From assembly GCA_964350605.1 (NCBI GenBank), contig CAYGKP010000001.1, positions 1-39,936 on the forward strand: a DNA stretch of 39,936 nucleotides. Reading direction: 5' to 3'. Shown here one piece after another: positions 1 to 39,936 of this stretch. The notes under the pieces were generated by a model. The model made no database searches. It saw nothing but the letters and a program-made list of their open reading frames with translations, and had not been told where the DNA came from. The position numbers and the translations under genes are program-made. Source of the stretch: an uncultured Cytophagales bacterium. Its GTDB lineage: Bacteria; Bacteroidota; Bacteroidia; Cytophagales; JAAEPT01. Positions within the stretch are counted from its first letter, which is position 1. Every line of letters begins with the position of its first letter.

Positions 1-2421
1 AACTCCGGGACGCGGAGTAAGCACCTGCGAGCAGACGACGAACCGCCTCTGAGTTTTGAGGTTGTCGAGGAGATCTTCGCGGCCCCAAGAGAGCTTCCTC
101 CAATTGTTGTAGAAGTTGATGTGATGCTTGTTCACATGGGCCTTCTTATCCTCCTCCAGGAGCTTCGCATTGACCTCCTCTTGCTCCTCTGCTTTCCTTC
201 TCCGCTCTGGGAGAACTTTTTGTTGGATGATCTTGAAGGGCTCTTTGTAGCTCGATGCTTCTAGTTGATCTTGGAGTGTGAAGTCTGTTACGAAACGAGA
301 CGGTTGTGAATCAACCGAGGAAAGCAGTTCGTCACCCGTCAGGAACGGCTTTACGACCTCATTATAACTTGCGTCCTTCTTGAGTAGTGCTTTTGCTTCC
401 CCTCTGGGAAGCAAGAAACCCTCATGTCCGTGCGTCTGCCCTTGAAACACCGACTTGGGGTGCAGGTTGCAGGTCAACTTCTCCGCGTTAGTTACGTCGG
501 GGCGATGGCTTAAGCTCGGCCCGATGCGATCAACAACATGCCGTTCTGGTTCCCCCTCTGCAGATTCTACGTACAGGGCTCGCTCGCCCTTGTAGGCACC
601 CTTAAACCAGTTCACGATGGAGACGTGGACAACCGCTGCGCCCGACCACTTCTGCGTCGAGACAGCATCGAAGATTTCACCCCCATTGTTGACGATGTAG
701 TCCAGGCTGCCTTCCCGGCTGTAGTTCTGGCGGATCGTGTTGGTGCCGACCAGCCCCGCATAGCTCCCCTCCTTGAGGTGCTGGTGCGCTCGGTAGTACC
801 AGTACACACAGAAGTCGGCGCGACCAGGCACCTCCGGGTACGCCTTTCTCAGCTTGTTCACGTACTCGGCCCCGAACTCCTTCTGCATCTTGTTCTTGCT
901 CTGGAACGGCGGGTTGCCGATGATCACGTCCACCTCCGGCCACTTGCGCTGGTTGCCCTGCTCATCGAGCAGCGCGTCCACGCAGCGGATGTTGCCGTCA
1001 AGATTGTCGAGGGGTAGGGGCTTGAACTTGTCGTTGTAGAGACGCTGCACCTCCTCATCGAGGATCGAGAGTTCCTTTGCGACCATGAGCGTCACCTTCG
1101 CAATCTCCACCGCCGTGGGGTTCAAGTCCATGCCGTAGAACTGGCTGGTGTTCACGAAGGGATAGGTCTCCATGAAGGCGACCAATTGCTTTCGGTCGGT
1201 GCCCTCGGTTTCTTCCCAGAGGAGGTCGAAGAGCGTTCGTTCCAGTAGCTTGATCTCCTTGAACGCGACAAATAGAAAGTTGCCGCTCCCACACGCGGGG
1301 TCGAGCACTTTAAACTGGGTCAGCTCGTTGAGCAACTTGAAGTAGTCCTCAATGGTGCTGGCCTCCTCGATCCTCTTGAGCCAAGGCTCCACGATGCAGG
1401 GCTGGACGATCTTTTTGATGTCCATCTCGCGGGTATAGTGCGCCCCGGTTTTGTGCCTTTGATCGGCTTCCAGGTTGTTCTCGAAGAAGGTGCCGAAAAT
1501 CGCGGGGTTGACTTTCTTCCAGTCCTTCCTTGCGCTATAATCGAGAAGCTCAATTTCTCGCCTTTCAAGTGTGATCGGTTTGATCTGGGCGAACAACCCG
1601 CCGTTGAAGTAGTCCACGCCCTCATAAATACTCCCTGTAGGCGCGATGCCCTCGTAGTTCATCTCTCGAAAGAGCCCTCCGATTAGGTCGTAGCTCTTTT
1701 CTTCGGAACCCAAGCACTCTTCAATAAGTCGGGTGAAAATCTTGTCTGGGAGTAGGTTCACGTCCTCGGCAAACATGGCGACCACGCACTGGAGGATGTA
1801 GTGCAGCGCGTCCTCTTTGGATACTACACCCCGGCTTACGAGGCCTTTGTAGACAGAGGATACCATCTGGGAGGTCTCGTAGGTAACATCCTCCTGGTCG
1901 CTGCGGAAGATGGGCTTCTTCTCTATAGGCAAAAGGAAAGCAAAGGCCTCCTTGCGGTTCGGGACATCCTCCAGCTTGATGACATCGACGGGCTTGTCCA
2001 TATCCCTGTCGGTATCGTAAATCCAGAACTCGTCGAAGTTGCAGAGGATTATGTATCGGGGGCGGTCGCTGAGGAGGTTTCGCCAGTAGGCCTCGGCTTG
2101 CTGGATGTGAACAGCAAGGCCCTTGCCTCGCTTCTTCATCTCGATCAAAACCCGCTTCTTCCAGACCAGATCGCCAAAGCCTGTAGTGTTTTTACTGGAT
2201 TTGATTCGCTCCTCAAATACGGCTCCTGCTCCTTTGACACCATCCTTGTGGCCCAGGCCCATGAAAAACGCTTCTAGGAAGCTCTGAGCCTCTCCCTTCT
2301 CGTCGCCCTGGAGGATGTACTTCTGGCAGTAGTCTAAAAATTCGGTGAGGTTCTGGACGTTCAAGTGGGCTCTCTTTGGGTGCTCGCCTAAAGCTAGTTG
2401 AAATGACAATAAACGTAGCAA
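1..2421 (-). CDS. MmeI-family type IIL/IIG restriction-modification enzyme (fused PD-(D/E)xK nuclease + N6-adenine DNA methyltransferase); 3-prime end lies beyond the left edge
   Basis: Absent from the supplied ORF track because it runs off the window and has no ATG start. My hand translation of the minus strand is open for 807 codons from 2421 down to 1. Motifs seen: GFGDLVWKKRVLIEMKK (D-x9-ExK, nt 2134-2172), MFAEDV, YFNGGLF, GAHYT, VLDPACGSGNFL (SAM motif I, nt 1273-1308), VIIGNPPF (motif IV, NPPF at nt 904-915). Motif order is collinear with MmeI as I remember it. The start is uncertain: TAA at 2422-2424, in-frame TTG at 2421, 2409 and 2364, and the first in-frame ATG at 2262. Confidence 0.85.
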   Translation of the reverse strand, partial: MLRLLSFQLALGEHPKRAHLNVQNLTEFLDYCQKYILQGDEKGEAQSFLEAFFMGLGHKDGVKGAGAVFEERIKSSKNTTGFGDLVWKKRVLIEMKKRGKGLAVHIQQAEAYWRNLLSDRPRYIILCNFDEFWIYDTDRDMDKPVDVIKLEDVPNRKEAFAFLLPIEKKPIFRSDQEDVTYETSQMVSSVYKGLVSRGVVSKEDALHYILQCVVAMFAEDVNLLPDKIFTRLIEECLGSEEKSYDLIGGLFREMNYEGIAPTGSIYEGVDYFNGGLFAQIKPITLERREIELLDYSARKDWKKVNPAIFGTFFENNLEADQRHKTGAHYTREMDIKKIVQPCIVEPWLKRIEEASTIEDYFKLLNELTQFKVLDPACGSGNFLFVAFKEIKLLERTLFDLLWEETEGTDRKQLVAFMETYPFVNTSQFYGMDLNPTAVEIAKVTLMVAKELSILDEEVQRLYNDKFKPLPLDNLDGNIRCVDALLDEQGNQRKWPEVDVIIGNPPFQSKNKMQKEFGAEYVNKLRKAYPEVPGRADFCVYWYYRAHQHLKEGSYAGLVGTNTIRQNYSREGSLDYIVNNGGEIFDAVSTQKWSGAAVVHVSIVNWFKGAYKGERALYVESAEGEPERHVVDRIGPSLSHRPDVTNAEKLTCNLHPKSVFQGQTHGHEGFLLPRGEAKALLKKDASYNEVVKPFLTGDELLSSVDSQPSRFVTDFTLQDQLEASSYKEPFKIIQQKVLPERRRKAEEQEEVNAKLLEEDKKAHVNKHHINFYNNWRKLSWGREDLLDNLKTQRRFVVCSQVLTPRPGV

Positions 2422-2430
2422 TTAGCAATC

Positions 2431-2445
2431 TAGCGACAGTCGCTA
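2431..2445. promoter_or_regulatory. Perfect 7-1-7 palindrome TAGCGAC-A-GTCGCTA just upstream of the RM gene start; candidate operator
   Basis: Read directly from the sequence, 10-24 nt upstream of the TTG at 2421. A 1-nt spacer cannot form an RNA hairpin loop, so a dimeric protein-binding site is more plausible than a structure. There is no functional evidence. Confidence 0.2.
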
Positions 2446-2574
2446 TCTAGCTTGCTTACGACAGGCACTCGATCAGGCCGCAGCACATCGACAAGAGGGT
2501 AAACGGGTGGGTCCCATCATACTCATAATGGATGTCCGAGAATCTAAAACCTATCAGATCGTTTTCCAGGGTTG

Positions 2575-2694
2575 CTCACAAAAGTGATCCATATGGTAGA
2601 ATTAATACGAATTGAACATTCCCAATTTTAAACCCCTTTTTGTTGCGTACAAATTGAGTGCATATCGAAACAATTGATTTATATGTAATCAAAT
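2575..2694. repeat. Left copy of the ~120-bp imperfect direct repeat bracketing the accessory block
   Basis: Hand alignment to 23119-23237 gives about 17 differences (including 2-3 indel positions) in ~120 aligned nt. Shared strings include ctcacaaaagtgatcc, cgaattgaacattcc, atcgaaacaattgattt and aatcaaat. Weaker similarity continues about 70 nt further left (2507-2574 vs 23043-23118). Confidence 0.75.
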
Positions 2695-2718
2695 TTTAGC
2701 ATTCCTGCTGTGGTACTA

Positions 2719-2880
2719 CTACTCCTCTTCTTCACCTCGGTGCTCTATATCTCGTAAAGGTTCCTCATATATTCTTGGAAGACCCTCATCATCATATATC
2801 GGAAACGACTTCCAGTCTGAAACCTTGTAGTCTTTTAGACCATAATACGGTTGTGCCTCTGAGTAAACATTCCCAGTGGA
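2719..2880 (-). pseudogene. Orphan 3-prime fragment homologous to the C-terminal tail of the 401-aa HExxH protein gene
   Basis: This is 53 open codons with no start codon, bounded upstream by TAA. It reads STGNVYSEAQPYYGLKDYKVSDWKSFPIYDDEGLPRIYEEPLRDIEHRGEEEE*. The 401-aa C-terminus reads TYPGTQPYYGLKDYKVSDWKSFPEYEEDGIPRVYAEPLPGITHP*. The gapless nucleotide alignment 2765-2861 vs 3937-4033 is roughly 75-80% identical by hand count. Confidence 0.6.
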
Positions 2881-3008
2881 TTAATAGCTCAGAGCGTATC
2901 CAAAGGGATATCCAACTCTTCACAAAAACAGCCGTCATACTTGAACGCCATCGCAAAATGGGGACCAACCTTGCTTGTTGCCTTCCCGTTCACATAACGC
3001 AGTCGGTT

Positions 3009-3404
3009 TTAGTAGACCTCGTCCTCCGAATCATCAAAGAGGCGATAATGCCAAATGCCCACCCTAACTCCTGCTCTGAACCTGCCTGTTTCAGTATACC
3101 TACACTGACAGCCAGCTGTGCTGAAAAAATATGCTCTACCCTGCAAGGAGTCATCTTTGAATCTTAAAAACGCTCCTCTGTGACGGCAGGATACGCAGAT
3201 CATCCTGCCCACATGATCGTGAGGTTTGAGTATCGGGTCATCTGTGTCAAAAACCACAAACGTCCCTTGCCTGAGTTGATTCCGGTCGATATGACCACCT
3301 TTTCTTGGCCAGATTGAAAACGGACTACATGATGACGCGCAAATGGAGATCAAACAAAAAAGTGTCACCTGCCTCATGAAGTCGGATGAGCGGATTATCT
3401 TCAT
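3009..3404 (-). CDS. Small lipoprotein with MORN-variant (YwqK-like) repeat pattern; possibly truncated; candidate immunity protein
   Basis: Track ORF of 131 aa. The N-terminus MKIIRSSDFMRQVTLFCLISICASSCS looks like a signal peptide plus a lipobox-like ASSC. The tail RAGVRVGIWHYRLF has G-x-W spacing. The in-frame TAA (3009-3011) is followed by 39 more open codons (to TGA 2889-2891) reading NRLRYVNGKATSKVGPHFAMAFKYDG..., which continues the Y-x-N-G-K repeat pattern. Confidence 0.6.
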   Translation of the reverse strand: MKIIRSSDFMRQVTLFCLISICASSCSPFSIWPRKGGHIDRNQLRQGTFVVFDTDDPILKPHDHVGRMICVSCRHRGAFLRFKDDSLQGRAYFFSTAGCQCRYTETGRFRAGVRVGIWHYRLFDDSEDEVY

Positions 3405-3439
3405 TGAGGCCAGAGGGACTGCGGAGCACTTGCCATACC

Positions 3440-3967
3440 CTACTGCCCATCACAGTCGCACCCCCTATATCCAGAGAGCCCAAAACCATGATTGTTATTC
3501 TTGTATTGAGGCTTACCACTTTCATAGCTCACCTTGGTCGCGCTACTCTCACCAGTTTTTTGATTTCGCTTCGTCGTTCTCCATGTTCCTATTGGAACCC
3601 CCTTATGATATTGCCCTTCCTGGATAATAACACAATGGTCATCTAACCCGTTAATGAATAATGCTTTCCCATGGGGAATACCGCGTCTGAAGGTGACAAT
3701 TGCTTCAGTAAACACCGTCTGAACCTCATACTTCGGCATATATGATTCTTTCCAAACTGGACCATTGCAGGAAAACCCCTTCATGACCCACACGCCTGTC
3801 GGAAGGCTGTTCTTGTCGTATTGGTTTACTCCACGTCCATAGTCTAGCCGACCACTCGCACAGCAAGTTGCTATTAGCACTGTGAGTGAGCCAAGCAATA
3901 ATAGCTTAAGGGTGCGTGATGCCAGGTAAAGGCTCTGCATAGACTCTTGGGATACCATCTTCTTCAT
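3440..3967 (-). CDS. Small lipoprotein with MORN-variant (YwqK-like) repeat pattern; candidate immunity protein
   Basis: Track ORF of 175 aa. SRTLKLLLLGSLTVLIATCCASG looks like a signal peptide plus lipobox (IATC). Repeat-like strings by eye: PTGVWVMKG, IPHGKALFINGLDD, GQYHKGVPIGTWR, VSYESGKP. The start is uncertain (ATG at 3967, 3958 or 3940), and every option overlaps the upstream gene end (3906) by 35-62 nt. Confidence 0.65.
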   Translation of the reverse strand: MKKMVSQESMQSLYLASRTLKLLLLGSLTVLIATCCASGRLDYGRGVNQYDKNSLPTGVWVMKGFSCNGPVWKESYMPKYEVQTVFTEAIVTFRRGIPHGKALFINGLDDHCVIIQEGQYHKGVPIGTWRTTKRNQKTGESSATKVSYESGKPQYKNNNHGFGLSGYRGCDCDGQ

Positions 3968-5111
3968 ATTCCGGAAACGATTTCCAATCTGAAACCTTAT
4001 AATCCTTCAAGCCATAATACGGTTGTGTACCTGGATAGGTAAAAAGTAAGGTTTCAGCGATTGGATCAGTTGGGTTATACGTATCGTATTTTGCTCGGAA
4101 GCTTCTAGTTGCGGGAAGCAAATACAAAGATTGATCAATCGTTGTATCAGGCAGCTGATGAGTTGAATCCATTTGAGCTTGTAAGGCATCGACCGACACA
4201 CCAAAAACATTAAGAAACTCATCTTTAAAGCTCACCGAAAACTTCCTATCCTTCGGATGTGTATACCACTTTAATATATCCAGCGGGAGTGACGGGCTGG
4301 CTAGCGTTCGATACTCTAATCTTGTATTCAGCTCCGAGTTGATCGGCTTATTGTAGGCCGTTACAGCGTGATATTCAGGCCAATCGATCAGCACATCAGT
4401 CAATGCTTGGTACGGATCTAGATGCCAAGTCTCATGAACTCCTACTGCATTGAGAAACTCCTCCTCACTGCAATTATGAAATCGGCTGTACTTATCATTT
4501 TTCTCCTCTACCCACGTCTCCGTATCCCCAATAGTAACGACAAAGGGCTCAACCGAGAAGACACCACCGGTAAAGCCAAATCGATTGATTTTTCTCCCTC
4601 CTTCCAAAATGACTCCGAACTTTTGTTTGAAGGAGTAAATCCCATACTTCACGGATGGATGTTCTCCAAAATCATCACCCCCTGTAATGAGAAAGTCAGT
4701 ACCTGTTGGGAGCGGAGTGTCGCCCAGCGCTCCCTCGGGTGGTTTTCCACGCCGAAGCCTAATGACCATCGGATGATCCTCCCAAAACTTCCACCTGATC
4801 CGTCCCATGGGTGTTTTGTGCATCGCATCACCGATTTGAACAACACCCTGATCAACGTCACTTAGTGGAGTTGTCGAACTGACATCCTCCTTATCATAGA
4901 AAACTAAGTTCCCTCCAGTAAAAGTGGTTTTTAAAAACCTCCCCCCCGGACCAAACTCTTTTAGACCCGTGTATTTCACCTTATCTGAAAAGACAGGCTC
5001 AATATTGGTCCCAGCCAGGTAAATTTTTGTCAGAGTCCTTCGCTGCTCAACCGTTAAGGAAGAAAGGAAGTTGTTCAGAGCACTCCTTTGTTCATTTGTA
5101 AGGGTAACCAT
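3906..5111 (-). CDS. Hypothetical 401-aa protein with HExxH zinc-metallopeptidase motif; candidate effector
   Basis: Track ORF. HETWH is encoded at 4422-4436 (verified by reverse-complementing atgccaagtctcatg). No signal peptide (MVTLTNEQRSALNNF...). It starts 4 nt after the upstream giant gene stops. Its last ~35 codons are duplicated at 2765-2861. Confidence 0.8.
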   Translation of the reverse strand: MVTLTNEQRSALNNFLSSLTVEQRRTLTKIYLAGTNIEPVFSDKVKYTGLKEFGPGGRFLKTTFTGGNLVFYDKEDVSSTTPLSDVDQGVVQIGDAMHKTPMGRIRWKFWEDHPMVIRLRRGKPPEGALGDTPLPTGTDFLITGGDDFGEHPSVKYGIYSFKQKFGVILEGGRKINRFGFTGGVFSVEPFVVTIGDTETWVEEKNDKYSRFHNCSEEEFLNAVGVHETWHLDPYQALTDVLIDWPEYHAVTAYNKPINSELNTRLEYRTLASPSLPLDILKWYTHPKDRKFSVSFKDEFLNVFGVSVDALQAQMDSTHQLPDTTIDQSLYLLPATRSFRAKYDTYNPTDPIAETLLFTYPGTQPYYGLKDYKVSDWKSFPEYEEDGIPRVYAEPLPGITHP

Positions 5112-5115
5112 ATCG

Positions 5116-8100
5116 CTAAATGATTAAAGGCTCTTCGTAGTCGTTTTGAATCCCCCCCGAGTTCACTACGTCCACCTTGAACCGGTGGTAAATCGTGTCA
5201 CTTGAGCCATTCGTGGCAGGCAAGAAATCTCCCAGCTCGTATTCAATTGTCTCTTCATTGGACGATACTTGGTTAACCAGTGCCCACTGACCGGCCTCTG
5301 TCATCTTGTACAGGTAGTAAGTACCCGACTTGCACGTACTAGGCCAACTGAGTGTGGGCAGGATCGGGTCTGGCGTCGCGTTGGGATCACCACCATCGTA
5401 GGAAATCGGCGGCGCTGGCGGTGGCGCATCATCAACAATTCGCGTCCGAATAATTTCACTGGGGATAGATGGCACTACCTCCGGCTCCTCATTCTCATTA
5501 ACAATAAACCTCAGAGCCACCAGCCGATAGAACAATGTCTCGGCATAAGGGGGAAACTTCCCTTCTAAGTCCGAGAATACATCTGCTACCGAATCGACAG
5601 AGACAGTAGTGGCTAGCTTCATAGTTCGAACAGTTCGGGCCTCCGCTTCAGTGGTTGCTCGATACATCCGGATACTCGTCACGTTTTCTTCTGGCAAGTA
5701 ACTGCTCAACTGAAAAGCGACTCGTGGCAGTGCCTGCGCTCCACTTGATCGCGGACCAATCACTTCCAGCGTCTTCAACTTTGGCGGCGGCGGAGGCAGG
5801 GCATGCAAGAGTTTAACCGGCGCACTGACAGCGGAAGGGTTGGAAGTCTGCCCATCCGAGGCGATCTCACGCGCTCTATAGAAGTACAACTGGGAGTGCA
5901 TTGCCCCATCAAGCTTGTAATCCGTGAAACGAACGAACACCTCGCCACTTTCAGCATAGCGCCGAGCCATCGGGAATGGATTGAACTCCGAAGATTCGAT
6001 CGGCAAAAGCTGTCCACGTGAGTCCACCACCTTGGGCAGCTCGGGGGAGGTCTGTCGGCCCTGCTCAAGGAATTCGAAGAGAACCGGCTGTGTAGTCAGC
6101 GGGGTAAAAGCATTCGAAATCGCCACGAAAGCTTTAGAGATCGCCGAAGTACCAAAGCCTGGATCATTTTGCGGCAGGATATCATCGGTTAGAAGCTCAC
6201 CACTGAAAGTTGGCGACTTATCGGGCGGCGGAATGAAGTATGAGTTGGCTCCGTACGACTTGAACGCACCTGGAGTGGTGTCTCCACTACCCTGAACATC
6301 CAGGTTGGCCAAGCCACTCCAGTAGTTCGAAAGTACCGACTGATCTTCCAGAGCAATCAGATTGCCTTTTACATCCTCAGCCGTTTCTGTTTCGAACAGG
6401 CTATTCAGCAAAGCTTCCTGGCTTGTACGGTAAAAAACAAACCCATAAGGCGGACGCTCCGGCTCATTAACTTTGATATCGAAGGTGTAGGAGGACTTTC
6501 CGTATCGATCCGGACGCGTAGCATAAAGCGGCCCGATTGGTGGGTCCGGCGGAATGGGGTCAACAATCTTTTTCGCGACAAGAAGGGAGGCTGGTGATAG
6601 GTCTGAGGAAATGTTGTTGATGCTATCACGCGAACGCGCTGCCATCAAAGACACTCTTGATAGCTCACCCTCACCAGGTAGTATTTGCACGCGCTGGAAC
6701 AACCCAGGGAGCTGCTGTGGCTCAGCTTCCAGGTACAATCTGTATCCGGGGTGAAAATTGACCGATACGTCTACTCCCGTCTGAATAGGGTCCGAATCGT
6801 AGTTAGCATCGACCGCATAGATCTCCAATGGATTCTGAGAAACGATCGTTACAACAGAGAGCTCTTTGGTCTGATTGGGATCATATTGACCTGTGCTCGA
6901 GAAGCTGATCCGTGCCGTGCCTTGATACCAACTCACCCCTGTCTGAGGATGATCAGCCAGTGAGGTTCCCGAGGCATAAGCGATGTGGTATAGTCCACGA
7001 AACACCTGAACCTCCTGTAAGAGACCTTGTGAGTCTGGTTCGAAAACTGTCTCGGTGATCGGATCTACCTGCGCTGGTTCAAAAATACCGCCGATGAACC
7101 TTGTCTCTTGGTTCCCGTTCTCGTCTTCGAAAACCTCTTCGTGATTGCTTAGGTCAATTAGGTCAACGGTGTAAGCTAGTTTTTGCGGCCAATTGCTTGG
7201 CTCCAGCAGGTTCTCGACCATAAGGAAGCACTCGTCTGCTCCTGGAAAGGAATACTCTTTGCGTCCTAAGAAAGTCCTATTGCTTGATGGATCATCGGTC
7301 GCTGTTTGCTCAACGGCTTTGATTTGAATCTGAGGCTCGGTACCCGAATTGAGTTGAAGCACTGAGAATACTTCTTGACTCTCGTTGGTCGATAGGACAC
7401 CACCAAGGTACTTCCCCTCCTCGCCTACAGATATCTCGGGTATAACATCTGATGATGGGTTCGTGCTGTAGTTGCGATAGAACCCGGTGAGGAGCGTGAT
7501 ATCTCCTTCACCGTTATCAACGACTTCCTTGATTGTGCCTCGAACACTGTCAGGTGGGTCCAACCGAAAGAAGAAATCGATCTTATCGGCCCGACGGTAA
7601 GCAGACTGGTGAACGTGATTCCAGAGAAAGGTCACGCGTGTCAGCTCAGGCTCATCAAGCGGCTGATTGATCCGAGCCAGCAACTCGTCTTGTTCCGCCT
7701 GGCTGGTTAGAACCAACGGCTTCTCTTTTTGGATATACTGAACAGCAAAATTAGCTGGCGGCAGGAGAGTATTCCGTAGCGGAAAGTCCGTTAAGTCGGT
7801 TTGGGCGAGCTGGCCAACCGGAGATACTCGTTGGAAGATATTAACTCCGTAGAGCGCGTACTCATGGACTCCACTTTCGGTCTCTACATGCGTGTAGAAC
7901 TCTTCCACGGGCTGGGAAGGAAAAAGTAACGACTCAGGAATCTCGATTATCTCCGGTTCGTTGAATTCATCCAACTCGACGATTTTTTGGCTGTTGTATT
8001 CGTCGTCGAATAATAGCTCTGGCTTTCTCCACTCACTCTCACCCAATAGGCGGTACTCCAAACCCACACGTAGCGGAATACTAGCCTCACTCATGTCGAA

Positions 8101-11100
8101 CTCGGCACCAGCGAGTTCAGAAAGCACGTTGATTCTATTCCCTCTAGCTTCGTATTCAAACAACTGAATCTTCGGATCCTCGGCTTGGGAAAGGCGTATA
8201 AACCGTTGATCGGTCTCCCAACTGTAGCCCTGTGGATCCGTTAGTTCCGTTTGAGAGTCGTCAGCGTTTAGAATGAATAGCCCATAATCGACTGGTTCTA
8301 GACTCGGGCTGTATGGGAGGCGCTCATCCTCCATTGAAGTTGGAAGGCTTAACTGCACATGAGAAGTCTCAAGATTTGCAGGAAAACCAAAAAAAGTACT
8401 GCCTGGATCGGCTCCTGAAGTGTACACGACTGAATAGATGTATCGATTGCCCTCGCTACCGATCAAATTATCTGGTGCGCACAATGTGGGCGCCCAAGCG
8501 CCTCCGCCAAGTGCGGTTAGAGCCGGAGAGAATTGCTGAAGGGCTCCGTCATTCTCGATAGGTGATGAGTCTGCTGCAACCGTACCTTCCTCTTCGTCCA
8601 GTTTCCACCAACCTACCAACCCTTCCGGGTCGATCGATTCGGCGCAACGTCCATACGAGAAATGATCTAACTGCTCCTGACTGCTGAGAGATCTATTGTA
8701 TATACGTGCATGGCTTAAGCAGCCACGATACTCCCTAGAATAGCCATAATCAGAAACGCCCTGAGGCCACCCTCCTAAGGCCAGATAAGCCAAATCGTTC
8801 AATTGTGCAGTCCCCGATCCAACGGGACCTACAAATTGGGTCAACTGATCACTGATCTGGAAGCGCCAGCCCTCACCTGTGCTGGGATTAAATGCTTTTG
8901 TGACGGATATAAATAGCCACTTTGGATCCAAAAAAGAGGGGAACCGAACCTCAGTACCCTGATTACCCACAGAACCGGCATCAAAGGCTAGCGAGTACAC
9001 TACCTCGTCAGCCAGTAAATCAACCCATTTAATAACGCGTACCGCTAGACGCAGCTCAACAGCGAAGTACTGAAACGATGTAACCAGTGCAAATGCGACA
9101 TCACCTTGCTCCCTGATTGTAATTGAGGAAGGGCTTGAGGTTATTCCTTGCCGCATTTCTGGTTTGATCCATATCTCAAAAGTCTGCAGGTTGTCTTCAT
9201 ATGCAGCGTTCGCCGGAATTGACACGCGTTGATCGTCGGCTGAAAAGCACAGCGAATACTTGTTCTCATTGTCAGATATGTCTCCACAAGGTGAACCTAC
9301 CCAAGCTCCTCCTCCCAGTTCTGTCAACTGGTAATTGTAATTCACCAGGTTAGCAGGGTTTTGGATGGTTGAACTGTCGGCTGCCAAGTAACCCTGTGCT
9401 TCGTCCAGTTTCCACCAACCCACAAGTCCAGTAGTGTCAACAGTTTGGGTGCAACGACCCAGCAAGTACTGATCTCGTTGTTCTTGTTCGCTTAGCGAAC
9501 GGTCGTATATCCTGATTTGGCCGATGCACCCGAGATAGTCTTTGTTGTTATTTTGGTAGATGTCATTCCTCAAACCACCCAGATAGATCGGGTCATAATT
9601 ATTGATCCCACCATAGAAAGAGCCTGAGGGTGCTCCCGGCAAAAAGATGGCATCTTGGTCGTTAAGAATTATCCTCCAACTCGCCGGACCAGTCGCCGAA
9701 ATCGATACGAACATCCACTCAGGGTCGTCCTGAGTTTCATACTCACTTTCTAGAGTTTGATAGCTGTTCCCCAATTGCACGAAAACCGAATAGCGCACCT
9801 TATCGACCGTCTGATCATACCATTTGGTACACTGCACAATAAGTCCGGCAGGCGTTCCATTGACTGGATTGTAGGTACTCATCTTAGAGATGAGTACCTG
9901 AGAGGCATAATACAAGTCTGAGAAGTTCACTGGTGGGGCGGTGAACTGTTCATCTAGATCTGGCTTAAACCATACCTCAATTGATTTCGCGTCATAGTAC
10001 TCGTTTCGATGGCCAATGTGAGCCCGATGACCTGCTACGCTCATGCAAAGCGCATAATCCAGTTCTTCCTCTGCCAGATCGGTGTCGATGTAGCCCAAGC
10101 CCAACATTCTCGCGACGTGAAAATCTTGCGCCACCGTTCGGAGCATATCAAGCGAGCTGATCTCTAACGCATTGGCCGCCTCTGGGTCTTCTCCATCCAG
10201 GGTCACAAGTTCCTCGCCCCCGTCCAATGGATAGCTCTTCAACCCGGTAGGGTTCGTGGAGTCCGTGCTTAGTTCAAGGTATTCGATTACCCCTGATTTG
10301 AGACCCTGCGAAGTAGTCCACTTGTCTTTGTAGTTGTCTACCCGCACCCTCGCACCATCGTTGTAGTGGGGCCATCTCTTATCGACCAAAAAGCGCTCGG
10401 GATTCTCAAGGCGCTCGAACACTTCTTCGTTATCCAAGCTCAAAGCAAAAGCCCCAAGCGACTTCCACTTCTCGGCTTCATTGACGGCGTGGAAGTAGGG
10501 CTCGTATAAGACGAAATGAGCTGAATTGACACGGGCATTCTCGGCTTTCCATCGCAAGCCACCGATGTGTTCGCCAAGTAGCTCAATGGTATCTGTAATG
10601 GCGGTCGGGTAGTCTTTAGATTTTCGAAATGCAATACCCGCCTCCAAACTGGGATATGGTTCGCGGTTTACTCCCTCCATGAGAAGAGACCCATTGTCCT
10701 GAGCCTGAACGTTTAGCTTTATGCTGAACGCTCGATCGGGTCGATCCAACCAAAAGACCAATTCATCCTGGTACTGGTCGAAAAAGTTCTGGCGTGTTGT
10801 TCCACTCGCGAAAATGTTACCCCCCACTGAAGCCTCAGCTACCTTATACTCTGACCTGTTGAGGAAATAGAGGTAAATTACGTGAGTGGGGTTGGAACCA
10901 GGTCCAGCCAGTTGAAGCTGGAAGCGCCACTGCATAACGTTTCCCCTACGCAGGACTTGAGGTATCACATTAGGGTCCAAAAGGTCGACCTCCAACGTCG
11001 TTCCGGGGTAAGGGATATATGGCGTGCGATACAATCGGACAAAGTCGTTTTCACGGTTGTACCCGTAGGTAGCTTCGTACTCCTGCTCGCTAGTGAGGTT

Positions 11101-11256
11101 TCCCTTAGGGAGGTGATTCTCTCCCAGCTCGTCTTCTAGCTCCCAGCGGGTGTAGATACCGCGTGGGGTGTAGTCATTACCTAGTGAGCCTGCCGCCTGC
11201 AGTGAAAGAAACGGCGATGGGAGGCGTAGTCGAGAGAGGAGTTGAATCTTGCTCAT
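5116..11256 (-). CDS. Giant hypothetical protein (2046 aa) with two LamG (Laminin_G_3 / concanavalin-A-like lectin) modules and FN3/Ig-like-looking C-terminal segments
   Basis: An uninterrupted 6.1-kb ORF. The LamG hallmarks occur twice (aa ~403-927, nt 8476-10050): ...YLGCIGQIRIYDRSLSEQEQ...GRC...GLVGWWKLDE..G..AADSS...GGGAW. The C-terminal part has proline linkers (PPPPPKLK, DDAPPPAPP) and beta-sandwich-like strings (TLSWPSTCKSGTYYLYKMTEAGQWALV...YHRFKVDVVNSGG). There is no convincing signal peptide (MSKIQLLSRLRLPSPFLSLQAAGS has arginines inside the hydrophobic stretch). No T9SS CTD, YD/RHS repeats or Walker motifs were noticed. Confidence 0.9.
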   Translation of the reverse strand: MSKIQLLSRLRLPSPFLSLQAAGSLGNDYTPRGIYTRWELEDELGENHLPKGNLTSEQEYEATYGYNRENDFVRLYRTPYIPYPGTTLEVDLLDPNVIPQVLRRGNVMQWRFQLQLAGPGSNPTHVIYLYFLNRSEYKVAEASVGGNIFASGTTRQNFFDQYQDELVFWLDRPDRAFSIKLNVQAQDNGSLLMEGVNREPYPSLEAGIAFRKSKDYPTAITDTIELLGEHIGGLRWKAENARVNSAHFVLYEPYFHAVNEAEKWKSLGAFALSLDNEEVFERLENPERFLVDKRWPHYNDGARVRVDNYKDKWTTSQGLKSGVIEYLELSTDSTNPTGLKSYPLDGGEELVTLDGEDPEAANALEISSLDMLRTVAQDFHVARMLGLGYIDTDLAEEELDYALCMSVAGHRAHIGHRNEYYDAKSIEVWFKPDLDEQFTAPPVNFSDLYYASQVLISKMSTYNPVNGTPAGLIVQCTKWYDQTVDKVRYSVFVQLGNSYQTLESEYETQDDPEWMFVSISATGPASWRIILNDQDAIFLPGAPSGSFYGGINNYDPIYLGGLRNDIYQNNNKDYLGCIGQIRIYDRSLSEQEQRDQYLLGRCTQTVDTTGLVGWWKLDEAQGYLAADSSTIQNPANLVNYNYQLTELGGGAWVGSPCGDISDNENKYSLCFSADDQRVSIPANAAYEDNLQTFEIWIKPEMRQGITSSPSSITIREQGDVAFALVTSFQYFAVELRLAVRVIKWVDLLADEVVYSLAFDAGSVGNQGTEVRFPSFLDPKWLFISVTKAFNPSTGEGWRFQISDQLTQFVGPVGSGTAQLNDLAYLALGGWPQGVSDYGYSREYRGCLSHARIYNRSLSSQEQLDHFSYGRCAESIDPEGLVGWWKLDEEEGTVAADSSPIENDGALQQFSPALTALGGGAWAPTLCAPDNLIGSEGNRYIYSVVYTSGADPGSTFFGFPANLETSHVQLSLPTSMEDERLPYSPSLEPVDYGLFILNADDSQTELTDPQGYSWETDQRFIRLSQAEDPKIQLFEYEARGNRINVLSELAGAEFDMSEASIPLRVGLEYRLLGESEWRKPELLFDDEYNSQKIVELDEFNEPEIIEIPESLLFPSQPVEEFYTHVETESGVHEYALYGVNIFQRVSPVGQLAQTDLTDFPLRNTLLPPANFAVQYIQKEKPLVLTSQAEQDELLARINQPLDEPELTRVTFLWNHVHQSAYRRADKIDFFFRLDPPDSVRGTIKEVVDNGEGDITLLTGFYRNYSTNPSSDVIPEISVGEEGKYLGGVLSTNESQEVFSVLQLNSGTEPQIQIKAVEQTATDDPSSNRTFLGRKEYSFPGADECFLMVENLLEPSNWPQKLAYTVDLIDLSNHEEVFEDENGNQETRFIGGIFEPAQVDPITETVFEPDSQGLLQEVQVFRGLYHIAYASGTSLADHPQTGVSWYQGTARISFSSTGQYDPNQTKELSVVTIVSQNPLEIYAVDANYDSDPIQTGVDVSVNFHPGYRLYLEAEPQQLPGLFQRVQILPGEGELSRVSLMAARSRDSINNISSDLSPASLLVAKKIVDPIPPDPPIGPLYATRPDRYGKSSYTFDIKVNEPERPPYGFVFYRTSQEALLNSLFETETAEDVKGNLIALEDQSVLSNYWSGLANLDVQGSGDTTPGAFKSYGANSYFIPPPDKSPTFSGELLTDDILPQNDPGFGTSAISKAFVAISNAFTPLTTQPVLFEFLEQGRQTSPELPKVVDSRGQLLPIESSEFNPFPMARRYAESGEVFVRFTDYKLDGAMHSQLYFYRAREIASDGQTSNPSAVSAPVKLLHALPPPPPKLKTLEVIGPRSSGAQALPRVAFQLSSYLPEENVTSIRMYRATTEAEARTVRTMKLATTVSVDSVADVFSDLEGKFPPYAETLFYRLVALRFIVNENEEPEVVPSIPSEIIRTRIVDDAPPPAPPISYDGGDPNATPDPILPTLSWPSTCKSGTYYLYKMTEAGQWALVNQVSSNEETIEYELGDFLPATNGSSDTIYHRFKVDVVNSGGIQNDYEEPLII

Positions 11257-11262
11257 AACCGC

Positions 11263-14200
11263 TTAAGGAATCAAAAGGGAAACTGGGCGCGTAACAGCTG
11301 AGCCCTTGGCCACGAACTGGTAGCCGTTGTAGATCATCTCTTGGAAGTGCAGCTCGATTTCATCGAACGGCAAGACATTGTAGGTGGTGGTGATAAAGAC
11401 CTGTGTGCAATCTTTCGAAGGGATAATGACAGGCGTGAATCCAGGCCCAAGATTAGGCTGCCCTGGTAGCGTGATACGCAGGACTTGAGAGAAGATTTGT
11501 TCTCTGGCTCTGGGGTCGCATAAAGGCTCTGGGCTTCGCACCAACATACCATAGGTAAATGATCCGCTTCCCGGAATTCGGAAGATGTTCACTTCGGTCG
11601 TTGTTGGCACTTCCAAGGCATCAAGGCCCAATCCTGCCCGCATTATGCGGTCAAATGTCATTGCATACTCTTGTCGCAAAGGGTCCTCAGGTGCCAGACT
11701 ATCTGCAAGAATCTGTGCCAGCACAGTTTGGTCCTTCTGAATGTGCTCTAAGTTGTAGATCGCCTCTCTCCCCTCTCCAAGGTCTATGCTTCCTATGTGC
11801 TCAGCGAACGAGCCGTAGCGTGACGTTTGAACCGCATACTTGTGGAGCTCATGCTCGACTCCCTCGAATTGCGATACCAGGTGAACCGTGTAGAGCTTCT
11901 CGCGTCTCAAGTCCGGTGGAGAGAGGAAGAAGTAATACCCCTTCTGAAGGTCGAACTGGAACTTTGTACAGTTAGCTCCATCTGGCAGGGAGTTAACAGC
12001 CATGTTGTGGATCACTTGCGTATCCAGAGAGTAGCTGGCTTCTTCCTCACGAATCCAACCATCCGATTCGCTGGTTAAGGAGAGCGACTGATTGGTTTCG
12101 GTTTCCTTAACGATCGCGTCAAGCTTATTGGCCAGTGCAGGGCTTCCCAGGTTGGCAGGCCAATCACCGAACAGATTGTACGTCCCGGGTTGTTTGAAGA
12201 ATACTCTAAGGTCATTGTGACCTTGCTTATAGTAGAGCGGTTTGGCACCAATGAGATTGCCGTCGACCGAGGGATAGGATCGCCCGAAATCCAGGTAGGG
12301 CTTCAATGAATAGAGCCCCTCGTTTTCCAAGTTTTCCAATTCGACTTGCTGAGCCGCCTCGACTGCATCGAAATAGTGCCGTATGGGGCCTCCGGTTTTA
12401 AAACCGAAGACATACGACTGATTGCTGGTATTTCCCTCGACTACATCACGCCCTTCAATTCGTATTGCGTAGGCACCATTCGGTCTCCAAACTGGTTGTA
12501 AAACATTCTGTAAACCGAGTCCGAAATAGGCCAGTTGTTCCTCACGAGTCTCATTGATCTCAACCTGCTGTTCATTGAAACGTCTGGTGGCTTCCGTTTC
12601 CCAACACAGCTCAATTAGAGACACTTCTCGATACTCCGCACCTCCACCAAGCACACTAAGTACTGCTTCCTGAGTCATATTGTCCAAGCCGCCATCAAAG
12701 GTCAAAGTTCGCAAACACGAAGGCTGCAGTCCACATAGCTCATACTGCCAGGCACCTCCATTCAATGCGGTCAGCGCAGGAGCAAAATCTTCAAGTATTC
12801 CATGATTGGCATAGGGCGAACTATCGTGTGCAACTGTGCCTTCCAATTCATCAAGTTTCCACCAACCGATTAATCCTGCCCGTTCGATATCCTCGGCGCA
12901 GCGGCCTCTCCTAAAGTGAGCCAGCTGCTGTTCTATCGAGAAAGCTCGATTGTAAAGTCTGGCTTGCGAAAGACACCCATCGAAGTCTTTGTTGGGTAAC
13001 CATGTGACGAAATCCGGAGAGTTACCCAAATGGATATGTGCCACGTCGACAAGGTTTGATGTGGCAAAGGGTCCAAGCGGATATACCCCAATGACGGGTT
13101 GATCCTGTATCTGGAAGTTCCACTTACTGGTGAAGTCAGTATCCAACTCATCGTTGAACCCAACACCTGAGGCCGAAATGAACAACCATTCCGGATCCTT
13201 GTCAGCTGGGTAACGCAGATCAGGTGGAGGGCCACCTGGAGGTAGCGCTGTACCTGCCTCTACGTAAAATGAGTAGACAATTTCATTGGTCGAACTGTCC
13301 AGCCATTTGATCGTCTTAACAAGCAGACGCAACCAGTTGCCTTGATAAGTCGTGGAAGAGAAAATCGTGAAGACCACCTCACCACGGTCAATCAAGGCAG
13401 TATAATCCGGTGAGCTTGTCACTCCGGTATCCAGAACTGGCTTGGCCCAAATCTCGAAGGCTCGGATGTTATTCTTATAGGGCGTGATCGCCGGGATTGA
13501 GACGCGGTGATCTGGGTCGCTCATGCACAAAGCACCGCCCCTAGCCGGAGGCTCCCCTGGAGGCAAACATATCTCCGTTGCCCAAGCTCCGCCTCCCAAA
13601 GCAGTCAGTGCTGGTGCGAATTGTTGAAGGACTCCGTTATTATCAAGCGGTGAAGAGTCCGCAGCGACTGTCCCCTCCTGCTCGTTGAGCTTCCACCAGC
13701 CAATCAGACCATTGGCTATAATCGTCTGAGCGCACCTCCCCAATTCATATTGAGCCCTCTGCTCAGACTCGAATAGCTCCCGATTGTACAGACGAACTTG
13801 CCCAATACAGCCCAGATATTCTTTGTTATTGTTGGCGAAAATGTCTGAGCGAAGGCTTCCAATAAAGAGCGGCTGATCATTCTCAACACCCAAGTATAAT
13901 CCACCAGCTGGACCAGAGGGGAATGAGTAGGCGGTCTGGCTGTTGATGATAATTCGCCAGCTTCCGTTGAAAGCTGCGGAAACGAAAACCCACTCGGGGT
14001 CCTCAAGTTGTTCGAACTCAACCTCACGATTCGCATAGTGGCTACCCATCTGTACGAATACTGCATACTTGACTTTATCGGTCGGTTGATCTAACCATTT
14101 AGTCACAGAAATGACTATACCATTTGGTAATTGGGTCGGGCCCGATGCGGACATTTTCGAGACGACAATTTGTGAGGCTTCGTATAGGTCGAAGTAATTG

Positions 14201-17200
14201 GATGGAGTCGCAGTGAACTGAGGATCAACCTCAGGCTTAAACCATGCTTCGACGGTTTTTACATCCAGGTACTCCGCGATATGTCCAACTTCAACCTTCT
14301 GACCTGAAGCATTGAAACACAGGGAAGTTCCTTCTTCTATCAACGGCAAGCCTTCCTGCCCGCCACACGTTTCTTCTACCCAGGCACCGCCGCCAATTTG
14401 TGTGCGGCCACTCGTGTAACCGGTCAGTACGCCATCTGAGTTTGTCCATGCCAGCCCCGAATTGGTCGCCTGGGTTCCCTGTAACTCGTCCAGTTTCCAC
14501 CAGAGACGAAGGTTCGTAGTATTGGCATTCACTGCACAACGTCCCCCTTCATACTGATCATCAATCTCTTGGGCGGAGAGAACAAAATCCTGGTAGTACT
14601 GGATGTGATCGACATACCCCTCAAAGTCTCCCTCTCCGAGGATGATTGGGCCGTCGTTGTATACATCTCCGGGTGTTCCTGTCGACTCTGACACCCACGT
14701 TTCAACTGAAGGCTGACCGTTTACAGTCAAATAGTAATCGGCTAGTTGAGTACCTGTTCGCTGAACAGTGATCATGTGCCAACCTTCAGCCTCCGCAACA
14801 ACAAACCTCTTGACGATTCGGATGTGTCCGTTCCAACGGTTGTTGTAGTGAAGCTCGACAAACAAGCTATATCCAGATGCCTGAGTCGGAGCCAGAACGG
14901 TCCGAATAGTAATCCCATGACCATCGGAGGCCATCTTCTTGAATAACACTTCCAAGTGGTCGTTGATATCTTGACCTACCTGTCCATTGACTAGCGTCTC
15001 ATCAATCGGTGTCTGCTTCAACCATGCAACGATCGAAAAAGAGCCGCCGAATGTGAACCCACCATGGTTGGGGCTTGCAACTTGTACAGACTCCCCAACT
15101 TGAATGTGTAGTGCAGGCGAACTCTCCTCTTCGGTTTGTAGACCGCAAGGGTCGACCCTGTATGTCAAACGATAAGCCGTCACCGGTTCGGGAAACCGAA
15201 TCGAAACTGTCATCGGCTTTTCCAACTCGTCCTCTTGGAGTGCTACAAGTGCCTCCGTTAAGTTGGTGCCAGGGGCATACTCAGACTCCTCTTCGACTAC
15301 TTGAATGGCCTTACGGCTTGAGGCAGATGGAATGTCGATTTTGATCCAGGCCTTCCGATCAAACTTCCATTCGCCCTCGCGATAGCGTCGGAAGCCGTTG
15401 GATTGGCCTTGCCAGTTCAAGCACTCCCAGTCGACCAACGGCTGGGTACAAAACATCAAGCTCGCATTGAGGCCATAGTCCTCAACGATATTGGTCTCAT
15501 CAGGTCCGGTACCCTGACTTAAGAAGGCAAAGGGGTTTCTTGCAAGAATTCGCAGATGTGTCTTTTGTCTTGGCTGCTCATGTGCCTGCCAAGCACCGAT
15601 ATGCAATAAGCTTGCTGGGACAGAATCTAGGAAGGCTTTGATCGGCAATGCCTCGTATGGGTCATATGGCACCCAAATATCCCCGACAGGGTCGCGGGTA
15701 AGAATTTCAACTTTGTCGAGGTGAAAGCGATGTTGAACTTGGTCGGAATGCCCTCTACGAGGAGAAATCTTTACCACATTATCGGTCGGAACGAACCTGC
15801 CTGTCATTCTTGACAGTACTGGATCTTTGCCCTTCGGCTTTAGACTATAATTAAATTGGATATCGACGAAGCTATCCTGCGGAATGATCGTCTCTTCGAG
15901 CAAGTCAAACCAGGATTCCTCAAGTGCACTTCCCAGATAAGCGATGGGAAACTCCTCTAGCGTTGTCATGTTCAACGCCTTCACTGCATTGCTCGGCTCA
16001 AGAATCTGGAATGGCTCAAGTTGGCGTCGACGGTCGAACACCCATCGAAGCGAAACTCGGATACCTTTCTTCTTCCGCTTAAACGGAATCTTGATCTTTA
16101 CCTCAATGTACCCTTCGATAATGAAAGGTCTGGGTGCTTCCGCTCCCAAATAGGCCCCCACTCCAAATCCGAATCTGAATTTCCAGATTCCGATTTCTAG
16201 CCCCCCGGCGATTAGAACGTGACCACCAGCTTGAACGGGTTCGGTGCTAATGCGCACGCCCATATCCAGGTAAGCATATAGTCGAAAGCGAATCGGGCCA
16301 AAACGTTTATCAAGATTGAAACTTGCACCTGCGCCCAAAGCCACCCCTCGAGCTGAAAGCTGCAGGTATGCATTCAAATTGAATACTCGGAGTATTCTGG
16401 CACGGATTCGCTTGGAGGGCGGGCTGGCCTCACCAATGTTGAGGTACCACCCCCCCGGATTCTGAAAGAAGAATCCGAACTCCATGTTGGCGGAAATATC
16501 GGCGATCACGCCGCTCGACTGTGGTAATCGAGCCTGAACACCAGCACCACCGGTAATTGACTCTGGGCTAACAGCCAAAAAGGCACTGAAAGGCGGGTCC
16601 TCTCGATCATCCAATCCGACCTGTCGACGGAGAATACCCGCTTGACCTTGGAGCAGTAAGGTCTCGGGAGCGGTTAGTAGTAGGAATACTTTGCTTGAGA
16701 AAATTCGAGGGTCTCCTTTTGTGGCAATTGCTGTGCCCGCTCCTCCTACAAAGCCTGGCTCTTTTGAGAACTTGTCGACGGTGATGCCCTCTTTCGGCGG
16801 GGCTTTGTAATACTGCCACCAACTTGCTGAGTCCGCTAAGCCAATGGCCGATTTATCAGCGATGTACCCACTGCCGACTAGGCCTCGAAAGCCATAAATT
16901 CCTAGCCCCGTCGGACCTAGGGGAATTGGAGTTGGTAAATTGATTTTTGCATCGACTAGAAAAGAAGGATCATCTGGGACGTACGAAATGTCACCTTCAA
17001 ACTTGAGCTTCAAGCGAGGAAAGCTAACACCGACGGCTCCTCGATACTCACTAACCGAGCCTCCTTGCTCCTGGCCAAGTAGGGCCAAATACCCCTCAAT
17101 AATCGCAAGAGCTTGCTCTTTAGAGGCCGTGCCAGGGATAATTAGGCGTATCTCAAGACGTTGAATGCGAAGGAATGAGTGGAAAGCCTTTCCGGCACCT

Positions 17201-19056
17201 GCATCGGTATCAATTGTGAAAAAGAACTGGATGCCATCCCCTCGGACGTCTAATCCCGCTGGCTGAAGATTCAAGCTTCCATCAAAACCGAAATAGGCGT
17301 ACTGTCGAAGTTGGCCTTCATGATCTTGTTCATAGGTCCCGAGTGTCAACGCGCTGACCTGTATTTTGGCAGGGCCCAGTTTCAAGTCGAACGTGCGCGG
17401 CAAAAGCTGTACGCCGCCATCGAACTCAATCCTGCCATTCGAGTAGATGCGTAGTTTGGAGATCGGAATCTTACCAGGGAGCAACTTATCGGCAAGTCCA
17501 CCAGGGACAGGAGCTGTGATCTCCAGCTCCCCAGCTACTTCAAGAGCATAGACCTCGCCGAGCTTTTCCAGAGAAAGACTACGAAGAGTAAGCTTGAAGA
17601 CTTCGTTCTCTTCCGAGGGGAAAGAAAGCACAAGCCCTTCTGGCTCAATAGCTGCGAACGTAAAATCCCCGTTTTCGAAAAACTGAATGGTAACCTCCAA
17701 CTCCGCGGGATTCCCTTCTGAGTCTTTAACATTGAAGTTCTCCGGAAAATTGAGCGTGGCTCTGGCGGAAGAGCGCACCAGACTACCCTGACGAAACTCC
17801 ACCTCAGCTTCTTTCAACTCCAGACCGAAGCCACCTAAGGTCGCATCGTAGGAGTCATATTCATCCTCACCTACTACCCGAGTTTCCAGTCCGATCGTCC
17901 CACTGAAGCCACCTGAGCCGATGATGAGATTACGCCCTTTGAGAATGGCTTGCTCCGTAGGGTTCCCATTCTGCGTTAGGATAGGCGGAAACCCAACTTC
18001 GATCTCCTCGATGAAGACTCCTCGGAAGTCAGCCGGATAACCTGCATCCTGAATGGGTTGAATATTGGTAGTTCGGGAAAGGTCTAGCCAAACATTGTCG
18101 ACTTGAAAAGTGAAGCCCGAGTTACCGATTTGAACTGTAGGGCCAGAAACTCCCTGGTCAGTATCGATACCCGTTGTGACCTGAGTTGACTGATCAATGC
18201 CGAAGCTGCCACGTGTGTCAAAAGTGAATTGAGCGGGCTCTGTTCTCAGAACATACTTAGACGGCTCGGCGTAAGGTTCGCCGCTTGGCTGAAGCGGCAG
18301 TAAAAAGCTTCGAGGAATGGCAACCTCCAAACCAAGTGAAGTGCCCGCCCTTACTCTCGGAACTAGCATCTCCTGCAAACGGCTCAAAATTGGCAGTCCT
18401 CCTCCGTCGTAAAGGCGATTGATGGCATCAAGTCCGCTCGACAGATCGGAAGCAGGCAGCACGTAGATCGTAAAGAGTATCTCCCGAACAGACGGCAGCG
18501 ACCCACTCGCGTCGATCTGTGCTATTAGGTCATCTATCTGGTCAGAAAGCTCAGTTGCTGACGGCATGGATACCGAGCTACCCCCGTATTCTGCATTGAT
18601 TTTATTGACTAGGCTTTGAACATCCTCAGAGAGCTCAATCTCTAAAACCGCGTTGGTCAGCAAGCGCTCGTCTAGCGGATCGGTTACTGTGAGCAGGAGG
18701 TCGAAAAAGGACTGCGGCGAGCCATCGAAGCGCGAAAATTCGAAGTCGTCGAAGTAGCGGAGGATCTCCCAATCAAACTGAAGGGTGAGGTCGAATTCGG
18801 TGGTGTTGGGAAGGGTGCCGGGATTAATGGAGAATTCCAGATCGAGGCCGGGAACCGTGAAGCCAATGTTCTGGAAGGCGATGAGTTGGACGTAAAAGGA
18901 ACGCGTTGACCCGGCGGTGTTGACGAATTGAATCTCCTTAACAAAGAGGTTCGGGATCAGCGCATCAAGCCCTCCGTCGATGAAGCTCAGGGCCTCGGGC
19001 AAATCGTCTGCAGAAAGCAGCGAGGTGACAGGTAGGTAGTTGTGGGTGGAGGGCAT
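11263..19056 (-). CDS. Giant hypothetical protein (2597 aa): ~1300-aa beta-rich N-terminal region of unknown family, three LamG modules, ~490-aa C-terminal region
   Basis: An uninterrupted 7.8-kb ORF. The LamG array covers aa ~1320-2110 (nt 12727-15099), with repeated ...R(L/I)YNR..S..EQ...GRCA...GLIGWWKL(D/N)E..G..A.DSS...GGGAW...C. The N-terminus MPSTHNYLPVTSLLSADDLP has no signal peptide. The start ATG (19054-19056) overlaps the upstream stop as TAATG. No catalytic or NTPase motif was recognised. Confidence 0.9.
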   Translation of the reverse strand: MPSTHNYLPVTSLLSADDLPEALSFIDGGLDALIPNLFVKEIQFVNTAGSTRSFYVQLIAFQNIGFTVPGLDLEFSINPGTLPNTTEFDLTLQFDWEILRYFDDFEFSRFDGSPQSFFDLLLTVTDPLDERLLTNAVLEIELSEDVQSLVNKINAEYGGSSVSMPSATELSDQIDDLIAQIDASGSLPSVREILFTIYVLPASDLSSGLDAINRLYDGGGLPILSRLQEMLVPRVRAGTSLGLEVAIPRSFLLPLQPSGEPYAEPSKYVLRTEPAQFTFDTRGSFGIDQSTQVTTGIDTDQGVSGPTVQIGNSGFTFQVDNVWLDLSRTTNIQPIQDAGYPADFRGVFIEEIEVGFPPILTQNGNPTEQAILKGRNLIIGSGGFSGTIGLETRVVGEDEYDSYDATLGGFGLELKEAEVEFRQGSLVRSSARATLNFPENFNVKDSEGNPAELEVTIQFFENGDFTFAAIEPEGLVLSFPSEENEVFKLTLRSLSLEKLGEVYALEVAGELEITAPVPGGLADKLLPGKIPISKLRIYSNGRIEFDGGVQLLPRTFDLKLGPAKIQVSALTLGTYEQDHEGQLRQYAYFGFDGSLNLQPAGLDVRGDGIQFFFTIDTDAGAGKAFHSFLRIQRLEIRLIIPGTASKEQALAIIEGYLALLGQEQGGSVSEYRGAVGVSFPRLKLKFEGDISYVPDDPSFLVDAKINLPTPIPLGPTGLGIYGFRGLVGSGYIADKSAIGLADSASWWQYYKAPPKEGITVDKFSKEPGFVGGAGTAIATKGDPRIFSSKVFLLLTAPETLLLQGQAGILRRQVGLDDREDPPFSAFLAVSPESITGGAGVQARLPQSSGVIADISANMEFGFFFQNPGGWYLNIGEASPPSKRIRARILRVFNLNAYLQLSARGVALGAGASFNLDKRFGPIRFRLYAYLDMGVRISTEPVQAGGHVLIAGGLEIGIWKFRFGFGVGAYLGAEAPRPFIIEGYIEVKIKIPFKRKKKGIRVSLRWVFDRRRQLEPFQILEPSNAVKALNMTTLEEFPIAYLGSALEESWFDLLEETIIPQDSFVDIQFNYSLKPKGKDPVLSRMTGRFVPTDNVVKISPRRGHSDQVQHRFHLDKVEILTRDPVGDIWVPYDPYEALPIKAFLDSVPASLLHIGAWQAHEQPRQKTHLRILARNPFAFLSQGTGPDETNIVEDYGLNASLMFCTQPLVDWECLNWQGQSNGFRRYREGEWKFDRKAWIKIDIPSASSRKAIQVVEEESEYAPGTNLTEALVALQEDELEKPMTVSIRFPEPVTAYRLTYRVDPCGLQTEEESSPALHIQVGESVQVASPNHGGFTFGGSFSIVAWLKQTPIDETLVNGQVGQDINDHLEVLFKKMASDGHGITIRTVLAPTQASGYSLFVELHYNNRWNGHIRIVKRFVVAEAEGWHMITVQRTGTQLADYYLTVNGQPSVETWVSESTGTPGDVYNDGPIILGEGDFEGYVDHIQYYQDFVLSAQEIDDQYEGGRCAVNANTTNLRLWWKLDELQGTQATNSGLAWTNSDGVLTGYTSGRTQIGGGAWVEETCGGQEGLPLIEEGTSLCFNASGQKVEVGHIAEYLDVKTVEAWFKPEVDPQFTATPSNYFDLYEASQIVVSKMSASGPTQLPNGIVISVTKWLDQPTDKVKYAVFVQMGSHYANREVEFEQLEDPEWVFVSAAFNGSWRIIINSQTAYSFPSGPAGGLYLGVENDQPLFIGSLRSDIFANNNKEYLGCIGQVRLYNRELFESEQRAQYELGRCAQTIIANGLIGWWKLNEQEGTVAADSSPLDNNGVLQQFAPALTALGGGAWATEICLPPGEPPARGGALCMSDPDHRVSIPAITPYKNNIRAFEIWAKPVLDTGVTSSPDYTALIDRGEVVFTIFSSTTYQGNWLRLLVKTIKWLDSSTNEIVYSFYVEAGTALPPGGPPPDLRYPADKDPEWLFISASGVGFNDELDTDFTSKWNFQIQDQPVIGVYPLGPFATSNLVDVAHIHLGNSPDFVTWLPNKDFDGCLSQARLYNRAFSIEQQLAHFRRGRCAEDIERAGLIGWWKLDELEGTVAHDSSPYANHGILEDFAPALTALNGGAWQYELCGLQPSCLRTLTFDGGLDNMTQEAVLSVLGGGAEYREVSLIELCWETEATRRFNEQQVEINETREEQLAYFGLGLQNVLQPVWRPNGAYAIRIEGRDVVEGNTSNQSYVFGFKTGGPIRHYFDAVEAAQQVELENLENEGLYSLKPYLDFGRSYPSVDGNLIGAKPLYYKQGHNDLRVFFKQPGTYNLFGDWPANLGSPALANKLDAIVKETETNQSLSLTSESDGWIREEEASYSLDTQVIHNMAVNSLPDGANCTKFQFDLQKGYYFFLSPPDLRREKLYTVHLVSQFEGVEHELHKYAVQTSRYGSFAEHIGSIDLGEGREAIYNLEHIQKDQTVLAQILADSLAPEDPLRQEYAMTFDRIMRAGLGLDALEVPTTTEVNIFRIPGSGSFTYGMLVRSPEPLCDPRAREQIFSQVLRITLPGQPNLGPGFTPVIIPSKDCTQVFITTTYNVLPFDEIELHFQEMIYNGYQFVAKGSAVTRPVSLLIP

Positions 19057-19544
19057 TACTTCACAGTTCTTAGTGAGTCAACGTAATCATGCATTGAGAC
19101 CATTAGATTCTTGGACATAATGACTATTATACCTCCACTTTCTTTCTCATATATGTTTATATACCTGTAGTCACTTTCTAAATATATTTTTGGACTATAC
19201 CTTTTCTCAGATAGTATCCTGTACCTGAAGTGTGAGATATCACAACTATCTCTTATAAGGAAAGAGTTAATATATCTTCCTTCCGCATTTAGGTACTTCC
19301 TTTCTGTTATTTCTGAAAAACAAGGAGTAACAAATTGAAAATATATATCGAAATGTCCATCCCACTTATCAGGGACCCAGCTTTCGTCTCCCTTTTCGTA
19401 ATTTCTAGATACTTCAACCACAAATACAGTATCTGTGCTAGCCAACCTTTTATTATATACTAATCCATTGCTAGAGTTTTCTAGGTAAAAAACCTTAACC
19501 TCATGACAGGAGGACAGGATAAGTAGTATCGCAAAGTATTTCAC
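19056..19544 (-). CDS. AT-rich small lipoprotein (162 aa); candidate immunity or partner protein for the upstream metallopeptidase module
   Basis: Track ORF. MKYFAILLILSSCHE looks like a short signal peptide plus lipobox LSSC. Sample 60-nt lines here give about 35-37% G+C by hand count. It starts 5 nt after the 1052-aa gene ends. Its stop shares one nt with the giant gene ATG. Confidence 0.75.
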   Translation of the reverse strand: MKYFAILLILSSCHEVKVFYLENSSNGLVYNKRLASTDTVFVVEVSRNYEKGDESWVPDKWDGHFDIYFQFVTPCFSEITERKYLNAEGRYINSFLIRDSCDISHFRYRILSEKRYSPKIYLESDYRYINIYEKESGGIIVIMSKNLMVSMHDYVDSLRTVK

Positions 19545-19549
19545 TCGAA

Positions 19550-22500
19550 CTAATCAGTATCTGTAACCGGGTATCGGTATGCAATCAAATTATCAAACAT
19601 CTGTTTGAACTGAATTGGAGAAAACCTCCGGTTCTCAACTGCAGTTAGCGGAGGAGAGGGGTACATCATATTCTCGTACTGATCAACAAAATCAGTATTA
19701 CCAACTGTCAAATTCTTATTGTACTCAGAATGAGGCTTAATATCGGATATGTTCTCAGAAGGCGGAACTGAGGGCGGACTAGATAAGTAAAAATTCTGAT
19801 TCAGCTCATAGCTATCCTCAGTATCCCGCTTGTTTAAATAGTACAACCTCTGATTACTTAGTGGTTGGCCAAATACCTCGTCAAATTGTTGACTAGAAGT
19901 GCCAGATCTCCTACCCATTTGAGTGTGCAGAGTATGCTTTAATCCAGCCACATGTCCGAGTTCGTGATAAACAGTATACCGAGCAATATTAGTATTCAAT
20001 AGCGGATGTGAGGTGGCAATTCCACCAATTGAATGTAAGTTGATTAGTGCTGGTCCAAGGTCTTGATCTTTGATAAGATCATACCCCTCCTTGGCAAGAT
20101 AGAAGGCAGGAAATGGCCCTCCATTTGTTGAGAACGGTATGCTAAGTTGTATAAGATTGTCTACTGGTGCTTTCAGTATCGAAAGGCCTCTGGTCCCAAT
20201 CAACTCCTCCCTTTCTGCGGGATAATCATAGCTACCATCTCTCGACTTCTTAGCTAGCAGATCGTTTACCTTCTCAGTTGGATGTCTCTGTCCAATATTA
20301 TGAACCCATGGGGAACGGCCCTCCACGATATTAAGATCATCCTTTAAGAAAGTCTTTCCTTGAGATTCTATGTAAGTCTTTGCATTATTTATCTTTTCCA
20401 AATCGATATCATCATCATTAGCAAAATTCTCGACGAACAAAACGGACAATGAAAATGTGCCAGCCAGTAGGTCATGAGCAATTTCTTCAAAAGTATCTAC
20501 CACTTCTATTTGATCAATCAAATATCTTATCCTGTAATTTTTTCCCTCATAAGTAGCAGTAGCTAGGTCTGGCAAATATTCAAATGTGCTTTCAGTATCT
20601 AATGGTTCTTTGCATTGCTCTTCCAAGAAATCCACTGGATCAAACTCTATACTTGTATAGTCCTTCATGGGTGCATCTTCGTTTGGAAGACGATTATAAA
20701 TGTATGTAGGCTTGTGAACATATACCTTGCCAATTCGGACGAAAATAACTCTCTCTTCATTCGGCTGACCTTCATTCTGGATATAAGGCCAAATCCCAAT
20801 GTATTCATTCGAGCTCTCAGGATCTACAAGCTTCCATCCTACTCCATGAACTGAACGCGCTCTTGGATTGTAATAGGCTACGTGCCAATTGGCTGTCAAA
20901 GAGGATATTTCAACAGCATTATCTGCAATCCATTGAGAGTCAATCTCCAGGCTAACAATAGAAACTTGCCTGGTAAGTATACCGTCCTGGTCAAGTTGTG
21001 AGAACACAAACAAGTGCTGTAGGCCCAATAAGCTTGGCACTTGATGAGGCGAAAGAACCAAATCGCTACTTTCCAGATTCCGGAGAAAATTATTCTGATC
21101 TGAAAATGCCGGAAGAGTAAGATTGTACTCAGGTCCAACTAAAGTCGACCACTTAAAGCCCTCTGTGGGTGATAGCAAGTAATGTATCTTGTCCTCCTCT
21201 ACGACAAGAACAGTAGAAACAAAACCAGAAAAACCCAACTCTTCCATTCCATCAACAAATCGTTGATAGTGCAGATTTGCTGTCTGAAACCTAGGCTTAG
21301 AACTCTCAGAGAAGTCCCATGGAATCACATCGCTAATTACCTCTGGAAGTACGAATGTGTTGTCGAGGTAGTAGTTAGCATTAATCACAGGAGAACTCTT
21401 AGGCGGCGCGACCTTCTCCGGGTCGATCCGCTGGATGTAAGACAACTTCACATAACTGGCAATCGAGTTACTGCCTGCAGCCGCAGTGGCCAGTTCGATC
21501 TCATCGGTCCAACCACTCGTAAACGTTGGCTCGATGTACCTGGCCTTGTGACGCGGCACCTCCGGGAAGCGCTTGTAGGGGCTCGCTCCATCCAGATAGA
21601 CCAAGGGCTTGGTGTTGTCGGCCTCTGGTAAAGAGAGGCGTATGTGCGTCTTGCTATTTGCAACCCCCGAACTCAACTCCGAACCCTCAATGATGTGAAT
21701 CGGCCAGTCATTGCTTAGGTAGGCTCGCCCCGAAGGGGCCGTGTTCCCATCGAATGATAGATTGACGTTGACGTTGTAGCCTGCGTAGCTACTATAGTTA
21801 CTGTAGTAGTTGAGGCTATAGCTGTTCTCATTCCGAATGTCCAGATACACCCGGCCGGGGTGAGCGAACTTGGTCAACACGTCGGTGTAGAGGTCTTGAT
21901 CAGTCAGGGTCGAAACCGTGGAACCCTGCAAAACTCGAACACCACTACGTGCGTGAAGGCCATAGAATGCTGCGGGGTCGATGTAGTGAATCACCTTCTC
22001 CCTCGCCGCACGGTTCTCCAGTGCGTCAGTTGCGTCTTGAGGCGTAGCGATCGTTGGGGCGGCCGTAACGGTAACCAGGCCATCAGAAGCCCGCAGCTCC
22101 CCAAGCGTAGGATTGCTCCCATATGCCTCCAGAACGATTTCAAAACCAATCTCGCTGCTGGCCGCAAACTCACCCAAAGTCTGGCCTGCTCGAACACGCG
22201 TCGGCTTGAACGCTGTTAGATGGTTAAAAAAAAGTGCGTCGATCTTCTCAGAATCAAGCTTTTGATCGTCACCAGTTGCCGATGCTGTGAAATGCAGCCC
22301 CAGTGTTTCTTCGGTTGGATCAACCTTAGCGACACCCAAAGCGTCTGCATAAGCTGCCTGGTTCTCGTGTAACTGTGCAGCCAAGTCATTCGCTGTTGTC
22401 AGCACGATCGCCCCTGAGCCTTGGACTAAACTACTCTTCGCAACACCCCTGTAGACAAAGTACTTGACCCGAAAAGGCAGGTGAGGATTGTGATTAAATG

Positions 22501-22708
22501 GTTTGATAACAAGGTTAAGCAGAGTCGAGGACTGCTCTTGAGCGTACAGCAATCCTCCTACACACGCGATCACTGGTGCGCCTTGACCCGATGATACTGT
22601 ATGCTTGGACGATAAATGAAATTCAGTACTTGAAGCGGGCCCATAGGCCTGGCCAGTGCTTTGCACATCCAGTAAGCTGGGGTCGGTAAAAAAGTAGGGC
22701 TTGGCCAT
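19550..22708 (-). CDS. Chimeric 1052-aa protein: GC-rich N-terminal ~430 aa of unknown family + AT-rich C-terminal ~620 aa ending in a metzincin-type zinc metallopeptidase motif
   Basis: Track ORF. HELGHVAGLKH (HExxHxxGxxH) is encoded at 19934-19966 (verified by reverse complement). Composition changes near 21350-21450. Sample lines give about 58-63% G+C at 21.5-22.1 kb and about 33-43% at 20.4-21.3 kb. No signal peptide (MAKPYFFTDPSLLDVQ). Confidence 0.85.
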   Translation of the reverse strand: MAKPYFFTDPSLLDVQSTGQAYGPASSTEFHLSSKHTVSSGQGAPVIACVGGLLYAQEQSSTLLNLVIKPFNHNPHLPFRVKYFVYRGVAKSSLVQGSGAIVLTTANDLAAQLHENQAAYADALGVAKVDPTEETLGLHFTASATGDDQKLDSEKIDALFFNHLTAFKPTRVRAGQTLGEFAASSEIGFEIVLEAYGSNPTLGELRASDGLVTVTAAPTIATPQDATDALENRAAREKVIHYIDPAAFYGLHARSGVRVLQGSTVSTLTDQDLYTDVLTKFAHPGRVYLDIRNENSYSLNYYSNYSSYAGYNVNVNLSFDGNTAPSGRAYLSNDWPIHIIEGSELSSGVANSKTHIRLSLPEADNTKPLVYLDGASPYKRFPEVPRHKARYIEPTFTSGWTDEIELATAAAGSNSIASYVKLSYIQRIDPEKVAPPKSSPVINANYYLDNTFVLPEVISDVIPWDFSESSKPRFQTANLHYQRFVDGMEELGFSGFVSTVLVVEEDKIHYLLSPTEGFKWSTLVGPEYNLTLPAFSDQNNFLRNLESSDLVLSPHQVPSLLGLQHLFVFSQLDQDGILTRQVSIVSLEIDSQWIADNAVEISSLTANWHVAYYNPRARSVHGVGWKLVDPESSNEYIGIWPYIQNEGQPNEERVIFVRIGKVYVHKPTYIYNRLPNEDAPMKDYTSIEFDPVDFLEEQCKEPLDTESTFEYLPDLATATYEGKNYRIRYLIDQIEVVDTFEEIAHDLLAGTFSLSVLFVENFANDDDIDLEKINNAKTYIESQGKTFLKDDLNIVEGRSPWVHNIGQRHPTEKVNDLLAKKSRDGSYDYPAEREELIGTRGLSILKAPVDNLIQLSIPFSTNGGPFPAFYLAKEGYDLIKDQDLGPALINLHSIGGIATSHPLLNTNIARYTVYHELGHVAGLKHTLHTQMGRRSGTSSQQFDEVFGQPLSNQRLYYLNKRDTEDSYELNQNFYLSSPPSVPPSENISDIKPHSEYNKNLTVGNTDFVDQYENMMYPSPPLTAVENRRFSPIQFKQMFDNLIAYRYPVTDTD

Positions 22709-23118
22709 TGCGGAGATAACGTTCGATGGCGATCAAACCGTATTAGTGTAGTTCAATCGACCCAACTATGATATCGAATTCTGCCCCTAGGACAACTTCA
22801 CTATGTTAGTGTTAACAATATAATAACATTAGCTACGCAAATATCCTTACTCTAATAAGTAGGAGGCTAGGGATTATGCCTGTGTATGTCCAAGGAGGTA
22901 CACATTCAATATTGTCGGCTACCAACATTTGGAGAAGTGGCTCAAAACCGCTGAGGCCTCACTCTGAAAGAGTTGATCGTTATGAGAAAGCCATCTTTGT
23001 CTACCCTCGCCCATGGCCAGATACGAGGAGGCCATAAGCGAATGGGTCTAGTCATATGATGGGCAGCATGAAAGCTTGGAAATGATTCAGGACGTATCCA
23101 GATCATTTTTGGAGATCT

Positions 23119-23237
23119 CTCACAAAAGTGATCCGCATGGCAGAATTAGGCCGAATTGAACATTCCCCACTTCAAACCCTCTTTTTTGTGTACAACTTGA
23201 GTACAAATCGAAACAATTGATTTCTATGGAATCAAAT
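23119..23237. repeat. Right copy of the ~120-bp imperfect direct repeat bracketing the accessory block
   Basis: See the left copy (2575-2694). This copy lies 411 nt upstream (in the minus-strand sense) of the 1052-aa gene ATG. Confidence 0.75.
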
Positions 23238-23415
23238 GATTATTTCGATATACCGAATGAATGCCATATGATCGACTGCTCAATCATATTATATCATTCC
23301 TATCATTTTCTTTCCATAGAACTTACCAAATCCTGCTAGGGTCACACAGCATATTCACAGGGCATGGGACAGCCATTTGCTATGCTCTGCTTCCAGCCAA
23401 CCCTACTATCGAGAA

Positions 23416-23440
23416 GAGGCCCGCTCAATGAGCGGGCCTC
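23416..23440 (-). terminator. GC-rich hairpin downstream of the CBM9-like gene; candidate intrinsic terminator
   Basis: GAGGCCCGCT (23416-23425) pairs perfectly with AGCGGGCCTC (23431-23440), with a 5-nt loop. It lies 26 nt past the stop of the 23466-24206 gene. The U-tract on the minus strand is weak (UUCUC). Confidence 0.5.
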
Positions 23441-23465
23441 GTTAGTTAATTGAGACTCTAGCAGT

Positions 23466-24206
23466 CTAGTCCCTCAAAATCGCCGTCCCGAACACCCCTG
23501 CGTCGATCCAGCCGAGGTCTTTGTCCTCAGCGTCGATGACCTCGGAGCCCACAAAATTCTCGCGGTCAAGGCTGTTGTCGTTGTCGCAATACGCGATCGC
23601 GAAGCCGATGTTCTTGCCGGCCTTCAATTTGAGGAACTTGTTCTGCGCACCCACCACGTAAGTGTCGGCAAACAGGTGCAACTCCACCTCCCAATAAAAC
23701 TTCCCACCGATAGCCTTCCAACGCGCTTGCCCCGCATCAAGGAACAGCTTGACGTTCTTATCCGAATCCAGGTCGGCAATCTGGCCGTCAAGGGCGCAGT
23801 GATAGGCGAAGGCATTGTGATTAAACTGGTGGTTGCCACGCGAGGCATTTTCATCGACAAAAATCTCGAGGCAATCATCTTTCCAATAGTCATGCAAGGG
23901 ATCGGGGTGAATGTCGATGAGCTTCTCATCGACGATCTCGGCAAGCACATAGAGGTGGCCTTTGTCCCAGGTCAACTTGAAACGACCTTGAAAGTCTTCG
24001 GGCGAAGGGGCCTCTCCTACCCACACCTGATCCATAGGATACCAAGTGGCATTCGTCCACGCCGGGTCGCTCGGATCGCCGTCGATCACGGGTGCCTTGT
24101 CGGCTTTGGGAACATCGTATTCATGACCACTTTGAGCGGACAGTTGGCCGCAAAAGAGGGCCACAAAAAGGAGTGTACAGAGTCGTAGCATAGCCCCAAG
24201 ATACAT
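23466..24206 (-). CDS. Secreted CBM9-like (carbohydrate-binding family 9 / DOMON-like) domain protein
   Basis: Signal peptide MLRLCTLLFVALFCGQLSAQ. The strings APVIDGDPSDPAWTNATWY, FVDENASRGNHQFNHNAFAYH and IAYCDNDN match the module repeated twice in the 1479-aa protein. Confidence 0.75.
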   Translation of the reverse strand: MYLGAMLRLCTLLFVALFCGQLSAQSGHEYDVPKADKAPVIDGDPSDPAWTNATWYPMDQVWVGEAPSPEDFQGRFKLTWDKGHLYVLAEIVDEKLIDIHPDPLHDYWKDDCLEIFVDENASRGNHQFNHNAFAYHCALDGQIADLDSDKNVKLFLDAGQARWKAIGGKFYWEVELHLFADTYVVGAQNKFLKLKAGKNIGFAIAYCDNDNSLDRENFVGSEVIDAEDKDLGWIDAGVFGTAILRD

Positions 24207-24264
24207 GCCCTAGCGAACAACTCGTCGGCTTTTCGTTTCTTCAGGGTGCCAACCGATCCGAACG

Positions 24265-25833
24265 ATGCCCACCGACCCCACCACTTTCACCCAAGCCATT
24301 CAAGAAGGCTACACCTTCAAAGGCCCCAGCCTGCTGGTCGGCGGTGCCATGCTCGATGGGCAGACCCAAACGGGCACGCACGTGCGCATCCCGCTCAAGA
24401 CCCTCAGTCGCCACGGCCTGATCGCCGGTGCAACCGGAACGGGCAAGACAAAAAGCCTGCAAGCCATCGCGGAGGGCCTCAGCGAGAACGGCATTGGGGT
24501 CCTAATGATGGACATCAAAGGCGACCTCAGCGGCCTAGCGAAACCATCGGCGGGTCACCCTAAAATCGACGAGCGGCAAGCCGCCATTGGTGCGCCTTGG
24601 TCGGCGAGTGAGTACCCCGTGGAACTCATGACGCTGAAAGCTGATGCCCCCGGTGTTCGCCTGCGGGCCACAGTCAGCGAGTTCGGGCCTGTGCTCTTGG
24701 GCAAGATTCTCAATGCCAGTGACGCGCAAGCGGGTGTGCTTTCAATCTGTTTTAAGTTCTGCGACGAGCGCGACTTGCCGCTGGTGGACCTCAAAGACCT
24801 GCGCCGGGCACTTCAGTTCATCGCCAACGAACGCAAGGAAGAAGTCGAGGCCGAGTACGGTTTGGTCAGCAAACAGTCCGCAGCGGCGATGCTGCGGGCC
24901 GTGACCTCTCTGGAGGAACAAGGCGCGAACGATTTCTTCGGCGAGCCTTCCTTCAGCGTGGAGGACCTCACTGACATCGACGAGAACGGGCGGGGCATCA
25001 TCCACATCCTGCGTCTAGTCGAGATGCAGCGCAACCCGCAGCTCTTCTCGACCTTCATGCTCTGCCTGTTGGCCGAAGTCTTCGAAACCTTCCCCGAGGC
25101 GGGCGACCTGGACCAACCCAAGCTGGTCATCTTCATCGACGAGGCGCACTTGATCTTCCGCGAGGCGAACAAAGCCCTGCTCGACCAACTGGAGATCACC
25201 GTCAAACTGATCCGCTCGAAAGGGGTCGGCCTCATCTTCTGCACTCAGTCTCCCGAAGACATCCCCAACGAGGTGTTGGGCCAGTTGGGCTTGAAAGTGC
25301 AGCATGCCTTGAGGGCTTTTACCGCTTCTGACCGCAAAGCCATCAAGCGCGCTTCGGAGAACTTCCCGCTCTCGGACTTCTATGAGATCGACGAACTGAT
25401 GACCCAAATGGGTACCGGGGAAGCCTTTGTCACCGCCCTCAATGAAAAGGGGATTCCCACCCCGCTGGTTCACACCATGATGTGTGCCCCGCGTTCGCGG
25501 ATGGACATCCTCACCGACGAGGAAATCAAAGAATTGATGAAGAATTCCGAGCTGGCTGAAACTTATAATAAGGACATCGACCGCGAGAGTGCCTACGAGA
25601 TTCTGGGGAAGAAGATCGAGCAAATCCGCGAAGAACAGGAAAAAGAGAAGGAGGCCAAGAAGCCTGCTTCACGCTCCTCTTCCCGTGGCTCGGGCAAGAG
25701 TGTTTGGAAAGAAATCGAACGCAGCCCCGTGACGAAAACCATCGTTGGCGAACTCTCACGCGGGCTCTTCGACGTGCTTGGGGTACCGCGAGGACGCAGC
25801 CGCAAGCGGTCGAAAGGGCTGTTCGGCTTTTAG
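24265..25833 (+). CDS. HerA-like ATPase, DUF853 family (YjgR-like)
   Basis: Walker A HGLIAGATGTGKTKSLQ and Walker B KLVIFIDEAHLIF. The length and lysine/arginine-rich C-terminal tail are typical of E. coli YjgR-type proteins as I recall them. Confidence 0.8.
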   Translation: MPTDPTTFTQAIQEGYTFKGPSLLVGGAMLDGQTQTGTHVRIPLKTLSRHGLIAGATGTGKTKSLQAIAEGLSENGIGVLMMDIKGDLSGLAKPSAGHPKIDERQAAIGAPWSASEYPVELMTLKADAPGVRLRATVSEFGPVLLGKILNASDAQAGVLSICFKFCDERDLPLVDLKDLRRALQFIANERKEEVEAEYGLVSKQSAAAMLRAVTSLEEQGANDFFGEPSFSVEDLTDIDENGRGIIHILRLVEMQRNPQLFSTFMLCLLAEVFETFPEAGDLDQPKLVIFIDEAHLIFREANKALLDQLEITVKLIRSKGVGLIFCTQSPEDIPNEVLGQLGLKVQHALRAFTASDRKAIKRASENFPLSDFYEIDELMTQMGTGEAFVTALNEKGIPTPLVHTMMCAPRSRMDILTDEEIKELMKNSELAETYNKDIDRESAYEILGKKIEQIREEQEKEKEAKKPASRSSSRGSGKSVWKEIERSPVTKTIVGELSRGLFDVLGVPRGRSRKRSKGLFGF

Positions 25834-25866
25834 CCTACCGGACCACCTACGAGCCACACCTTTCGG

Positions 25867-28800
25867 TTACTCGAGGGCCATCACACGGATGGTCTGCGAG
25901 CCTGAGGCACTGGTGACGCGCAACATGTATACTCCACTTGGGTAGGCCCAAGGAATCGTGACCAGGCCATTGACTTGCTCGTACTCCAAAGTACCCATCC
26001 GGTGTCCGGTTAGGTCAGAAATTTCAACCGTCAGCGGACCGGTCACTTCCGATGCCAAACGCAACGTGGTCTGTTTCTGGAACGGATTGGGTGCCACTTT
26101 AACCCACGAGTTGGCTCGCATGAGCACCGAACGAACTGAACTAAGCCAATCGTCGCCATTGTAGTCCATCTGGCGCAAGCGGTAGTAGTTGATGCCCTCC
26201 AGTGGGTCCGCATCGGTAAACGAGTAGTACAGCAGTTGCGTGCTGTTTCCCGCACCAGCCACAAAGCCAATGGGTTCATAATTAACCCCATCGGCTGAAC
26301 GCTGGACTTGGAACCCTTGGTTGTTAGTTTCCTCCACAGTGGCCCAGCGCAGCGACACATCATCCCCCTGGGGCAAGGCTTCGAAGTAAATCATCCCCAC
26401 GGGGGTGATGATGTCATAAGAAGTGACCGACAATTCGGGGCCATTTCCACTTGCGTTCTCGTCGGAATGAAACCGCAGGCGCTGGAATAGATCGGCTCCG
26501 CCAGTTATCACAAAGCTGACCCGGCTCTCGCCGTTGGCCTTTGCAGCAGTAATGAAGCTGGACACGTCCCACTCGTACCATTTGTTAACCAGACTACCAT
26601 CAAGGTTCTGGGTCGCAATCAGGTCGCTGCCATTAAAGGCCGGACTGTTGTTGAAGTTGATTGTGTTCTCGGACCAAGAGGTGTCTTCACTCGCATAGAT
26701 CGAAACGGCGGCCGAACCAGGTGGTGTGCCCTCATTAATAATGGCCCCAAACAAGCGGAGCTTTGCTTCAAAAATCGACGAGTTGACGCTACTGAGATCA
26801 AACATGATCCAGGTAAACCGATTGGGGCCCTGGTTCCAGTTTTTAACCACCAAGAAATTGGGGTCGGTCGTGCCAAAAGTGACGCTCTGTTGGTCTGGAT
26901 CGGGATAGACGGGGTTCTGGCGGATGTACGCATCGTCCAGTGAATTGAGGACCTGGTTGGTCAGGGGGACTTGCGTGTAGTTGGCCGTGTAGGTGGTGTT
27001 CGAGGCAGGCGTATTGATGTCCTGACTGGCTGAACCTCCGTGTGACCAGTTGTCGAACGCATACAGATTTCCGCCTAAGCTCTGGGGCGAAACGGGCGCA
27101 ATCGTGAACTCATTGAGGACCACACTGCTGTCTTGCCAGCCATCAGTTTGCGGTTGCCCGTCAAAGGTGACCTGCAGCCCCGCAGGCGTGGTAGTCAACG
27201 TGATGTAAGACTTGTTCGGGAAAATCTCAACGTAGGCAGTATCGGTCAACCCTTGGGAATCCTCCGCAATCAGGTAAATGCGAATCCATACGTTGTGGGC
27301 CTTCTCCCCTTGTAAAGGGACGTTCAAGGTACCGCCCGTTCCCACGATGTTGGCAGATCCGCCGTGAGTGTGTGTGTTGTGGTGAAAGTCAATCTTCCAA
27401 CGGAGTTGAGCCGGGGGAATCACGCCGTCCTCTGCATCCGTCGCCGTGCCTGAGAAGAGGATGGCGTCGCCAGCATTGTACTTGGCTCCATCAATGGGTG
27501 AAGCAATCACCGGCACCGGTGCGGTGTTAAACGGCCCGACCGTCAACAGAGCGGTGTCACTCTCAATCGATCCAAACGCATTGGACACAACCACCGTGTA
27601 TTTTCCGGCATCTCCCGGAACAGTCGCCACAATGTCGTAGCAGGAGCTCTGGGCACCACCGATGACCGCACCGTCCTTGTACCATTGATAAGTAAAGGGC
27701 CCAGGGCCACCCGCGCCCACGCAGAGCTGTGTAGGCTGGCTTTCGAAGGTGAAGGTGGTGTCCGGCTGATCGGTGATGATTGGCAGGGCCGAGCCGCTGT
27801 ACTCGATGCGGTAAACCGCACCGTTCACCGTGTTGTTGTTGCGACACAAGTAGTAGAGCTTTCCATCGACAGGGCCTACGTCAATGGCAATGGGGTCGCG
27901 ACCCAATGTCGAGGCAAAGGTCGAGCGAACGGCCGTCGGACCCGAGGGATCAATGACGTTGATCCAGTTTCCACAATAGTCGAGGAAGAAATAATCCCCC
28001 ACGTACTCGGCTGGGTAGTTGGTGAGCGTGGGGTTGAAGAACGTACCGCCCGTGATCGAGCAACCCGTACTGTCGCGGAAATTTCCGGCCGTTTGGGCGT
28101 GACTGTACGCGTAGTAAGGGTTGACAAATGAGGGTGAATTGGGACTCCCCTCTTCCGAGGGCCAACCAAAGTTGCGGCCCGCTGGGGTCGCGTCGTTGAT
28201 CTCCTCCCAGGAATCTTGCCCCACATCGTTCACAAAGATGCGGCCCGTTCCGGGCTGCACATCGAAGGTAAAGGGGTTGCGAAGGCCTGTCGCCCACTGC
28301 GCACGGCGCTGTGGCGTCGTGCCTGAGGCATAAAACGGGTTGTCCGTCGGGATGGTGCCATCTGAATTGACGCGCAGGAGCTTTCCGTGGTGAGTATTGA
28401 CCGCCTGCGCATTGGCAGGTACCGCGTTCTCGCCATGAGAAATGAGGAGAGTCCCATCGGGTAGGAAATGGAGTGCGCCCCCGTTGTGGTTGTGGGCTGT
28501 CGTACCATCCATATTGATGACCACAAACTCGCTGGCAGGATTGGCAATGTTACCCGTTACTGTAAACCGCGACACCCGATTGTGTAGTCCACCAGCGTTG
28601 GTCGTGTATGTGACGTACAGATAGCCGTTGGAAGCGAAGTTCGGGTCCGGCGTGATACCGATGAGGCCTTGCTCGTTCCACGGCTGGGCATCGTTTCGCG
28701 AGATGCTCGCAGTCAGGTCCAACATCGGGGTGGCCAGCAGCGCATCGTTCTCAATCACTCGAACGCGACCCGCTTGTTCGCAAACCAACACCCGCCCATC

Positions 28801-30306
28801 GGGCAACATGGTCATCACGCTGGGTTGGACAAAGCCATTCGCCACAGGGAAGTGGTTAAACGTACCGGTCGGTGGGGTCGCCACGTTTACCAGTCGCAGC
28901 TCGCCAAACGTCGACGCGTCGATGTAGGCCGTGTTACTGTTTGGCTGGCTGCCGATCATGTGCTGACGGGTCGGGCCTCCATCATTGTCAATGTAGGCCA
29001 ACAGAAAGCCCAACTGTTTGTCCTGGGCCAAAGTAACGGGCGTGTTCGCTCCCCCGTAGGTGTAGGTGTCGTTGTAAATGGGCACGCGCACTTCCCACAA
29101 ATAGGTGTTTCCCGAAGGGTTGGTGCGCGCCATGGTTGGCTCAGGAAAAACTTTGGCTGTCGCGTCTACGTCGGTATCGACCACCGTGCCGTCTAGCGCA
29201 ATATGATAGGCGAAGGCATTGTGGGTATTCTGGTGTCCGCCACCCGAATAATCTTCATCGACAAATACCTCGAGGACATCGTACTCGTAATAGGTCCCCA
29301 CTGGCACAGGGTTGCCATTGAGCGTTTGGTCGGTGATCTCGGCTAGGATGTAGAGCGCATCCGCGTCCCAAGCCAGCTTGAAGCGACCCGAGAAGTCAGT
29401 GACCGTTGGCGGGGTCCCCACGTTGTTCACCCAAATGTCAGCAAGGGTATACCAGGGCGCAGATGCCCAGACGGCATCCGCGTCGCTGCCATCAATGGTC
29501 GGTGCCACCGTCGCAAGTGTTGCTTCGTAGTCCGCTGGGGGCGGCGTATAGGTGTTTACCAGTGTGACTTCACCGAATACGTTGGCTGTCTGATAGGCCT
29601 GGTTCTTATCGGCATACGGCGGAACGGGAATCACTTCGCTGCCCAACATGTGCTGGCGACTGGCACCCCCGTCGTTATCGACATACGCGACAGCCACACC
29701 CATGACCTTATTCTGGGTCAAGGTAACGGGCGTATTCGCGGCACCCCACACGTATGTATCGGCGTAAATGGGAATGCGTGCCTCCCAATAGTAAAGTCCC
29801 GGGGATGGATTGGTACGCGTAATGGTGACATCGCTGTGGTAGCGCGGTGTACCGTTGTCGATATCAATCGCCTGCAAATCGGTTGTGAAGTGGTAGGCAA
29901 AGGCGTTGTAGTTGTTGGTGTGTCCACCACCCGAGTGGTTCTCATCGACGAACACCTCGAACAAGTCGTACTCATAGTAGGCACCCCCTGGTCCGGGTGT
30001 GACGGCGCTCAATACATCATCATATACCTCTCCGAGGACGTAGAGGGCGTTGGCTGTCCAAACGAACTTGAAGCGCATGCTGCAATCCGCGGCCGTTGGC
30101 GTGCCCGTCCCAATCCACACGTCCTGATGTGAATACCACGGCGCGGTGGCCCAAGCCGCATCGACAGGGTTTCCATCTACGGTTGGTGCCACGGTCGCGT
30201 AGACCGCTTGGTAGTTGTTTCCATCGTGCGCCTCAGCCAGAATCGGCACGAGGAGTACCGATAGCAGGATGCACGAATTACGAATGAATTGAGCCAGTCT
30301 TGTCAT
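25867..30306 (-). CDS. Secreted multidomain T9SS substrate: 2x CBM9-like, PQQ-dependent sugar (glucose/sorbosone) dehydrogenase-like beta-propeller, Ig-like domain, further beta domains, T9SS C-terminal sorting domain
   Basis: Signal peptide ILLSVLLVPILAEA. Two FVDE(N/D)..GGGH...HNAFAYH modules. Propeller strings: GLIGITPDPNF..NGYLYVTYT, HNGGALHFLPDGTLLISHGE, HHGKLLRVNSDGTIPTDNPF, GLRNPFTFD, NFGWP. Ig-like string: FTYQWYKDGAVIGG...GKYTVVVSNAFGS. The C-terminus VAPNPF...LTVEISDLTGH...GVYMLRV is a T9SS type A CTD pattern. Confidence 0.85.
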   Translation of the reverse strand: MTRLAQFIRNSCILLSVLLVPILAEAHDGNNYQAVYATVAPTVDGNPVDAAWATAPWYSHQDVWIGTGTPTAADCSMRFKFVWTANALYVLGEVYDDVLSAVTPGPGGAYYEYDLFEVFVDENHSGGGHTNNYNAFAYHFTTDLQAIDIDNGTPRYHSDVTITRTNPSPGLYYWEARIPIYADTYVWGAANTPVTLTQNKVMGVAVAYVDNDGGASRQHMLGSEVIPVPPYADKNQAYQTANVFGEVTLVNTYTPPPADYEATLATVAPTIDGSDADAVWASAPWYTLADIWVNNVGTPPTVTDFSGRFKLAWDADALYILAEITDQTLNGNPVPVGTYYEYDVLEVFVDEDYSGGGHQNTHNAFAYHIALDGTVVDTDVDATAKVFPEPTMARTNPSGNTYLWEVRVPIYNDTYTYGGANTPVTLAQDKQLGFLLAYIDNDGGPTRQHMIGSQPNSNTAYIDASTFGELRLVNVATPPTGTFNHFPVANGFVQPSVMTMLPDGRVLVCEQAGRVRVIENDALLATPMLDLTASISRNDAQPWNEQGLIGITPDPNFASNGYLYVTYTTNAGGLHNRVSRFTVTGNIANPASEFVVINMDGTTAHNHNGGALHFLPDGTLLISHGENAVPANAQAVNTHHGKLLRVNSDGTIPTDNPFYASGTTPQRRAQWATGLRNPFTFDVQPGTGRIFVNDVGQDSWEEINDATPAGRNFGWPSEEGSPNSPSFVNPYYAYSHAQTAGNFRDSTGCSITGGTFFNPTLTNYPAEYVGDYFFLDYCGNWINVIDPSGPTAVRSTFASTLGRDPIAIDVGPVDGKLYYLCRNNNTVNGAVYRIEYSGSALPIITDQPDTTFTFESQPTQLCVGAGGPGPFTYQWYKDGAVIGGAQSSCYDIVATVPGDAGKYTVVVSNAFGSIESDTALLTVGPFNTAPVPVIASPIDGAKYNAGDAILFSGTATDAEDGVIPPAQLRWKIDFHHNTHTHGGSANIVGTGGTLNVPLQGEKAHNVWIRIYLIAEDSQGLTDTAYVEIFPNKSYITLTTTPAGLQVTFDGQPQTDGWQDSSVVLNEFTIAPVSPQSLGGNLYAFDNWSHGGSASQDINTPASNTTYTANYTQVPLTNQVLNSLDDAYIRQNPVYPDPDQQSVTFGTTDPNFLVVKNWNQGPNRFTWIMFDLSSVNSSIFEAKLRLFGAIINEGTPPGSAAVSIYASEDTSWSENTINFNNSPAFNGSDLIATQNLDGSLVNKWYEWDVSSFITAAKANGESRVSFVITGGADLFQRLRFHSDENASGNGPELSVTSYDIITPVGMIYFEALPQGDDVSLRWATVEETNNQGFQVQRSADGVNYEPIGFVAGAGNSTQLLYYSFTDADPLEGINYYRLRQMDYNGDDWLSSVRSVLMRANSWVKVAPNPFQKQTTLRLASEVTGPLTVEISDLTGHRMGTLEYEQVNGLVTIPWAYPSGVYMLRVTSASGSQTIRVMALE

Positions 30307-30426
30307 GCCTAGTTAGCCAATGGAATATTTCCACTACATCCTTCAAAAATACAATTTTAGTAGGAGAATTCCCATTCCTAGGCATGGTACTTCTAACCCT
30401 CAATGGGTAAGTAAGTTATCGAACGG

Positions 30427-31662
30427 CTAGACGGGGCGGCGCCAGGCAGGAAACGGCCCAGCCATCTCGTCTAGGCGGTTCAATAGTACACTCTCCTGGC
30501 CGGGCACTTCGGTGGCCGAGCTGCGCACGATGGCCGCCGAGCCATGCTTTTTGCGGATGCGGTCAAGCGCGCCAAGCAGGTTCATCTCGCGGGCCGTATC
30601 GGTGAACAGGTCGATTTGGTGCGGACCACGTTGCAGTTCGCTTAGACCTACCCCAATCAACCGCACCGACCGACCCGGGTCATACCGTTGAGCGAACAGC
30701 TGCTTGGCCACCTCGATGAGCTGCGCATCACTGGCCGTGGGCCGAATGCGGTGCTGCACGCCAACGGTCACAAAGTCGCTGTAGCGAATTCGCACGTTCA
30801 CGCACCGGGCCAGCTTGCCCTGCGCCCGCAGTTGATACCCCAGCCGTTCGGCCAAGGCCACAATCCGCTCGCGCAACCACTGAACATCATCCACATCGTG
30901 CTCGAAGGTTCGCTCGAGTGACATGGATTTCTGTTCCCATGCCTCGCGCACTTCGCGGCTATCGATTCCGTGGGCCCGTTGCCACAAGTCGCGGCCCCAC
31001 ACGCCCAGACGCTTCTCCAATCGTTCCACAGGAAAGGCCGCCAAATCGCCAATGGTGTGGATGCCCAGGGTCTTCATCACCTCGCCAATCCGCGGGCCGA
31101 CCATGGGCAGCTTCCCCACCGGATGCGGATGGAGGAAAGCCTTCTCCTCGCCGGGCTTCACCTGGAATTCGCCGTTGGGCTTGCCGTGACTGGTCGCCAT
31201 TTTGGCCACTACTTTGCTGATGCCCATGCCCATCGAAATCGGCAGGCCCGTTCCCTTGATCACTGCTTGGCGCAACTTCTGGGCAAACGGCCAGGCCCCG
31301 AAGAACTTGTCGACACCCGTCAGTTCCAGATAGAATTCATCGATCGAAGCCTTCTCCACATGGGGCGCATGCGCCATCAAGATTTCAGTCACCGCCTGGG
31401 AATGCTTGGCGTACCGCGCCCCATTGACCGAGACAATTTCGGCCTGGGGGCACTTGCGCAAGGCTTCCCCAATGGGCATGGCCGAATGGACCCCAAACGC
31501 CCGGGCTTCGTACGAGCACGAGGCCACCACACCCCGGCGGCTCCTCGCCCCGACGATCACCGGCTTTCCCGCCAAGGAAGGATCGTAGAGCCGCTCGACC
31601 GAGACAAAAAAACAGTCCAGATCAAGGTGCAGCACCGCACGGGCCTGAAGAGGGGTTGCCAT
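30427..31662 (-). CDS. dinB: DNA polymerase IV (Y-family translesion polymerase)
   Basis: VLHLDLDCFFVSVERLYDPSLAGKPVIVG, CSYEARAFGVHSAMP and SIDEFYLELTG are classic DinB N-terminal motifs. The length is 411 aa. Confidence 0.9.
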   Translation of the reverse strand: MATPLQARAVLHLDLDCFFVSVERLYDPSLAGKPVIVGARSRRGVVASCSYEARAFGVHSAMPIGEALRKCPQAEIVSVNGARYAKHSQAVTEILMAHAPHVEKASIDEFYLELTGVDKFFGAWPFAQKLRQAVIKGTGLPISMGMGISKVVAKMATSHGKPNGEFQVKPGEEKAFLHPHPVGKLPMVGPRIGEVMKTLGIHTIGDLAAFPVERLEKRLGVWGRDLWQRAHGIDSREVREAWEQKSMSLERTFEHDVDDVQWLRERIVALAERLGYQLRAQGKLARCVNVRIRYSDFVTVGVQHRIRPTASDAQLIEVAKQLFAQRYDPGRSVRLIGVGLSELQRGPHQIDLFTDTAREMNLLGALDRIRKKHGSAAIVRSSATEVPGQESVLLNRLDEMAGPFPAWRRPV

Positions 31663-31902
31663 GTAATTATTATTAGTAATACGTTATCTAACGTAGTCAA
31701 TAGTACGGATTTCTGTAACTCTCAGAGGCTTCTTTGTCGCGAAATGTTTCCCCTCGAAGCCCTGCCCTCCTTACGGGAAAGCTGTAGGTTTGCAGGCAAC
31801 TCGGCGCGGGTCTCCCCTACCTCGCCCGCGCCTTTCCCCACCGCACGAAATCGCCCACCGGGACCCCCGCAGTTTCCCGGCCGCTCCCGGCATTGCTTCC
31901 CG

Positions 31903-33432
31903 ATGAGAACCCGCCTTCAACTCTTCGATCTTAGCCAAAAGGTCAACTACAAAAACGAAGTCCTCTCGGGCCTGACGGTCGCGTTGGCCTTGGTGCCCGA
32001 GGCGGTGGCCTTCGCCTTGATGGCCGACCTCTCACCCCTCACCGGGCTGTACGCGGCCTTCGTGGTCGGGCTGGTCGCTTCGATTCTGGGTGGCCGTCCA
32101 GGCATGATCTCGGGCGCAACGGGGGCGGTAGCCGTTGTCATCGCAACGCTCTCAATCTCGCACGGTAAGGAGTACATCTTCGCAACGGTAATCCTAGCGG
32201 GCATTTTTCAATTGCTGGCCGGTGTGTTTAAGCTGGGCAAGTTCATGCGCCTAGTGCCACATCCGGTGATTCTGGGTTTCGTCAACGGCCTAGCCATCAT
32301 CATTTTCACCTCTCAGCTCGACCAATTCAAAACCGACAGTGGTGCTTGGCTCACGGGCCCAGAACTCTACGTCTTCTTGGGCTTGGTCGCCGTCGCGATG
32401 CTGATTATCTGGGGCCTGCCGAAGCTCACCAAAGTGATCCCCTCTTCCTTGACAGCCATCCTGGTGGTCTTCGGCCTCGTTTGGCTGTTTAAGATCGACA
32501 CCAAAACGGTCGGCGATATCACCTCGATCAAAGGCGGTTTCCCGCCGTTTCACTTTCCCTCAGTACCACTCAGTTGGGAGACCTTGAAAATCATCTTCCC
32601 CTACGCGGGCATTGTCGCAGGTGTGGGCCTGATCGAGAGCCTGTTGACTCTCAACATCGTCGATGAAATCACCCAGACGCGCGGGCGCGGCAACAAGGAA
32701 TGCGTTGCCCAAGGCTCGGCGAACATCCTCTCGGGCTTGTTCTCAGGCATGGGCGGCTGCGCGATGATCGGCCAAAGCCTGATCAACATTTCCTCTGGCG
32801 CACGAGCACGGCTTTCGGGCATCGTGGCGGCGGTGATGCTTTTGGTCTTCATCATGTTCGGCTCCTCGCTGATCGAGAAACTCCCGATGGCCGCCCTAAC
32901 GGGCCTGATGATCATGGTCGCCATCGGCACCTTCGAATGGGCCAGCCTGCGGGTCTTCCGCCGGATGCCCAAGTCGGACATCATCGTGATGATACTCGTC
33001 ACCTTGGTGACCATCTTCCTGCACAACCTGGCGTTAGCCGTTCTAGTGGGCGTGATCATCTCGGCGTTGGTCTTTGCCTGGGACAACGCCAAGCGCATCC
33101 GCGCCCGCAAGCACGTGGATGAAAACGGCCACAAGCACTACGAGATCTATGGCCCGCTGTTTTTCGGCTCGATCGCAGCGTTCAACGAGAAGTTCGACAT
33201 CCAGAACGACCCCGAGCACGTCGTCATCGACTTCAAAGAAAGCCGGGTGGTCGACATGTCGGCCATCGAAGTGCTGGGCAAAATCACTGAGCGCTACGCG
33301 AAAGCGGGCAAGAAGGTCCACCTGCGCCACCTGAGCGAGGACTGCATGAAACTCTTGGCGAATGCCGAGGCAATCATCGAGGTTAACCACTACGAGGACC
33401 CAACCTACAAGGTGGTGGTCGACAACGTATAA
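31903..33432 (+). CDS. SulP-family anion transporter with C-terminal STAS domain
   Basis: I chose the internal ATG at 31903 (MRTRLQLFDLSQKVNYKNEVLSGLTVALALVPEAVAFA...). The upstream 311 codons of the track ORF are antisense to dinB. The protein has multiple TM segments and a STAS-like tail (IYGPLFFGSIAAF...VVIDFKESRVVDMSAIEVL). Confidence 0.85.
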   Translation: MRTRLQLFDLSQKVNYKNEVLSGLTVALALVPEAVAFALMADLSPLTGLYAAFVVGLVASILGGRPGMISGATGAVAVVIATLSISHGKEYIFATVILAGIFQLLAGVFKLGKFMRLVPHPVILGFVNGLAIIIFTSQLDQFKTDSGAWLTGPELYVFLGLVAVAMLIIWGLPKLTKVIPSSLTAILVVFGLVWLFKIDTKTVGDITSIKGGFPPFHFPSVPLSWETLKIIFPYAGIVAGVGLIESLLTLNIVDEITQTRGRGNKECVAQGSANILSGLFSGMGGCAMIGQSLINISSGARARLSGIVAAVMLLVFIMFGSSLIEKLPMAALTGLMIMVAIGTFEWASLRVFRRMPKSDIIVMILVTLVTIFLHNLALAVLVGVIISALVFAWDNAKRIRARKHVDENGHKHYEIYGPLFFGSIAAFNEKFDIQNDPEHVVIDFKESRVVDMSAIEVLGKITERYAKAGKKVHLRHLSEDCMKLLANAEAIIEVNHYEDPTYKVVVDNV

Positions 33433-33490
33433 ACACGGACGCCCGAGCCGCCGAAAAAGCCCGAGCTTTGCGGCTCCAACGCATAAGGAG

Positions 33491-34423
33491 ATGAGCCCCG
33501 AAGTCACGCCCCTATCTGATAACCTGCTGGCCTACATCGCTGGCGAGGTGGAGGAACTACTCTCGCAAGGCAAACCCGCCGACTACATCCCCGCGCTCGC
33601 GCGGGTCGATCCCCAACAGTTCGCGCTGTGCGTTCACCCACTAGAAGGAGAGCCACTGTGGGTGGGCGATGCGGACACGCCCTTTACGATTCAGAGTATT
33701 TCGAAAGTCCTCTCATTGTCCTTGGCTTATGAACGCCTTGGCGACAAACTCTGGGCTCGGGTTGGTCGCGAACCTTCGGGCATGCGCTTCAACTCGATCA
33801 TGCAGCTCGAGTCCGACAAAGGCATTCCCCGCAACCCGTTCATCAACGCAGGGGCGCTAGTAGTGGTCGACATGCTGCTTGATTTGCTCGAACACCCCGA
33901 GCGGGAGATGCTGGCCTTCGCGCGAGCCATCAGCGGCGATCGGGAGATTCGCTACAACACCGAGGTGGCCCACAGCGAGATGGAAACCGGCCACGTGAAC
34001 GCCGCCCTCGCCCACTTGATGCGTGCCCATGGCAACCTAAACCACAACCCTGAAAAGGTCCTGCGTCTGTACTTCACCTATTGCTCACTCGAAATGTCGT
34101 GCCGCGACCTCTCGGCGGCCTTCGGGTTTTTGGCCAATGAGGGGGTTAATCCGCACACCAAGAGCCGTCTAATCTCAGTTGGTCATGCACGGCGGATCAA
34201 CGCCTTGATGCTGACCAGTGGTCTGTACGACGAGGCAGGGGAATTTGCTTACCGCGTCGGTCTGCCCGGAAAAAGTGGGGTGGCTGGTGCGATTGCGGCA
34301 GTCTTACCACGGGGCTTCAGTTGCGCGGTGTGGAGTCCGGGGCTCAACGCAAAGGGCAATTCGTTGGCGGGCATTCGCGCCCTCGAACTGTTGACCACAA
34401 GCACTGGGAACTCAGTGTTTTAA
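33491..34423 (+). CDS. glsA: Glutaminase A
   Basis: I chose the ATG at 33491 (preceded by aaggag), giving 310 aa. Typical glutaminase strings: ADYIPALARV, FTIQSISKV, EPSGMRFNS, NPFINAGAL, GLPGKSGVAGAI. Confidence 0.85.
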   Translation: MSPEVTPLSDNLLAYIAGEVEELLSQGKPADYIPALARVDPQQFALCVHPLEGEPLWVGDADTPFTIQSISKVLSLSLAYERLGDKLWARVGREPSGMRFNSIMQLESDKGIPRNPFINAGALVVVDMLLDLLEHPEREMLAFARAISGDREIRYNTEVAHSEMETGHVNAALAHLMRAHGNLNHNPEKVLRLYFTYCSLEMSCRDLSAAFGFLANEGVNPHTKSRLISVGHARRINALMLTSGLYDEAGEFAYRVGLPGKSGVAGAIAAVLPRGFSCAVWSPGLNAKGNSLAGIRALELLTTSTGNSVF

Positions 34424-34482
34424 CGCCACCGGGCGCGATTAATTTGTATCTTAGTGGTACTGATGTATCACTATTCTGCTGG

Positions 34483-37239
34483 ATGAAGACTTTTTTCCGC
34501 TGCCTACTCTCTTTTCTTGTTCTCTGCCACGCCCTTGCCGACCTCCAGGCCGCAACGGTGACGGCCTTTTCGTTTCCAAAAACGACTTACGAACTCTACG
34601 AGAAAGTAGAGGGCGACATCACGCTCGGCTCGGGGTACGCGAACCCCTACGACCCCGACATCATCGCCGTGGATGCGGAGATCACACCGCCTTCCGGGCC
34701 GATGTATACCATTCCCTGCTTTTACATGGTGCCTGTTACTTGGCAGACCAGCTGGGCCAACCTGAACAGCGGCAGCGCGGGCTGGAAACTTCGCTTCACG
34801 CCAACGCAGGTGGGCACGTACTCGATTCGCATTATCGCTGATGATGGCTCGGTAGGCACCTCGGCCACGCTGAACATTACCGCCGTGGACGGCGGCCGGA
34901 AGGGCTTCATTGACCTGGATGCAACTGAGCAACAATTCCTTCGCCACGAAACGGGCGAGCCGTACTACCCCCTGGGTATCAACCTGGGTTGGCACGAAGG
35001 AAACATGGTCACCTGGTTCAATGATTATTTCAGCAGCTACCTATCCCCCAACCGCATCAACTGGATTCGTTACTGGCAGACTGAATTCTCCGGACAAGAC
35101 CTGGAGTGGTCCAATAGCGCCTCATATTACACTGGTTGGTACCCGGGCCTCGGCGAGTACAGCCAGCGCGGAGCTGCGTTCACAGACTCCGTATTGAATC
35201 TCTGCGAGGCGAACGACACATATATGCAACTCGTGCTGTTCCAACATGGCTCGCATAGCACAACAACCAATGCAAAGTGGAATCCAATCGGTGGTGGAAG
35301 CGACGGCAATCCATATCGCCAAAGCAACGGCGGCCCGGTGCCCGATGCCAACCCCGAGCAGTTCTTTTCATTAGCGGCGGCCAAAACGCAAGTACAGAAA
35401 CGCCTTCGCTATACCGTAGCGCGTTGGGGTTACTCGCCACACATCTTGACCTGGGAGCTTTTCAATGAAGTAAACTATGCCGATCGGGCGGGGGGAAGCG
35501 CGGACGGCGATGTCGACACCTGGCACGATGAGATGGGCCAGTACCTACACAGCCTTGATCCCTACAATCACATCGTTACTACTAGCACCTCTGGGTACAA
35601 GCCGCTGCTGCTGCTGATGGATGACAACACCGGAATTGATCAACTTCAATTCCACCGCTACTCGGGCTCGATCGACAAAGGGTTGGAATTGGAAGCCGAA
35701 GATCTACTCTCCTCGCTCACCAAACCCATTCTTTGCGGAGAGTTTGGTGCTTCCGATGGACAAGCCACCAATTACGTGGGCTATCCTGATCAGTGGGGGG
35801 ACCACATTCGGCGGGCCGTTTGGAAAGGCGCGATGACCGGTGTACCCAATATGTTCTGGTTTTGGCAAGGGTTGATGCGGGAACAAGGTCTGTATTGGAT
35901 TTACGACCATGCCCAAGAGTTCCTGGATGGTGTGGACATCGTGACCGAGACCGGCGGACAAGCCATCAACGGGCGGTACTTGACACAGCCCTCAGGCATA
36001 GGTTCGGTATCCATTGCCCCGGCGACAACGACTTTTCTAGGCACAAATAGCCCCAACCCCTGGACTACGACAATTGATGGAAGCGGCAGCTACTCCAATG
36101 CAATTGGGCTCAACCAATTCATTGCGGGGATTGGCAACGGAGGCATCAGCCGGGATCTACAAATCACCGCCAACTTCGCCACGACTGGCAGCTTGACTTT
36201 GAATGTGACTGGTGTCTCGGGTTGGAATCCACCTCAGCAGATTCAGGTGTACTTGGACGGTGGACTACAGACCACTTGGTCGATTTCGGGCGCGGGGGCT
36301 CAAACTCTATCTGGCATCCCAGCTGGCTCCCACACCATTCGCCTGTACGGAGTCGGGCAAGACTGGGTGCAGTTTAGCTCGATCGATGTCAATAACGTCC
36401 AGCTCAACTACCTGCAGACGTACGGCTATCACGGGGGCGACTACGCCTACGCCTACATCACCGATGACGAGTATGGCTTCTATGCCGATCCCTCGAGTGT
36501 CTCAGACGTCACAGGGGCCACCTATCGCTTAGGACCGATGCCGCAAGCCAGTTACCAAGTCGAGTTCTTCAGCCCCGTCTCGGGCGCATGGCTCGGCACT
36601 CAAACCGTTGGCCGCATCAACGACAGCATCACCCTGACATTCCCCACCTTCAAGAAGGATATTGCCTTCCGCGTTTCGCCCGATCCGGCACTGCCTGTGG
36701 CTTGGGCCACCTTCAGTGGGCATTGGCTGGACGAGCAAACCGCCGAACTGAAATGGACAGCCGAAGGCGAATCAGGCGGGCTCTTCACCCTCGAACGTAG
36801 CGACGATGGCAGTCGCTTCTTACCCGTCACCACCGTACCCAGCGCAAGCAACGGCATGAACAGTTACCGGGCCACCGATGCGGTTGGCGAGAACCGAGGG
36901 ACTGTCTACTACCGCATCCGCTATCAACAACTTGGCGAGGTAGACAGCTACAGCCAGGTTGTCACGCTCTCCCGCGAGGCGAGCGATCAACTTTTGGTGC
37001 GTGCCTATCCCAACCCAAGCGATGGGCCCCTCAACTTGCGGATCAACGGGGCGTTGTATGGGCAGGTATCCGTCCAAGTCTCCGATGCGATGGGCCGCTC
37101 AGTGATTGAGGAGCAATTCACCCTGAAGAATGAGGTGGTCAAGTTGGCGGGCTTTGCCGAACTTCCGCGTGGGCTCTACTTGCTTCGCGTAACCGACGCT
37201 TCCGGCCGTGCCTGGACCGGGCGGGTGGTCAAGCCGTAA
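34483..37239 (+). CDS. Secreted clan GH-A-like (GH5-like TIM-barrel) glycoside hydrolase with N-terminal Ig-like domain and T9SS C-terminal sorting domain
   Basis: I chose the ATG at 34483 (MKTFFRCLLSFLVLCHALA, a signal peptide). WELFNEVNY is a candidate acid/base NE and ILCGEFGAS a candidate nucleophile E. The C-terminus YPNPSDGPLNLRI...VSDAMGR...GLYLLRV is a T9SS CTD pattern. The exact GH family was not determined. Confidence 0.7.
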   Translation: MKTFFRCLLSFLVLCHALADLQAATVTAFSFPKTTYELYEKVEGDITLGSGYANPYDPDIIAVDAEITPPSGPMYTIPCFYMVPVTWQTSWANLNSGSAGWKLRFTPTQVGTYSIRIIADDGSVGTSATLNITAVDGGRKGFIDLDATEQQFLRHETGEPYYPLGINLGWHEGNMVTWFNDYFSSYLSPNRINWIRYWQTEFSGQDLEWSNSASYYTGWYPGLGEYSQRGAAFTDSVLNLCEANDTYMQLVLFQHGSHSTTTNAKWNPIGGGSDGNPYRQSNGGPVPDANPEQFFSLAAAKTQVQKRLRYTVARWGYSPHILTWELFNEVNYADRAGGSADGDVDTWHDEMGQYLHSLDPYNHIVTTSTSGYKPLLLLMDDNTGIDQLQFHRYSGSIDKGLELEAEDLLSSLTKPILCGEFGASDGQATNYVGYPDQWGDHIRRAVWKGAMTGVPNMFWFWQGLMREQGLYWIYDHAQEFLDGVDIVTETGGQAINGRYLTQPSGIGSVSIAPATTTFLGTNSPNPWTTTIDGSGSYSNAIGLNQFIAGIGNGGISRDLQITANFATTGSLTLNVTGVSGWNPPQQIQVYLDGGLQTTWSISGAGAQTLSGIPAGSHTIRLYGVGQDWVQFSSIDVNNVQLNYLQTYGYHGGDYAYAYITDDEYGFYADPSSVSDVTGATYRLGPMPQASYQVEFFSPVSGAWLGTQTVGRINDSITLTFPTFKKDIAFRVSPDPALPVAWATFSGHWLDEQTAELKWTAEGESGGLFTLERSDDGSRFLPVTTVPSASNGMNSYRATDAVGENRGTVYYRIRYQQLGEVDSYSQVVTLSREASDQLLVRAYPNPSDGPLNLRINGALYGQVSVQVSDAMGRSVIEEQFTLKNEVVKLAGFAELPRGLYLLRVTDASGRAWTGRVVKP

Positions 37240-37329
37240 CAAACCTTACGGCGTTCTTCGGTTTCGTCGTCTGGCAGACAAGCCGTAGCTTCTGCTTGTT
37301 CCTACCTTACCTCAAACCACTCCCCCAAC

Positions 37330-37662
37330 ATGGCCAACTATTACGAGTCCGACGACCTCAAGAAATTTGGCGACATCGGTCGCTACCAGAAGCCGATGGC
37401 CGACAAGTTCTTCGCTTGGTACGGCGAGGTCTTTGCCGAAGGCGAACTGACCGCCCGTGAGAAGTCACTGATTGCCTTGGCGGTTTCTCATGCCGTGCAG
37501 TGCCCCTATTGCATTGATGCGTACAGCGAGGACGCTGTCCAGAAAGGCTGGAGCGAAGGCCAGATGATGGAAGCCGTTCACGTTGCGGCGGCGATTCGGG
37601 GCGGTGCCTCGCTGGTGCATGGGGTTCAGATGATGAACCACGCCGACCAGCTTTCGATGTAA
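37330..37662 (+). CDS. AhpD/carboxymuconolactone-decarboxylase-like protein (arsenosugar biosynthesis-associated peroxidase-like protein)
   Basis: 110 aa with the CxxC string HAVQCPYCIDAY. It ends 1 nt before the arsS start, and this pairing is characteristic of the arsenosugar cluster. Confidence 0.75.
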   Translation: MANYYESDDLKKFGDIGRYQKPMADKFFAWYGEVFAEGELTAREKSLIALAVSHAVQCPYCIDAYSEDAVQKGWSEGQMMEAVHVAAAIRGGASLVHGVQMMNHADQLSM

Positions 37663-37663
37663 T

Positions 37664-38722
37664 ATGGCACTCGCCACCACGTCCCTCAAACGCAGCCAGA
37701 ACCACCTCTCGGATCCCGCCGAGCAGATTCGTGTGCTTGAAAACCAGAACGGCGAGTACAAGCCCTTGCCTGCTTTCTCGGCCAAGTTGGAAGAGATCGG
37801 GCTTTCGCCCTTGCGCCCCACAGGGGTCGACATCTTCCAGGTAAATATGGGCAAGATGTGCAACCAGACCTGCACGCATTGCCACGTCGATGCCGGGCCG
37901 GATCGCACCGAGATCATGACCCGCGAGACGATGGAAGCCTGCCTGGTGGCCCTGGCCCAATCCGACATTCAGACAGTCGACCTCACGGGCGGCGCGCCGG
38001 AGATGAACCCCGACTTTCGCTGGTTTGTCGAGCAGATTCGCGCACTTGGTCGGCACGTAATCGTGCGCTGCAACCTGACGATCATCGTCGCAAATCCGAA
38101 GTATCACGATCTGCCGGAGTTCTTCAAGAAGCACCAGGTAGAAGTGGTCAGTTCGCTGCCCTTTTACAATGCCAACCGCACCGATAAGCAACGCGGCGGC
38201 GGCGTGTTCAAAAGCTCGATGAAGGCGCTTCGGATGCTGAACGAGGTTGGCTACGGCAACCCAGAAACCGGGCTCAAGCTCAACCTTGTTTACAACCCTT
38301 CGGGTGCTTTTCTGCCCGACAGCCAGGCATCATTGAAAGCACAGTTTCAAAAGGTACTGTGGGACGATCACGGCATTCGTTTTAACGAACTGTTTGCCAT
38401 TACCAACATGCCCATCAGCCGTTACCTCGAGTCGCTCTTGCGTACCGGAAATTACGAGCGGTACATGGACAAACTGGTCGGGGCGTTCAACCCCTCGGCC
38501 GCTTTGGGGGTAATGTGTCGCAACACAATTTCCGTTGGGTGGGAAGGCCAGTTGTATGACTGTGACTTCAACCAGATGTTGGAATTGGAAGTCCGGGATG
38601 CACCTTCGCACATCTCGCAGTTCGACGCCAAAAAACTGGGCGAGCGGCGCATCGTCTTGGGCCAACACTGCTACGGTTGCACGGCAGGCGCAGGCTCAAG
38701 TTGCGGCGGCGAAGTGGCCTAA
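37664..38722 (+). CDS. arsS: Arsenosugar biosynthesis radical SAM protein ArsS
   Basis: CNQTCTHCHV is the CxxxCxxC radical SAM cluster motif. The Cys-rich C-terminus CYGCTAGAGSSCGG is typical of ArsS. The gene is adjacent to arsM. Confidence 0.8.
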   Translation: MALATTSLKRSQNHLSDPAEQIRVLENQNGEYKPLPAFSAKLEEIGLSPLRPTGVDIFQVNMGKMCNQTCTHCHVDAGPDRTEIMTRETMEACLVALAQSDIQTVDLTGGAPEMNPDFRWFVEQIRALGRHVIVRCNLTIIVANPKYHDLPEFFKKHQVEVVSSLPFYNANRTDKQRGGGVFKSSMKALRMLNEVGYGNPETGLKLNLVYNPSGAFLPDSQASLKAQFQKVLWDDHGIRFNELFAITNMPISRYLESLLRTGNYERYMDKLVGAFNPSAALGVMCRNTISVGWEGQLYDCDFNQMLELEVRDAPSHISQFDAKKLGERRIVLGQHCYGCTAGAGSSCGGEVA

Positions 38723-38732
38723 CCACTTACTT

Positions 38733-39701
38733 ATGAGCTATCTCGATACCGTCGAAGACGTATACCGCAAGGCAGCCGAAACGCCCAACGTGGGGCTGTG
38801 CTGCACCACCACACCGATATGGCAACTGCCCGGGCTCTCGATTCCCAAACGAATGCAGGAGATGAACTACGGCTGTGGCAGCACCGTGGCCCCACGCGAC
38901 TTGGTGGGCAATCCCACAGTGTTGTACGTCGGTGTCGGCGGTGGCATGGAACTGCTACAATTCGCCTACTTCACCCGTCAAACGAGCGGCGTCATCGGCC
39001 TCGATGTGGTCGATGAGATGCTGACGGCAAGCCACGAAAATTTCCAGTTGGCCGAACAGGCGAATGACTGGTTCTCCTCGGATTTCGTCGATCTGCGTAA
39101 GGGAAGTGCGCTCTCGCTGCCCCTCGAAAACGAGACGGTGGATGTCGCGGCGCAAAACTGCTTATTCAACATCTTCGAAACCGAGGAGTTAAAGCAGGCC
39201 CTGGCCGAGATGTACCGAGTGCTCAAGCCACACGGCCGCTTGGTTCTCTCCGACCCGATTTGCGAGCAGTCTATGCCCAAATCCTTGCGGGCAGATGAGC
39301 AACTGCGTGCCCTATGCCTGAGTGGTTCATTGCCCCTGGCTGACTACCTCAAACTCATCACCAATGCTGGTTTCGGCACCGTCGAAATTCGCGCGCGTCG
39401 GCCCTACCGCGTCCTCGACCCCAAACAATATGACACGCCCGAGCGTCTGCTGATCGAGAGCGTGGAAATCTGCGCGATCAAAGACCCCATGCCCGAGGAC
39501 GGACCTTGCGTGTTCACAGGACGCACGGCAATCTACTTTGGCGACCAGGAGTTTTACGACGATCACAAAGGGCATGTCTTGATGCCCAATCAGCCCTTAT
39601 CAGTCTGCGACAAAACCGCGTTGAACCTCGAAAAAATGAGCCGGGACGATCTACTCATCACCGGCCCAACTTGGTTTTACGACGGGGGTGGCTGCTGCTA
39701 G
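38733..39701 (+). CDS. arsM: Arsenite S-adenosylmethionine methyltransferase
   Basis: I chose the ATG at 38733 (MSYLDTVEDVYRKAAE), giving 322 aa. Conserved cysteines: VGLCCTT and NYGCGS. SAM motif: VLYVGVGGGMELL. It also has LKPHGRLVLSD. Confidence 0.8.
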   Translation: MSYLDTVEDVYRKAAETPNVGLCCTTTPIWQLPGLSIPKRMQEMNYGCGSTVAPRDLVGNPTVLYVGVGGGMELLQFAYFTRQTSGVIGLDVVDEMLTASHENFQLAEQANDWFSSDFVDLRKGSALSLPLENETVDVAAQNCLFNIFETEELKQALAEMYRVLKPHGRLVLSDPICEQSMPKSLRADEQLRALCLSGSLPLADYLKLITNAGFGTVEIRARRPYRVLDPKQYDTPERLLIESVEICAIKDPMPEDGPCVFTGRTAIYFGDQEFYDDHKGHVLMPNQPLSVCDKTALNLEKMSRDDLLITGPTWFYDGGGCC

Positions 39702-39936
39702 CGCATGGGCACTTCGATGAGCAGCACTTGGCTACCCACTGAAGATTTTACCTCAACAGTTCCAGCAGCAGGCTCGAAGCCATACCCGTCGCGGCGTTCC
39801 AGCTTCTCGCCGTTCACCTCTGCCTCGCCCTCCAGGACGAAGACGTAGATACCATGCTCCTCGTCCATCGGCCTGTAAGTCGCTGACTGTCCGGCTTCGA
39901 TATCGGCCAGGGCAAAGGCGGCGTCCTGGTTGATCC
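39698..39936 (-). CDS. Pirin-family (cupin) protein, C-terminal part only; 5-prime end lies beyond the right edge
   Basis: Not in the ORF track. The hand translation of the minus strand is INQDAAFALADIEAGQSATYRPMDEEHGIYVFVLEGEAEVNGEKLERRDGYGFEPAAGTVEVKSSVGSQVLLIEVPMR*. This resembles the C-terminal cupin of YhhW/YhaK-type pirins. Confidence 0.65.
   Translation of the reverse strand, partial: INQDAAFALADIEAGQSATYRPMDEEHGIYVFVLEGEAEVNGEKLERRDGYGFEPAAGTVEVKSSVGSQVLLIEVPMR

Follow-up and report, generated by a model that had tools for sequence, protein, structure and literature searches.

Diverged repeats beside a giant-protein operon as probable integrase-distal arms of tRNA-Arg-targeting islands in an uncultured Cytophagales bacterium

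Genomic islands that target tRNA genes with a tyrosine integrase form a class of mobile elements that was reportedly reviewed by Williams in 2002. A close counterpart of the locus described here is the 10K genomic island (GI) of Riemerella anatipestifer at an Arg-tRNA gene, a tRNA-targeting tyrosine-integrase island for which excision has been shown experimentally (PMC6764341). The element in our window, a stretch of 39,936 nucleotides from an uncultured Cytophagales bacterium, is likewise of a well-documented, ordinary textbook type: It shares with the 10K GI an integrase beside tRNA-Arg, a direct repeat of the tRNA 3' end, atypical G+C content, and accessory cargo. It differs from the 10K GI in its shorter repeat (14 to 15 nt versus 53 nt), in being predicted from sequence, in its near-orphan integrases, and in the use of 2 tRNA-Arg isoacceptors plus an in-gene pseudo-site within one genome. 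The imperfect repeat that brackets a large block of the window is probably the conserved non-coding, integrase-distal arm of a small family of integrative islands, and the window would then cover most of a composite island of ~28 kb.

The two copies of this repeat in the window, A and B (Table 1), lie in direct orientation and are 81% to 85% identical, with 78% for 2555-2641/23099-23185 and 85% for 2628-2694/23171-23237 and one indel of offset between these segments (MAFFT, repeat finder). A BLAST search of the whole genome aligned 2575-2694 with 23119-23237 at 85% over 120 nt (E = 7e-32), and an origin of this likeness by chance is excluded. The imperfect direct repeat reported in an earlier note on this DNA is thus real, as are the ~70 nt of weaker similarity that it had seen on the low-coordinate side of both copies, where an HMM of the extension M3 matches 2640-2490 and 23184-23026. 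The distances that it gave to the downstream gene starts hold as well, with 154 nt from 2575 to 2421 and 411 nt from 23119 to 22708 (overall, copy A lies 134 to 154 nt upstream of the MmeI-like gene). On the high-coordinate side, copy B runs for ~108 nt more (23238-23345); this part is missing from copy A, for which alignment and an HMM of module U revealed neither the U module nor any core-like sequence at the 138-nt position.

Table 1. Features of the window and copies of the repeat elsewhere in the genome.
Feature	Position	Strand	Description
MmeI-like type IIG/IIL restriction-modification (RM) gene	1..2421	(-)	N-terminal, helicase-spacer, and MTase domains
Copy A, weaker extension M3	2490..2554	(-)	
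Copy A (M1 + M2)	2555..2694	(-)	internal truncated arm without U module and att core; precedes MmeI-like RM gene
Copy A, S-S dimer	2643..2664	(-)	TATGCACTCAA TTTGTACGCAA; most degenerate of the 5 distal-arm dimers
Orphan duplicate of the 401-aa gene's 3' end	2722..2880 (repeat 2739-2855 confirmed)	(-)	repeat families D1, D8
Giant-protein operon	3009..22708	(-)	outer-module cargo; 1052, 162, 2597, 2046, 401, 175, and 131 aa
Copy B, weaker extension M3	23026..23098	(-)	common to copy A
Copy B (M1 + M2)	23099..23237	(-)	outer, complete integrase-distal arm; precedes (upstream of) giant-protein operon
Copy B, S-S dimer	23186..23207	(-)	TTTGTACTCAA GTTGTACACAA; candidate integrase arm-type sites
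Module U	23238..23330	(-)	spacer from att core to arm motif; common to B, C, and D only (alignment, U HMM)
Distal att core of the composite island	23331..23345	(-)	GTGACCCTAGCAGGA; equals last 15 nt of tRNA-Arg(CCG)
G+C-rich hairpin	23416..23440	(-)	after flanking CBM9 gene (23466-24206, Pfam CBM9_1)
Copy C	C12:10597-10746		precedes type II RM + SNF2 module
Copy D	C132:5974-5896		precedes Gabija
Copy E	about C2:18975-19135		beside RHS-type giant operon

The MmeI-like gene is cut by the contig end, and its TRD and C-terminal domains are found at C164:2-649 on a contig of the same assembly that carries, besides this MmeI C-terminus, genes for UDG, MazG, an integrase, and tRNA-Arg(CCG). An in-frame overlap of 110 to 115 nt inside the MmeI gene suggests that the window continues into this contig, but its identity is 96% rather than 100%, which leaves room for C164 to stem from a co-occurring strain. 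The tRNA-Arg(CCG) gene (C164:5031-5105) directly follows the integrase (C164:3603-4973), and both lie ~3.5 to 5 kb beyond window base 1. GTGACCCTAGCAGGA occurs exactly twice in the 2.36-Mb genome, at C164:5031-5045 and at 23331-23345 of the window, 138 nt before the motif of copy B. Since this 15-mer of the tRNA recurs just once, beside copy B, the unit is a composite island of ~28 kb that reads tRNA, integrase, MazG/ThyX-like/UDG, MmeI RM, copy A, giant operon, copy B, att repeat, and CBM9 flank, and the 20-kb block between the copies is its outer part.

In the first of its two readings, the earlier note had taken A and B as att-like or target-duplication scars of an island inserted next to the RM gene. 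What stands of this is the integrative island itself, its accessory block (48.9% G+C for the giant-protein operon versus 57.3% for the genome), and the placement of the integrase outside the window, in which tblastn indeed finds none encoded. However, A and B are not the attL/attR pair of a 20.4-kb block: The att repeat is the 15-nt 3' end of tRNA-Arg(CCG), and the island measures ~28 kb with the MmeI gene included. That A and B are att-like ends whose recombination would excise the 20.4-kb block alone is suggested by direct repeats bracketing a block of low G+C, but we consider it highly improbable, because copy A lacks both att core and U spacer and hence cannot be a site-specific partner, and because the partner of B in the unique tRNA-derived repeat is the tRNA beyond MmeI and not A. 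Moreover, tblastn finds no integrase remnant between the copies. With at most 17 nt of uninterrupted identity, short of the ~25 nt usually needed for efficient RecA recombination, they are also poorly suited to excision by homology.

Genome-wide searches (nhmmer and BLAST) found 5 related copies in total, each forming the non-coding arm at the integrase-distal end of an island whose tyrosine integrase targets tRNA-Arg. The earlier note had envisaged that the element might instead occur at many unrelated intergenic sites, but all 5 copies are at island arms, and a REP/MITE-like dispersed repeat was rejected on this distribution. The copies do resemble integron attC sites and REP/MITE elements as imperfect repeats of ~60 to 150 nt that separate gene cassettes in one orientation. 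Unlike REP/MITE elements, single copies have no target-site duplication around them, and unlike attC sites, the aligned copies show on inspection neither a GTTRRRY/RYYYAAC core pair nor a bipartite palindrome. The recombinases are of the Phage_int_SAM_5 type rather than IntI and score far below the cut-off of XerA and integron-integrase models.

Three such tyrosine integrases are encoded in the genome (C12:16254-17618, C132:969-2348, and the one on C164); they are 70% to 92% identical, match Pfam PF00589 and PF13102, and are convergent, at the island ends opposite the arm copies. The integrase on C132 adjoins tRNA-Arg(TCT) (C132:850-924), whose 3' 14-mer GCGACCCCATCAGG has just two occurrences in the genome, C132:911-924 and, beside copy E, C2:19122-19135; these two contigs are not joined by end overlaps. 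The island on C12 interrupts a SRAP gene at a target, GTGCTCCCAGCGGG, that shares 10 of its 14 positions with the tRNA core and that the SRAP junctions explain except for one base. Joining its flanks in silico yields SRAP domain positions 1-213 of 214 at 183 bits, compared to 155 bits for the truncated form. This restoration, together with the tRNA-like target, indicates that the arm is the very end of the mobile insert. The islands have 42% to 49% G+C and their flanks 55% to 58%. At least 3 sibling islands share this 2.4-Mb genome, at 2 tRNA-Arg isoacceptors and a pseudo-site inside the SRAP gene.

The S-S dimer (twice TTTGTACnCAA, phased by 11 bp), which in the distal arm lies inside M1, occurs on both arms of the islands. 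The distance from core to S1 is 138 nt in distal arms B, C, D, and E and 64 nt in the proximal arms on C164 and C132, with the proximal arm on C12 aligning in the same register; there, the S-S pair abuts the integrase start codon in the same orientation as the distal pair. All 6 genome-wide matches of the pattern TG[TC]AC.CA...TG[TC]AC.CA fall into arms. An HMM made from proximal arms only gave 8 further weak matches (E 0.07 to 3.9); the S-S dimers in copies A, B, C, and E are among them, together with reverse-strand matches in arms and one unrelated site, C17. The S-S dimers are probably arm-type sites of the integrase. They resemble the P and P' arm sites of lambda Int and those of IntDOT from Bacteroides CTnDOT (PMC2817482) in being short direct repeats that lie outside the core on either arm, keep a constant spacing to the crossover, and have one set near the int gene. 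Unlike for lambda and IntDOT, a Pfam search of integrase residues 1-125 detects no arm-binding domain and no excisionase gene was recognized in the islands, and the sites are putative.

We therefore favor, on the whole, islands that would be mobilized by a tyrosine integrase targeting the 3' ends of tRNA-Arg genes. An intact arm runs from an att core that duplicates the tRNA 3' end through spacer U of ~115 nt, S-S within M1, and M2 to the cargo, and S-S pairs would flank the crossover site in the excised circle, where the N-terminal domain of the integrase may bind them in the manner of lambda and IntDOT. Copy B would be the working outer arm, while copy A may be what remains of the arm of an inner or older module. 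Its spacer and att core would have been lost, most likely after a second element had accreted, in tandem or by homology, and the integrase, core, and U of that element were deleted. This putative history of accretion plus deletion is reminiscent of Prochlorococcus tycheposons (bioRxiv 10.1101/2020.12.28.424599), where successive integrations at one tRNA push older modules inward and scatter remnants, for instance partial att sites or lost integrases, through the island, and where defense genes likewise form part of the cargo. Unlike in tycheposons, the internal remnant keeps the arm motif and not a partial tRNA, integrase family and host phylum are different, and replication or packaging genes are absent here.

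The modules of the arm are unevenly distributed and conserved. By HMM, M2 is confined to A, B, and C; D and E lack it, and an arm thus does not require it. M1 and M2 are 81% to 85% identical between copies, and U is 68% identical between B and C, about the same as the integrases at 4-fold sites (69%). Such conservation of M1 and M2 above the neutral level, and the presence of the dispensable M2 in A, B, and C, would also fit, in line with the second reading of the earlier note, a segment M1-M2(-M3) that is mainly a promoter or 5' leader travelling with and driving the downstream cargo, a role that may coexist with that of an arm. Indeed, 4 of 5 copies (A to D) precede cargo in sense orientation (MmeI, giant operon, MTase-REase, and GajAB, respectively), and M1 of B, C, and D contains a Bacteroidota-style TTG-N21-TCGATTTG motif. 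Nevertheless, we view a mainly regulatory role as rather unlikely: This motif has one mismatch, is degraded in A, and is expected by chance 0.27 times per kb and strand, the genome has no SusD family, so that its membership in Bacteroidota is supported here by the integrase type, and the part common to the copies contains no conserved sense promoter of the sigma-70 type. In addition, copy E faces an antisense operon and copy B is separated by the 411 nt noted above from its gene. A structured RNA was rejected, since the RNA-structure search that the earlier note had proposed yielded no Rfam match in the window and no covariation support (alifold covariation term +0.12, 1 compensatory pair in 38 of the consensus fold). 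A small protein was rejected as well: None of the frames contains an ORF that the copies share, and where B and C have an antisense frame of 30 to 52 aa, copy A runs into a stop after 12 codons.

The arm of D is 74% to 89% identical to those of B and C, yet its integrase matches theirs at only 43% to 44% of 4-fold sites, suggesting that arm and cargo are exchanged independently of the integrase. A quite doubtful extension of this idea is that M1-M2 serves as a portable "cassette head" in which integrase arm sites overlap a cargo promoter and which moves with its defense or toxin operon between islands. If so, the internal arms (A before MmeI and D before Gabija) would mark integron-like cargo exchange among sibling islands, and integrase occupancy of S-S would couple cargo expression to the state of integration.

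Another function to weigh for the conserved segment is that of an oriT through which these integrase-only islands would be mobilized in trans by a conjugative element, like mobilizable genomic islands. The islands have no transfer genes, yet 5 arms and 3 integrases per genome imply repeated acquisition, and short inverted repeats are present in M1 (TTGATT-N7-AATCAA) and in M2 of copy C (GGATCACT/AGTGATCC). We nonetheless judge an oriT to be very unlikely: The palindrome of M2 is eroded in A and B, the genome has no relaxase (PF03432) in a search where control genomes score, no copy of the element is on any putative conjugative element, and plasmid and phage collections held no match to its DNA.

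The 12 other genomes of the family gave no match to the element DNA either, and the arm is carried by no relative outside this genome, so the comparison is one of paralogous copies within one fragmented MAG. Public data contain almost no members of the integrase clade: Searches with a single sequence and with the 3-sequence alignment found no relative in a genome contig collection, a metagenome contig collection held only a 30% match, and 300 genomes of the order contained nothing at E <= 1e-30. An index of 5.8 billion proteins returned only the integrase's own paralogues and one 29% match, and a HMMER profile run against 1.84 billion representatives retrieved 4 proteins at E <= 1e-30. The best outside relative, P0004, is encoded on a phage-like contig without tRNA and without arm. 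For this clade, the fixed 138/64-nt architecture provides a clean, testable attP model.

The anatomy of the locus is thereby resolved, with the giant-protein operon and the MmeI system as cargo of one mobile island of ~28 kb at tRNA-Arg(CCG), and this bears on how the operon was acquired. Its sole Pfam matches are LamG-type domains in 2 giant proteins, and the 5 proteins that were run through PADLOC (all but the 2 giants) gave no match. Just upstream of copy A, the orphan 3' end of the 401-aa gene marks a rearranged junction. At the other end, the G+C-rich hairpin after the CBM9 gene belongs to the chromosomal flank just outside the island.

The direct alignment of the two copies of the non-coding repeat around the 20.4-kb giant-protein block, A and B, is borne out (85% identity over the best 120 nt, E = 7e-32 by BLAST within the genome, longest exact run 17 nt), and their distances of 154 and 411 nt to the downstream gene starts are correct. 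A repeat finder resolves the pair into 2555-2641/23099-23185 (78% identity) and 2628-2694/23171-23237 (85%), offset by one indel, and the weaker low-coordinate extension claimed in the earlier note continues to about 2490/23026 in a MAFFT alignment. Whole-genome searches with BLAST and nhmmer (2.36 Mb in 241 contigs, approximately 96% complete; the window covers positions 1-39936 of contig C1, which has 50,389 bp) revealed five copies that always lie at the same kind of place (see the table below). Copy number, placement, and the lack of matching core motifs led us to reject both REP/MITE and attC identity. Inward from the outer end, the repeat comprises a spacer U (approximately 108 nt further upstream; common to B, C, and D, absent from A), M1 with a pair of short repeats (the S-S dimer), M2 (the second half of the repeat as first described; only in A, B, and C), and M3, the weaker extension.

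Coordinates of repeat copies, integrases, and associated features (C2, C12, C132, and C164 are other contigs of the same genome; L numbers are extracted loci)
Feature	Position	Strand	Adjoining or content
Copy A	window 2555-2694	minus	MmeI-like RM gene
Copy B	window 23099-23237	minus	seven-gene giant-protein operon, LamG matches only
Copy C	C12:10597-10746		N6/N4 MTase, BglII-like REase, 428-aa ORF, SNF2 helicase, NOV_C protein
Copy D, first half only	C132:5974-5896		Gabija GajA/GajB (GajA E = 1e-191)
Arm D	C132:5896-6054 (L010)
Copy E, diverged	C2 about 18975-19135 (L018:9975-10135)		end of RHS-type giant operon running antisense to E
int12	C12:16254-17618
int132	C132:969-2348
int164	C164:3603-4973
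tRNA-Arg(CCG)	C164:5031-5105
Second tRNA-core site	window 23331-23345		start of module U of copy B
tRNA-Arg(TCT), last 14 nt	C132:911-924		int132
Nucleotide-metabolism trio	C164:852-3609 (L012)	minus	UDG-superfamily protein (385 aa), weak thymidylate-synthase-like (238 aa), MazG + MazG_C (334 aa)
Split SRAP gene	C12:9985-10536 and 17686-17888 (L005)
Best sigma-70-like promoter of the region	window 23288-23316	minus	TGGAAA-17-TATAAT, extended TG
Tandem repeat near P0004	L019:955-990		TTTGCTGTAG x2

We classify the system as a tyrosine-integrase genomic island that targets tRNA-Arg, similar to the experimentally studied 10K GI at an Arg-tRNA of Riemerella (PMC6764341). The C12 island is inserted into an SRAP (SOS-response-associated peptidase) gene whose N-terminal part stops at the distal junction (...HHRMPVVL) and whose C-terminal part (PAGSEKDWL...) restarts directly past the integrase-proximal junction. 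Joining the flanks in silico yields a 233-aa protein that covers SRAP positions 1-213/214 with 183 bits, compared to 155 bits for the truncated ORF. Judged from the sequence, this restoration marks the arm as the terminus of a mobile insert. The inferred target, GTGCTCCCAGCGGG, agrees with the tRNA core at 10/14 positions and thus qualifies as a pseudo-attB, with one junction base unaccounted for. The split SRAP gene is presumably inactivated by the 7.2-kb insert, and type I RM genes hsdS and hsdR lie just upstream of it, so the island landed within an existing defence neighbourhood.

Each island is terminated by a convergent tyrosine integrase (PF00589 + PF13102), and the three enzymes are 70% to 92% identical to one another. 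We infer the contig links C1–C164 and C132–C2; C132 itself was not linkable to C2 by overlaps of contig ends. C164 begins with the reverse complement of window positions 1-115 (96% identity, in frame) and carries the MmeI target-recognition and C-terminal domains missing from the window, followed by a UDG-family gene, a thymidylate-synthase-like gene, MazG/MazG_C, the integrase, tRNA-Arg(CCG), and sucC. The genome contains the last 15 nt of this tRNA, GTGACCCTAGCAGGA, at exactly 2 sites, one within the tRNA and one beside copy B, which would make them a classical attL/attR pair bounding an island of about 28 kb in the order tRNA, integrase, MazG/Thy/UDG, MmeI, A, giant operon, B, att, and then a CBM9 flank. 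These boundaries agree with composition, given a G+C content of 47% to 49% for the island, 57% to 58% for its flanks, and 57.3% for the genome. The predicted attP would run from the proximal end ...AAACAAAGGTAAA through GTGACCCTAGCAGGA into TTTGGTAAGTTCTATGG, and the predicted empty attB consists of window 23346-23360 (minus strand) and then GTGACCCTAGCAGGAGTCGAACC. The MmeI gene is cut by the contig break near its target-recognition domain, and the 96% overlap (window 1-115 versus C164:1-115) includes amino-acid changes, pointing to co-occurring strains of different RM specificity. The trio of UDG, thymidylate-synthase-like, and MazG genes that separates MmeI from the integrase is a possible defence or DNA-modification module.

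The last 14 nt of tRNA-Arg(TCT) likewise occur only in that tRNA and beside copy E, on whose far side lie core genes such as those for TypA/BipA and OmpH. Copy E abuts an RHS/Tc-like giant operon on C2, while tRNA-Arg(TCT), an integrase, and Gabija lie on C132, which suggests a second composite island like that of the window, with its defence module on the integrase side and its giant toxin-like operon farther out.

All arms share the S-S dimer, a pair of direct repeats phased by 11 bp (consensus TTTGTACnCAA), and a regular expression for it has 6 matches genome-wide, all in arms. In the distal arms B, C, D, and E, the first repeat (S1) lies 138 nt from the core start, even in E with its spacer diverged beyond recognition. 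In the proximal arms, the dimer directly adjoins the start codon of the integrase and S1 lies 64 nt from the core (C164 and C132; the arm on C12 aligns in this register too). When an HMM was built from the three proximal arms alone, it gave eight further weak matches (E 0.07 to 3.9), including the same-orientation dimers of E, B, C, and A, reverse-strand arm matches, and one unrelated site on C17. In an excised circle, two dimers would flank the crossover site, a layout like that of the arm-type sites of lambda Int, IntDOT (PMC2817482), and other heterobivalent integrases. By this analogy, we infer that the dimers are candidate arm-type sites that the integrase would bind; a Pfam search of integrase residues 1-125 revealed no arm-binding domain.

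As a gauge of neutral divergence we used integrase 4-fold-site identity, which is 69% for int12/int164 and only 43% to 44% for int132 versus either. Against this gauge, the divergence of module U between B and C (68% identity) looks neutral and M1+M2 (81% to 85%) look constrained. Arm D is 74% to 89% identical to arms B and C and thus much closer to them than its integrase is to theirs, indicating that arm and cargo were exchanged independently of the integrase. Its att-like remnant, CCGACCTCGCCAGGA, differs from the adjoining tRNA-Arg(TCT), suggesting that arm and Gabija were brought in together from a sibling type of island.

The repeat may also serve, alongside its arm function, as a promoter or leader for the cargo, given that 4 of the 5 copies face a cargo operon and that M1 of B, C, and D contains a Bacteroidota-style TTG-N21-TCGATTTG. 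However, this motif is imperfect, decayed in A, and has a background of 0.27 per kb per strand; the assignment of the genome to Bacteroidota comes from previous notes, SusD is absent, and scans found nothing sigma-70-like conserved in the shared core. The best sigma-70-like promoter of the region is confined to module U of copy B, without conservation in C or D. Against an oriT, no relaxase was found in the genome and no copy is located elsewhere. We further rejected a structured RNA (no Rfam match, no covariation) and a small protein (no conserved reading frame across copies).

Copy A, the reading of which as att-like partner of B was put forward previously, retains M2, M3, and the most degenerate S-S dimer but lacks U, and no core-like sequence was found at its 138-nt position; it therefore cannot be a site-specific att partner of B. 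For the 20.4 kb alone to excise, homologous recombination would have to act on 140 nt that are about 81% identical, and this should be rare. The 3' end of the 401-aa gene recurs as an orphan copy (repeat families D1 and D8) directly upstream of A, showing that this junction has been rearranged. The simplest history for copy A is accretion followed by deletion: a second element would have integrated at the resident attR, or crossed over within the arm, and a deletion would then have removed its integrase, core, and U. The interval between A and B contains no integrase remnant. The tail of the giant operon itself contains direct repeats (window 2739-2855 versus 3911-4027; 2755-2784, 3927-3956, and 5125-5154) spaced by about 1.17 to 1.2 kb, which leave the orphan copy ahead of A in a pattern reminiscent of displaced toxin tips with immunity genes.

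This composite structure resembles the successive integrations in tycheposon arrays (bioRxiv 10.1101/2020.12.28.424599). Particular to this genome are three sibling islands in one small genome, and all comparative evidence comes from copies within one fragmented MAG. The integrase clade is rare: among 1.84 billion representatives, 4 proteins reach E <= 1e-30, and its best outside relative, P0004, is encoded on a phage-like metagenome contig without the arm. About 90 nt upstream of the P0004 start codon lies a tandem direct repeat with a 12-bp period, in a position analogous to that of the S-S dimer.

Follow-up and report, generated by a model that had tools for sequence, protein, structure and literature searches.

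What is a second, headless copy of the end of a gene doing downstream of that gene, beyond two further reading frames? The locus lies in the window analysed here, a stretch of 39,936 nucleotides from an uncultured Cytophagales bacterium, where the last codons of a gene for a 401-aa protein recur past two small genes (Table 1). A first-pass annotation had described the arrangement as a direct repeat of about 97 bp at 75-80% identity, with the start of a 175-aa gene inside the upstream copy and the downstream copy in a start-less frame of 53 codons close to the end of a lipoprotein reading frame and 24 nt from an "island-boundary repeat". It had taken the downstream copy for the remnant of a second gene of the same family, and the repeated tail for a possible recombination handle.

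Self-alignment of the region returned a significant repeat, and the description of its geometry held throughout. Between 2765-2861 and 3937-4033 the copies agree without gaps at 76 of 97 positions (78.4%). A repeat finder extends the match to 2739-2855 and 3911-4027 (117 nt, 77%, offset 1172), and the whole of the homologous stretch listed in Table 1 remains ungapped, at approximately 77% identity and in a shared reading frame. The 117-nt match contains 90 identities, compared to a best value of 55 in 30 shuffles of 2400-5200. In translation the fragment aligns to residues 359-400 of the 401-aa protein with 69% identity (E = 5e-15 in a whole-genome search). There are two copies of the tail in the 2.36-Mb assembly and no others, and the longest identical run between them is 16 nt. 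The ATG of the 175-aa gene is found in the upstream copy, at 3965-3967. An assembly artefact is excluded because two independent public assemblies match the structure base for base: Logan assemblies of the runs ERR3535001 (48-kb contig) and ERR3534985 (4.7-kb contig) do not differ from the window anywhere in the repeat region; the only four differences all fall in window bases 11-99.

Table 1. Features of the tail repeat, its neighbouring genes and the promoter-like element, in window coordinates unless a contig is named.
Feature	Position	Strand	Remarks
401-aa gene	3906..5111	(-)	sequence orphan; predicted stand-alone toxin-like protein
HExxH (HETWH) domain, residues 65-293 of the 401-aa protein	4233..4919	(-)	homologous to C-terminal toxin domain behind Rhs cores
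Upstream tail copy	3911..4037	(-)	last ~43 codons of 401-aa gene (…YPGTQPYYGLKDYKVSDWKSFPEYEEDGIPRVYAEPLPGITHP, then stop); holds ATG of 175-aa gene
175-aa small protein, putative immunity protein	3440..3967	(-)	overlaps 401-aa gene by 62 nt
Paralogue of 175-aa gene	2889..3404	(-)	in-frame TAA at 3009-3011; 131 codons before, 39 after
Start-less 53-codon open frame holding the fragment	2722..2880	(-)	upstream TAA 2881-2883; stop TAG 2719-2721
Downstream tail copy	2739..2865	(-)	homologous part of the fragment (YSEAQPYYGLKDYKVSDWKSFPIYDDEGLPRIYEEPLRDIEH…); 77% DNA and 67-69% protein identity to upstream copy
~145-nt element, copy 1	2555..2694	(-)	starts TTTG-N21-TCGATATG; 134 nt upstream of MmeI-like gene
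~145-nt element, copy 2	23099..23237	(-)	391 nt upstream of 1052-aa gene, the first of the giant-protein operon
~145-nt element, copy 3	contig C12		in front of methylase/BglII-like pair

The substitutions between the copies have a strong coding character. Nei-Gojobori counts in the 401 frame (codons 6-43) gave 14.5 synonymous differences at 23.7 sites (pS 0.61) and 12.5 non-synonymous differences at 90.3 sites (pN 0.14), a dN/dS of about 0.12 (Fisher p = 3e-5). Codon position 3 accounts for 19 of the 32 mismatches, and in the core, QPYYGLKDYKVSDWKSFP, 18 residues are identical despite eight silent changes. The synonymous excess is absent in both other reading frames of the repeat. As the differences are mostly synonymous, and in the 401 frame only, both copies diverged as working coding sequence. 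Their synonymous sites are near saturation. Judged by this pattern, the downstream copy apparently goes back to an old and separate allele or paralogue, of which it is the relic, and not to a recent duplication.

In its present state the fragment is closely hemmed in. Its frame begins 8 nt, by computed coordinates, past the TGA (2889-2891) which closes the extended frame of the second small protein, and the homology sets in no more than about 25 nt from the end of that frame. Its frame is not that of the small gene upstream, itself an interrupted one. On the other side 24 nt separate the fragment's stop from the element ending at 2694, which is the promoter-like element of the next module, and no immunity-type gene lies 3' of the fragment. 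A sensitive tblastn search of 2400-3905 detected no further 401-like sequence, and the fragment is thus without gene body or toxin domain. No match to it was obtained in Pfam, NCBIfam or PHROGs, and no terminator or promoter signal was seen between it and the operon. The fragment is presumably inert now. An open frame after so much divergence permits, without requiring, some residual function.

The intact 401-aa protein is no less isolated by standard searches. No model in Pfam, NCBIfam or PHROGs matches it (in Pfam, none even at E ≤ 10), a PDB sequence search gave noise only, and a single-sequence AlphaFold model had a pLDDT of 31.5, too low for use. A MORN/YwqK reading of the protein found no support from Pfam. 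With phmmer, weak matches were obtained to P0002 and P0003, which are among its Rhs-CT relatives; P0002 carries the Rhs core TIGR03696 (E = 1.7e-15). A seven-member Rhs-CT family was then aligned by hhalign to residues 65-293 of the 401-aa protein with a probability of 97.6% and E = 3.6e-12, and the same profile searched against the genome matches 4239-4502 (E = 2.6e-10). Through this alignment an intact gene of the locus is seen to carry a recognised polymorphic-toxin-type domain. Its conserved motif is NKPINSE…R.EY; one member of the family has RExxH instead of HExxH. About 64 N-terminal residues precede the domain; after it come about 108 more, a private C-terminal extension which ends in the repeated tail. 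The domain is internal and does not cap a large repeat protein of the Rhs/YD or CdiA kind.

Against Pfam, P0002 and P0003 gave nothing at E ≤ 1 except noise, and no named metallopeptidase toxin family (Tox-MPTase or other); no toxin model of Pfam or NCBIfam matches either the 401-aa protein or its Rhs-CT relatives. Homologues closer than these weak matches were found neither in a word-indexed collection of 5.8 billion proteins nor among 1.84 billion cluster representatives, and none nearer was present in 60 related genomes, JGI metagenomes, GTDB genomes or IMG/VR. A degenerate DNA pattern for YYGLKDYKVSDWK had no match in the JGI metagenomes, and no other gene bearing the ~43-codon tail was detected in the 5.8 billion proteins, the 1.84 billion representatives or the GTDB, JGI and IMG/VR DNA. 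From its domain, the 401-aa protein is probably a stand-alone protein of the polymorphic-toxin type, a likelihood that we attach to it jointly with the origin proposed for the fragment below.

Between the tail copies the first-pass annotation had placed two lipoprotein genes. Two small exported-type paralogues are indeed encoded there, but neither has a strict lipobox and the second gene contains a TAA. The 175-aa protein is lipoprotein-like, with Cys35/36 behind a hydrophobic segment at its N-terminus. The two proteins are 23% identical and their paralogy extends across the TAA; because the similarity continues through it, the second gene is a pseudogene or truncated gene. Neither the 175-aa nor the 131-aa product has a match in Pfam, even at E ≤ 10, or in NCBIfam or PHROGs. 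The order of toxin gene followed by small exported-type gene is common to this locus and the Rhs-CT relatives: on their metagenome contigs each relative is directly followed by a gene for 118-131 aa, with a strict lipobox in two of three. The small proteins of the locus show no homology to these lipoproteins in profile comparison (hhalign 0.5%). Since homology, a Pfam family and a strict lipobox are all missing, an immunity role is assigned by position only; the small proteins most likely confer immunity, in the envelope or the periplasm. Small lipoproteins as partners of the toxin domain suggest an envelope target. A crossover between the two tail copies would remove both putative immunity genes.

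The 401-aa gene sits at the distal end of an operon for giant LamG proteins. The distal block (2722-5111) has a GC content of 0.43-0.47, compared to 0.51 in the giant genes. Relatives of the operon, with homologues of p2046 at 30-37% identity, are present in seven genomes (G111, G252, G316, G540, G664, G710 and G718), where tail-fibre-like arrays or housekeeping genes lie downstream; none of the seven has a similar distal module or a tail duplication. The distal end is variable, since operon relatives at 32-37% identity carry quite different genes behind it. In the collections searched, no genome was found with a full-length second 401-like gene or an alternative cassette at this position; GTDB contains no other genome of the genus.

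The element next to the fragment proved to be other than the island boundary for which it had been taken. It has three copies of about 145 nt at 75-85% identity, and the third copy, on another contig, together with the promoter-like motif, rejects an att-site reading. A search for integrase domains among the island genes was negative, and there is no tRNA gene. The element looks like a promoter or leader, common to restriction-modification modules and the giant-protein operon which it precedes. In this genome it may be a sign that defence and competition genes were assembled in modules.

Taken together, the fragment is probably the 3' remainder, now without function, of a second 401-family gene that diverged long ago, left by replacement at a toxin/immunity locus. 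Its coding-type divergence and headless state support the earlier view of it as a remnant, whether of a paralogue or of a displaced allele. With a toxin domain encoded next to a pair of small exported paralogues, of which the second has a TAA, the behaviour of the locus resembles that of a polymorphic toxin/immunity locus. An older 401-family gene would have occupied the far end of the giant-protein operon. Recombination with one illegitimate end would then have put the present block, the toxin gene and its two small genes, before the last ~43 codons of the older gene, an event resembling C-terminal displacement, although displacement of the classical kind would have left an immunity-type gene behind the relic. 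It is in this order that we infer the events to have occurred. The second small gene is by now inactivated by its nonsense codon.

Other routes to the same structure can be drawn. Less likely than replacement, and unlikely in itself, is an internal deletion in a tandem array, in which two complete 401-like genes once stood and the second lost its first ~358 codons. It accounts for a headless 3' end no less well than displacement, and the small-gene paralogues show that genes have been duplicated or serially acquired at the locus. However, the second small gene's stop codon would have to be the exact point behind which the deletion began, the relic has no immunity-type gene behind it, and the near-saturated synonymous divergence suggests alleles from different lineages over duplication in situ, although an old duplication could have produced it too. 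A Campbell-type capture, in which circular DNA carrying the two small genes and part of the 3' end of another, foreign 401-like gene entered by a single crossover in the resident tail, would leave two diverged direct copies bracketing the inserted genes, which is exactly the geometry observed, and the homology does set in close to where the second small-gene frame ends, at most about 25 nt away. Homologous recombination through circular intermediates has been proposed for rhs loci (Jackson et al. 2009, PMC2935791). We nevertheless hold such a capture to be quite unlikely here, as the resident toxin gene would have been without an adjacent immunity gene beforehand and no other tail-bearing cassette turned up in any collection searched. 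RecA recombination also needs a minimum length of homology, and a longest identical run of 16 nt at 77% identity makes a poor substrate. The wider proposal, that the ~43-codon tail, overlapping the start of the first small gene, serves as a 3' homology handle to capture circular cassettes of tail piece plus immunity genes, is improbable. Of the first-pass reading, the remnant of a second gene is supported and the tail as exchange handle is not: its copies have no identical run above 16 nt, its synonymous sites are near saturation and no other gene bearing it was found in the collections searched. If true, the handle would mean that the locus collects immunity genes behind a constant C-terminal module, with a polarity opposite to that of Rhs and CDI, and that a stand-alone toxin is tied to an uncharacterised giant-protein operon of Bacteroidota.

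It is very improbable that the fragment still functions, whether by non-canonical or coupled translation or by acting, as an RNA or a regulatory element, at the operon's 3' end. A frame kept open over 53 codons and a low dN/dS speak for it, but the low ratio arises because divergence preceded truncation. Neither ATG, GTG nor TTG occurs in the frame (2722-2880), which also differs from that of the interrupted small gene upstream, and there was no match to RNA families and no fold of 2540-2740 better than shuffles (z = 0.69). A negligible chance is left for the variable and template repeats (VR/TR) of a diversity-generating retroelement, for chance similarity or for an assembly artefact. The layout does resemble a VR/TR pair, with a gene 3' end and a non-coding copy about 1.2 kb downstream, but only 12 of the 32 mismatches fall at A of the downstream copy, compared to the 19 concentrated at codon position 3, and no gene has a reverse-transcriptase domain (Pfam scan of window 1-30306); the mismatch spectrum rules out the retroelement reading. 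Chance is opposed by the shuffles, which never came near the observed identity, and an artefact by the agreement of the two assemblies.

The repeat is thus an ordinary recombination scar of bacterial toxin/immunity loci, of a familiar kind, in the genome of an uncultured member of the Bacteroidota. It adds to the evidence that the far end of an uncharacterised giant-LamG-protein operon is an exchangeable toxin/immunity region, and the orphan 401-aa protein gains a functional lead, an unnamed HExxH toxin-type domain common to Rhs tips.

Orphan cdiA-CT/cdiI modules are known at CDI loci. At rhs loci, C-terminal displacement and arrays of dissociated or orphan tips have been described (Jackson et al. 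2009, PMC2935791). As in such orphans, a start-less 3' piece with coding-type divergence from the main gene lies downstream of an intact toxin-family gene and small putative immunity genes, in a compositionally distinct, variable block and beside an immunity-like paralogue in decay. A homologue of the toxin domain caps Rhs proteins. Unlike Rhs and CDI systems, the carrier is a 401-aa stand-alone protein in a giant-LamG-protein operon, without Rhs/YD core or CdiA repeats. The piece retained is also the extreme C-terminal ~43 codons, past the toxin domain and conserved rather than variable, with neither an alternative toxin tip nor an immunity gene of its own. Like Tox-MPTase1-5 (Zhang et al. 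2012, PMC3482391), the toxin domain has an HExxH motif and occurs C-terminally in Rhs proteins, those of Bacteroidetes among them. It differs from Tox-MPTase1-5 in matching no Pfam or NCBIfam toxin model and in the RExxH of one family member. Periplasmic lipoprotein immunity proteins are known for envelope-targeting toxins. The collection of Zhang et al. (2012, PMC3482391) contains one lipoprotein immunity family only, Imm65. The small genes described here depart from lipoprotein immunity in lacking a strict lipobox, in the absence of homology between the two small-protein sets and in a protective role that is putative; they resemble it in encoding a hydrophobic N-terminus with a cysteine and in lying directly 3' of the toxin gene, which they overlap, just as the Rhs-CT relatives precede small lipoprotein genes.

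The tail of the 401-aa gene (3906..5111, minus strand), a stand-alone toxin-like gene, recurs without gaps downstream of the 175-aa and 131-aa small-protein genes that follow it. At the positions proposed in the first-pass annotation, 2765-2861 and 3937-4033, 76 of 97 bases were identical. A repeat finder extended the match to 117 nt (2739-2855 and 3911-4027, 77%, offset 1172), with 90 ungapped identities compared with a best of 55 in 30 shuffles of 2400-5200. In a six-frame search of the 2.36-Mb assembly the 401-aa protein matched just two places, its own gene and 2740-2865 on the minus strand, the latter aligning with residues 359-400 at 69% identity (E 5e-15) within a 53-codon open frame. 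That frame (2722-2880) is start-less as originally described, with no ATG, GTG or TTG, and the small distances reported around it were correct within a base or two. The 401-aa protein was also found on two contigs assembled independently from separate runs, ERR3535001 (48 kb) and ERR3534985 (4.7 kb), which are 99.97% identical to the window over 15.1 kb and 100% over 4.7 kb, respectively; all four differences fall at window bases 11-99. The fragment has the same structure in both, which excludes an assembly artefact; like it, every junction and the neighbouring gene's in-frame TAA are therefore reproducible.

The offset between the copies preserves the 401 reading frame. Over alignment codons 6-43 in that frame there were 14.5 synonymous differences at 23.7 sites (pS 0.61, dS ~1.3) and 12.5 non-synonymous differences at 90.3 sites (pN 0.14, dN ~0.15; Fisher's test, p = 3e-5). 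Codon position 3 holds 19 of the 32 mismatches, and an 18-residue core, QPYYGLKDYKVSDWKSFP, is the same in both copies despite 8 silent changes. No such excess was present in either other frame, one of which is that of the overlapping 175-aa gene. Differences that are mostly silent, and in the 401 frame only, show that both copies were being translated in it during their long divergence. The pattern rejects a recent, decayed duplicate and supports the earlier proposal of a remnant of a second 401-family gene; the fragment is the 3' end of an old and separate allele or paralogue whose body was lost fairly recently. Sensitive tblastn found no further 401-like sequence in 2400-3905, so the upstream breakpoint, between 2866 and 2888 and just past the end of the neighbouring frame, is clean.

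The 401-aa protein is a sequence orphan, matching only itself in 5.8 billion clustered proteins and nothing in 60 related genomes or the JGI, GTDB and IMG/VR DNA collections. An exhaustive phmmer search of 1.84 billion representatives gave two weak matches to residues 205-293 (E ~1e-4). In one of the two, P0002, a relative with its toxin domain behind an Rhs core (Rhs-CT), the N-terminal part is an Rhs repeat-associated core (TIGR03696, E 1.7e-15) and the C-terminal domain after it has GSHEVDHNDP…NKPINSEVDFRREY; the corresponding site in the 401-aa protein reads GVHETWHLDP…NKPINSELNTRLEY. Five further members brought the aligned Rhs-CT family to seven, and four of the seven start with the end of the Rhs core, …FID.(D/K)GM. 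The seven-member profile matched residues 65-293 of the 401-aa protein (97.6% probability, E 3.6e-12) and, on the genome, 4239-4502 (E 2.6e-10). This match, with the motif at the same place, indicates that the protein carries an unnamed HExxH-type polymorphic toxin domain, one that matches no Pfam or NCBIfam model. It is flanked by ~64 N-terminal residues and a private C-terminal extension of ~108 residues, the last 43 of which form the repeated tail. A single-sequence AlphaFold model of the protein was useless (pLDDT 31.5). The gene also contains a 26-nt near-perfect palindrome (4122-4147, ATACAAAGATTGATCAATCGTTGTAT), ~90 nt before the repeated tail. The same genome has a true Rhs-type gene: at G000:C2:16950-17108 (L122) the profile's Rhs-core portion matched (E 2.6e-10) within an open frame of 2402 codons, so the genome encodes classical polymorphic toxins as well as the stand-alone one.

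The two small genes between the copies encode paralogues (23% identity over 160 residues, E 5e-10), and their alignment crosses the TAA at 3009-3011 without a break, on to the TGA at 2889-2891, 39 codons beyond. HMMER on the genome agrees on the second gene (E 5e-6, one TAA inside). With similarity continuing through the TAA, this gene is nonsense-truncated. The TAA is present in both independent Logan assemblies too. The first-pass annotation called the pair lipoprotein genes; both products carry a hydrophobic stretch at the N-terminus with cysteines after it, but both fail a PROSITE-style lipobox rule, and lipoprotein-like is the label we retain. Elsewhere they have no homologues, and Pfam gave no match even at E <= 10. 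The Rhs-CT relatives on metagenome contigs show the same layout, a 118-131-aa gene lying directly after each toxin fragment, with a strict lipobox in two of the three distinct small proteins, but profile comparison of the two sets detected no homology (probability 0.5%). The window's small proteins are therefore putative immunity proteins by position; if they do have that role, the toxin's site of action is probably the periplasm or envelope. Orphan Rhs-CT fragments of the unnamed HExxH family, 245-265 aa and beginning inside the Rhs core, occur on four metagenome contigs (L017, L019, L020 and L021), that of L019 with an rve-type integrase gene just upstream.

The 401-aa gene lies at the distal end of the giant-protein operon. 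The GC content of the block 2722-5111 is 0.43-0.47, that of the giant genes 0.51, and that of the flanking MmeI-like and CBM9 genes 0.54. A few Bacteroidota genomes encode homologues of the operon's 2046-aa protein (30-37% identity), followed by genes which differ strongly from those of the window, either housekeeping genes or tail-fibre-like arrays. This operon family is thus variable at its distal end, and the toxin module is particular to the window's genome. One array (G111:C3:28000-41900, L012) has three pairs of a 585-814-aa and a ~154-aa protein, the latter 88-93% identical between pairs; another (G540:C18:13100-23300, L114) has a 949-aa protein and then seven tandem 218-245-aa paralogues. 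Their tail-fibre-like N-termini hint at a relation of the operon family to phage-tail or adhesin machinery. One window gene has a T9SS sorting domain, and a HerA-like protein is 55-62% identical to Bacteroidia counterparts, which mark the host as a Bacteroidota MAG. The window start interrupts the MmeI-like gene; the 48-kb Logan contig has it complete (L003 12691-15648; 985 aa, MmeI_TRD domain), and UDG- and MazG-domain genes come after it there. The end of the 2046-aa protein, …NDYEEPLII(stop) (5116-5154), resembles …(I/V)Y(E/A)EPL… near both tail ends (3927-3956 and 2755-2784; 30 nt at 73-77%), probably by chance; all three are C-terminal ends with the next frame or module boundary close behind or overlapping.

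The fragment ends 24 nt before a ~145-nt element, ie at the very end of the operon module. The first-pass annotation took this element for an island-boundary repeat, but it has three copies, each upstream of a gene module.

Copies of the ~145-nt element in the genome assembly (G000)
Copy	Coordinates	Strand	Position
1	2555-2694	minus	134 nt upstream of MmeI-like RM gene
2	23099-23237	minus	391 nt upstream of first gene of giant-protein operon
3	G000:C12:10597-10746 (L016 6598-6747)		142 nt upstream of N6/N4-methylase + BglII-like endonuclease pair

The copies are 75-85% identical (75% for that on C12, a contig rich in defence genes), and all stop sharply at …GGAATCAAAT. On the window's minus strand, each opens with TTTG-N21-TCGAT(T/A)TG, which resembles the Bacteroidota -33/-7 promoter consensus, TTTG…TAnnTTTG. 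There was no Rfam match, no integrase among the scanned genes and no tRNA gene. An att duplication is rejected on the third copy, the promoter-like start and the missing integrase and tRNA genes; the element may instead be a promoter/leader that defence and competition modules share.

The fragment is best read as inert debris of gene replacement, of the sort familiar from rhs and cdi loci (Jackson et al. 2009, PMC2935791; Zhang et al. 2012, PMC3482391). A block of the present toxin gene and the two small genes would have been placed before what is left of an older family member, its last ~43 codons. The geometry fits a replacement in which one junction was illegitimate, a tandem copy whose body was deleted, or a circle with a tail piece and the small genes that was captured by a single crossover; the last of these would yield the recombination handle proposed earlier. 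As a current property of the tail that handle is unsupported: no identical run between the copies exceeds 16 bases, their synonymous sites are close to saturation, no other gene in any collection searched has this tail, and a crossover between the copies would remove both putative immunity genes. The layout also resembles the template/variable pair of a DGR, a reading ruled out by the mismatch spectrum, with adenines accounting for just 12 of the 32 mismatches, and by the absence of a reverse transcriptase among the scanned genes.

As debris of gene replacement, the fragment is a scar of an ordinary kind in surroundings that are little known. The classical carrier is an Rhs or CdiA protein, whereas here a giant-LamG operon has a small stand-alone protein in that place. 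Unlike in classical displacement, the piece retained is a conserved part past the toxin domain, and no immunity gene accompanies it. These differences lead us to file the fragment as working like C-terminal displacement debris, and not as a member of the Rhs/CDI orphan-module class.

Follow-up and report, generated by a model that had tools for sequence, protein, structure and literature searches.

The window, by which we mean the whole 39,936-nt stretch of DNA analysed here, carries seven tightly packed open reading frames (ORFs) on its minus strand. A re-check of the ORFs returned the coordinates and lengths (1052, 162, 2597, 2046, 401, 175, and 131 aa; 6564 residues together) of the co-directional series described in a first-pass annotation. 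The junction values given there (+5, −1, +6, +4, −62, and +35 nt) can be derived from the ORF coordinates, and direct reading of the sequence recovered the TAATG through which the 162-aa gene overlaps B. The −62 overlap of the 401-aa and 175-aa ORFs also follows from the coordinates but is probably smaller in reality, because the 175-aa ORF has further in-frame ATGs inside. Met10 of this ORF stands before its hydrophobic segment, and the true start is probably an internal ATG. The features of the block are as follows.

23097..23240, no strand: upstream copy of an imperfect direct repeat of ~145 nt, in the 757-nt intergenic region before A
22708-19550, minus strand: A, ORF of 1052 aa
21200..22708, minus strand: A-N, aa 1 to ~460-500 of A, conserved N-terminal domain and proposed cargo adaptor
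19550..21199, minus strand: variable C-terminal part of A, low in GC, candidate metzincin-type effector domain
19056..19544, minus strand: 162-aa gene, lipoprotein-like, candidate immunity protein for the A cargo
11263..19056, minus strand: B, ORF of 2597 aa, giant core protein with at least 144 relatives
16036..18357, minus strand: beta-hairpin region of B (aa ~234-1007) in the AF2 model, DUF6603-like
12697..15159, minus strand: LamG insert of B, aa ~1300-2120, with roughly three units and a Pfam Laminin_G_3 match, absent from homologues
5116..11256, minus strand: C, ORF of 2046 aa, giant core protein, always directly after B
8479..10053, minus strand: LamG insert in C (aa ~402-926), two units (Pfam Laminin_G_2 and Laminin_G_3)
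3906..5111, minus strand: D, 401 aa, variable protein and candidate second effector
3440..3967, minus strand: 175-aa gene, lipoprotein-like, candidate immunity protein
3009..3404, minus strand: 131-aa gene, lipoprotein-like, candidate immunity protein
2740..2868, minus strand: orphan 3′ fragment of a 401-aa-like gene, from tblastn and DNA repeat D1
2552..2698, no strand: downstream copy of the ~145-nt direct repeat, which closes the low-GC block

The giant ORFs, at 2597 and 2046 codons and with conservation in >140 genomes, far exceed chance. The LamG modules gave the sole Pfam matches in the block. Consistent with the earlier claim that T9SS CTD, RHS, PAAR, sheath, tube, integrase, and transporter sequences are missing, Pfam and family searches of the block found none of these domains and no ATPase domain. 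In a crude hydrophobicity/lipobox screen, A, B, C, and D showed neither a signal peptide nor a hydrophobic segment, in line with the reported lack of Sec-type signal peptides in the four large proteins, and the screen flagged all three small proteins as lipoprotein-like, as had been proposed. Exactly two HExxH motifs occur in the 6564 residues (0.13 expected), one in A and one in the 401-aa protein.

GC content stays at 0.50-0.56 for the opening ~470-500 codons of A, falls to 0.36-0.43 across the rest of A and the 162-aa gene, and returns to 0.52 where B starts. The drop begins at the end of A-N and stops where B begins; behind C comes another low-GC cassette, with 0.40-0.48 over the 401-aa, 175-aa, and 131-aa genes (0.43-0.48 in the 401-aa gene). 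This profile of A and its downstream genes agrees with the composition-shifted 3′ module proposed earlier. The operon block is bracketed by the ~145-nt direct repeat (repeat families D3/D4), whose copies share about 83% identity with sharp ends in pairwise alignment; only these two copies were found in the window (0 expected). The upstream copy contains a terminator-like hairpin on the minus strand, and past the downstream copy GC climbs from 0.40 to 0.52.

A-N is conserved in about 70 loci and is always located upstream of B. Its AF2 model is confident over residues 1-430 (pTM 0.79). Comparison with PDB and viral structures yielded no significant neighbour, only weak M23/LytM-type matches, and the weak matches include tail-associated lysins and a baseplate hub protein. 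For the C-terminal part of A, we found no Pfam match and no homologue among 1.84 billion representative proteins. It contains an extended HExxHxxGxxH motif (HELGHVAGLKH, aa 915-925; chance expectation 1.8e-4), and one relative (P0028) has weak metzincin-family matches at the same relative position. These sequence features suggest a candidate metzincin-type effector domain.

B is conserved over aa 1 to ~1250 and ~2130-2597. In its AF2 model, which has moderate confidence overall (pLDDT 67.8, pTM 0.37), aa ~234-1007 (mostly 70-88 pLDDT) form ~45 antiparallel beta strands in a long run of hairpins. Foldseek with this model retrieved only generic giant beta-sheet/barrel proteins (TM ~0.1), and the structural neighbours of aa 234-1007 are membrane barrels and lipid-binding belts only, again at TM ~0.1. 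Relatives of B reach 26 bits in a collinear match to PF20248 (DUF6603), for which the cut-off is 27, and the window's B itself is below the Pfam threshold. Positions 236-1001 of the B profile matched a protein that NCBI annotates as DUF6603 (E 6e-109). The core of B (aa ~234-1007) is distantly related to Pfam DUF6603.

C is conserved over aa 1 to ~450 and ~930-2046, and no Pfam, PDB, or profile match was obtained outside its LamG insert. Pfam placed Laminin_G_2 at 490-583 of C and Laminin_G_3 at 1601-1765 of B (41.9 bits), and the LamG units of B have WWKL[DN]E starts at aa 1516, 1784, and 2062. The insert of C, which is missing from C homologues, shares 48% identity over 535 aa with that of B (B aa ~1578-2108) and is its paralogue. 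LamG had been taken as the defining feature of the giants; instead, the modules are lineage-specific inserts that homologues lack. Distant B-like proteins also have lectin-type (ConA-like) inserts.

The 401-aa protein gave no match in Pfam and other family/profile searches, and only one marginal relative was found among the 1.84 billion representative proteins. Both motifs behind the annotation of two zinc-metallopeptidase-type proteins are present, but that of the 401-aa protein (HETWH) is unsupported as a peptidase site: it aligns to REPYH in the sole detectable relative, with the first His replaced by Arg. The 162-aa protein has a lipobox-like N-terminus (MKYFAILLILSSC) and no homologue in 84 loci; its gene lies 5 nt from A and overlaps B through TAATG. 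Lipobox-like sequences are also found in the 175-aa protein (LIATCC, behind the hydrophobic segment) and the 131-aa protein (ICASSC). These two are weak paralogues (E 2e-5), and none of the window's small proteins matched a known immunity family in Pfam and profile searches. An orphan fragment was confirmed at 2868-2740 of the minus strand, where tblastn found 67% identity to the 401-aa protein over 43 aa (E 2e-15) and a frame check found in-frame stop codons upstream and no start codon. At the DNA level, repeat D1 (117 nt) links this site to 3911-4027 with 77% identity. The fragment is probably the scar of a displaced cassette.

Comparison across genomes revealed a core of three parts, namely, A-N (~460-500 aa), B minus its LamG insert, and C minus its LamG insert; neither the LamG modules nor the HExxH pair as such make up this core. 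Relatives of B were found in at least 144 of the 185,579 species genomes searched. Nearly all of the 80 loci that come from named genomes have the order A-N, 0-4 variable genes, B, and C; the median gap is 12 nt between B and C (67 loci) and −1 nt between A and the gene after it. Most carriers are Bacteroidota, with some Alpha- and Gammaproteobacteria, Acidobacteriota, and Kapaibacteriota. The core stands alone in unrelated genomic neighbourhoods of several phyla, and across the family A, B, and C have no signal peptides. All-against-all clustering of the locus genes identified neither a fourth conserved gene nor a linked secretion-system component, and no phage, contractile-injection, Rhs, or Tc components were found with the core. 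The window's operon is one copy of a rare, previously undescribed three-protein core (an adaptor domain and two giants), for which we found no literature. The prediction of a conserved giant-gene pair with varying peptidase/lipoprotein modules held in this comparison, but the two-giant scaffold idea had missed the third part of the core, the N-terminal ~460-500 aa of the 1052-aa protein.

All genes and domains beyond A-N, B, and C form a swappable cassette. In relatives, A-N is fused on either side to S8 (10 of 68 segments), C15-like (7/68), M23, Amidase_2, or metzincin-like domains, and M23 comes with an additional weak GH19 match. The commonest fusion, an S8 subtilase in a recurrent ~2,700-aa architecture, might serve as a protease for maturation instead of acting as a toxin. 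Genes located between A and B in relatives include EndoU nuclease, MORN_2, WG repeats, LRR, and PG_binding, and 40 of 69 small proteins encoded there look exported. In a distant version from Mycetohabitans, a phospholipase D (PLD) gene adjoins the B-like giant. The recognised toxin-type domains among relatives are M23, Amidase_2, EndoU, and PLD.

With its conserved core and swappable enzyme/lipoprotein genes, the block looks like a toxin-delivery system made from unknown parts. We tentatively favour a polymorphic toxin/immunity locus on an undescribed delivery scaffold, giving this reading slightly less than an even chance. The toxin/effector-delivery proposal of the first-pass annotation is partly supported: the block shows polymorphic-toxin signatures, namely, a conserved N-terminal part, a C-terminal part that varies and shifts in composition, lipoprotein genes behind it, and an orphan fragment. 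The role of LamG, the third core part, and the 401-aa peptidase site needed correction. A-N would act as an adaptor, coupling a variable enzyme to the B-C scaffold, and the window's enzyme would be the metzincin-motif domain fused at the C-terminus of A. The long amphipathic beta-hairpin sheet of B (DUF6603-like) may be a membrane-interacting or translocating element. Recognition of the target surface may fall to the lectin-type LamG inserts, copied between the two giants, and to the repetitive modules in the C-terminal region of C. The three small lipoproteins would shield the producer's own envelope, and the 401-aa protein with its two lipoproteins may represent a second cargo/immunity cassette behind C. 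Given no Sec signal and no conserved secretion gene, release would be autonomous or through lysis or vesicles. Because the C-terminal part of A and the 401-aa protein have no relatives (the marginal one aside), we infer their toxicity purely from one motif and position.

Alternatively, though this is unlikely, the block may encode a degradative complex that works outside the cell or on its surface and serves nutrient acquisition or predation rather than interbacterial toxicity; a Tc-like toxin against eukaryotes also falls under this reading. The B-C scaffold would then show proteases and cell-wall hydrolases to prey or polymers via lectin-like modules. The recognisable fusions are mainly peptidases (S8 and C15-like, plus M23 and Amidase_2), LamG and ConA-like inserts exist, the carriers are chiefly environmental Bacteroidota and one is a fungal endosymbiont, and three large proteins with one variable tip are reminiscent of Tc toxins. 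However, the adjoining small exported/lipoprotein, MORN_2, WG, and LRR genes suggest self-protection, which is needless for a feeding enzyme, and an EndoU nuclease cargo works inside cells. The T9SS CTD is the usual export route of Bacteroidota degradative enzymes, and here both this domain and signal peptides are absent. Neither Pfam nor Foldseek recovered an RHS or TcA/TcB domain or fold.

The missing export signals of all core proteins would also fit a system for conflict or defence inside the cell, for example abortive infection against phages, in which the giants sense infection and release or activate protease effectors in the producer. We consider this improbable. Protease domains are frequent, McrBC-like and SLFN-helicase genes are present in one locus (L004), BREX adjoins another (P0010), nSTAND genes lie downstream in two loci, and toxin-antitoxin genes surround the Mycetohabitans copies; yet no PADLOC model was matched, the core has no NTPase or nucleic-acid-sensing domain, M23/Amidase_2 cargo and exported/lipoprotein partners indicate the envelope rather than the cytoplasm, and lectin-type inserts suggest recognition of an external ligand. 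It is very improbable that the block derives from, or is what remains of, a phage-tail or contractile-injection baseplate, which would make B and C wedge- or fibre-type proteins of extreme divergence. A B-like protein of 1858 aa in Haloferax mediterranei pHME322 is located two genes upstream of a protein with a genuine Baseplate_J domain (E 2e-12), but the middle protein is not C-like (HHalign probability 2.5%), and the weak lysin and hub matches of A-N are the other point in favour. Sheath, tube, gp25, VgrG, and PAAR genes are absent from the window, from 84 loci, and within 34 kb in Haloferax; no tblastn match in 50,697 phage records and no IMG/VR relative were found, and PHROG matches are confined to LamG junctions. 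These searches placed the giants in no known phage tail-fibre or baseplate family inside a prophage, an origin that the first-pass annotation had named as refuting its reading.

Among known systems, contractile injection systems and phage baseplates resemble the locus in the distant Haloferax B-like protein near Baseplate_J and in being large multiprotein machines without signal peptides; they differ in that no locus has linked sheath, tube, spike, or other baseplate genes and relatives of the core are missing from phages and IMG/VR. The uncharacterised family Pfam PF20248 (DUF6603), which has no known function and on which we found no literature, is collinear with the beta-hairpin region in relatives of B, and the B-family profile matches the annotated member at E 6e-109; B adds conserved N- and C-terminal regions and the LamG insert. 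The Tc (ABC) toxins of Photorhabdus and Yersinia likewise comprise three large signal-peptide-less proteins in one operon, one of which (~700-1100 aa) is conserved in its N-terminal part and carries a hypervariable enzyme at the C-terminus, with receptor-binding-type inserts in the giant partners and a release route outside the core. Unlike them, the window gave no Pfam match to an RHS cocoon, SpvB, or TcA-type domain, the B model did not retrieve Tc subunits by Foldseek, the gene order is different, and immunity-like genes are present; to our knowledge, Tc toxins target eukaryotes and have no immunity genes.

The polymorphic toxin framework (Rhs/YD, CDI, and T6SS effectors with PAAR/VgrG adaptors) was reportedly developed by Zhang, Aravind and colleagues. 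The locus shares with these systems an N-terminal part that is conserved and joined to enzyme tips of variable sequence and shifted composition, small genes of protective appearance directly downstream, an orphan 3′ fragment, and, at equivalent positions in the window's relatives, M23, Amidase_2, EndoU, and PLD. It differs in having no RHS/YD, PAAR, VgrG, LXG, filamentous haemagglutinin, or other known trafficking domain. In their place is A-N, a domain without a structural neighbour, which can carry enzymes on either side and is always accompanied by two giant partners.

The operon comprises seven open reading frames (ORFs) on the minus strand, whose lengths and junctions agree with those reported in the first-pass annotation. 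Direct reading of the sequence confirmed that the 162-aa and 2597-aa genes overlap at TAATG. The genes are:

22708-19550, minus strand: A, 1052 aa
19056-11263, minus strand: B, giant protein of 2597 aa
11256-5116, minus strand: C, giant protein of 2046 aa
Minus strand: D, variable protein of 401 aa
Minus strand: three small lipoprotein-like genes, 162, 175, and 131 aa

A Pfam scan of the seven proteins recognised LamG modules in B and C and nothing else, and NCBIfam, PHROGs, and PADLOC scans added nothing useful. Searches of the PDB were empty, both with the sequences of A, B, C, and D and with profiles from the family alignments of B, C, and A-N (the conserved N-terminal part of A, which we propose to be a cargo adaptor). 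None of the core proteins could be matched to a characterised family or a solved structure. The exact proteins of the window were seen solely in two sequencing runs and one NCBI record.

The flanking genes are ordinary, namely those for a CBM9 protein, a HerA-like ATPase, two T9SS cargo proteins, DinB, a glutaminase, and a radical-SAM/methyltransferase pair. They indicate a host of Bacteroidota type. The CBM9 protein (246 aa; 23466-24206, minus strand) is encoded directly upstream of the operon and was judged to be outside the system because it is not conserved at other loci. A T9SS cargo protein of 1479 aa (25867-30306, minus strand) carries two CBM9 domains, a glucose/sorbosone dehydrogenase, Ig and CBM96 domains, and a C-terminal sorting domain. 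An 820-aa ORF with a GTG start (30970-33432, plus strand) overlaps the DinB gene (30427-31662, minus strand) and is probably an artefact of high GC. The radical SAM protein has a DUF3641 C-terminal domain and adjoins the SAM-dependent methyltransferase (37664-38722 and 38535-39701, plus strand), a pair that we presume to resemble the arsS/arsM arsenic-modification genes. No tRNA or Rfam family was found across the window, and scans for sigma-70 promoters and terminators were uninformative, the promoter model not covering Bacteroidota.

The core formed by A-N, B, and C is conserved, tightly coupled, stand-alone, and spread across phyla. A search of 5.8 billion clustered proteins with aa 1-1300 of B yielded just ten relatives; two of these have faint matches to PF20248 (DUF6603), and the contigs of the ten encode a large protein, a small protein, a B-like giant, and a C-like giant. 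A scan of one genome per species gave at least 144 relatives of B, and the loci of 80 of these were fetched. Most carriers are Bacteroidota (Flavobacteriales, Sphingobacteriales, Chitinophagales, and Cytophagales), including the cultured Mucilaginibacter, Mesonia, Chryseobacterium, Kordia, Tenacibaculum, and Aquimarina; Asticcacaulis is also among the cultured carriers. The remainder were assigned to Kapaibacteriota, Acidobacteriota, Alpha- and Gammaproteobacteria, and Planctomycetia, although many of the other carriers are metagenome bins and binning errors could underlie some of these phylum assignments.

To define the conserved pieces, every ORF at the fetched loci was compared by local BLAST with the seven proteins of the window. 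They are aa 1 to ~460-500 of A (i.e., A-N), aa 1 to ~1250 and ~2130-2597 of B, and aa 1 to ~450 and ~930-2046 of C. No locus had a counterpart of D, of the LamG blocks, of A's C-terminal half, or of the 162-, 175-, and 131-aa proteins; the LamG modules and HExxH parts emphasised in the first-pass annotation are thus not where the conservation lies. Gene order is near-invariant, with A-N followed by zero to four variable genes, B, and C; the median gap is 12 nt between B and C and -1 nt between A and the next gene. All-against-all clustering of the loci yielded no fourth conserved family, and the core is therefore without an ATPase, secretion, or lysis gene. Multiple copies of the system occur in some genomes (L023; L008 and L016; L017 and L019). 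Two loci share one Bacteroidota MAG, two others share one Kapaibacteriota MAG, and the Pelobium sp. locus L023 has a tandem arrangement of A, small gene, B fragment, A, small gene, B, and C.

A-N is kept in about 70 loci, where the fused and adjacent modules differ. It is located at the N-terminus of proteins of 650-1,800 aa or inside proteins of ~2,700 aa. An AlphaFold2-type model of A-N built from 16 sequences (pTM 0.79) is confident for residues 1-430, and neither the PDB nor the viral structure library yielded a significant neighbour for it. The sole coherent matches are M23/LytM-type domains and tail-associated lysins, and they are weak (probability 0.80-0.87, E > 0.1). The segment VRAGQTLGEF...EIGFEIVLE resembles an M23 core without its histidines, and the alignments have no invariant histidine across the family. 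With the HxxxD and HxH ligands thus unsupported and the structural matches weak, assignment of A-N as an M23/LytM peptidase was rejected; as a lead, it may at most hold a degenerate, non-catalytic LytM-like subdomain. Only three proteins were recovered by word-index search when the query was an alignment of 66 A-N sequences, a low yield that we interpret as swamping by chance word matches; a concatenated single-sequence query found 15 A-N homologues and no C homologue. Precomputed annotations place PF27118 (PA0049_N) in many proteins of the A family (P0012, P0019-P0021, P0024-P0026, and the A protein of L001). If PF27118 is equivalent to A-N, then A-N-like domains exist outside this system, in Pseudomonas aeruginosa PA0049, on which a literature search found nothing relevant.

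For B, an AlphaFold2 model of aa 1-1200 from 11 sequences (pLDDT 67.8, pTM 0.37) has a mixed N-terminal region, a helical stretch, and then beta strands, with ~45 long antiparallel strands predicted from aa 234 to 1007 (pLDDT mostly 70-88). Foldseek comparison of this model with the PDB matched the ApoB100 beta-belt, LptD, SlpA, and pilus ushers (E 6e-6 to 1e-3) at TM-scores near 0.1, which indicates a shared architecture class for the modelled region, a very large beta-meander sheet, rather than homology. The beta-strand region is the DUF6603-like part of B. The B protein of the window does not match PF20248 at E <= 1. Two relatives, P0001 and P0005, reach 26.2 and 26.3 bits over collinear parts of that profile (gathering score 27 bits), and the profile of the B family aligns, at its positions 236-1001, with a protein that NCBI annotates as DUF6603 (E 6e-109). 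B is therefore a distant DUF6603 relative below the family cut-off. No papers on DUF6603/PF20248 were found. The C family profile has no match in the PDB; motifs of the Y-x-Y-R-[LV]-V-A type are repeated near the C-terminus of C in the alignment, which suggests Ig/FN3-like modules.

Variable enzyme and small-protein cassettes are attached to this core. Among the 68 segments fused to A-N, an S8 subtilase is present in 10 and a C15-like domain in 7. Single relatives carry M23 with a weak GH19 match C-terminal to A-N (P0022), Amidase_2 N-terminal to it (P0024), or a C-terminus with weak metzincin-family matches (P0028). The genes between A and B are highly diverse, encoding EndoU nuclease, RNase_T, PETase-like hydrolase, PG_binding_1, OmpA, MORN_2, WG repeats, and LRR, and 40 of the 69 small ones look exported. 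The genes 3' of C are heterogeneous across loci, and many of them are probably mere neighbours.

Two arrangements of A recur. One is a protein of ~2,600-2,800 aa in which a ~1,500-aa N-terminal extension bearing an S8 subtilase precedes A-N and a C-terminal part of ~600 aa, frequently with a C15-like domain, follows it (L009, L010, L021, L040, and L069; P0014-P0017, P0020, P0021, P0025, and P0026); its recurrence suggests a fixed functional variant, not random cargo. In the other, a short A (~650-740 aa) is followed by a separate gene for ~950-1,400 aa from either of two recurrent families, the first at L011, L020, L022, L042, L044, L051, L063, L075, L078, L082, and L084 and the second at L050, L060, L062, L077, and L079. 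Those scanned share no recurrent Pfam domain, and these genes may be unfused cargo or an optional fourth component.

In the window itself, the C-terminal domain of A contains HELGHVAGLKH, which fits the HExxHxxGxxH zinc-binding pattern of metzincins and would arise by chance 1.8e-4 times; MMYP could be a Met-turn but is ~105 aa downstream, an unusually long distance. This domain has no Pfam match, and aa 570-1052 have no homologue in an exhaustive search of 1.84 billion representative proteins. A bare HExxH is weak evidence by itself. D, which had also been proposed as an HExxH metallopeptidase, has no real relative among the same 1.84 billion proteins, and we do not retain the proposal because its HETWH aligns to REPYH in its single marginal match and so is not conserved.

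The three small proteins bear lipobox-like sequences (LSSC, ATCC, and ASSC) after hydrophobic segments, so their earlier designation as lipoproteins holds in all three; A, B, C, and D have no signal peptide, as had also been noted, and no hydrophobic segment. Both calls come from our crude pattern predictor, not a trained tool. Signal peptides are absent from A, B, and C family-wide. The small genes sit 3' of both variable proteins and match no known immunity family in Pfam or NCBIfam, and a weak paralogy links the 175- and 131-aa proteins (E 2e-5).

The window carries scars of cassette exchange. GC content is 0.50-0.56 over A-N, falls to 0.36-0.43 between A residue ~470-500 and the end of the 162-aa gene, and is 0.52 from the first codons of B; the break in A thus coincides with the domain boundary. 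A second low-GC stretch (0.40-0.48) covers D, the 175- and 131-aa genes, and DNA beyond. There, an orphan fragment was recovered at 2868-2740 (minus strand) as the last 43 codons of a D-like gene (67% identity, E 2e-15), with upstream stop codons and no start codon. An imperfect direct repeat of ~145 nt (~83% identity; 2552-2698 and 23097-23240) brackets the whole block, occurs in two copies only within the window, and has no match in the metagenomes searched. The block may have been inserted as a unit, with the repeat as an island boundary or att-like site, or the repeat may be a duplicated intergenic region. The LamG inserts of B (aa ~1578-2108) and C (aa ~402-926) share 48% identity over 535 aa, and one lectin-type module was therefore copied between the giants.

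We tentatively read the locus as a polymorphic toxin/immunity locus with a B-C delivery scaffold loaded through A-N, a reading to which we give slightly less than an even chance. A-N would load interchangeable enzymes onto the scaffold, whose beta sheet and lectin-type modules would engage the target envelope, and the small lipoproteins would be candidate immunity proteins. Rather unlikely, in our view, is that the products form a degradative, predatory, or Tc-like complex. The RHS/YD cocoon, SpvB, and Tc domains of Tc (ABC) toxins are absent here according to Pfam and NCBIfam, and a Tc/Rhs cocoon for B was rejected, Foldseek returning generic beta-barrel and belt proteins and no Tc subunits; Rhs/Tc, phage, and T6SS folds were all missing from these matches. 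An intracellular defence system is less probable again.

Least probable is a baseplate-derived remnant. Sheath, tube, gp25, gp6/Baseplate_J, and spike genes of contractile injection systems and phage tails are absent from the window and 84 loci, the sole Baseplate_J being at a distant Haloferax locus without sheath or tube genes. There, on Haloferax mediterranei pHME322 (L088/L090), part of the B profile aligns with a protein of 1,858 aa (E 1e-33), which is encoded two genes upstream of a genuine Baseplate_J protein, with no sheath or tube gene within 34 kb. The locus (record positions 168387-183076) encodes the 1858-aa B-like protein, a 1370-aa protein, the 1142-aa Baseplate_J protein, a small gene, and a MoxR ATPase; a halocin-H4 gene is ~10 kb away. 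The middle protein was ruled out as a C-like partner (HHalign probability 2.5%). A phage origin was also rejected, as neither tblastn over 50,697 phage records nor IMG/VR gave relatives and no viral structural neighbour was found. Mycetohabitans megaplasmids encode a B-like protein of 2,337-2,496 aa with a ConA/LamG-type module; 5' of its gene are those for a phospholipase D and a 1,322-aa protein, the latter with a ~190-aa C-terminal module common to the C family (HHalign probability 94%).

A bolder reading, to which we give a substantial though minority chance, is that A-N, B, and C form a self-contained delivery machine that is categorically new and has no kinship with contractile injection systems, Rhs/Tc cocoons, or the numbered secretion systems. 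In this scheme, B would use its DUF6603 beta-hairpin sheet to insert into or wrap the target membrane, C would supply reach as well as binding, and interchangeable enzymes would be loaded by A-N. Such a machine would have spread horizontally over five or more bacterial phyla, and a haloarchaeal plasmid even has a B-like relative. If true, many environmental and host-associated Bacteroidota, and some Proteobacteria and Acidobacteriota, would possess a new route for delivering interchangeable enzymes against neighbours, for which three core genes suffice independently of known secretion machines. It would also give a first function to Pfam DUF6603 and two further unannotated families and account for a group of giant "hypothetical" genes. 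With carriers in culture, the idea is open to direct test. Even without a toxin role, an order-conserved, cross-phylum three-protein module whose adaptor has no recognisable fold is worth solving.

Among known systems, T9SS cargo differs in that none of the seven proteins has Por_Secre_tail or a signal peptide, though two flanking genes carry the former. A literature search on polymorphic toxins, Bacteroidota, and LamG found nothing relevant to this locus. The known export link of polymorphic toxins is missing here, with no trafficking domain, signal peptide, or linked secretion gene. Their recognised tip families (M23, Amidase_2, EndoU, and PLD) occur in the relatives and not in the window, and MORN_2, WG, and LRR genes at other loci stand beside the small lipoprotein-like genes as immunity candidates. 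As in polymorphic toxins, a conserved N-terminal part (A-N) is combined with variable fused or adjacent modules, and a displaced cassette, the orphan D-like fragment, lies downstream. Although it has none of their defining delivery domains, the locus follows the logic of polymorphic toxin systems.

What the first reader, a model, noticed from the sequence alone, without database searches (positions are those of the whole stretch)
8476..14322. The same ~525-aa double-LamG cassette is present in both giant proteins, with junctions that do not match domain boundaries
Seen: aa 1579-2109 of the 2597-aa protein (nt 12730-14322) and aa 403-927 of the 2046-aa protein (nt 8476-10050) align end to end, with roughly half the residues identical by eye. 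An example is LCFNASGQKVEVGHIAEYLDVKTVEAWFKPEVDPQFTATPSNYFDLYEASQIVVSKMS against LCMSVAGHRAHIGHRNEYYDAKSIEVWFKPDLDEQFTAPPVNFSDLYYASQVLISKMS. Both end ...PALTAL(G/N)GGAW....LC. Established: Laminin_G_3 domains normally begin with the (L/I)xxWWxLDE..G...DSS strand and end with the RxYNRALS..E motif. Here both cassettes start after that first strand and end after the first strand of a next domain. They therefore share the same off-register junctions, which argues for one duplication or insertion event rather than independent domain accretion. The 2597-aa protein has a third, more divergent LamG upstream (aa ~1320-1578). Inference: the LamG array is a mobile target-binding module. In the 2046-aa protein it interrupts the sequence right after the conserved-looking FHVARMLGLGYIDTD segment.
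Basis: partly seen in the sequence, partly recalled or inferred. Interest (0 to 1): 0.6.

Follow-up and report, generated by a model that had tools for sequence, protein, structure and literature searches.

The report
Phase-shifted LamG cassette shared by giants
Two neighbouring giant genes carry the same pair of lectin-like (LamG) domains, cut out of phase with the normal domain borders and spliced into a tight turn of each host protein; it is a tidy natural case of circular permutation by insertion, not a new kind of system.

Summary
P0001 aa 1578-2109 and P0002 aa 402-927 are 48% identical over 536 columns (E 9e-152). Among 1.84 billion representative proteins each cassette is the other's nearest relative by about 400 bits.

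The register claim also holds. Canonical LamG_3 domains start with the WWKLDE hairpin and end after the RxYNRALS helix, as shown by crystal constructs 4qvs and 5ho0 and by array ends in 62 other proteins. Here every array starts with a body and ends with a hairpin.

Fourteen of 16 P0002 homologues lack the insert. It sits in the turn of a conserved host beta-hairpin (ARMLGLGYID / xYIYLAEY). P0001's three-unit array probably sits in a similar turn; that placement was read by eye.

New here:
- A related operon (L014, P0087/P0116) has LamG arrays at the same sites and in the same register in both giants, so the odd junctions are ancestral.
- The window's four B/C units form one clade (100/99). 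A two-unit block was therefore copied between the two genes after that lineage split.
- The copy is old: synonymous sites are saturated and nucleotide identity is 53%.
- A third homologue (L001) carries a single LamG in yet another register.

Best reading: whole repeat periods cut out of phase still encode complete jelly rolls by circular permutation, displayed as fast-evolving binding heads. The hairpin-to-body pairing and the ligand remain untested.

The parts
11263..19056 (-). Giant gene 1 (P0001, 2597 aa). The scaffold is conserved at aa 1-1216 and about 2120-2597; the centre is hypervariable.
5116..11256 (-). Giant gene 2 (P0002, 2046 aa). The scaffold is conserved at aa 1-392 and 938-2046.
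12733..15144 (-). P0001 LamG array, aa 1305-2108: three body+hairpin units, A (nt 14365-15144), B (13567-14364) and C (12733-13566). It lies between host strands ...AYRLTYRVDPC and GLQPSCLRTLTF...
12730..14322 (-).
8446..10077 (-). P0002 insert, aa 394-937: linker LAEEELDY, unit B' (aa 394-657, nt 9286-10077), unit C' (aa 658-926, nt 8479-9285), linker APDNLIGSEGN.
10084..10113 (-). Host strand ARMLGLGYID (aa 382-391), the first arm of the conserved beta-hairpin whose turn receives the insert.
8419..8445 (-). Host strand RYIYSVVYT (aa 938-946), the second arm of that hairpin. In 14 homologues it follows the first arm after about 5-12 residues (about 30 in P0011).
8479..8652 (-). Terminal hairpin module of P0002 (GRC...GLVGWWKLDEEE...GGGAWAPTLC, aa 869-926): canonical first strands with no body after them.
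12733..12906 (-). Terminal hairpin module of P0001 (GRC...GLIGWWKLDEL...NGGAWQYELC, aa 2051-2108): no body follows it.
9286..9459 (-). Internal hairpin module of P0002 (aa 600-657), between bodies B' and C'.

Best explanation
The cassette is a whole number of repeat periods (two in P0002, three in P0001) of a LamG_3 tandem array, cut in the loop between strands 2 and 3 instead of at the canonical domain border. Each period reads 'body (strand 3 to the RxYNR strand and helix), then hairpin (WWKLDE...GGAW, bracketed by two cysteines)'.

Because LamG termini lie side by side, such a phase-shifted segment can still fold into complete jelly rolls as a circular permutant. There are two ways: each hairpin folds back on its own body, or the last hairpin wraps round to complete the first body. 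Which one applies is inferred, not shown. In either case the two ends of the segment come together. That is what allows it to be spliced into the tight turn of a host beta-hairpin: shown for P0002, and read by eye from the alignment for P0001.

History, shown by comparison:
1. The phase-shifted array was already present at these two sites in the common ancestor of this operon and of the L014 operon.
2. In the window's lineage one unit duplicated in tandem into B and C.
3. The two-unit block was then copied or converted between the two giant genes.
4. Both copies have since diverged under purifying selection until synonymous sites saturated.

Function (inferred): the arrays are surface-displayed, fast-evolving ligand-binding heads on two uncharacterised scaffolds that probably work together.
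For: - Similarity and nearest-relative status.
- Canonical register. Single-domain crystal constructs 4qvs_A (chain 7-221 of 227) and 5ho0_A (643-846 of 848) begin at the W.FDE strand and end after the RIY..ALS helix. In 62 other multi-LamG proteins, arrays start with a lone hairpin in 34 and end with a hairpin-less body in 35, 28 of them at the protein's C-terminus.
- The window's arrays read BH-BH-BH and BH-BH.
- Insert in a hairpin turn. For P0001.
- Same sites and same register in P0087, L014 giant-1 and P0116.
- Tree. All 11 giant-protein units form one clade (100/100). The window's B, B', C and C' form one clade (100/99), with C-C' at 100/100.
- Identities: B-B' 51%, C-C' 46%, cross-lineage units 17-31%, host orthologues about 40%.
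- Age: pS 0.82, pN 0.36, nucleotide identity 53%; no long DNA repeats.
- Fold. The AF2 model has mean pLDDT 66, bodies 70-87, and the strands of both hairpins 65-80, the terminal one included. Foldseek gives probability 1.0 to tandem LG pairs.
- Precedent in the same family. L001's single LamG_3 matches Pfam positions 13-112 (36.1 bits) as encoded, and 13-149 (44.1 bits) after the leading 57 residues are moved to the end in silico.
- The terminal hairpin keeps its W(W/M/P)xLDE motif in all five arrays despite about 60% scaffold divergence.
Against: - No coordinates were available, so hairpin-to-body contacts were never seen. pTM is only 0.49, the GGAW strand scores 35-42, and the host flanks score below 50.
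- The host strands GLGYID / RYIYSVVY might themselves complement body B'. This was not excluded.
- Ligand binding is inferred from the fold only. Pfam scores are modest: LamG_3 41.9 bits in P0001, while in P0002 only LamG_2 passes its cut-off.
- The direction of the block copy is undetermined, and the B-B' node has weak support (82/56).
Confidence: 0.72

Rival explanations
1. Single ancient duplication or insertion followed only by vertical descent. The two cassettes have been separate since before the window and L014 lineages split, and their similarity is just slow evolution.
For: Synonymous sites are saturated, so the copy is old. Both lineages share sites and register.
Against: Positional orthologues across lineages are only 17-31% identical, against 46-51% within the window and about 40% for the scaffolds. 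The window's four units form an exclusive clade at 100/99.
Confidence: 0.1
2. Independent accretion of generic LamG_3 domains into each giant. The resemblance would come from shared family motifs.
For: Other hits to the cassette are confined to the RIYNR-WWKLDE-GGAW motifs. P0004 gained a canonical LamG_3 at its C-terminus independently.
Against: There is 48% identity end to end, including the variable body strands. The gap to the next database hit is about 400 bits. The units are monophyletic against canonical units.
Confidence: 0.02
3. A currently mobile or recombining specificity cassette, exchanged recently like polymorphic-toxin or phage receptor-binding tips.
For: The insert is present or absent among homologues. 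The arrays are the fastest-evolving part of the proteins. Hairpin similarities do not follow body similarities: 70% vs 48%. The operons lie in low-GC or defence islands.
Against: Nucleotide identity is 53% and third-position identity 34.5%. The only DNA repeats are 27-30-nt motif matches. There is no further copy in the 2.36-Mb assembly and none in 60 related genomes. No recombinase or repeat flanks the cassette.
Confidence: 0.08
4. The junctions really do break domains. Body B' (and unit A in P0001) lacks its first two strands, and the terminal hairpin is a non-functional remnant.
For: The AF2 GGAW strands and flanks are of low confidence.
Against: The terminal hairpin motif is kept in five arrays of two lineages over about 60% scaffold divergence. 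Its strands reach pLDDT 65-80. pN is far below pS. A single-period permutant exists in L001.
Confidence: 0.08

Closest known systems
Laminin_G_3 (PF13385) domains of the concanavalin A-like lectin/glucanase superfamily, e.g. PDB 4qvs (S-layer domain protein) and the C-terminal domain of arabinanase 5ho0
   Same: Same fold and motifs: altFDG strand, WxKP strand, RIYNRALS helix, W.FDE..G...DSS..G hairpin. A Pfam hit passes its cut-off in both giants, LamG_3 in P0001 and LamG_2 in P0002. Foldseek gives probability 1.0 to LG domains.
   Different: The order along the chain is rotated: the hairpin follows its body instead of preceding it. The arrays begin with a body and end with a hairpin. Two or four conserved cysteines per unit are not a general LamG_3 feature.
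Swaposin (the plant-specific insert of aspartic proteinases) and the permutation-by-duplication model of circular permutation (Ponting & Russell 1995; reviewed in PMC3320104)
   Same: A segment taken out of phase from a tandemly repeated domain, one or more whole periods long, is inserted inside another protein (for the model; here).
   Different: The fold is different (beta jelly roll, not a four-helix bundle). Here there are two or three periods rather than one. The same permuted array sits in two adjacent genes and was later copied between them.
Concanavalin A versus favin (first known circular permutation; PMC3320104)
   Same: Same structural superfamily, and it shows that this jelly roll tolerates new termini.
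   Different: ConA is permuted after translation by cleavage and ligation. Here the permutation is in the gene, and the cut point is different.
Tandem LG/LNS pairs of laminin alpha2 LG4-5, neurexin and Gas6
   Same: These are the best structural matches to the two-domain model. They are ligand-binding heads.
   Different: They are eukaryotic, in canonical register, not loop-inserted, and about 10-13% identical.

Membership tests
Laminin_G_3 / LamG jelly roll (PF13385, PF02210) | Profile match above the curated cut-off | tested here: met
   P0001: LamG_3 41.9 bits against a cut-off of 27.6. P0002: LamG_2 25.2 against 22.9, while LamG_3 at 23.0 is below its cut-off.
Laminin_G_3 / LamG jelly roll (PF13385, PF02210) | Two-sheet jelly-roll fold | tested here: met
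   AF2 bodies have pLDDT 70-87. Foldseek gives probability 1.0, E 1e-11 to 1e-9, to tandem LG pairs. The model is of medium confidence and its coordinates were not inspected.
Laminin_G_3 / LamG jelly roll (PF13385, PF02210) | Canonical chain order: the W.FDE hairpin comes first and the domain ends after the RxYNRALS helix | tested here: not met
   The arrays read body-hairpin, with no leading hairpin and a trailing one. The canonical order is shown by 4qvs and 5ho0 and by 62 other arrays.
Laminin_G_3 / LamG jelly roll (PF13385, PF02210) | Ligand (glycan or protein) or Ca2+ binding at the loop rim | not testable with these tools
   No coordinates and no assay.
Natural circular permutants made from tandem repeats and inserted in a host protein (swaposin type) | The segment spans a whole number of repeat periods, with the cut pieces at opposite ends | tested here: met
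   There are 2 and 3 periods of 798-834 nt. Each array starts at strand 3 and ends after strand 2. The L001 single-period case was confirmed by re-permutation.
Natural circular permutants made from tandem repeats and inserted in a host protein (swaposin type) | Inserted within a loop of another domain | tested here: met
   P0002: in the turn between GLGYID and xYIYxxxY, which is empty in 14 of 16 homologues. P0001: between ...YRVDPC and ...LRTLTF, inferred by alignment only.
Natural circular permutants made from tandem repeats and inserted in a host protein (swaposin type) | The separated pieces reassemble into the native fold | tested here: inconclusive
   The terminal hairpin strands have pLDDT 65-80, which suggests they are docked. 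No coordinates or contacts were available and pTM is 0.49.
Exchangeable specificity cassettes (polymorphic toxin tips, phage receptor-binding modules) | Recent exchange: high nucleotide identity, breakpoints, strain-to-strain replacement | tested here: not met
   Nucleotide identity 53% and pS 0.82. Only motif-length DNA repeats. No other copies.
Exchangeable specificity cassettes (polymorphic toxin tips, phage receptor-binding modules) | Presence/absence and content polymorphism at a fixed site among homologues | tested here: met
   The units diverge faster than the scaffolds.

The most novel reading that the evidence does not exclude
The two giants may be subunits of one uncharacterised island-borne machine. 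Its specificity would be set by plug-in LamG heads at fixed hairpin turns, and the block copy between the genes would reflect selection for both subunits to recognise the same ligand. That would be concerted evolution of paired receptor-binding heads, functionally akin to phage tail-fibre tips but built on unrelated scaffolds. The family would also show that LamG arrays can be sampled in any phase, provided that whole periods are taken.
Probability: 0.2. Interest if true: 0.6.

Novelty: new member of a known kind. Interest (0 to 1): 0.38.

Why it matters
It gives a clean, replicated natural example of how tandem-repeat domains can be transplanted into loops of other proteins without respecting domain borders. 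Whole periods taken in any phase remain foldable. At least two, and probably three, registers of LamG_3 occur in one protein family, and one of them is kept in two genes and two lineages.

It also marks the exact hypervariable sites of two large, wholly uncharacterised scaffolds found in genomic islands, some of them next to defence systems. That is where to look for their specificity.

For annotation, it warns that Pfam-style borders under-call such permuted domains. P0002's LamG_3 score falls below its cut-off, and P0116's precomputed LamG_3 hit is only weak.

Tried and rejected
- AF2 of P0002 aa 1-1150 with 11 trimmed homologues and the P0001 cassette gave mean pLDDT 56 and a poor cassette. 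Its Foldseek hits were uninformative: phage-tail chains at probability 0.05-0.2 and generic CBM jelly rolls.
- Full-length homologues or split rows made MAFFT misplace the host strands.
It was rebuilt from fetched loci.
With A4 it found only one distant locus.
- The look-up of encoding contigs for P0027 returned no DNA.
- No coordinates are exposed, so the wrap-around and per-unit pairings could not be told apart. Foldseek aligned lengths did not discriminate either.
- dN/dS could not be computed because pS exceeds 0.75.
- PADLOC and PHROGs gave nothing useful, and NCBIfam gave only one sub-threshold hit on the 175-aa protein. PDB profile searches of both scaffolds gave nothing.
- The idea that 'SIRFPEP...' before unit A is a degenerate leading hairpin was dropped. 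It aligns with a host strand that is also present in homologues without LamG.
- Literature searches for LamG_3 domain insertion or permutation found nothing specific.
Full report
**Setting.** The window holds a minus-strand gene row from about nt 22708 to 3009. It encodes proteins of 1052, 162, 2597 (P0001), 2046 (P0002), 401, 175 and 131 aa. The row lies in a stretch of 45-52% G+C between flanks of 55-59%. An MmeI-type restriction-modification gene is on one side. Ordinary Bacteroidota-type genes, including one with a T9SS sorting domain, are on the other. Neither giant matches any family in Pfam, PADLOC or NCBIfam apart from LamG, and PHROGs gives only a weak hit over the LamG tail-hairpin region.

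**Observation.** The coordinates and the quoted peptides are correct. BLASTP aligns P0001 1578-2109 with P0002 402-927 at 48% identity over 536 columns (E 9e-152). Sliding by one unit gives 36%.

I cut the arrays into units running from the 'ALCxS' strand to the cysteine after GGAW.

| Pair | Identity |
|---|---|
| B-B' | 51% |
| C-C' | 47% |
| B-type vs C-type units | 34-39% |
| Upstream unit A vs any other | 22-32% |

The two-unit block was therefore copied as a block, after B and C had diverged. The similarity is specific. In a word-indexed search of 5.8 billion proteins, P0001 scores 588 bits and the next hit 138. In an exhaustive phmmer search of 1.84 billion representatives of any length, the scores are 585.7 and 180.8. 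Other hits match only the RIYNR-helix-WWKLDE-GGAW region.

**Is the register really non-canonical?** Yes.
- A profile of the cassette finds single-domain crystal constructs that begin at the W.FDE strand and end just after the RIY..ALS helix. These are 4qvs_A (residues 7-221 of 227) and the C-terminal domain of 5ho0_A (643-846 of 848).
- In 62 other multi-LamG proteins, the arrays typically read H-BH-BH-...-B. A lone hairpin comes first in 34. A hairpin-less body comes last in 35, and in 28 of these it lies within 15 residues of the protein's C-terminus.
- The window's arrays read BH-BH-BH and BH-BH, with nothing hairpin-like in front.

**Where the cassette sits.** Fourteen homologues of P0002 (30-37% identity) plus one from locus L007 lack it. 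P0002 residues about 392-405 abut residues about 926-966 in all of them. A clean 16-row alignment shows the host sequence ARMLGLG(Y/H)ID, a loop of about 5-12 residues (about 30 in P0011), and then xYIYLAEYxT. I read this as a beta-hairpin; that reading is an inference. In P0002 the loop holds LAEEELDY, the two units, and APDNLIGSEGN.

P0001's family has a conserved N-part (aa 1-1216), a conserved C-part (from about aa 2120), and a hypervariable centre. In locus L008 the gene is even split there into two genes. P0001's array lies between the host strands ...AYRLTYRVDPC and ...LRTLTF.... These correspond to neighbouring strands (ACIDFVMS-TTA-LSVTVEYY) in P0019. This second placement was made by eye from the alignment and is less secure.

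**Relatives that keep the same odd junctions.** The exhaustive search brought up two key proteins.
- P0087 is a giant-1 homologue, with 39-41% scaffold identity.
- P0116 is a giant-2 homologue, with 39-40% scaffold identity.

Both carry two body+hairpin units at exactly the same host sites and in the same register. P0116 lies on contig L014, directly after a 2356-aa giant-1 that is 66% identical to P0087 and has the same two-unit array. The phase-shifted junctions are therefore ancestral to at least two lineages and to both genes. They are not the scar of one event in this genome.

**History.** Units compared across lineages are only 17-31% identical, less than the scaffolds at about 40%. The window's intra-operon pairs are 46-51% identical. 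An ML tree gives these groupings:
- All 11 giant-protein units together, apart from canonical LamG_3 units: 100/100.
- The window's B, B', C and C' in one exclusive clade: 100/99.
- C with C': 100/100. B with B': 82/56.

The simplest history is a tandem duplication giving B and C in one gene, followed by a copy or conversion of the two-unit block into the other gene's existing array. Both steps came after the split from the L014 lineage. The direction of the copy is unknown.

The copy is nevertheless old: pS 0.82 (saturated), pN 0.36, dN 0.50, nucleotide identity 53% and third-position identity 34.5%. A ratio cannot be computed, but pN far below pS indicates purifying selection on both copies. 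The only DNA repeats are 27-30-nt families at the WWKLDE and GGAW motifs. They recur five times with a period of 798-834 nt. The assembly (2.36 Mb, 241 contigs) has no third copy, and none of 60 genomes of the same family or order has the cassette.

**Other registers in the same family.** The giant-1 homologue on L001 has one LamG_3 in its variable centre, encoded in the order tail (l.iG ... vDEVmLigRALt helix), hairpin (vIAKWQLNND..DSSGNG), then the body without its tail.
- A tandem profile aligns it in one piece across the unit border (E 1.1e-11).
- Pfam matches model positions 13-112 (36.1 bits) as encoded.
- Pfam matches positions 13-149 (44.1 bits) after the first 57 residues are moved to the end in silico.

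This is a single-period circular permutant in a different phase. P0004, by contrast, has a canonical LamG_3 appended at its C-terminus.

**Structure.** A model of P0002 aa 1-1150 was confident only for the N-terminal host domain. A second model covered aa 378-962 and used 27 two-unit rows from fetched loci.

| Region of the second model | pLDDT |
|---|---|
| Mean | 66 |
| Bodies | 70-87 |
| Internal hairpin strands | 70-78 |
| Terminal hairpin strands | 65-80 |
| GGAW strands | about 35-42 |
| Host flanks | below 50 |

Foldseek matches tandem LG pairs with probability 1.0. That the terminal hairpin is as confident as the internal one suggests both are docked on a body. Both pairings give complete domains and bring the cassette's ends together, as a turn insertion requires. 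I hold them at roughly even odds.

**Function.** This is inferred only. LamG domains are ligand-binding modules. Here they are the fastest-diverging part of the proteins, are present or absent among homologues, and sit in exposed turns. These features fit specificity heads. Related operons lie next to CBASS and ArdC (L001), Kiwa and CBASS (L008), an integrase (L007) or a Toprim primase (L014). This suggests an island-borne conflict or mobile-element system. The scaffolds have no sequence relatives in the PDB, and I do not claim a system-level function.

**Comparison with known cases.** Out-of-phase excerpts of tandem repeats inserted into another protein are the classic permutation-by-duplication / swaposin situation. 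The concanavalin-like fold is the historic example of a permutable fold (PMC3320104). I found no report of permuted, loop-inserted LamG_3 arrays in the literature searched.

**Verdict.** This is a real, well-replicated and tidy case of protein-domain evolution, and a new member of a known kind.

Noticed in passing
L001:3-5798 (giant-1 homologue), residues about 1226-1481 of the partial protein: A single LamG_3 is encoded as tail + hairpin + body, a circular permutation in a different phase from the window's. The Pfam match grows from 13-112 to 13-149 of 151, and from 36.1 to 44.1 bits, when it is re-permuted in silico.
   Followed up: yes
window 13567-13740 vs 8479-8652 and 9286-9459: Hairpin similarities do not follow body similarities. 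P0001's internal hairpin after body B is 70% identical to P0002's terminal hairpin but only 48% identical to its positional counterpart after B'. This may reflect local homogenisation of hairpins, or faster drift of P0002's internal hairpin.
   Followed up: partly
window 8479-15144, all LamG units; L014 and P0087 units: Cysteine pattern. The pair flanking each hairpin (GRC ... xxC) is kept in 10 of 11 units across lineages. The pair LC (strand 3) and GC (before RIYNR) occurs only in the window's B and C units, and both are absent from every other unit. Neither giant has an evident signal peptide.
   Followed up: partly
L008:3851-9968: In this relative the giant-1 gene is split into two ORFs (1154 and 879 aa) exactly at the hypervariable centre where P0001 carries its LamG array.
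   Followed up: partly
L001, L007, L008, L014 flanks; window 1-2421: Giant-pair operons lie beside defence or mobile-element genes: type II CBASS with ArdC and TrwB (L001), Kiwa with CBASS (L008), an integrase (L007), a DnaG/Toprim primase (L014), and an MmeI-type restriction-modification gene in the window.
   Followed up: no
window 19550-22708 (-) vs L007:4395-6428: Only the first about 464 residues of the 1052-aa protein are conserved (29% identity to a 677-aa protein in L007). The C-terminal part is not.
   Followed up: partly
P0004 aa 1947-2032 (L001:5824-11952): A giant-2 homologue without the loop insert has a canonical-register LamG_3 appended at its C-terminus. This is an independent LamG gain within the family.
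   Followed up: partly
window 10300-11256 (P0002 aa 1-330): The N-terminal host domain of P0002 is predicted confidently (pLDDT 70-92) as a large beta-rich domain. Whole-model Foldseek gave only low-probability hits to phage tail chains (9occ_E, lambda tail tip complex) and to CBM-like jelly rolls.
   Followed up: partly
L010:5409-23466: An unrelated soil-metagenome contig has four consecutive multi-LamG_3 genes (480, 715, 2391 and 2428 aa) after a protein of more than 5700 aa. It served only as a source of canonical units.
   Followed up: no

Follow-up and report, generated by a model that had tools for sequence, protein, structure and literature searches.

The AT-rich block at positions 19055-21400 of the 39.9-kb window (the window being the whole stretch of DNA that was analyzed) is probably an effector module that can be exchanged and that took the place of the 3' portion of a resident gene. 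The block is about 2.35 kb long and comprises the final 616 codons of a 1052-codon gene together with a 162-aa gene, and we infer that it was acquired horizontally from a homologous locus.

Results

The 1052-aa gene (19550..22708, minus strand), which belongs to the family termed c0 here, is an ORF composed of a conserved head and a variable payload. A sequence-only reading of this DNA had described a sharp break in G+C content inside the gene, and the computed profile reproduces it, with a step at 21401 and a return at 19054/19055. That description was based on hand counts, which were right in the positions, direction, and extent of the change and a few points too high in the absolute values of the flanks: the computed G+C content at 18800-19099 is 0.52-0.56 in 200-nt windows, compared with about 0.60 by hand. 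The borders were located by a sliding G+C profile and a two-segment likelihood change-point analysis. The upstream border lies at nt 21401, which corresponds to codon 436 of the 1052-aa gene, with a G+C content of 0.535 before and 0.409 after it (2-lnL support interval 21338-21408, 71 nt, codons 434-457). The downstream border at 19054/19055 corresponds to the ATG of the 2597-aa gene, where G+C contents of 0.340 and 0.532 meet (2-lnL support interval 19046-19101, 56 nt). The segment 19056-21400 is the lowest-GC 2345-nt stretch of the window, with a G+C content of 0.395; windows of the same length that do not overlap it have a mean of 0.532 (sd 0.038, minimum 0.446).

A computed profile of codon usage as well as of G+C content had been proposed as a check, and codon usage was found to shift along with the step. 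Third codon positions show the step most clearly: GC3 falls from 0.587 in the N-terminal part of the gene to 0.375 in its C-terminal part, and the 162-aa gene has a value of 0.340; for comparison, the giant genes have 0.53 and housekeeping genes 0.70. GC1 and GC2 are likewise lower in the AT-rich block. In the 1052-aa gene, the step has a log-likelihood ratio of 24.3 nats; none of seven further long genes in the window exceeds 2.8 nats, and none of 200 codon shuffles of the gene itself exceeds 5.5. No other long gene of the window has such a shift in GC3 and codon usage. Flanking repeats, recombinase or mobile-element genes, and structured RNAs were not found around the block.

Three segments can be distinguished in the protein. 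The conserved head (aa 1-436; 21401..22708, minus strand), delimited by the change point, has a G+C content of 0.535, similar to that of the rest of the operon. Next come aa 437 to ~505 (21194..21400, minus strand), a junction segment or "homology handle" that is low in G+C yet homologous to the family according to the conservation profile, and an orphan payload (aa ~506-1052; 19553..21193, minus strand), whose sole match is the protein itself. Uniform conservation over the whole 1052-aa protein, which would have spoken against a swapped cassette, is not seen: homologues keep only the N-terminal 436 to ~500 residues. The approximately 80 homologues (11 metagenomic or database sequences and 69 genome loci) align only over aa 1 to ~450-500, with a head identity of 24-33% over aa 1 to ~450, and identity to the family is at background level beyond about aa 500. 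When the N-terminal region was searched for on other C termini, as the sequence-only reading had recommended, the head was found fused to many different ones. Invariant head residues include F7, Y83, R87, D244, D290, R292, and E294. The junction segment contains YLDNTF, of which D449 and F452 are conserved in the family, and aa 425-525 give weak matches to locus L007 (E 3.5e-4) and to modules from Cryomorpha ignava that are described below. The best relative in the searched collections has 33% identity, and no orthologous locus in close strains was found in them.

The c0 protein has no match in Pfam, NCBIfam, PDB, PADLOC, or PHROGs. In Pfam and NCBIfam, the head matched no trafficking, repeat, or secretion-signal family, including the markers TPS/FHA, RHS, PAAR/VgrG, LXG/WXG, MafB-N, TANFOR, and PVC-metallopeptidase. 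There is no signal peptide in the c0 sequence, and neither a signal peptide nor a known secretion domain in any core operon protein. A low-confidence AF2 model of the head (pLDDT 56), built from 10 sequences, gave no PDB fold match at E <= 0.001. Of the proposal that the block is a toxin/immunity cassette, an exchangeable unit with a separate history is supported, while the toxin and immunity roles and a trafficking role of the head are putative.

The local C-terminal module was searched for by word index among 5.8 billion proteins and by a full HMMER scan among 1.84 billion representatives, and both times only the protein itself was found. The payload carries HELGHVAGLKH (aa 915-925; 19934..19966, minus strand), a metzincin-type zinc-binding motif recognized from the sequence and from sub-threshold Pfam matches, which fits the HExxHxxGxxH/D consensus of metzincins (M43/M12/M10-like). 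A candidate Met-turn, NMMYP (aa 1013-1017; 19658-19672, minus strand), lies 88 residues beyond the third His. The Pfam matches centered on the motif are to Reprolysin_5 (E 0.006; 17.2 bits versus a cut-off of 27), M43 (E 0.096; 13 bits versus 23), M57, and M10, so that no metzincin profile is above its curated threshold. At the level of the motif, the zinc site resembles those of ADAM33 and archaemetzincin, and the zinc region matched the M43-like end of the homologue P0011 with an E value of 6e-4 in a single comparison.

The 162-aa gene (19056..19544, minus strand; G+C 0.34) sits in the same low-GC block as the payload. The chance of 162 stop-free codons at the local composition is about 1e-6, and we therefore regard the ORF as real. 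It starts with GTG and shares a TAATG stop/start overlap with the 2597-aa gene. The N terminus of this candidate lipoprotein, M/VKYFAILLILSSC, contains the lipobox L-S-S-C (pattern [LVI][ASTVI][GAS]C) and a hydrophobic core; the leader is unusually short, with 12 residues and the Cys at position 13. The 162-aa protein has no homologue among 73 related loci and no match in the family libraries, and its exact-sequence cluster is a singleton. As homologues of neither the payload nor this protein occur in the searched collections, no candidate for a donor or a sister cassette emerges. The functional clues are limited to the HELGHVAGLKH site and the LSSC lipobox, from which we infer that the payload may be a protease-type effector and the 162-aa protein its putative immunity partner.

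Downstream of the block are two genes for giant proteins. Giant protein 1 (2597 aa, family c1; 11263..19056, minus strand) is all-beta and DUF6603-like with one LamG domain, and giant protein 2 (2046 aa, family c3; 5116..11256, minus strand) is all-beta with two LamG-like regions. In related loci, c1 follows c0 in 55 cases, and c3 follows c1 in all 11 loci with a long enough flank. The operon ends with a 401-aa ORF containing HETWH, followed by ORFs of 175 and 131 aa with lipobox-like leaders (3009..5111, minus strand; G+C 0.45-0.47). All three are orphans, and this tail is possibly a second variable effector/partner set.

Giant protein 1 has 32-33% identity to its counterparts in loci L004 and L006 from residue 3 onward. 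It has no match to PF20248 (DUF6603) at E <= 0.01, and its homologue P0018 scores 34.1 bits against this family, above the cut-off of 27; tblastn ties the protein of the window to PGAP-annotated DUF6603 proteins with an E value of 4e-23. Its relatives on Mycetohabitans megaplasmids, annotated as DUF6603, have 22.6% identity over 85% of the query. The DUF6603 giants of these megaplasmids are preceded by a phospholipase-D-like gene, and a 1322-aa protein encoded upstream was considered as a relative of the c0 head, to which it has no detectable kinship. The AF2 model of giant protein 1 (aa 227-1212; pLDDT 68.5, pTM 0.44) consists of long antiparallel meander sheets. Sequence and profile searches with giant protein 1 against PDB gave no match. 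LptD, ApoB-100, SlpA, usher, and teneurin in PDB and tail-fiber-like proteins in BFVD came up as low-TM fold matches, the teneurin ones to YD shells; because the TM scores of such barrels, belts, and YD shells are only 0.05-0.15, no structural assignment is justified. PADLOC gave no match, and the only PHROGs match overlaps the LamG domains. A phage origin was rejected: giant protein 1 is absent from phage records, and a relative of the head occurs in one of 2.9 million viral contigs. Our literature searches found no paper on DUF6603, PF20248, or PF27118 and no published account of an operon of a head protein and two giants. A search for a comparable system in Flavobacteria yielded one preprint on a T6SS, which is unrelated.

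The variable parts of the family are diverse. Hydrolase domains beside the head include a Peptidase_C15-like domain in 10 members and alpha/beta-hydrolase matches of the PAF-AH type in 5 members and of the chlorophyllase type in 4; further domains are Reprolysin-like, M23, GH19-like, Amidase_2, S8, and M43-like, and in some members the hydrolase domain (S8, Amidase_2) is N-terminal to the head. The final 250 aa of 59 family proteins fall into 16 clusters, and C-terminal types recur in distant taxa; the local C terminus is unique. The gene between c0 and the giant gene co-varies with the C-terminal type. For example, all 11 loci of one C-terminal cluster have the gene of family c4, and no other cluster has it. 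The intervening families c18, c23, c26, and c6 have signal peptides or lipoboxes, and the c4 partner has no signal peptide. In 7 of 53 loci, c0 and the giant gene lie too close together to accommodate another gene, and no constant partner accompanies the C15-like type, the most frequent of the C termini, indicating that immunity is not universal in the family. In several loci, the whole c0 gene and the intervening gene are lower in G+C than the giant gene (0.31 versus 0.45 in L016, 0.43 versus 0.53 in L011, and likewise lower in L050, L055, and L058), which suggests that the front end of the operon has been exchanged repeatedly. The family occurs mostly in Bacteroidota, with outliers in Acidobacteriota, Chloroflexota, Ignavibacteria, Kapaibacteriota, and Alphaproteobacteria; most members are in Bacteroidota genomes of 30-40% G+C. 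The G+C content of the cassette in the window (0.41 and 0.34) is within the range of the c0 C termini and intervening genes of low-GC family members.

Standalone C-terminal cassettes, absent from the window, are found in Cryomorpha ignava, where locus L003 carries full-length c0 genes as well as head-less modules of 657, 663, 575, and 135 aa. The first two of these modules, of 657 and 663 aa, begin at position 425 of the family HMM, equivalent to residue 425 of the query and 11 codons from the composition break of the window. This correspondence argues that physical exchange occurs at this junction. Each head-less module is followed by a small hydrophobic ORF (107-136 aa), and these pairs lend additional support to an exchangeable unit.

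Discussion

We suggest that the resident gene encodes a head of about 436 residues, which always accompanies two giant all-beta proteins, and that the incoming DNA came from the homologous locus of an organism with lower G+C. This DNA would have brought aa 437 to ~505, i.e., the last conserved stretch of the head, a payload of about 550 residues ending in the metzincin-type zinc site, and the 162-aa lipoprotein-like gene. The upstream crossover would lie within the conserved junction "IQRIDPEKVAPP" (aa 425-436) and the exchange would end downstream at the ATG of giant gene 1. The giants may have a role in delivery or encapsulation: the head would dock the payload, a putative secreted effector of the protease type, to a structure made of them, and the 162-aa protein would act in the envelope as the cognate protector of this payload. 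Whether the head and the two giants form an undescribed effector-delivery or encapsulation machine, whose payloads are swapped at about aa 425-436 and which has CDI-like orphan cassettes, is a tentative proposal, to which we give a little less than an even chance. If it is true, the window represents one recent payload swap caught by composition.

The composition step could also have arisen in situ, if the resident C-terminal part and the small gene had drifted to low G+C with no transfer, driven, for example, by relaxed selection, AT-biased mutation, or rapid arms-race evolution. Such drift would be consistent with the lack of any donor or homologue of the module and with the somewhat lower G+C content of variable and intervening genes across the family, in which the difference between the C-terminal part and the average of head and giant is −0.024 on average (53 loci). 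However, the drop in the window, −0.112, is the largest among these 53 loci, about 3 sd off the family mean; both edges are abrupt, as seen from their narrow support intervals, and one of them falls within a still-conserved protein segment; GC1 and GC2 move along with GC3; and the Cryomorpha orphan modules begin at the equivalent residue. Drift in place is thus an unlikely origin of the block. A chimera of two organisms joined inside the gene had to be considered for a sequence from a metagenome assembly. Against it, the reading frame and the family homology run on across the upstream junction, and the downstream junction is the exact TAATG stop/start overlap. Moreover, the only near-identical contigs, L001 (99.996% identity) and L002 (99.985%), which come from the same strain and were assembled independently from two samples/runs, reproduce the region, with L002 spanning 18816-25581 and hence both junctions. 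These contigs exclude a chimera, for which we see next to no chance.

Another reading takes the C terminus as the target/receptor-binding or envelope-degrading tip of a large surface structure built from the giants, and the small gene as an assembly chaperone, similar to the exchange of phage tail-fiber/tfa modules. Phage tail-fiber cassettes have a head, a variable tail, and a co-varying small gene (tfa), and this layout is also that of the c0 locus. The LamG-type adhesion-like domains of the giants, the c4 partner lacking a signal peptide, and the partnerless loci would fit as well. However, the variable parts of the family are peptidases, lipase-like enzymes, and cell-wall hydrolases rather than binding domains, and the local payload has an HExxHxxGxxH site. 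Furthermore, the local partner and several of those in other loci are membrane proteins or carry a lipoprotein or signal leader, and the system is essentially missing from phage records and viral contigs. We give this reading a small but appreciable chance and favor an exchangeable effector module with its putative cognate gene.

The module was compared with known systems. Polymorphic toxin systems have a common N-terminal region, differing C-terminal domains, and recombining standalone cassettes, with a trafficking/secretion domain, a toxic C-terminal domain, and an immunity gene directly 3' of the toxin module (Zhang et al. 2012, PMC3482391). The c0 family shares with them the common N terminus with different C termini and the standalone C-terminal cassettes, which are seen in Cryomorpha ignava. 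In contrast, the c0 head has no recognizable trafficking domain or signal peptide, and the partnerless loci and the recurrence of C-terminal types across distant taxa are unlike textbook polymorphic toxins. In CDI, CdiA-CT/CdiI modules, including promoter-less orphan cassettes, are replaced by recombination in a conserved junction. The c0 locus is similar in having a conserved upstream part, a fixed junction, a variable C-terminal module, and a small putative cognate gene, as well as head-less orphan modules that start from a common junction (Cryomorpha). Unlike CDI, the operon has no TPS domain, FHA/filamentous repeats, VENN motif, or CdiB according to Pfam and NCBIfam; the head is short, at about 436 aa; two cytoplasmically encoded giants serve as constant partners; and there are fewer C-terminal types, which are conserved across phyla.

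In Rhs/YD-repeat toxins and in TcC of Tc toxins, with its hypervariable region, a conserved core precedes a C-terminal effector that can be exchanged, and a break in composition often accompanies this layout. The c0 protein has the same design and break, with very large beta-sheet proteins alongside, but no RHS/YD repeats or SpvB, TcdB, TcA, or TcB domains were found with Pfam and NCBIfam, and the variable protein is encoded separately from the beta-rich giants. The antibacterial effector repertoires of the T6SS type include periplasmic lipoprotein immunity. The enzymes of the c0 family (M23, amidase, GH19-like, lipase-like alpha/beta-hydrolase, and metallopeptidase) and its lipoprotein or secreted partner genes are reminiscent of them, whereas neither PAAR, VgrG, Hcp, or MIX domains nor T6SS genes were seen in the window or in those related loci that were examined. 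The TANFOR-domain polymorphic toxins of Bacteroidetes (PMC7073777) have the phylum in common with the c0 operon; unlike them, c0 has no NCBIfam or Pfam match, though these libraries may lack a TANFOR model, and its neighborhood consists of two giants.

Judging from the hydrolase repertoire of the family, its effectors would act between bacteria or on the environment. The exchange of toxin/immunity cassettes is well known, and the difference lies in the setting, i.e., a head domain and two giant partners that have no assigned function or structure. The exchange junction is defined both by the mosaic of the window and by the Cryomorpha orphan modules. The operon may offer a concrete entry point to a possible new protein-delivery system, which would add new effector/partner pairs. 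The three genes are kept together in dozens of genera, including the cultivable Adhaeribacter, Aquimarina, Chryseobacterium, Winogradskyella, Mesonia, and Cryomorpha.

Composition of the operon

The operon lies on the minus strand and comprises the 1052-aa gene (family c0; 19550..22708), a 162-aa gene (19056..19544), the genes of two very large proteins, giant 1 (2597 aa; 11263..19056) and giant 2 (2046 aa; 5116..11256), and, at its end, ORFs of 401, 175, and 131 aa (3009..5111). A sequence-only reading had claimed that the composition changes sharply inside the 1052-aa gene and stays altered through the 162-aa gene, and this was confirmed by the G+C profile, the change points, GC3, and codon usage. 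In a 200-nt sliding profile, the G+C content is 0.50-0.60 on either side and 0.32-0.45 in the trough. A two-segment likelihood analysis placed the upstream step at nt 21401, which is codon 436 (2-lnL support interval, 21338-21408), where G+C drops from 0.535 to 0.409. The downstream step lies at 19054/19055 (support, 19046-19101), at the ATG of the giant 1 gene, which overlaps the stop of the 162-aa gene in the sequence TAATG. The block thus delimited (19056-21400), consisting of the last 616 codons of the 1052-aa gene and the 162-aa gene, has a G+C content of 0.395, the minimum among all 2345-nt windows, and the windows that do not overlap it have a mean of 0.532 (sd 0.038, minimum 0.446). 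GC3 is 0.587 in the conserved N-terminal part (head, aa 1-436) but drops to 0.375 in the remainder of the 1052-aa gene and to 0.340 in the 162-aa gene, compared with 0.53 in the giants and 0.70 in housekeeping genes, and synonymous codon usage splits in the same way. The log-likelihood ratio of the step was 24.3, versus at most 2.8 in seven other long genes and at most 5.5 in 200 codon shuffles. An assembly chimera is ruled out, since assemblies made independently from two sequencing runs agree across both junctions (at least 99.98% identity).

The operon itself also looks compositionally atypical for its genome, with a GC3 of about 0.53 across 5116-22708 versus about 0.70 in the neighboring housekeeping genes (24265-39936). 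This is an older layer under the cassette swap discussed below.

The c0 family has a conserved head and variable C-termini

Neither the 1052-aa nor the 162-aa protein matched any Pfam, NCBIfam, PADLOC, or PHROG family, and no PDB sequence matched the 1052-aa protein. A search of 5.8 billion proteins yielded 11 homologues with 26-33% identity, all of which align (BLASTP) solely to query residues 1 to about 303-493. When one genome per species was scanned, the head was found in 69 loci with 24-35% identity, mostly from Bacteroidota (Flavobacteriales, Cytophagales, Chitinophagales, and Bacteroidales) and a few from Kapaibacteriota, Ignavibacteria, Acidobacteriota, Chloroflexia, and Alphaproteobacteria. 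In a 61-sequence alignment, the identity between query and family is about 0.2 up to about aa 460-500 and about 0.09 thereafter, where the other members still resemble one another, unlike the query. The regions adjoining the head include a Peptidase_C15-like domain (10 members), alpha/beta-hydrolase matches of the PAF-AH (5 members) and chlorophyllase (4 members) types, a Reprolysin-like domain, and M23, GH19-like, Amidase_2, S8, and M43-like domains, and the last 250 residues of 59 proteins fall into 16 clusters. The earlier suggestions that conservation is limited to the N-terminal region and that the head is fused to different C-termini elsewhere therefore proved correct. No homologue of the local C-terminal 616 residues turned up in an indexed search, in 1.84 billion representatives scanned in full with HMMER, or in the 73 related loci. 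The 162-aa protein likewise has no relative in these 73 loci, and its exact-sequence cluster is a singleton.

In long c0 variants of 2500-2960 aa (loci L024, L036, and L066; also L037, L038, and L051), the head lies about 1400-1750 residues in. An S8 subtilase domain precedes it in L024, L036, and L066, the three covered by the domain scan, and also in the 1814-aa homologue P0002. Given this position, the head is a core domain rather than an N-terminal signal.

A fixed exchange junction

The composition break at codon 436 falls within the conserved part of c0. From residue 437 to about 505 the G+C content is already low and the sequence still recognizable as that of the family; F452 is invariant across the family and D449 nearly so, and aa 425-525 match the related locus L007 (E 3.5e-4). 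Locus L003 of Cryomorpha ignava (JAAGVY010000052.1, 325-18826) carries full-length and head-less c0 modules in tandem; it is a textbook example of an orphan cassette array, and the species can be cultured. Its full-length c0 genes measure 1035 and 1086 aa, and its modules lacking the head (657, 663, 575, and 135 aa) share 55-63% identity with the C-terminal part of the longer gene. Each module is followed by a hydrophobic ORF of 107-136 aa, and four of these small ORFs are mutually related (24-40% identity). Among known systems, the c0 cassettes come closest to the CDI and Rhs types with their orphan modules. The 657- and 663-aa modules start at position 425 (family HMM, query numbering), with their initial residues LMNIRQKNPE aligned opposite LSYIQRIDPE (aa 422-431) of the query. 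The motif of the junction is I/L-R/Q-x-x-x-P-E ... F/Y-L-D-N-x-F. Because this start is only 11 codons upstream of the composition break in the window, we conclude that the family has a fixed exchange junction, on which the mosaic of the window sits.

With G+C contents of 0.41 and 0.34, the two parts of the block fall in the range of c0 C-termini and intervening genes of the many low-GC members. The intragenic G+C drop in the window, -0.112, is the largest of 53 loci (family mean -0.024, sd 0.030), and in L016, L011, L050, L055, and L058 the whole c0 gene and the intervening gene are lower in G+C than the giant gene. These low-G+C front ends indicate that the operon front is a recurrent exchange site. 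In the simplest history, a homologous locus of a genome lower in G+C would have supplied a cassette that recombined within the conserved junction and brought along its own distal junction copy, payload, and partner gene, and the downstream crossover would have occurred right at the start of giant 1. Homology for the latter is available at the gene start, where the 32-33% identity between giant 1 and its counterparts sets in at residue 3.

Payload and partner gene

The payload offers a single functional clue, the metzincin-type HExxHxxGxxH site HELGHVAGLKH (aa 915-925), with a candidate Met-turn, NMMYP, at aa 1013-1017. The Pfam matches centered on the site are all below threshold (Reprolysin_5, E 0.006; M43, 0.096; M57; M10), and those to ADAM33 and archaemetzincin in PDB lack significance. 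A single pairwise match connects the payload with the M43-like end of the homologue P0011 (E 6e-4).

The 162-aa ORF is certainly coding, the chance of such an open frame being about 1e-6. It begins M/VKYFAILLILSSC, with an L-S-S-C lipobox behind a short hydrophobic leader. Across related loci, whichever genes stand between c0 and the giant differ according to the C-terminal type. A gene of about 130 aa (family c4) occurs in 11 of the 11 loci of one C-terminal cluster (L015, L019, L020, L026, L027, L040, L042, L044, L046, L048, and L049) and nowhere else, and several other intervening families (c18, c23, c26, and the WG-repeat family c6) have signal peptides or lipoboxes. In 7 of 53 loci there is no space for an intervening gene. 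The 162-aa protein is therefore likely the cognate partner of the payload, and an immunity role is plausible.

The c4 protein has no signal peptide, and its gene always lies immediately before giant 1, often with a gene for a WG-repeat lipoprotein (about 600 aa) ahead of it. Roles as a chaperone, adaptor, or immunity protein are conceivable for c4.

Relation to known systems

In polymorphic toxin systems, C-terminal toxin diversity arises from recombination with standalone cassettes (Zhang et al. 2012, PMC3482391), and the c0 family shares this logic. Unlike in textbook examples, however, the C-terminal types of c0 recur across phyla, the enzymatic domains are sometimes N-terminal to the head, and the partner gene is not universal. 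TPS/FHA/VENN, RHS, PAAR/VgrG, LXG/WXG, TANFOR, and PVC-metallopeptidase features were not found by Pfam and NCBIfam scans; lacking these features, the system falls outside every named delivery class tested. We therefore describe its behavior as that of a polymorphic effector cassette, mounted on an uncharacterized chassis. A phage-borne system is ruled out, as the operon is essentially absent from phage records and viral contigs, and PADLOC matched it to no known defense system.

The block had been proposed to be a horizontally acquired toxin/immunity pair. The fixed junction and the modular homology support the acquisition part of this proposal, and we consider a cassette swap at the block probable and well supported. 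One motif and a lipobox are what point to a toxin/immunity function, for which we see an even chance. Taken as a whole, the explanation that an exchangeable effector module replaced the 3' part of a resident c0 gene is the one we favor, with fair confidence. We hypothesize that the head and the giants may serve in delivery.

The giants and the surrounding genes

In 55 related loci c0 is followed by giant 1, and giant 2 comes next wherever the flank extends far enough. Among the cultivable species that carry the system are Aquimarina agarilytica ZC1, Adhaeribacter soli, Chryseobacterium oncorhynchi, Winogradskyella undariae, and Cryomorpha ignava. LamG domains are the sole Pfam domains in both giants, sequence and profile searches gave no PDB match, and no signal peptide was found in the core proteins. 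Giant 1 was modeled with AF2 over aa 227-1212 (pLDDT 68.5, pTM 0.44), and the model is an unbroken meander of long antiparallel strands. A fold assignment was rejected, the Foldseek similarities to very large barrels, belts, and YD shells being of low TM (0.05-0.15). A giant 1 homologue reaches the Pfam threshold for DUF6603, and a literature search found no paper on DUF6603, PF20248, or PF27118. Distant DUF6603-annotated relatives lie behind a phospholipase-D-like gene on Mycetohabitans megaplasmids. One of 2496 aa, on a Mycetohabitans endofungorum plasmid (L079; NZ_CP132742.1, 14185-27206), is preceded by that gene and by a 1322-aa hypothetical protein unrelated to the c0 head, with IS elements and TA modules around them. 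The giant family therefore reaches into Betaproteobacteria, where its upstream partner differs.

In at least 10 loci (L004, L014, L016, L021, L034, L035, L055, L058, L064, and L065), genes for a HisKA_3 histidine kinase and a LuxR/GerE response regulator lie upstream of c0, which suggests regulated expression. In about half of these, the pair is accompanied by conserved small ORFs (about 106 and 212 aa), and a lipoprotein of about 155 aa is encoded directly upstream of c0 in L004, L021, L064, and L065. In the window, an AT-rich non-coding stretch of about 760 nt (22709-23465) lies upstream of c0 and starts just past a GC-rich hairpin behind the CBM9 gene (GAGGCCCGCTCATTGAGCGGGCCTC, about 23415-23439). 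The stretch is likely the operon's terminator plus promoter/regulatory region.

The three ORFs at 3009-5111 (minus strand) have a G+C content of 0.45-0.47, below that of the giants, and no homologues in the 73 related loci. The 401-aa ORF contains HETWH, a candidate HExxH site, and the 175- and 131-aa ORFs have lipobox-like leaders; together they may be a second variable effector/partner set. An MmeI-type restriction-modification enzyme with MmeI_N, helicase spacer, and methyltransferase domains is encoded directly downstream of the operon (1-2421, minus strand, extending past the window start), and a HerA-like ATPase at 24265-25833. These adjoining genes place the operon among accessory or defense-type genes.

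What the first reader, a model, noticed from the sequence alone, without database searches (positions are those of the whole stretch)
19934..19966. Full metzincin consensus HExxHxxGxxH near the C-terminus of the 1052-aa protein
Seen: the reverse complement of 19934-19966 reads CAC GAA CTC GGA CAT GTG GCT GGA TTA AAG CAT, which is HELGHVAGLKH. The motif lies 138 aa from the C-terminus and is preceded by ARYTVY. Established: HExxHxxGxxH is the zinc-binding signature of metzincin metallopeptidases. Inference: the C-terminal domain is a zinc protease. A Met-turn candidate exists downstream (TQMGRR, YENMMYP) but cannot be assigned by eye. The surrounding ~480 aa of the AT-rich module has no motif I recognise.
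Basis: partly seen in the sequence, partly recalled or inferred. Interest (0 to 1): 0.6.

Follow-up and report, generated by a model that had tools for sequence, protein, structure and literature searches.

The report
Orphan metzincin-like peptidase warhead
The last ~270 residues of a 1052-aa protein most likely form a very divergent zinc protease of the metzincin type, sitting on a swapped-in AT-rich cassette with a lipoprotein gene, inside an uncharacterised operon with two giant proteins.

Summary
HELGHVAGLKH is encoded at 19934-19966 (-), aa 915-925 of the 1052-aa ORF 19550-22708.

The strict motif occurs only once in this 2.36-Mb genome. Chance expectation is 2e-4 for this protein and about 0.3 over all long frames of the genome.

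No curated model reaches threshold, but eight of the nine sub-threshold hits are metzincin families. A profile comparison against 31 Peptidase_M43 (pappalysin/cytophagalysin) domains gives 89% probability over 209 columns. It aligns the zinc motif, YENMMYP with the M43 Met-turn, and FSPIQFKQM with the C-terminal helix. None of 350 controls keeping the motif reached this score. Only the genome's three true M43 enzymes score higher.

Limits: the C-terminal 483 aa have no homologue among 1.84 billion representatives, so conservation is untestable. AlphaFold2 failed (pLDDT 31). M43 membership fails: no cysteines, no calcium-site residues, below cut-off.

Context: the first ~470 aa are shared by about 20 protein clusters carrying other hydrolases (M23, S8, amidase). 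These lie next to variable small exported proteins and two conserved giant proteins. This fits a polymorphic effector with an immunity partner, but that part is inference.

Metzincin-type domain: about 0.75.

The parts
19550..22708 (-). 1052-aa ORF (P0001), no signal peptide; the stop codon is 19550-19552
   Evidence: the start is supported by alignment with homologues' N-termini (MAKPYFFTDP vs MANVHFFTDP)
21299..22708 (-). Conserved family module, aa 1-~470, GC 0.53; new fold with a partial LytM/M23-like sub-domain
   Evidence: 26-36% identity to about 20 protein clusters. AlphaFold2 with a 17-sequence alignment gives pLDDT 75.8 and pTM 0.83. Foldseek finds only partial LytM/M23 matches, prob 0.95-0.96.
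20357..21298 (-). Middle region, aa 471-784, GC 0.40; start of the AT-rich cassette; no recognisable domain
19553..20356 (-). Metzincin-like catalytic domain, aa 785-1052, GC 0.42, no cysteine
   Evidence: hhalign vs M43 profile: prob 89.2, score 47.4, 209 columns; controls; sub-threshold metzincin hits; Cys count
20009..20047 (-). LINLHSIGGIATS (aa 888-900): strand-like segment aligned with the M43 segment just before the active-site helix
   Evidence: shuffling only the upstream part drops the score from 47.4 to a mean of 38.0
19934..19966 (-). Extended zinc-binding motif HELGHVAGLKH: H915, E916 (general base), H919, G922, H925
   Evidence: only strict occurrence in the genome
19658..19678 (-). 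YENMMYP (aa 1011-1017): proposed Met-turn (M1014 or M1015), with Y1016 as a possible tyrosine switch
   Evidence: Aligned to the M43 NYMDY block. The pattern N.M.[YP].{6,14}F[ST]..[QS]...[MLIVF] hits only this site and two of the genome's true M43 enzymes.
19598..19624 (-). FSPIQFKQM (aa 1029-1037): proposed start of the metzincin C-terminal helix (M43 consensus MFTxGQxxRM)
19056..19544 (-). 162-aa gene (P0013), GC 0.34, lipobox LSSC; starts 5 nt after the 1052-aa stop and its stop overlaps the next ATG; candidate immunity or inhibitor lipoprotein
   Evidence: the genes in this position are non-homologous between loci and several carry export signals
11263..19056 (-). 2597-aa giant protein with a Laminin_G_3 domain; conserved partner of the family
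   Evidence: 32% identity to the L003 giant; at least 352 clusters
5116..11256 (-). 2046-aa second giant protein with LamG domains
   Evidence: a second giant follows the first in L003, L050, L051, L081 and L082

Best explanation
Residues ~785-1052 form a highly divergent metzincin-fold zinc endopeptidase, closest to the pappalysin/cytophagalysin family (M43). Inferred mechanism: H915, H919 and H925 hold the zinc. E916 activates the water. G922 allows the turn after the active-site helix. M1014 or M1015 in YENMMYP forms the Met-turn under the metal. F1029-L1041 begins the C-terminal helix that ends the protein. The domain differs from secreted M43 enzymes: it has no cysteines, no calcium-site residues and no pro-segment, and the loop between the third His and the Met-turn is about 40 residues longer. 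It is the C-terminal warhead of a modular protein. The first ~470 aa define a rare family whose other members carry M23, S8, amidase, GH19-like or C15-like domains. That family is encoded next to two conserved giant proteins. The warhead, the 314 residues before it and the downstream lipoprotein gene form one AT-rich cassette that starts at the module boundary. Shown: the motif, the profile similarity beyond the motif, the modular family, the synteny and the compositional break. Inferred: zinc binding, proteolysis, the role as a toxic or lytic effector, and the lipoprotein as its immunity or inhibitor partner.
For: Motif and frame. It is unique in the genome, with p = 1.9e-4 for this protein. 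Eight of the nine sub-threshold hits are metzincin families: Reprolysin_5 (E 0.005), Reprolysin_3, M43, M57, M10, archaemetzincin, serralysin and CpaA. hhalign vs a profile of 31 M43 domains gives prob 89.2, score 47.4 and 209 columns, with the zinc motif, Met-turn and C-helix blocks in register. Nulls that keep the motif: shuffled flanks give mean 34.7, max 46.0, 0/150 at or above the real score; real-protein decoys with the motif implanted give mean 34.3, max 47.1, 0/200. True Reprolysin_5 members score 32-52 against the same profile. Among all 22 HExxH windows of the genome, only the three real M43 enzymes score higher, and every other zincin scores 34.4 or less. The Met-turn/helix pattern finds only this protein and two of the true M43s in 1.82 million residues. 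Modular family with other hydrolases. Synteny with variable small exported proteins and giant proteins. GC break at the module boundary.
Against: No curated model reaches its cut-off; the best is 17.4 bits against a cut-off of 27. PDB sequence matches are only motif-level, E 0.65-0.94. A custom M43 HMM gives only 12.4 bits over aa 888-952 and nothing for the Met-turn block alone. Shuffling only the downstream part lowers the hhalign score by just 2.7, so the Met-turn assignment rests mainly on a pattern defined after seeing the sequence. The best decoy reached 47.1, close to the real 47.4. AlphaFold2 gave no usable model, pLDDT 31. There is no homologue in 1.84 billion representatives, so conservation of the motif is untested. 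No secretion signal or known delivery domain was found. Toxicity and immunity are untested.
Confidence: 0.72

Rival explanations
1. The motif is a chance match in a domain that is not a metallopeptidase. The C-terminal half is an orphan domain of some other function.
For: The genome-wide chance expectation of the strict motif is 0.33 over all long frames. No curated family threshold is met. There are no homologues and no usable structure model. One decoy scored 47.1.
Against: 0 of 350 motif-preserving nulls reach the real profile score. The similarity extends about 130 residues upstream. The downstream Met-turn/helix pattern is otherwise exclusive to two of the genome's true M43 enzymes. The motif lies at the expected distance from the C-terminus, with a helix-like end.
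Confidence: 0.13
2. The domain is a real metzincin, but it is not an interbacterial toxin. It would be a housekeeping part of the giant-protein machine, for example a processing or maturation protease or an envelope-remodelling enzyme that lets the machine assemble, as the LytM/CHAP hydrolases of conjugation systems do.
For: Hydrolase domains in family members lie on either side of the conserved module, and several are peptidoglycan hydrolases (M23, Amidase_2, GH19-like). The conserved module has a partial LytM-like fold similar to PrgK and phage M23 proteins. The family is always found next to the giants where flanks are known, in 4 of 5 loci.
Against: The warhead plus the lipoprotein gene form a compositionally foreign cassette. 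The small downstream genes differ between loci and carry export signals. That pattern is typical of toxin-immunity pairs rather than of a fixed machine part. Most giant-pair loci lack this family altogether.
Confidence: 0.2
3. The operon is an anti-phage defence system. The protease would be an abortive-infection effector, and the giant proteins would be sensors.
For: The operon lies next to an MmeI/PglX-type methyltransferase-restriction gene. In L003 a SMEK_N/NB-ARC STAND-type gene lies just upstream. The island has lower GC than its flanks and is absent from 60 relatives.
Against: No PADLOC model matches any of the seven proteins. Exported lipoprotein partners and peptidoglycan-hydrolase warheads point to the periplasm or another cell, not to an intracellular response.
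Confidence: 0.1

Closest known systems
Lower pappalysins / Peptidase_M43 (ulilysin, mirolysin, cytophagalysin; PF05572)
   Same: It shares the extended motif HExxHxxGxxH followed by Thr. An ENxMxY-type block lies downstream, with a Tyr two residues after one candidate Met (the 'tyrosine switch' position described in PMC11674741). An F-[ST]-x-x-Q-x-x-x-M C-terminal helix start follows. This is the best profile match of the families tested: score 47.4 against 34.4 for Reprolysin_5.
   Different: It scores below the Pfam cut-off, 13.2 against 23 bits. It has no cysteines, whereas M43 catalytic domains have two conserved disulfides. The DTP calcium-site residues are replaced (FDEVFGQP). H925 to the Met is 89-90 residues, against about 43-55 in M43. 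It has no signal peptide, cysteine-switch pro-segment or T9SS tail. It sits at the C-terminus of a signal-less multidomain protein.
Polymorphic toxin systems with metallopeptidase toxin modules and downstream immunity genes (Zhang, Aravind and colleagues 2012; from my own knowledge)
   Same: A conserved module is combined with different enzymatic end domains in different homologues. There is a sharp GC break at the junction. A small, variable, exported protein is encoded immediately downstream. A displaced gene-tail repeat lies elsewhere in the operon.
   Different: No known trafficking domain (PAAR, VgrG, Rhs, LXG, TPS and others) or secretion system is detectable. The conserved module is internal in the ~2700-aa members. 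No Tox-MPTase or other toxin family model matches. Toxicity and immunity are untested.
LytM/M23-containing cell-wall hydrolases of transfer machines and phage tails (PrgK of E. faecalis, PDB 8s0u; phi29 gp13, PDB 3csq)
   Same: The conserved N-terminal module shows partial fold similarity: Foldseek prob 0.95 to 8s0u and 0.96 to a phage M23 protein. Family members also carry peptidoglycan hydrolase domains.
   Different: Only about 195-276 alignment columns of the 520-residue model match, with TM-scores of 0.2 or less. No His is invariant in the module, so the M23 metal site is not conserved. This concerns the N-terminal module, not the metzincin-like domain.

Membership tests
Metzincin clan (MA(M)) | Extended zinc-binding motif HExxHxxGxx(H/D) | tested here: met
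   HELGHVAGLKH at aa 915-925
Metzincin clan (MA(M)) | Met-turn with a conserved Met downstream of the motif, followed by a C-terminal helix | tested here: inconclusive
   YENMMYP and FSPIQFKQM align with the M43 Met-turn and helix, and the pattern is otherwise exclusive to two of the genome's true M43 enzymes. However, a block-only HMM finds nothing, and shuffling the downstream part costs only 2.7 score units.
Metzincin clan (MA(M)) | Catalytic-domain fold: four/five-stranded sheet, backing helix, active-site helix, C-terminal helix (PMC11674741) | tested here: inconclusive
   AlphaFold2 single-sequence model has pLDDT 31. hhalign prob is 89% over 209 columns, with 0/350 nulls as high.
Metzincin clan (MA(M)) | Zinc binding and Glu-dependent peptidase activity | not testable with these tools
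   Needs purified protein and an E916A control
Peptidase_M43 / pappalysins | Score above the curated family cut-off (PF05572, 23 bits) | tested here: not met
   13.2 bits, E 0.085, motif region only
Peptidase_M43 / pappalysins | Two conserved disulfides in the catalytic domain (PMC11674741) | tested here: not met
   No cysteine in aa 785-1052
Peptidase_M43 / pappalysins | Calcium-site residues (D...DTP segment after the third His) | tested here: not met
   The aligned segment reads FDEVFGQP, so D and T are replaced
Peptidase_M43 / pappalysins | Tyrosine two residues after the Met-turn Met ('tyrosine switch') | tested here: inconclusive
   Met if M1014 is the turn Met (M1014-M-Y1016); not met if it is M1015, which is the register hhalign chose
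Peptidase_M43 / pappalysins | Secreted zymogen with signal peptide and cysteine-switch pro-segment | tested here: not met
   There is no signal peptide. The domain follows 784 other residues, and the only cysteines are C49 and C699.
Polymorphic toxin systems | Shared module combined with different toxin or enzyme domains in homologues | tested here: met
   S8, M23 with GH19-like, Amidase_2 with C15-like, PF27118, or this orphan domain
Polymorphic toxin systems | Cognate immunity gene immediately downstream | tested here: inconclusive
   A 162-aa lipobox protein sits on the same AT-rich cassette. Genes in this position are non-homologous between loci. Function is untested.
Polymorphic toxin systems | Recognised trafficking or secretion domain | tested here: not met
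   No Pfam, NCBIfam, PADLOC or PHROGs match

The most novel reading that the evidence does not exclude
The metzincin-like module may be one interchangeable warhead of a so far undescribed effector system. Its core would be a pair of giant (~1700-2600 aa) proteins that are widespread in Bacteroidota and beyond (at least 352 clusters, all annotated hypothetical). A rare ~470-aa adaptor module would couple diverse hydrolases (metzincin, M23, S8, amidase) to this pair. Each warhead would be matched by its own exported immunity protein. That would amount to a new route of interbacterial antagonism or envelope attack.
Probability: 0.3. Interest if true: 0.75.

Novelty: new variant of a known kind. 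Interest (0 to 1): 0.45.

Why it matters
If confirmed, this would be a metzincin catalytic domain too divergent for any curated model and without a single detectable homologue. It would lack the disulfides and calcium site that stabilise its closest relatives. That would extend the known sequence space of the clan and give a compact, cysteine-free scaffold. It also gives a first functional handle on an unannotated operon type with two giant proteins that is common in Bacteroidota: an enzymatic activity with a one-residue knockout (E916A) and a candidate inhibitor partner.

Tried and rejected
- AlphaFold2 on aa 570-1052 without an alignment gave pLDDT 31 and was unusable, so it was not sent to fold search.
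- An exhaustive phmmer search of aa 570-1052 against 1.84 billion representatives returned only the protein itself.
- A PDB sequence search gave nothing for the whole protein and only motif-level hits for the tail, to ADAM33 and archaemetzincin at E 0.65-0.94.
- A six-frame search of 400 genomes of the class with aa 804-1052 gave only weak hits. On inspection these were unrelated proteins (a permease, a transposase and others) or motif-level hits to M43 enzymes.
- A custom M43 HMM scored 12.4 bits, and a Met-turn-block HMM found nothing.
- A Reprolysin_5 profile scored only at the motif-only baseline, 34.4.
- PADLOC and PHROGs found nothing meaningful for the seven operon proteins.
- The conserved-module profile does not match the proteins upstream of giant pairs in Sporocytophaga or Sphingobacterium.
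- The N-module is absent from 60 related genomes.
- A literature search for DUF6603/PF20248 returned no paper.
- TQMGRR was rejected as the Met-turn. M931 is only 6 residues after H925 and does not align with any family Met-turn.

Full report
**Observation**

The minus strand of 19934-19966 encodes HELGHVAGLKH. It lies in frame at aa 915-925 of a 1052-aa ORF, 19550-22708.

From the genome's own amino-acid composition, the strict pattern HExxHxxGxxH has p = 1.8e-7 per position. That gives 1.9e-4 for this protein and 0.33 for all 1.82 million residues of stop-to-stop frames of at least 100 aa in the 2.36-Mb genome. This is the only occurrence. The motif alone is therefore suggestive but not decisive.

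**Library searches**

- The whole protein matches no Pfam or NCBIfam model at E <= 0.01.
- The whole protein matches no PDB chain.
- For aa 785-1052 alone, eight of the nine sub-threshold hits are metzincin families. They are Reprolysin_5 (17.4 bits, E 0.005, cut-off 27), Reprolysin_3, Peptidase_M43, M57 and M10 in Pfam, and archaemetzincin, serralysin and CpaA in NCBIfam. All are centred on the motif. The ninth hit, Melibiase_2_C, is unrelated.
- PDB hits for the tail are ADAM33 and archaemetzincin, at E 0.65-0.94.
- An exhaustive phmmer search of aa 570-1052 against 1.84 billion representative proteins returned only the query. The C-terminal half is a sequence orphan, and conservation of the motif cannot be tested.
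- AlphaFold2 without an alignment gave pLDDT 31.

**Evidence beyond the motif**

One weak six-frame hit (L007) was a typical M43 cytophagalysin-like enzyme. Its tail reads MYENYMDY...MFSKEQANQM, which resembles QYENMMYP...RFSPIQFKQM in the window protein.

I collected 31 M43 catalytic domains from genomes of the same class and built a profile. hhalign of aa 780-1052 against it gives probability 89.2, score 47.4 and 209 aligned columns. The following are in register:
- HELGH..H with the M43 zinc motif.
- LINLHSIGGIATS with the segment before the active-site helix.
- ENMMYPS with qNyMDYs.
- RRFSPIQFKQM with kMFTxGQxxrM.

| Comparison against the M43 profile | Result |
|---|---|
| Real sequence, aa 780-1052 | score 47.4 |
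| Motif fixed, both flanks shuffled (150) | mean 34.7, SD 3.5, max 46.0, none reach 47.4 |
| Real-protein windows from the genome with the motif implanted (200) | mean 34.3, SD 3.4, max 47.1, none reach 47.4 |
| True Reprolysin_5 members, a different metzincin family | 32-52 |
| All 22 HExxH windows of this genome | three real M43 enzymes at 301, 291 and 107; then this protein at 47.4; all other zincins 34.4 or less |

- The same sequence against a Reprolysin_5 profile scores only 34.4, which is the motif-only level.
- Most of the extra signal comes from the ~135 residues upstream. Shuffling them alone gives a mean of 38.0, while shuffling the downstream part alone gives 44.7.
- A block-only HMM of the Met-turn region finds nothing. 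Support for the Met-turn therefore rests on the hhalign register and on a pattern test. N.M.[YP].{6,14}F[ST]..[QS]...[MLIVF] occurs three times in 1.82 million residues: in this protein and in two of the genome's M43 enzymes, each downstream of its HExxH. That pattern was defined after seeing the sequence.

**Anatomy and inferred mechanism**

- H915, H919 and H925 are the zinc ligands, E916 is the general base, and G922 allows the turn.
- M1014 or M1015 is the Met-turn, 89-90 residues after H925. M43 enzymes have about 43-55 residues there.
- Y1016 falls at the 'tyrosine switch' position if M1014 is the turn Met (PMC11674741).
- F1029-L1041 starts the C-terminal helix, and the protein ends 11 residues later.
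- The domain has no cysteine, whereas M43 domains have two conserved disulfides. The DTP calcium-site segment reads FDEVFGQP.
- There is no signal peptide or pro-segment.
- It therefore fails M43 membership, while looking like a metzincin that works in the same way.

**Context**

- The first ~470 aa (GC 0.53) are shared at 26-36% identity by only about 20 protein clusters among 5.8 billion.
- In those proteins the module is N-terminal (1000-1400 aa proteins) or internal (about 2700 aa). It is combined with Peptidase_S8, M23 plus a GH19-like region, Amidase_2, a C15-like region or PF27118.
- With a 17-sequence alignment the module folds confidently (pLDDT 75.8, pTM 0.83). It has no full structural relative, only a partial LytM/M23-like match.
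- GC drops from 0.53 to 0.40-0.42 at about nt 21300, the module boundary. It stays low through the 162-aa gene (0.34) and returns to 0.51 in the next gene.
- The 162-aa gene has a lipobox (LSSC). It starts 5 nt after the stop of the 1052-aa gene, and its own stop overlaps the ATG of the 2597-aa gene.
- In three other loci a family member is likewise followed by one or two small proteins and then two giant proteins. The small proteins are not homologous to one another, and several carry export signals.
- The first giant is 32% identical between loci. It belongs to a family of at least 352 clusters, all annotated hypothetical.
- Giant pairs also occur without this family upstream.
- The module is absent from 60 related genomes. 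The operon has lower GC than its flanks and lies next to an MmeI/PglX-type gene.
- No defence or phage model matches.

**Reading**

The most economical explanation is a polymorphic, modular effector. Its C-terminal warhead here is a divergent metzincin, acquired as a cassette together with a lipoprotein that probably neutralises it.

I put the metzincin-domain claim at about 0.72-0.8, and the effector/immunity reading at about 0.5. The rivals are a chance motif (about 0.13), a machine-maintenance or processing protease, and an anti-phage system.

Noticed in passing
window 2739-2855 and 3911-4027: A 117-nt direct repeat at 77% identity. The 3' tail of the 401-aa gene is duplicated downstream of the two small lipoprotein genes, like a displaced cassette remnant.
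   Followed up: partly
window 11263-19056 and 5116-11256; L003, L050, L051, L081, L082: Tandem giant proteins (about 1700-2600 aa) form a conserved pair in many Bacteroidota and some other phyla. There are at least 352 clusters for the first giant, all annotated hypothetical, and some carry DUF6603. No PDB, PADLOC or PHROGs relative was found beyond LamG domains.
   Followed up: partly
window 21299-22708 (aa 1-470 of the 1052-aa protein): The conserved module folds confidently (pTM 0.83) but has no full structural relative. Part of it resembles LytM/M23 domains (PrgK 8s0u, a phage M23 protein) without an invariant His. It may be a degenerate, non-catalytic LytM-like domain. The strongly conserved motif is RVYLDIRNENGYSYNYY.
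   Followed up: partly
window 3906-5111 (-): The 401-aa protein with HETWH shows no metallopeptidase signal. It scores 15.3 against the M43 profile and has no Pfam hit at E <= 1. It is followed by two weakly related lipoprotein genes (175 and 131 aa, 22-25% identity).
   Followed up: partly
window 1-2421 (-): An MmeI/PglX-type N6-adenine methyltransferase-restriction gene (MmeI_N, MmeI_hel, MmeI_Mtase, Eco57I) runs off the window start. It is directly adjacent to the operon.
   Followed up: no
L003 5958-9302: In the metagenome locus with the M23-carrying family member, a SMEK_N/NB-ARC STAND-type NTPase gene and a two-component system lie immediately upstream.
   Followed up: no
L082 22551-25186: Downstream of the Sphingobacterium giant pair lie four tandem ~160-aa genes on the opposite strand, next to an 1133-aa gene. 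This resembles an immunity-gene array.
   Followed up: no
own genome contigs C38, C79, C101: The genome has three ordinary M43-type peptidases (frames of 1723, 783 and 485 aa). None has the Gly of the strict motif: HEVGHYLNLRH, HEMGHAFYLPH and HEVGHWLNLRH.
   Followed up: yes
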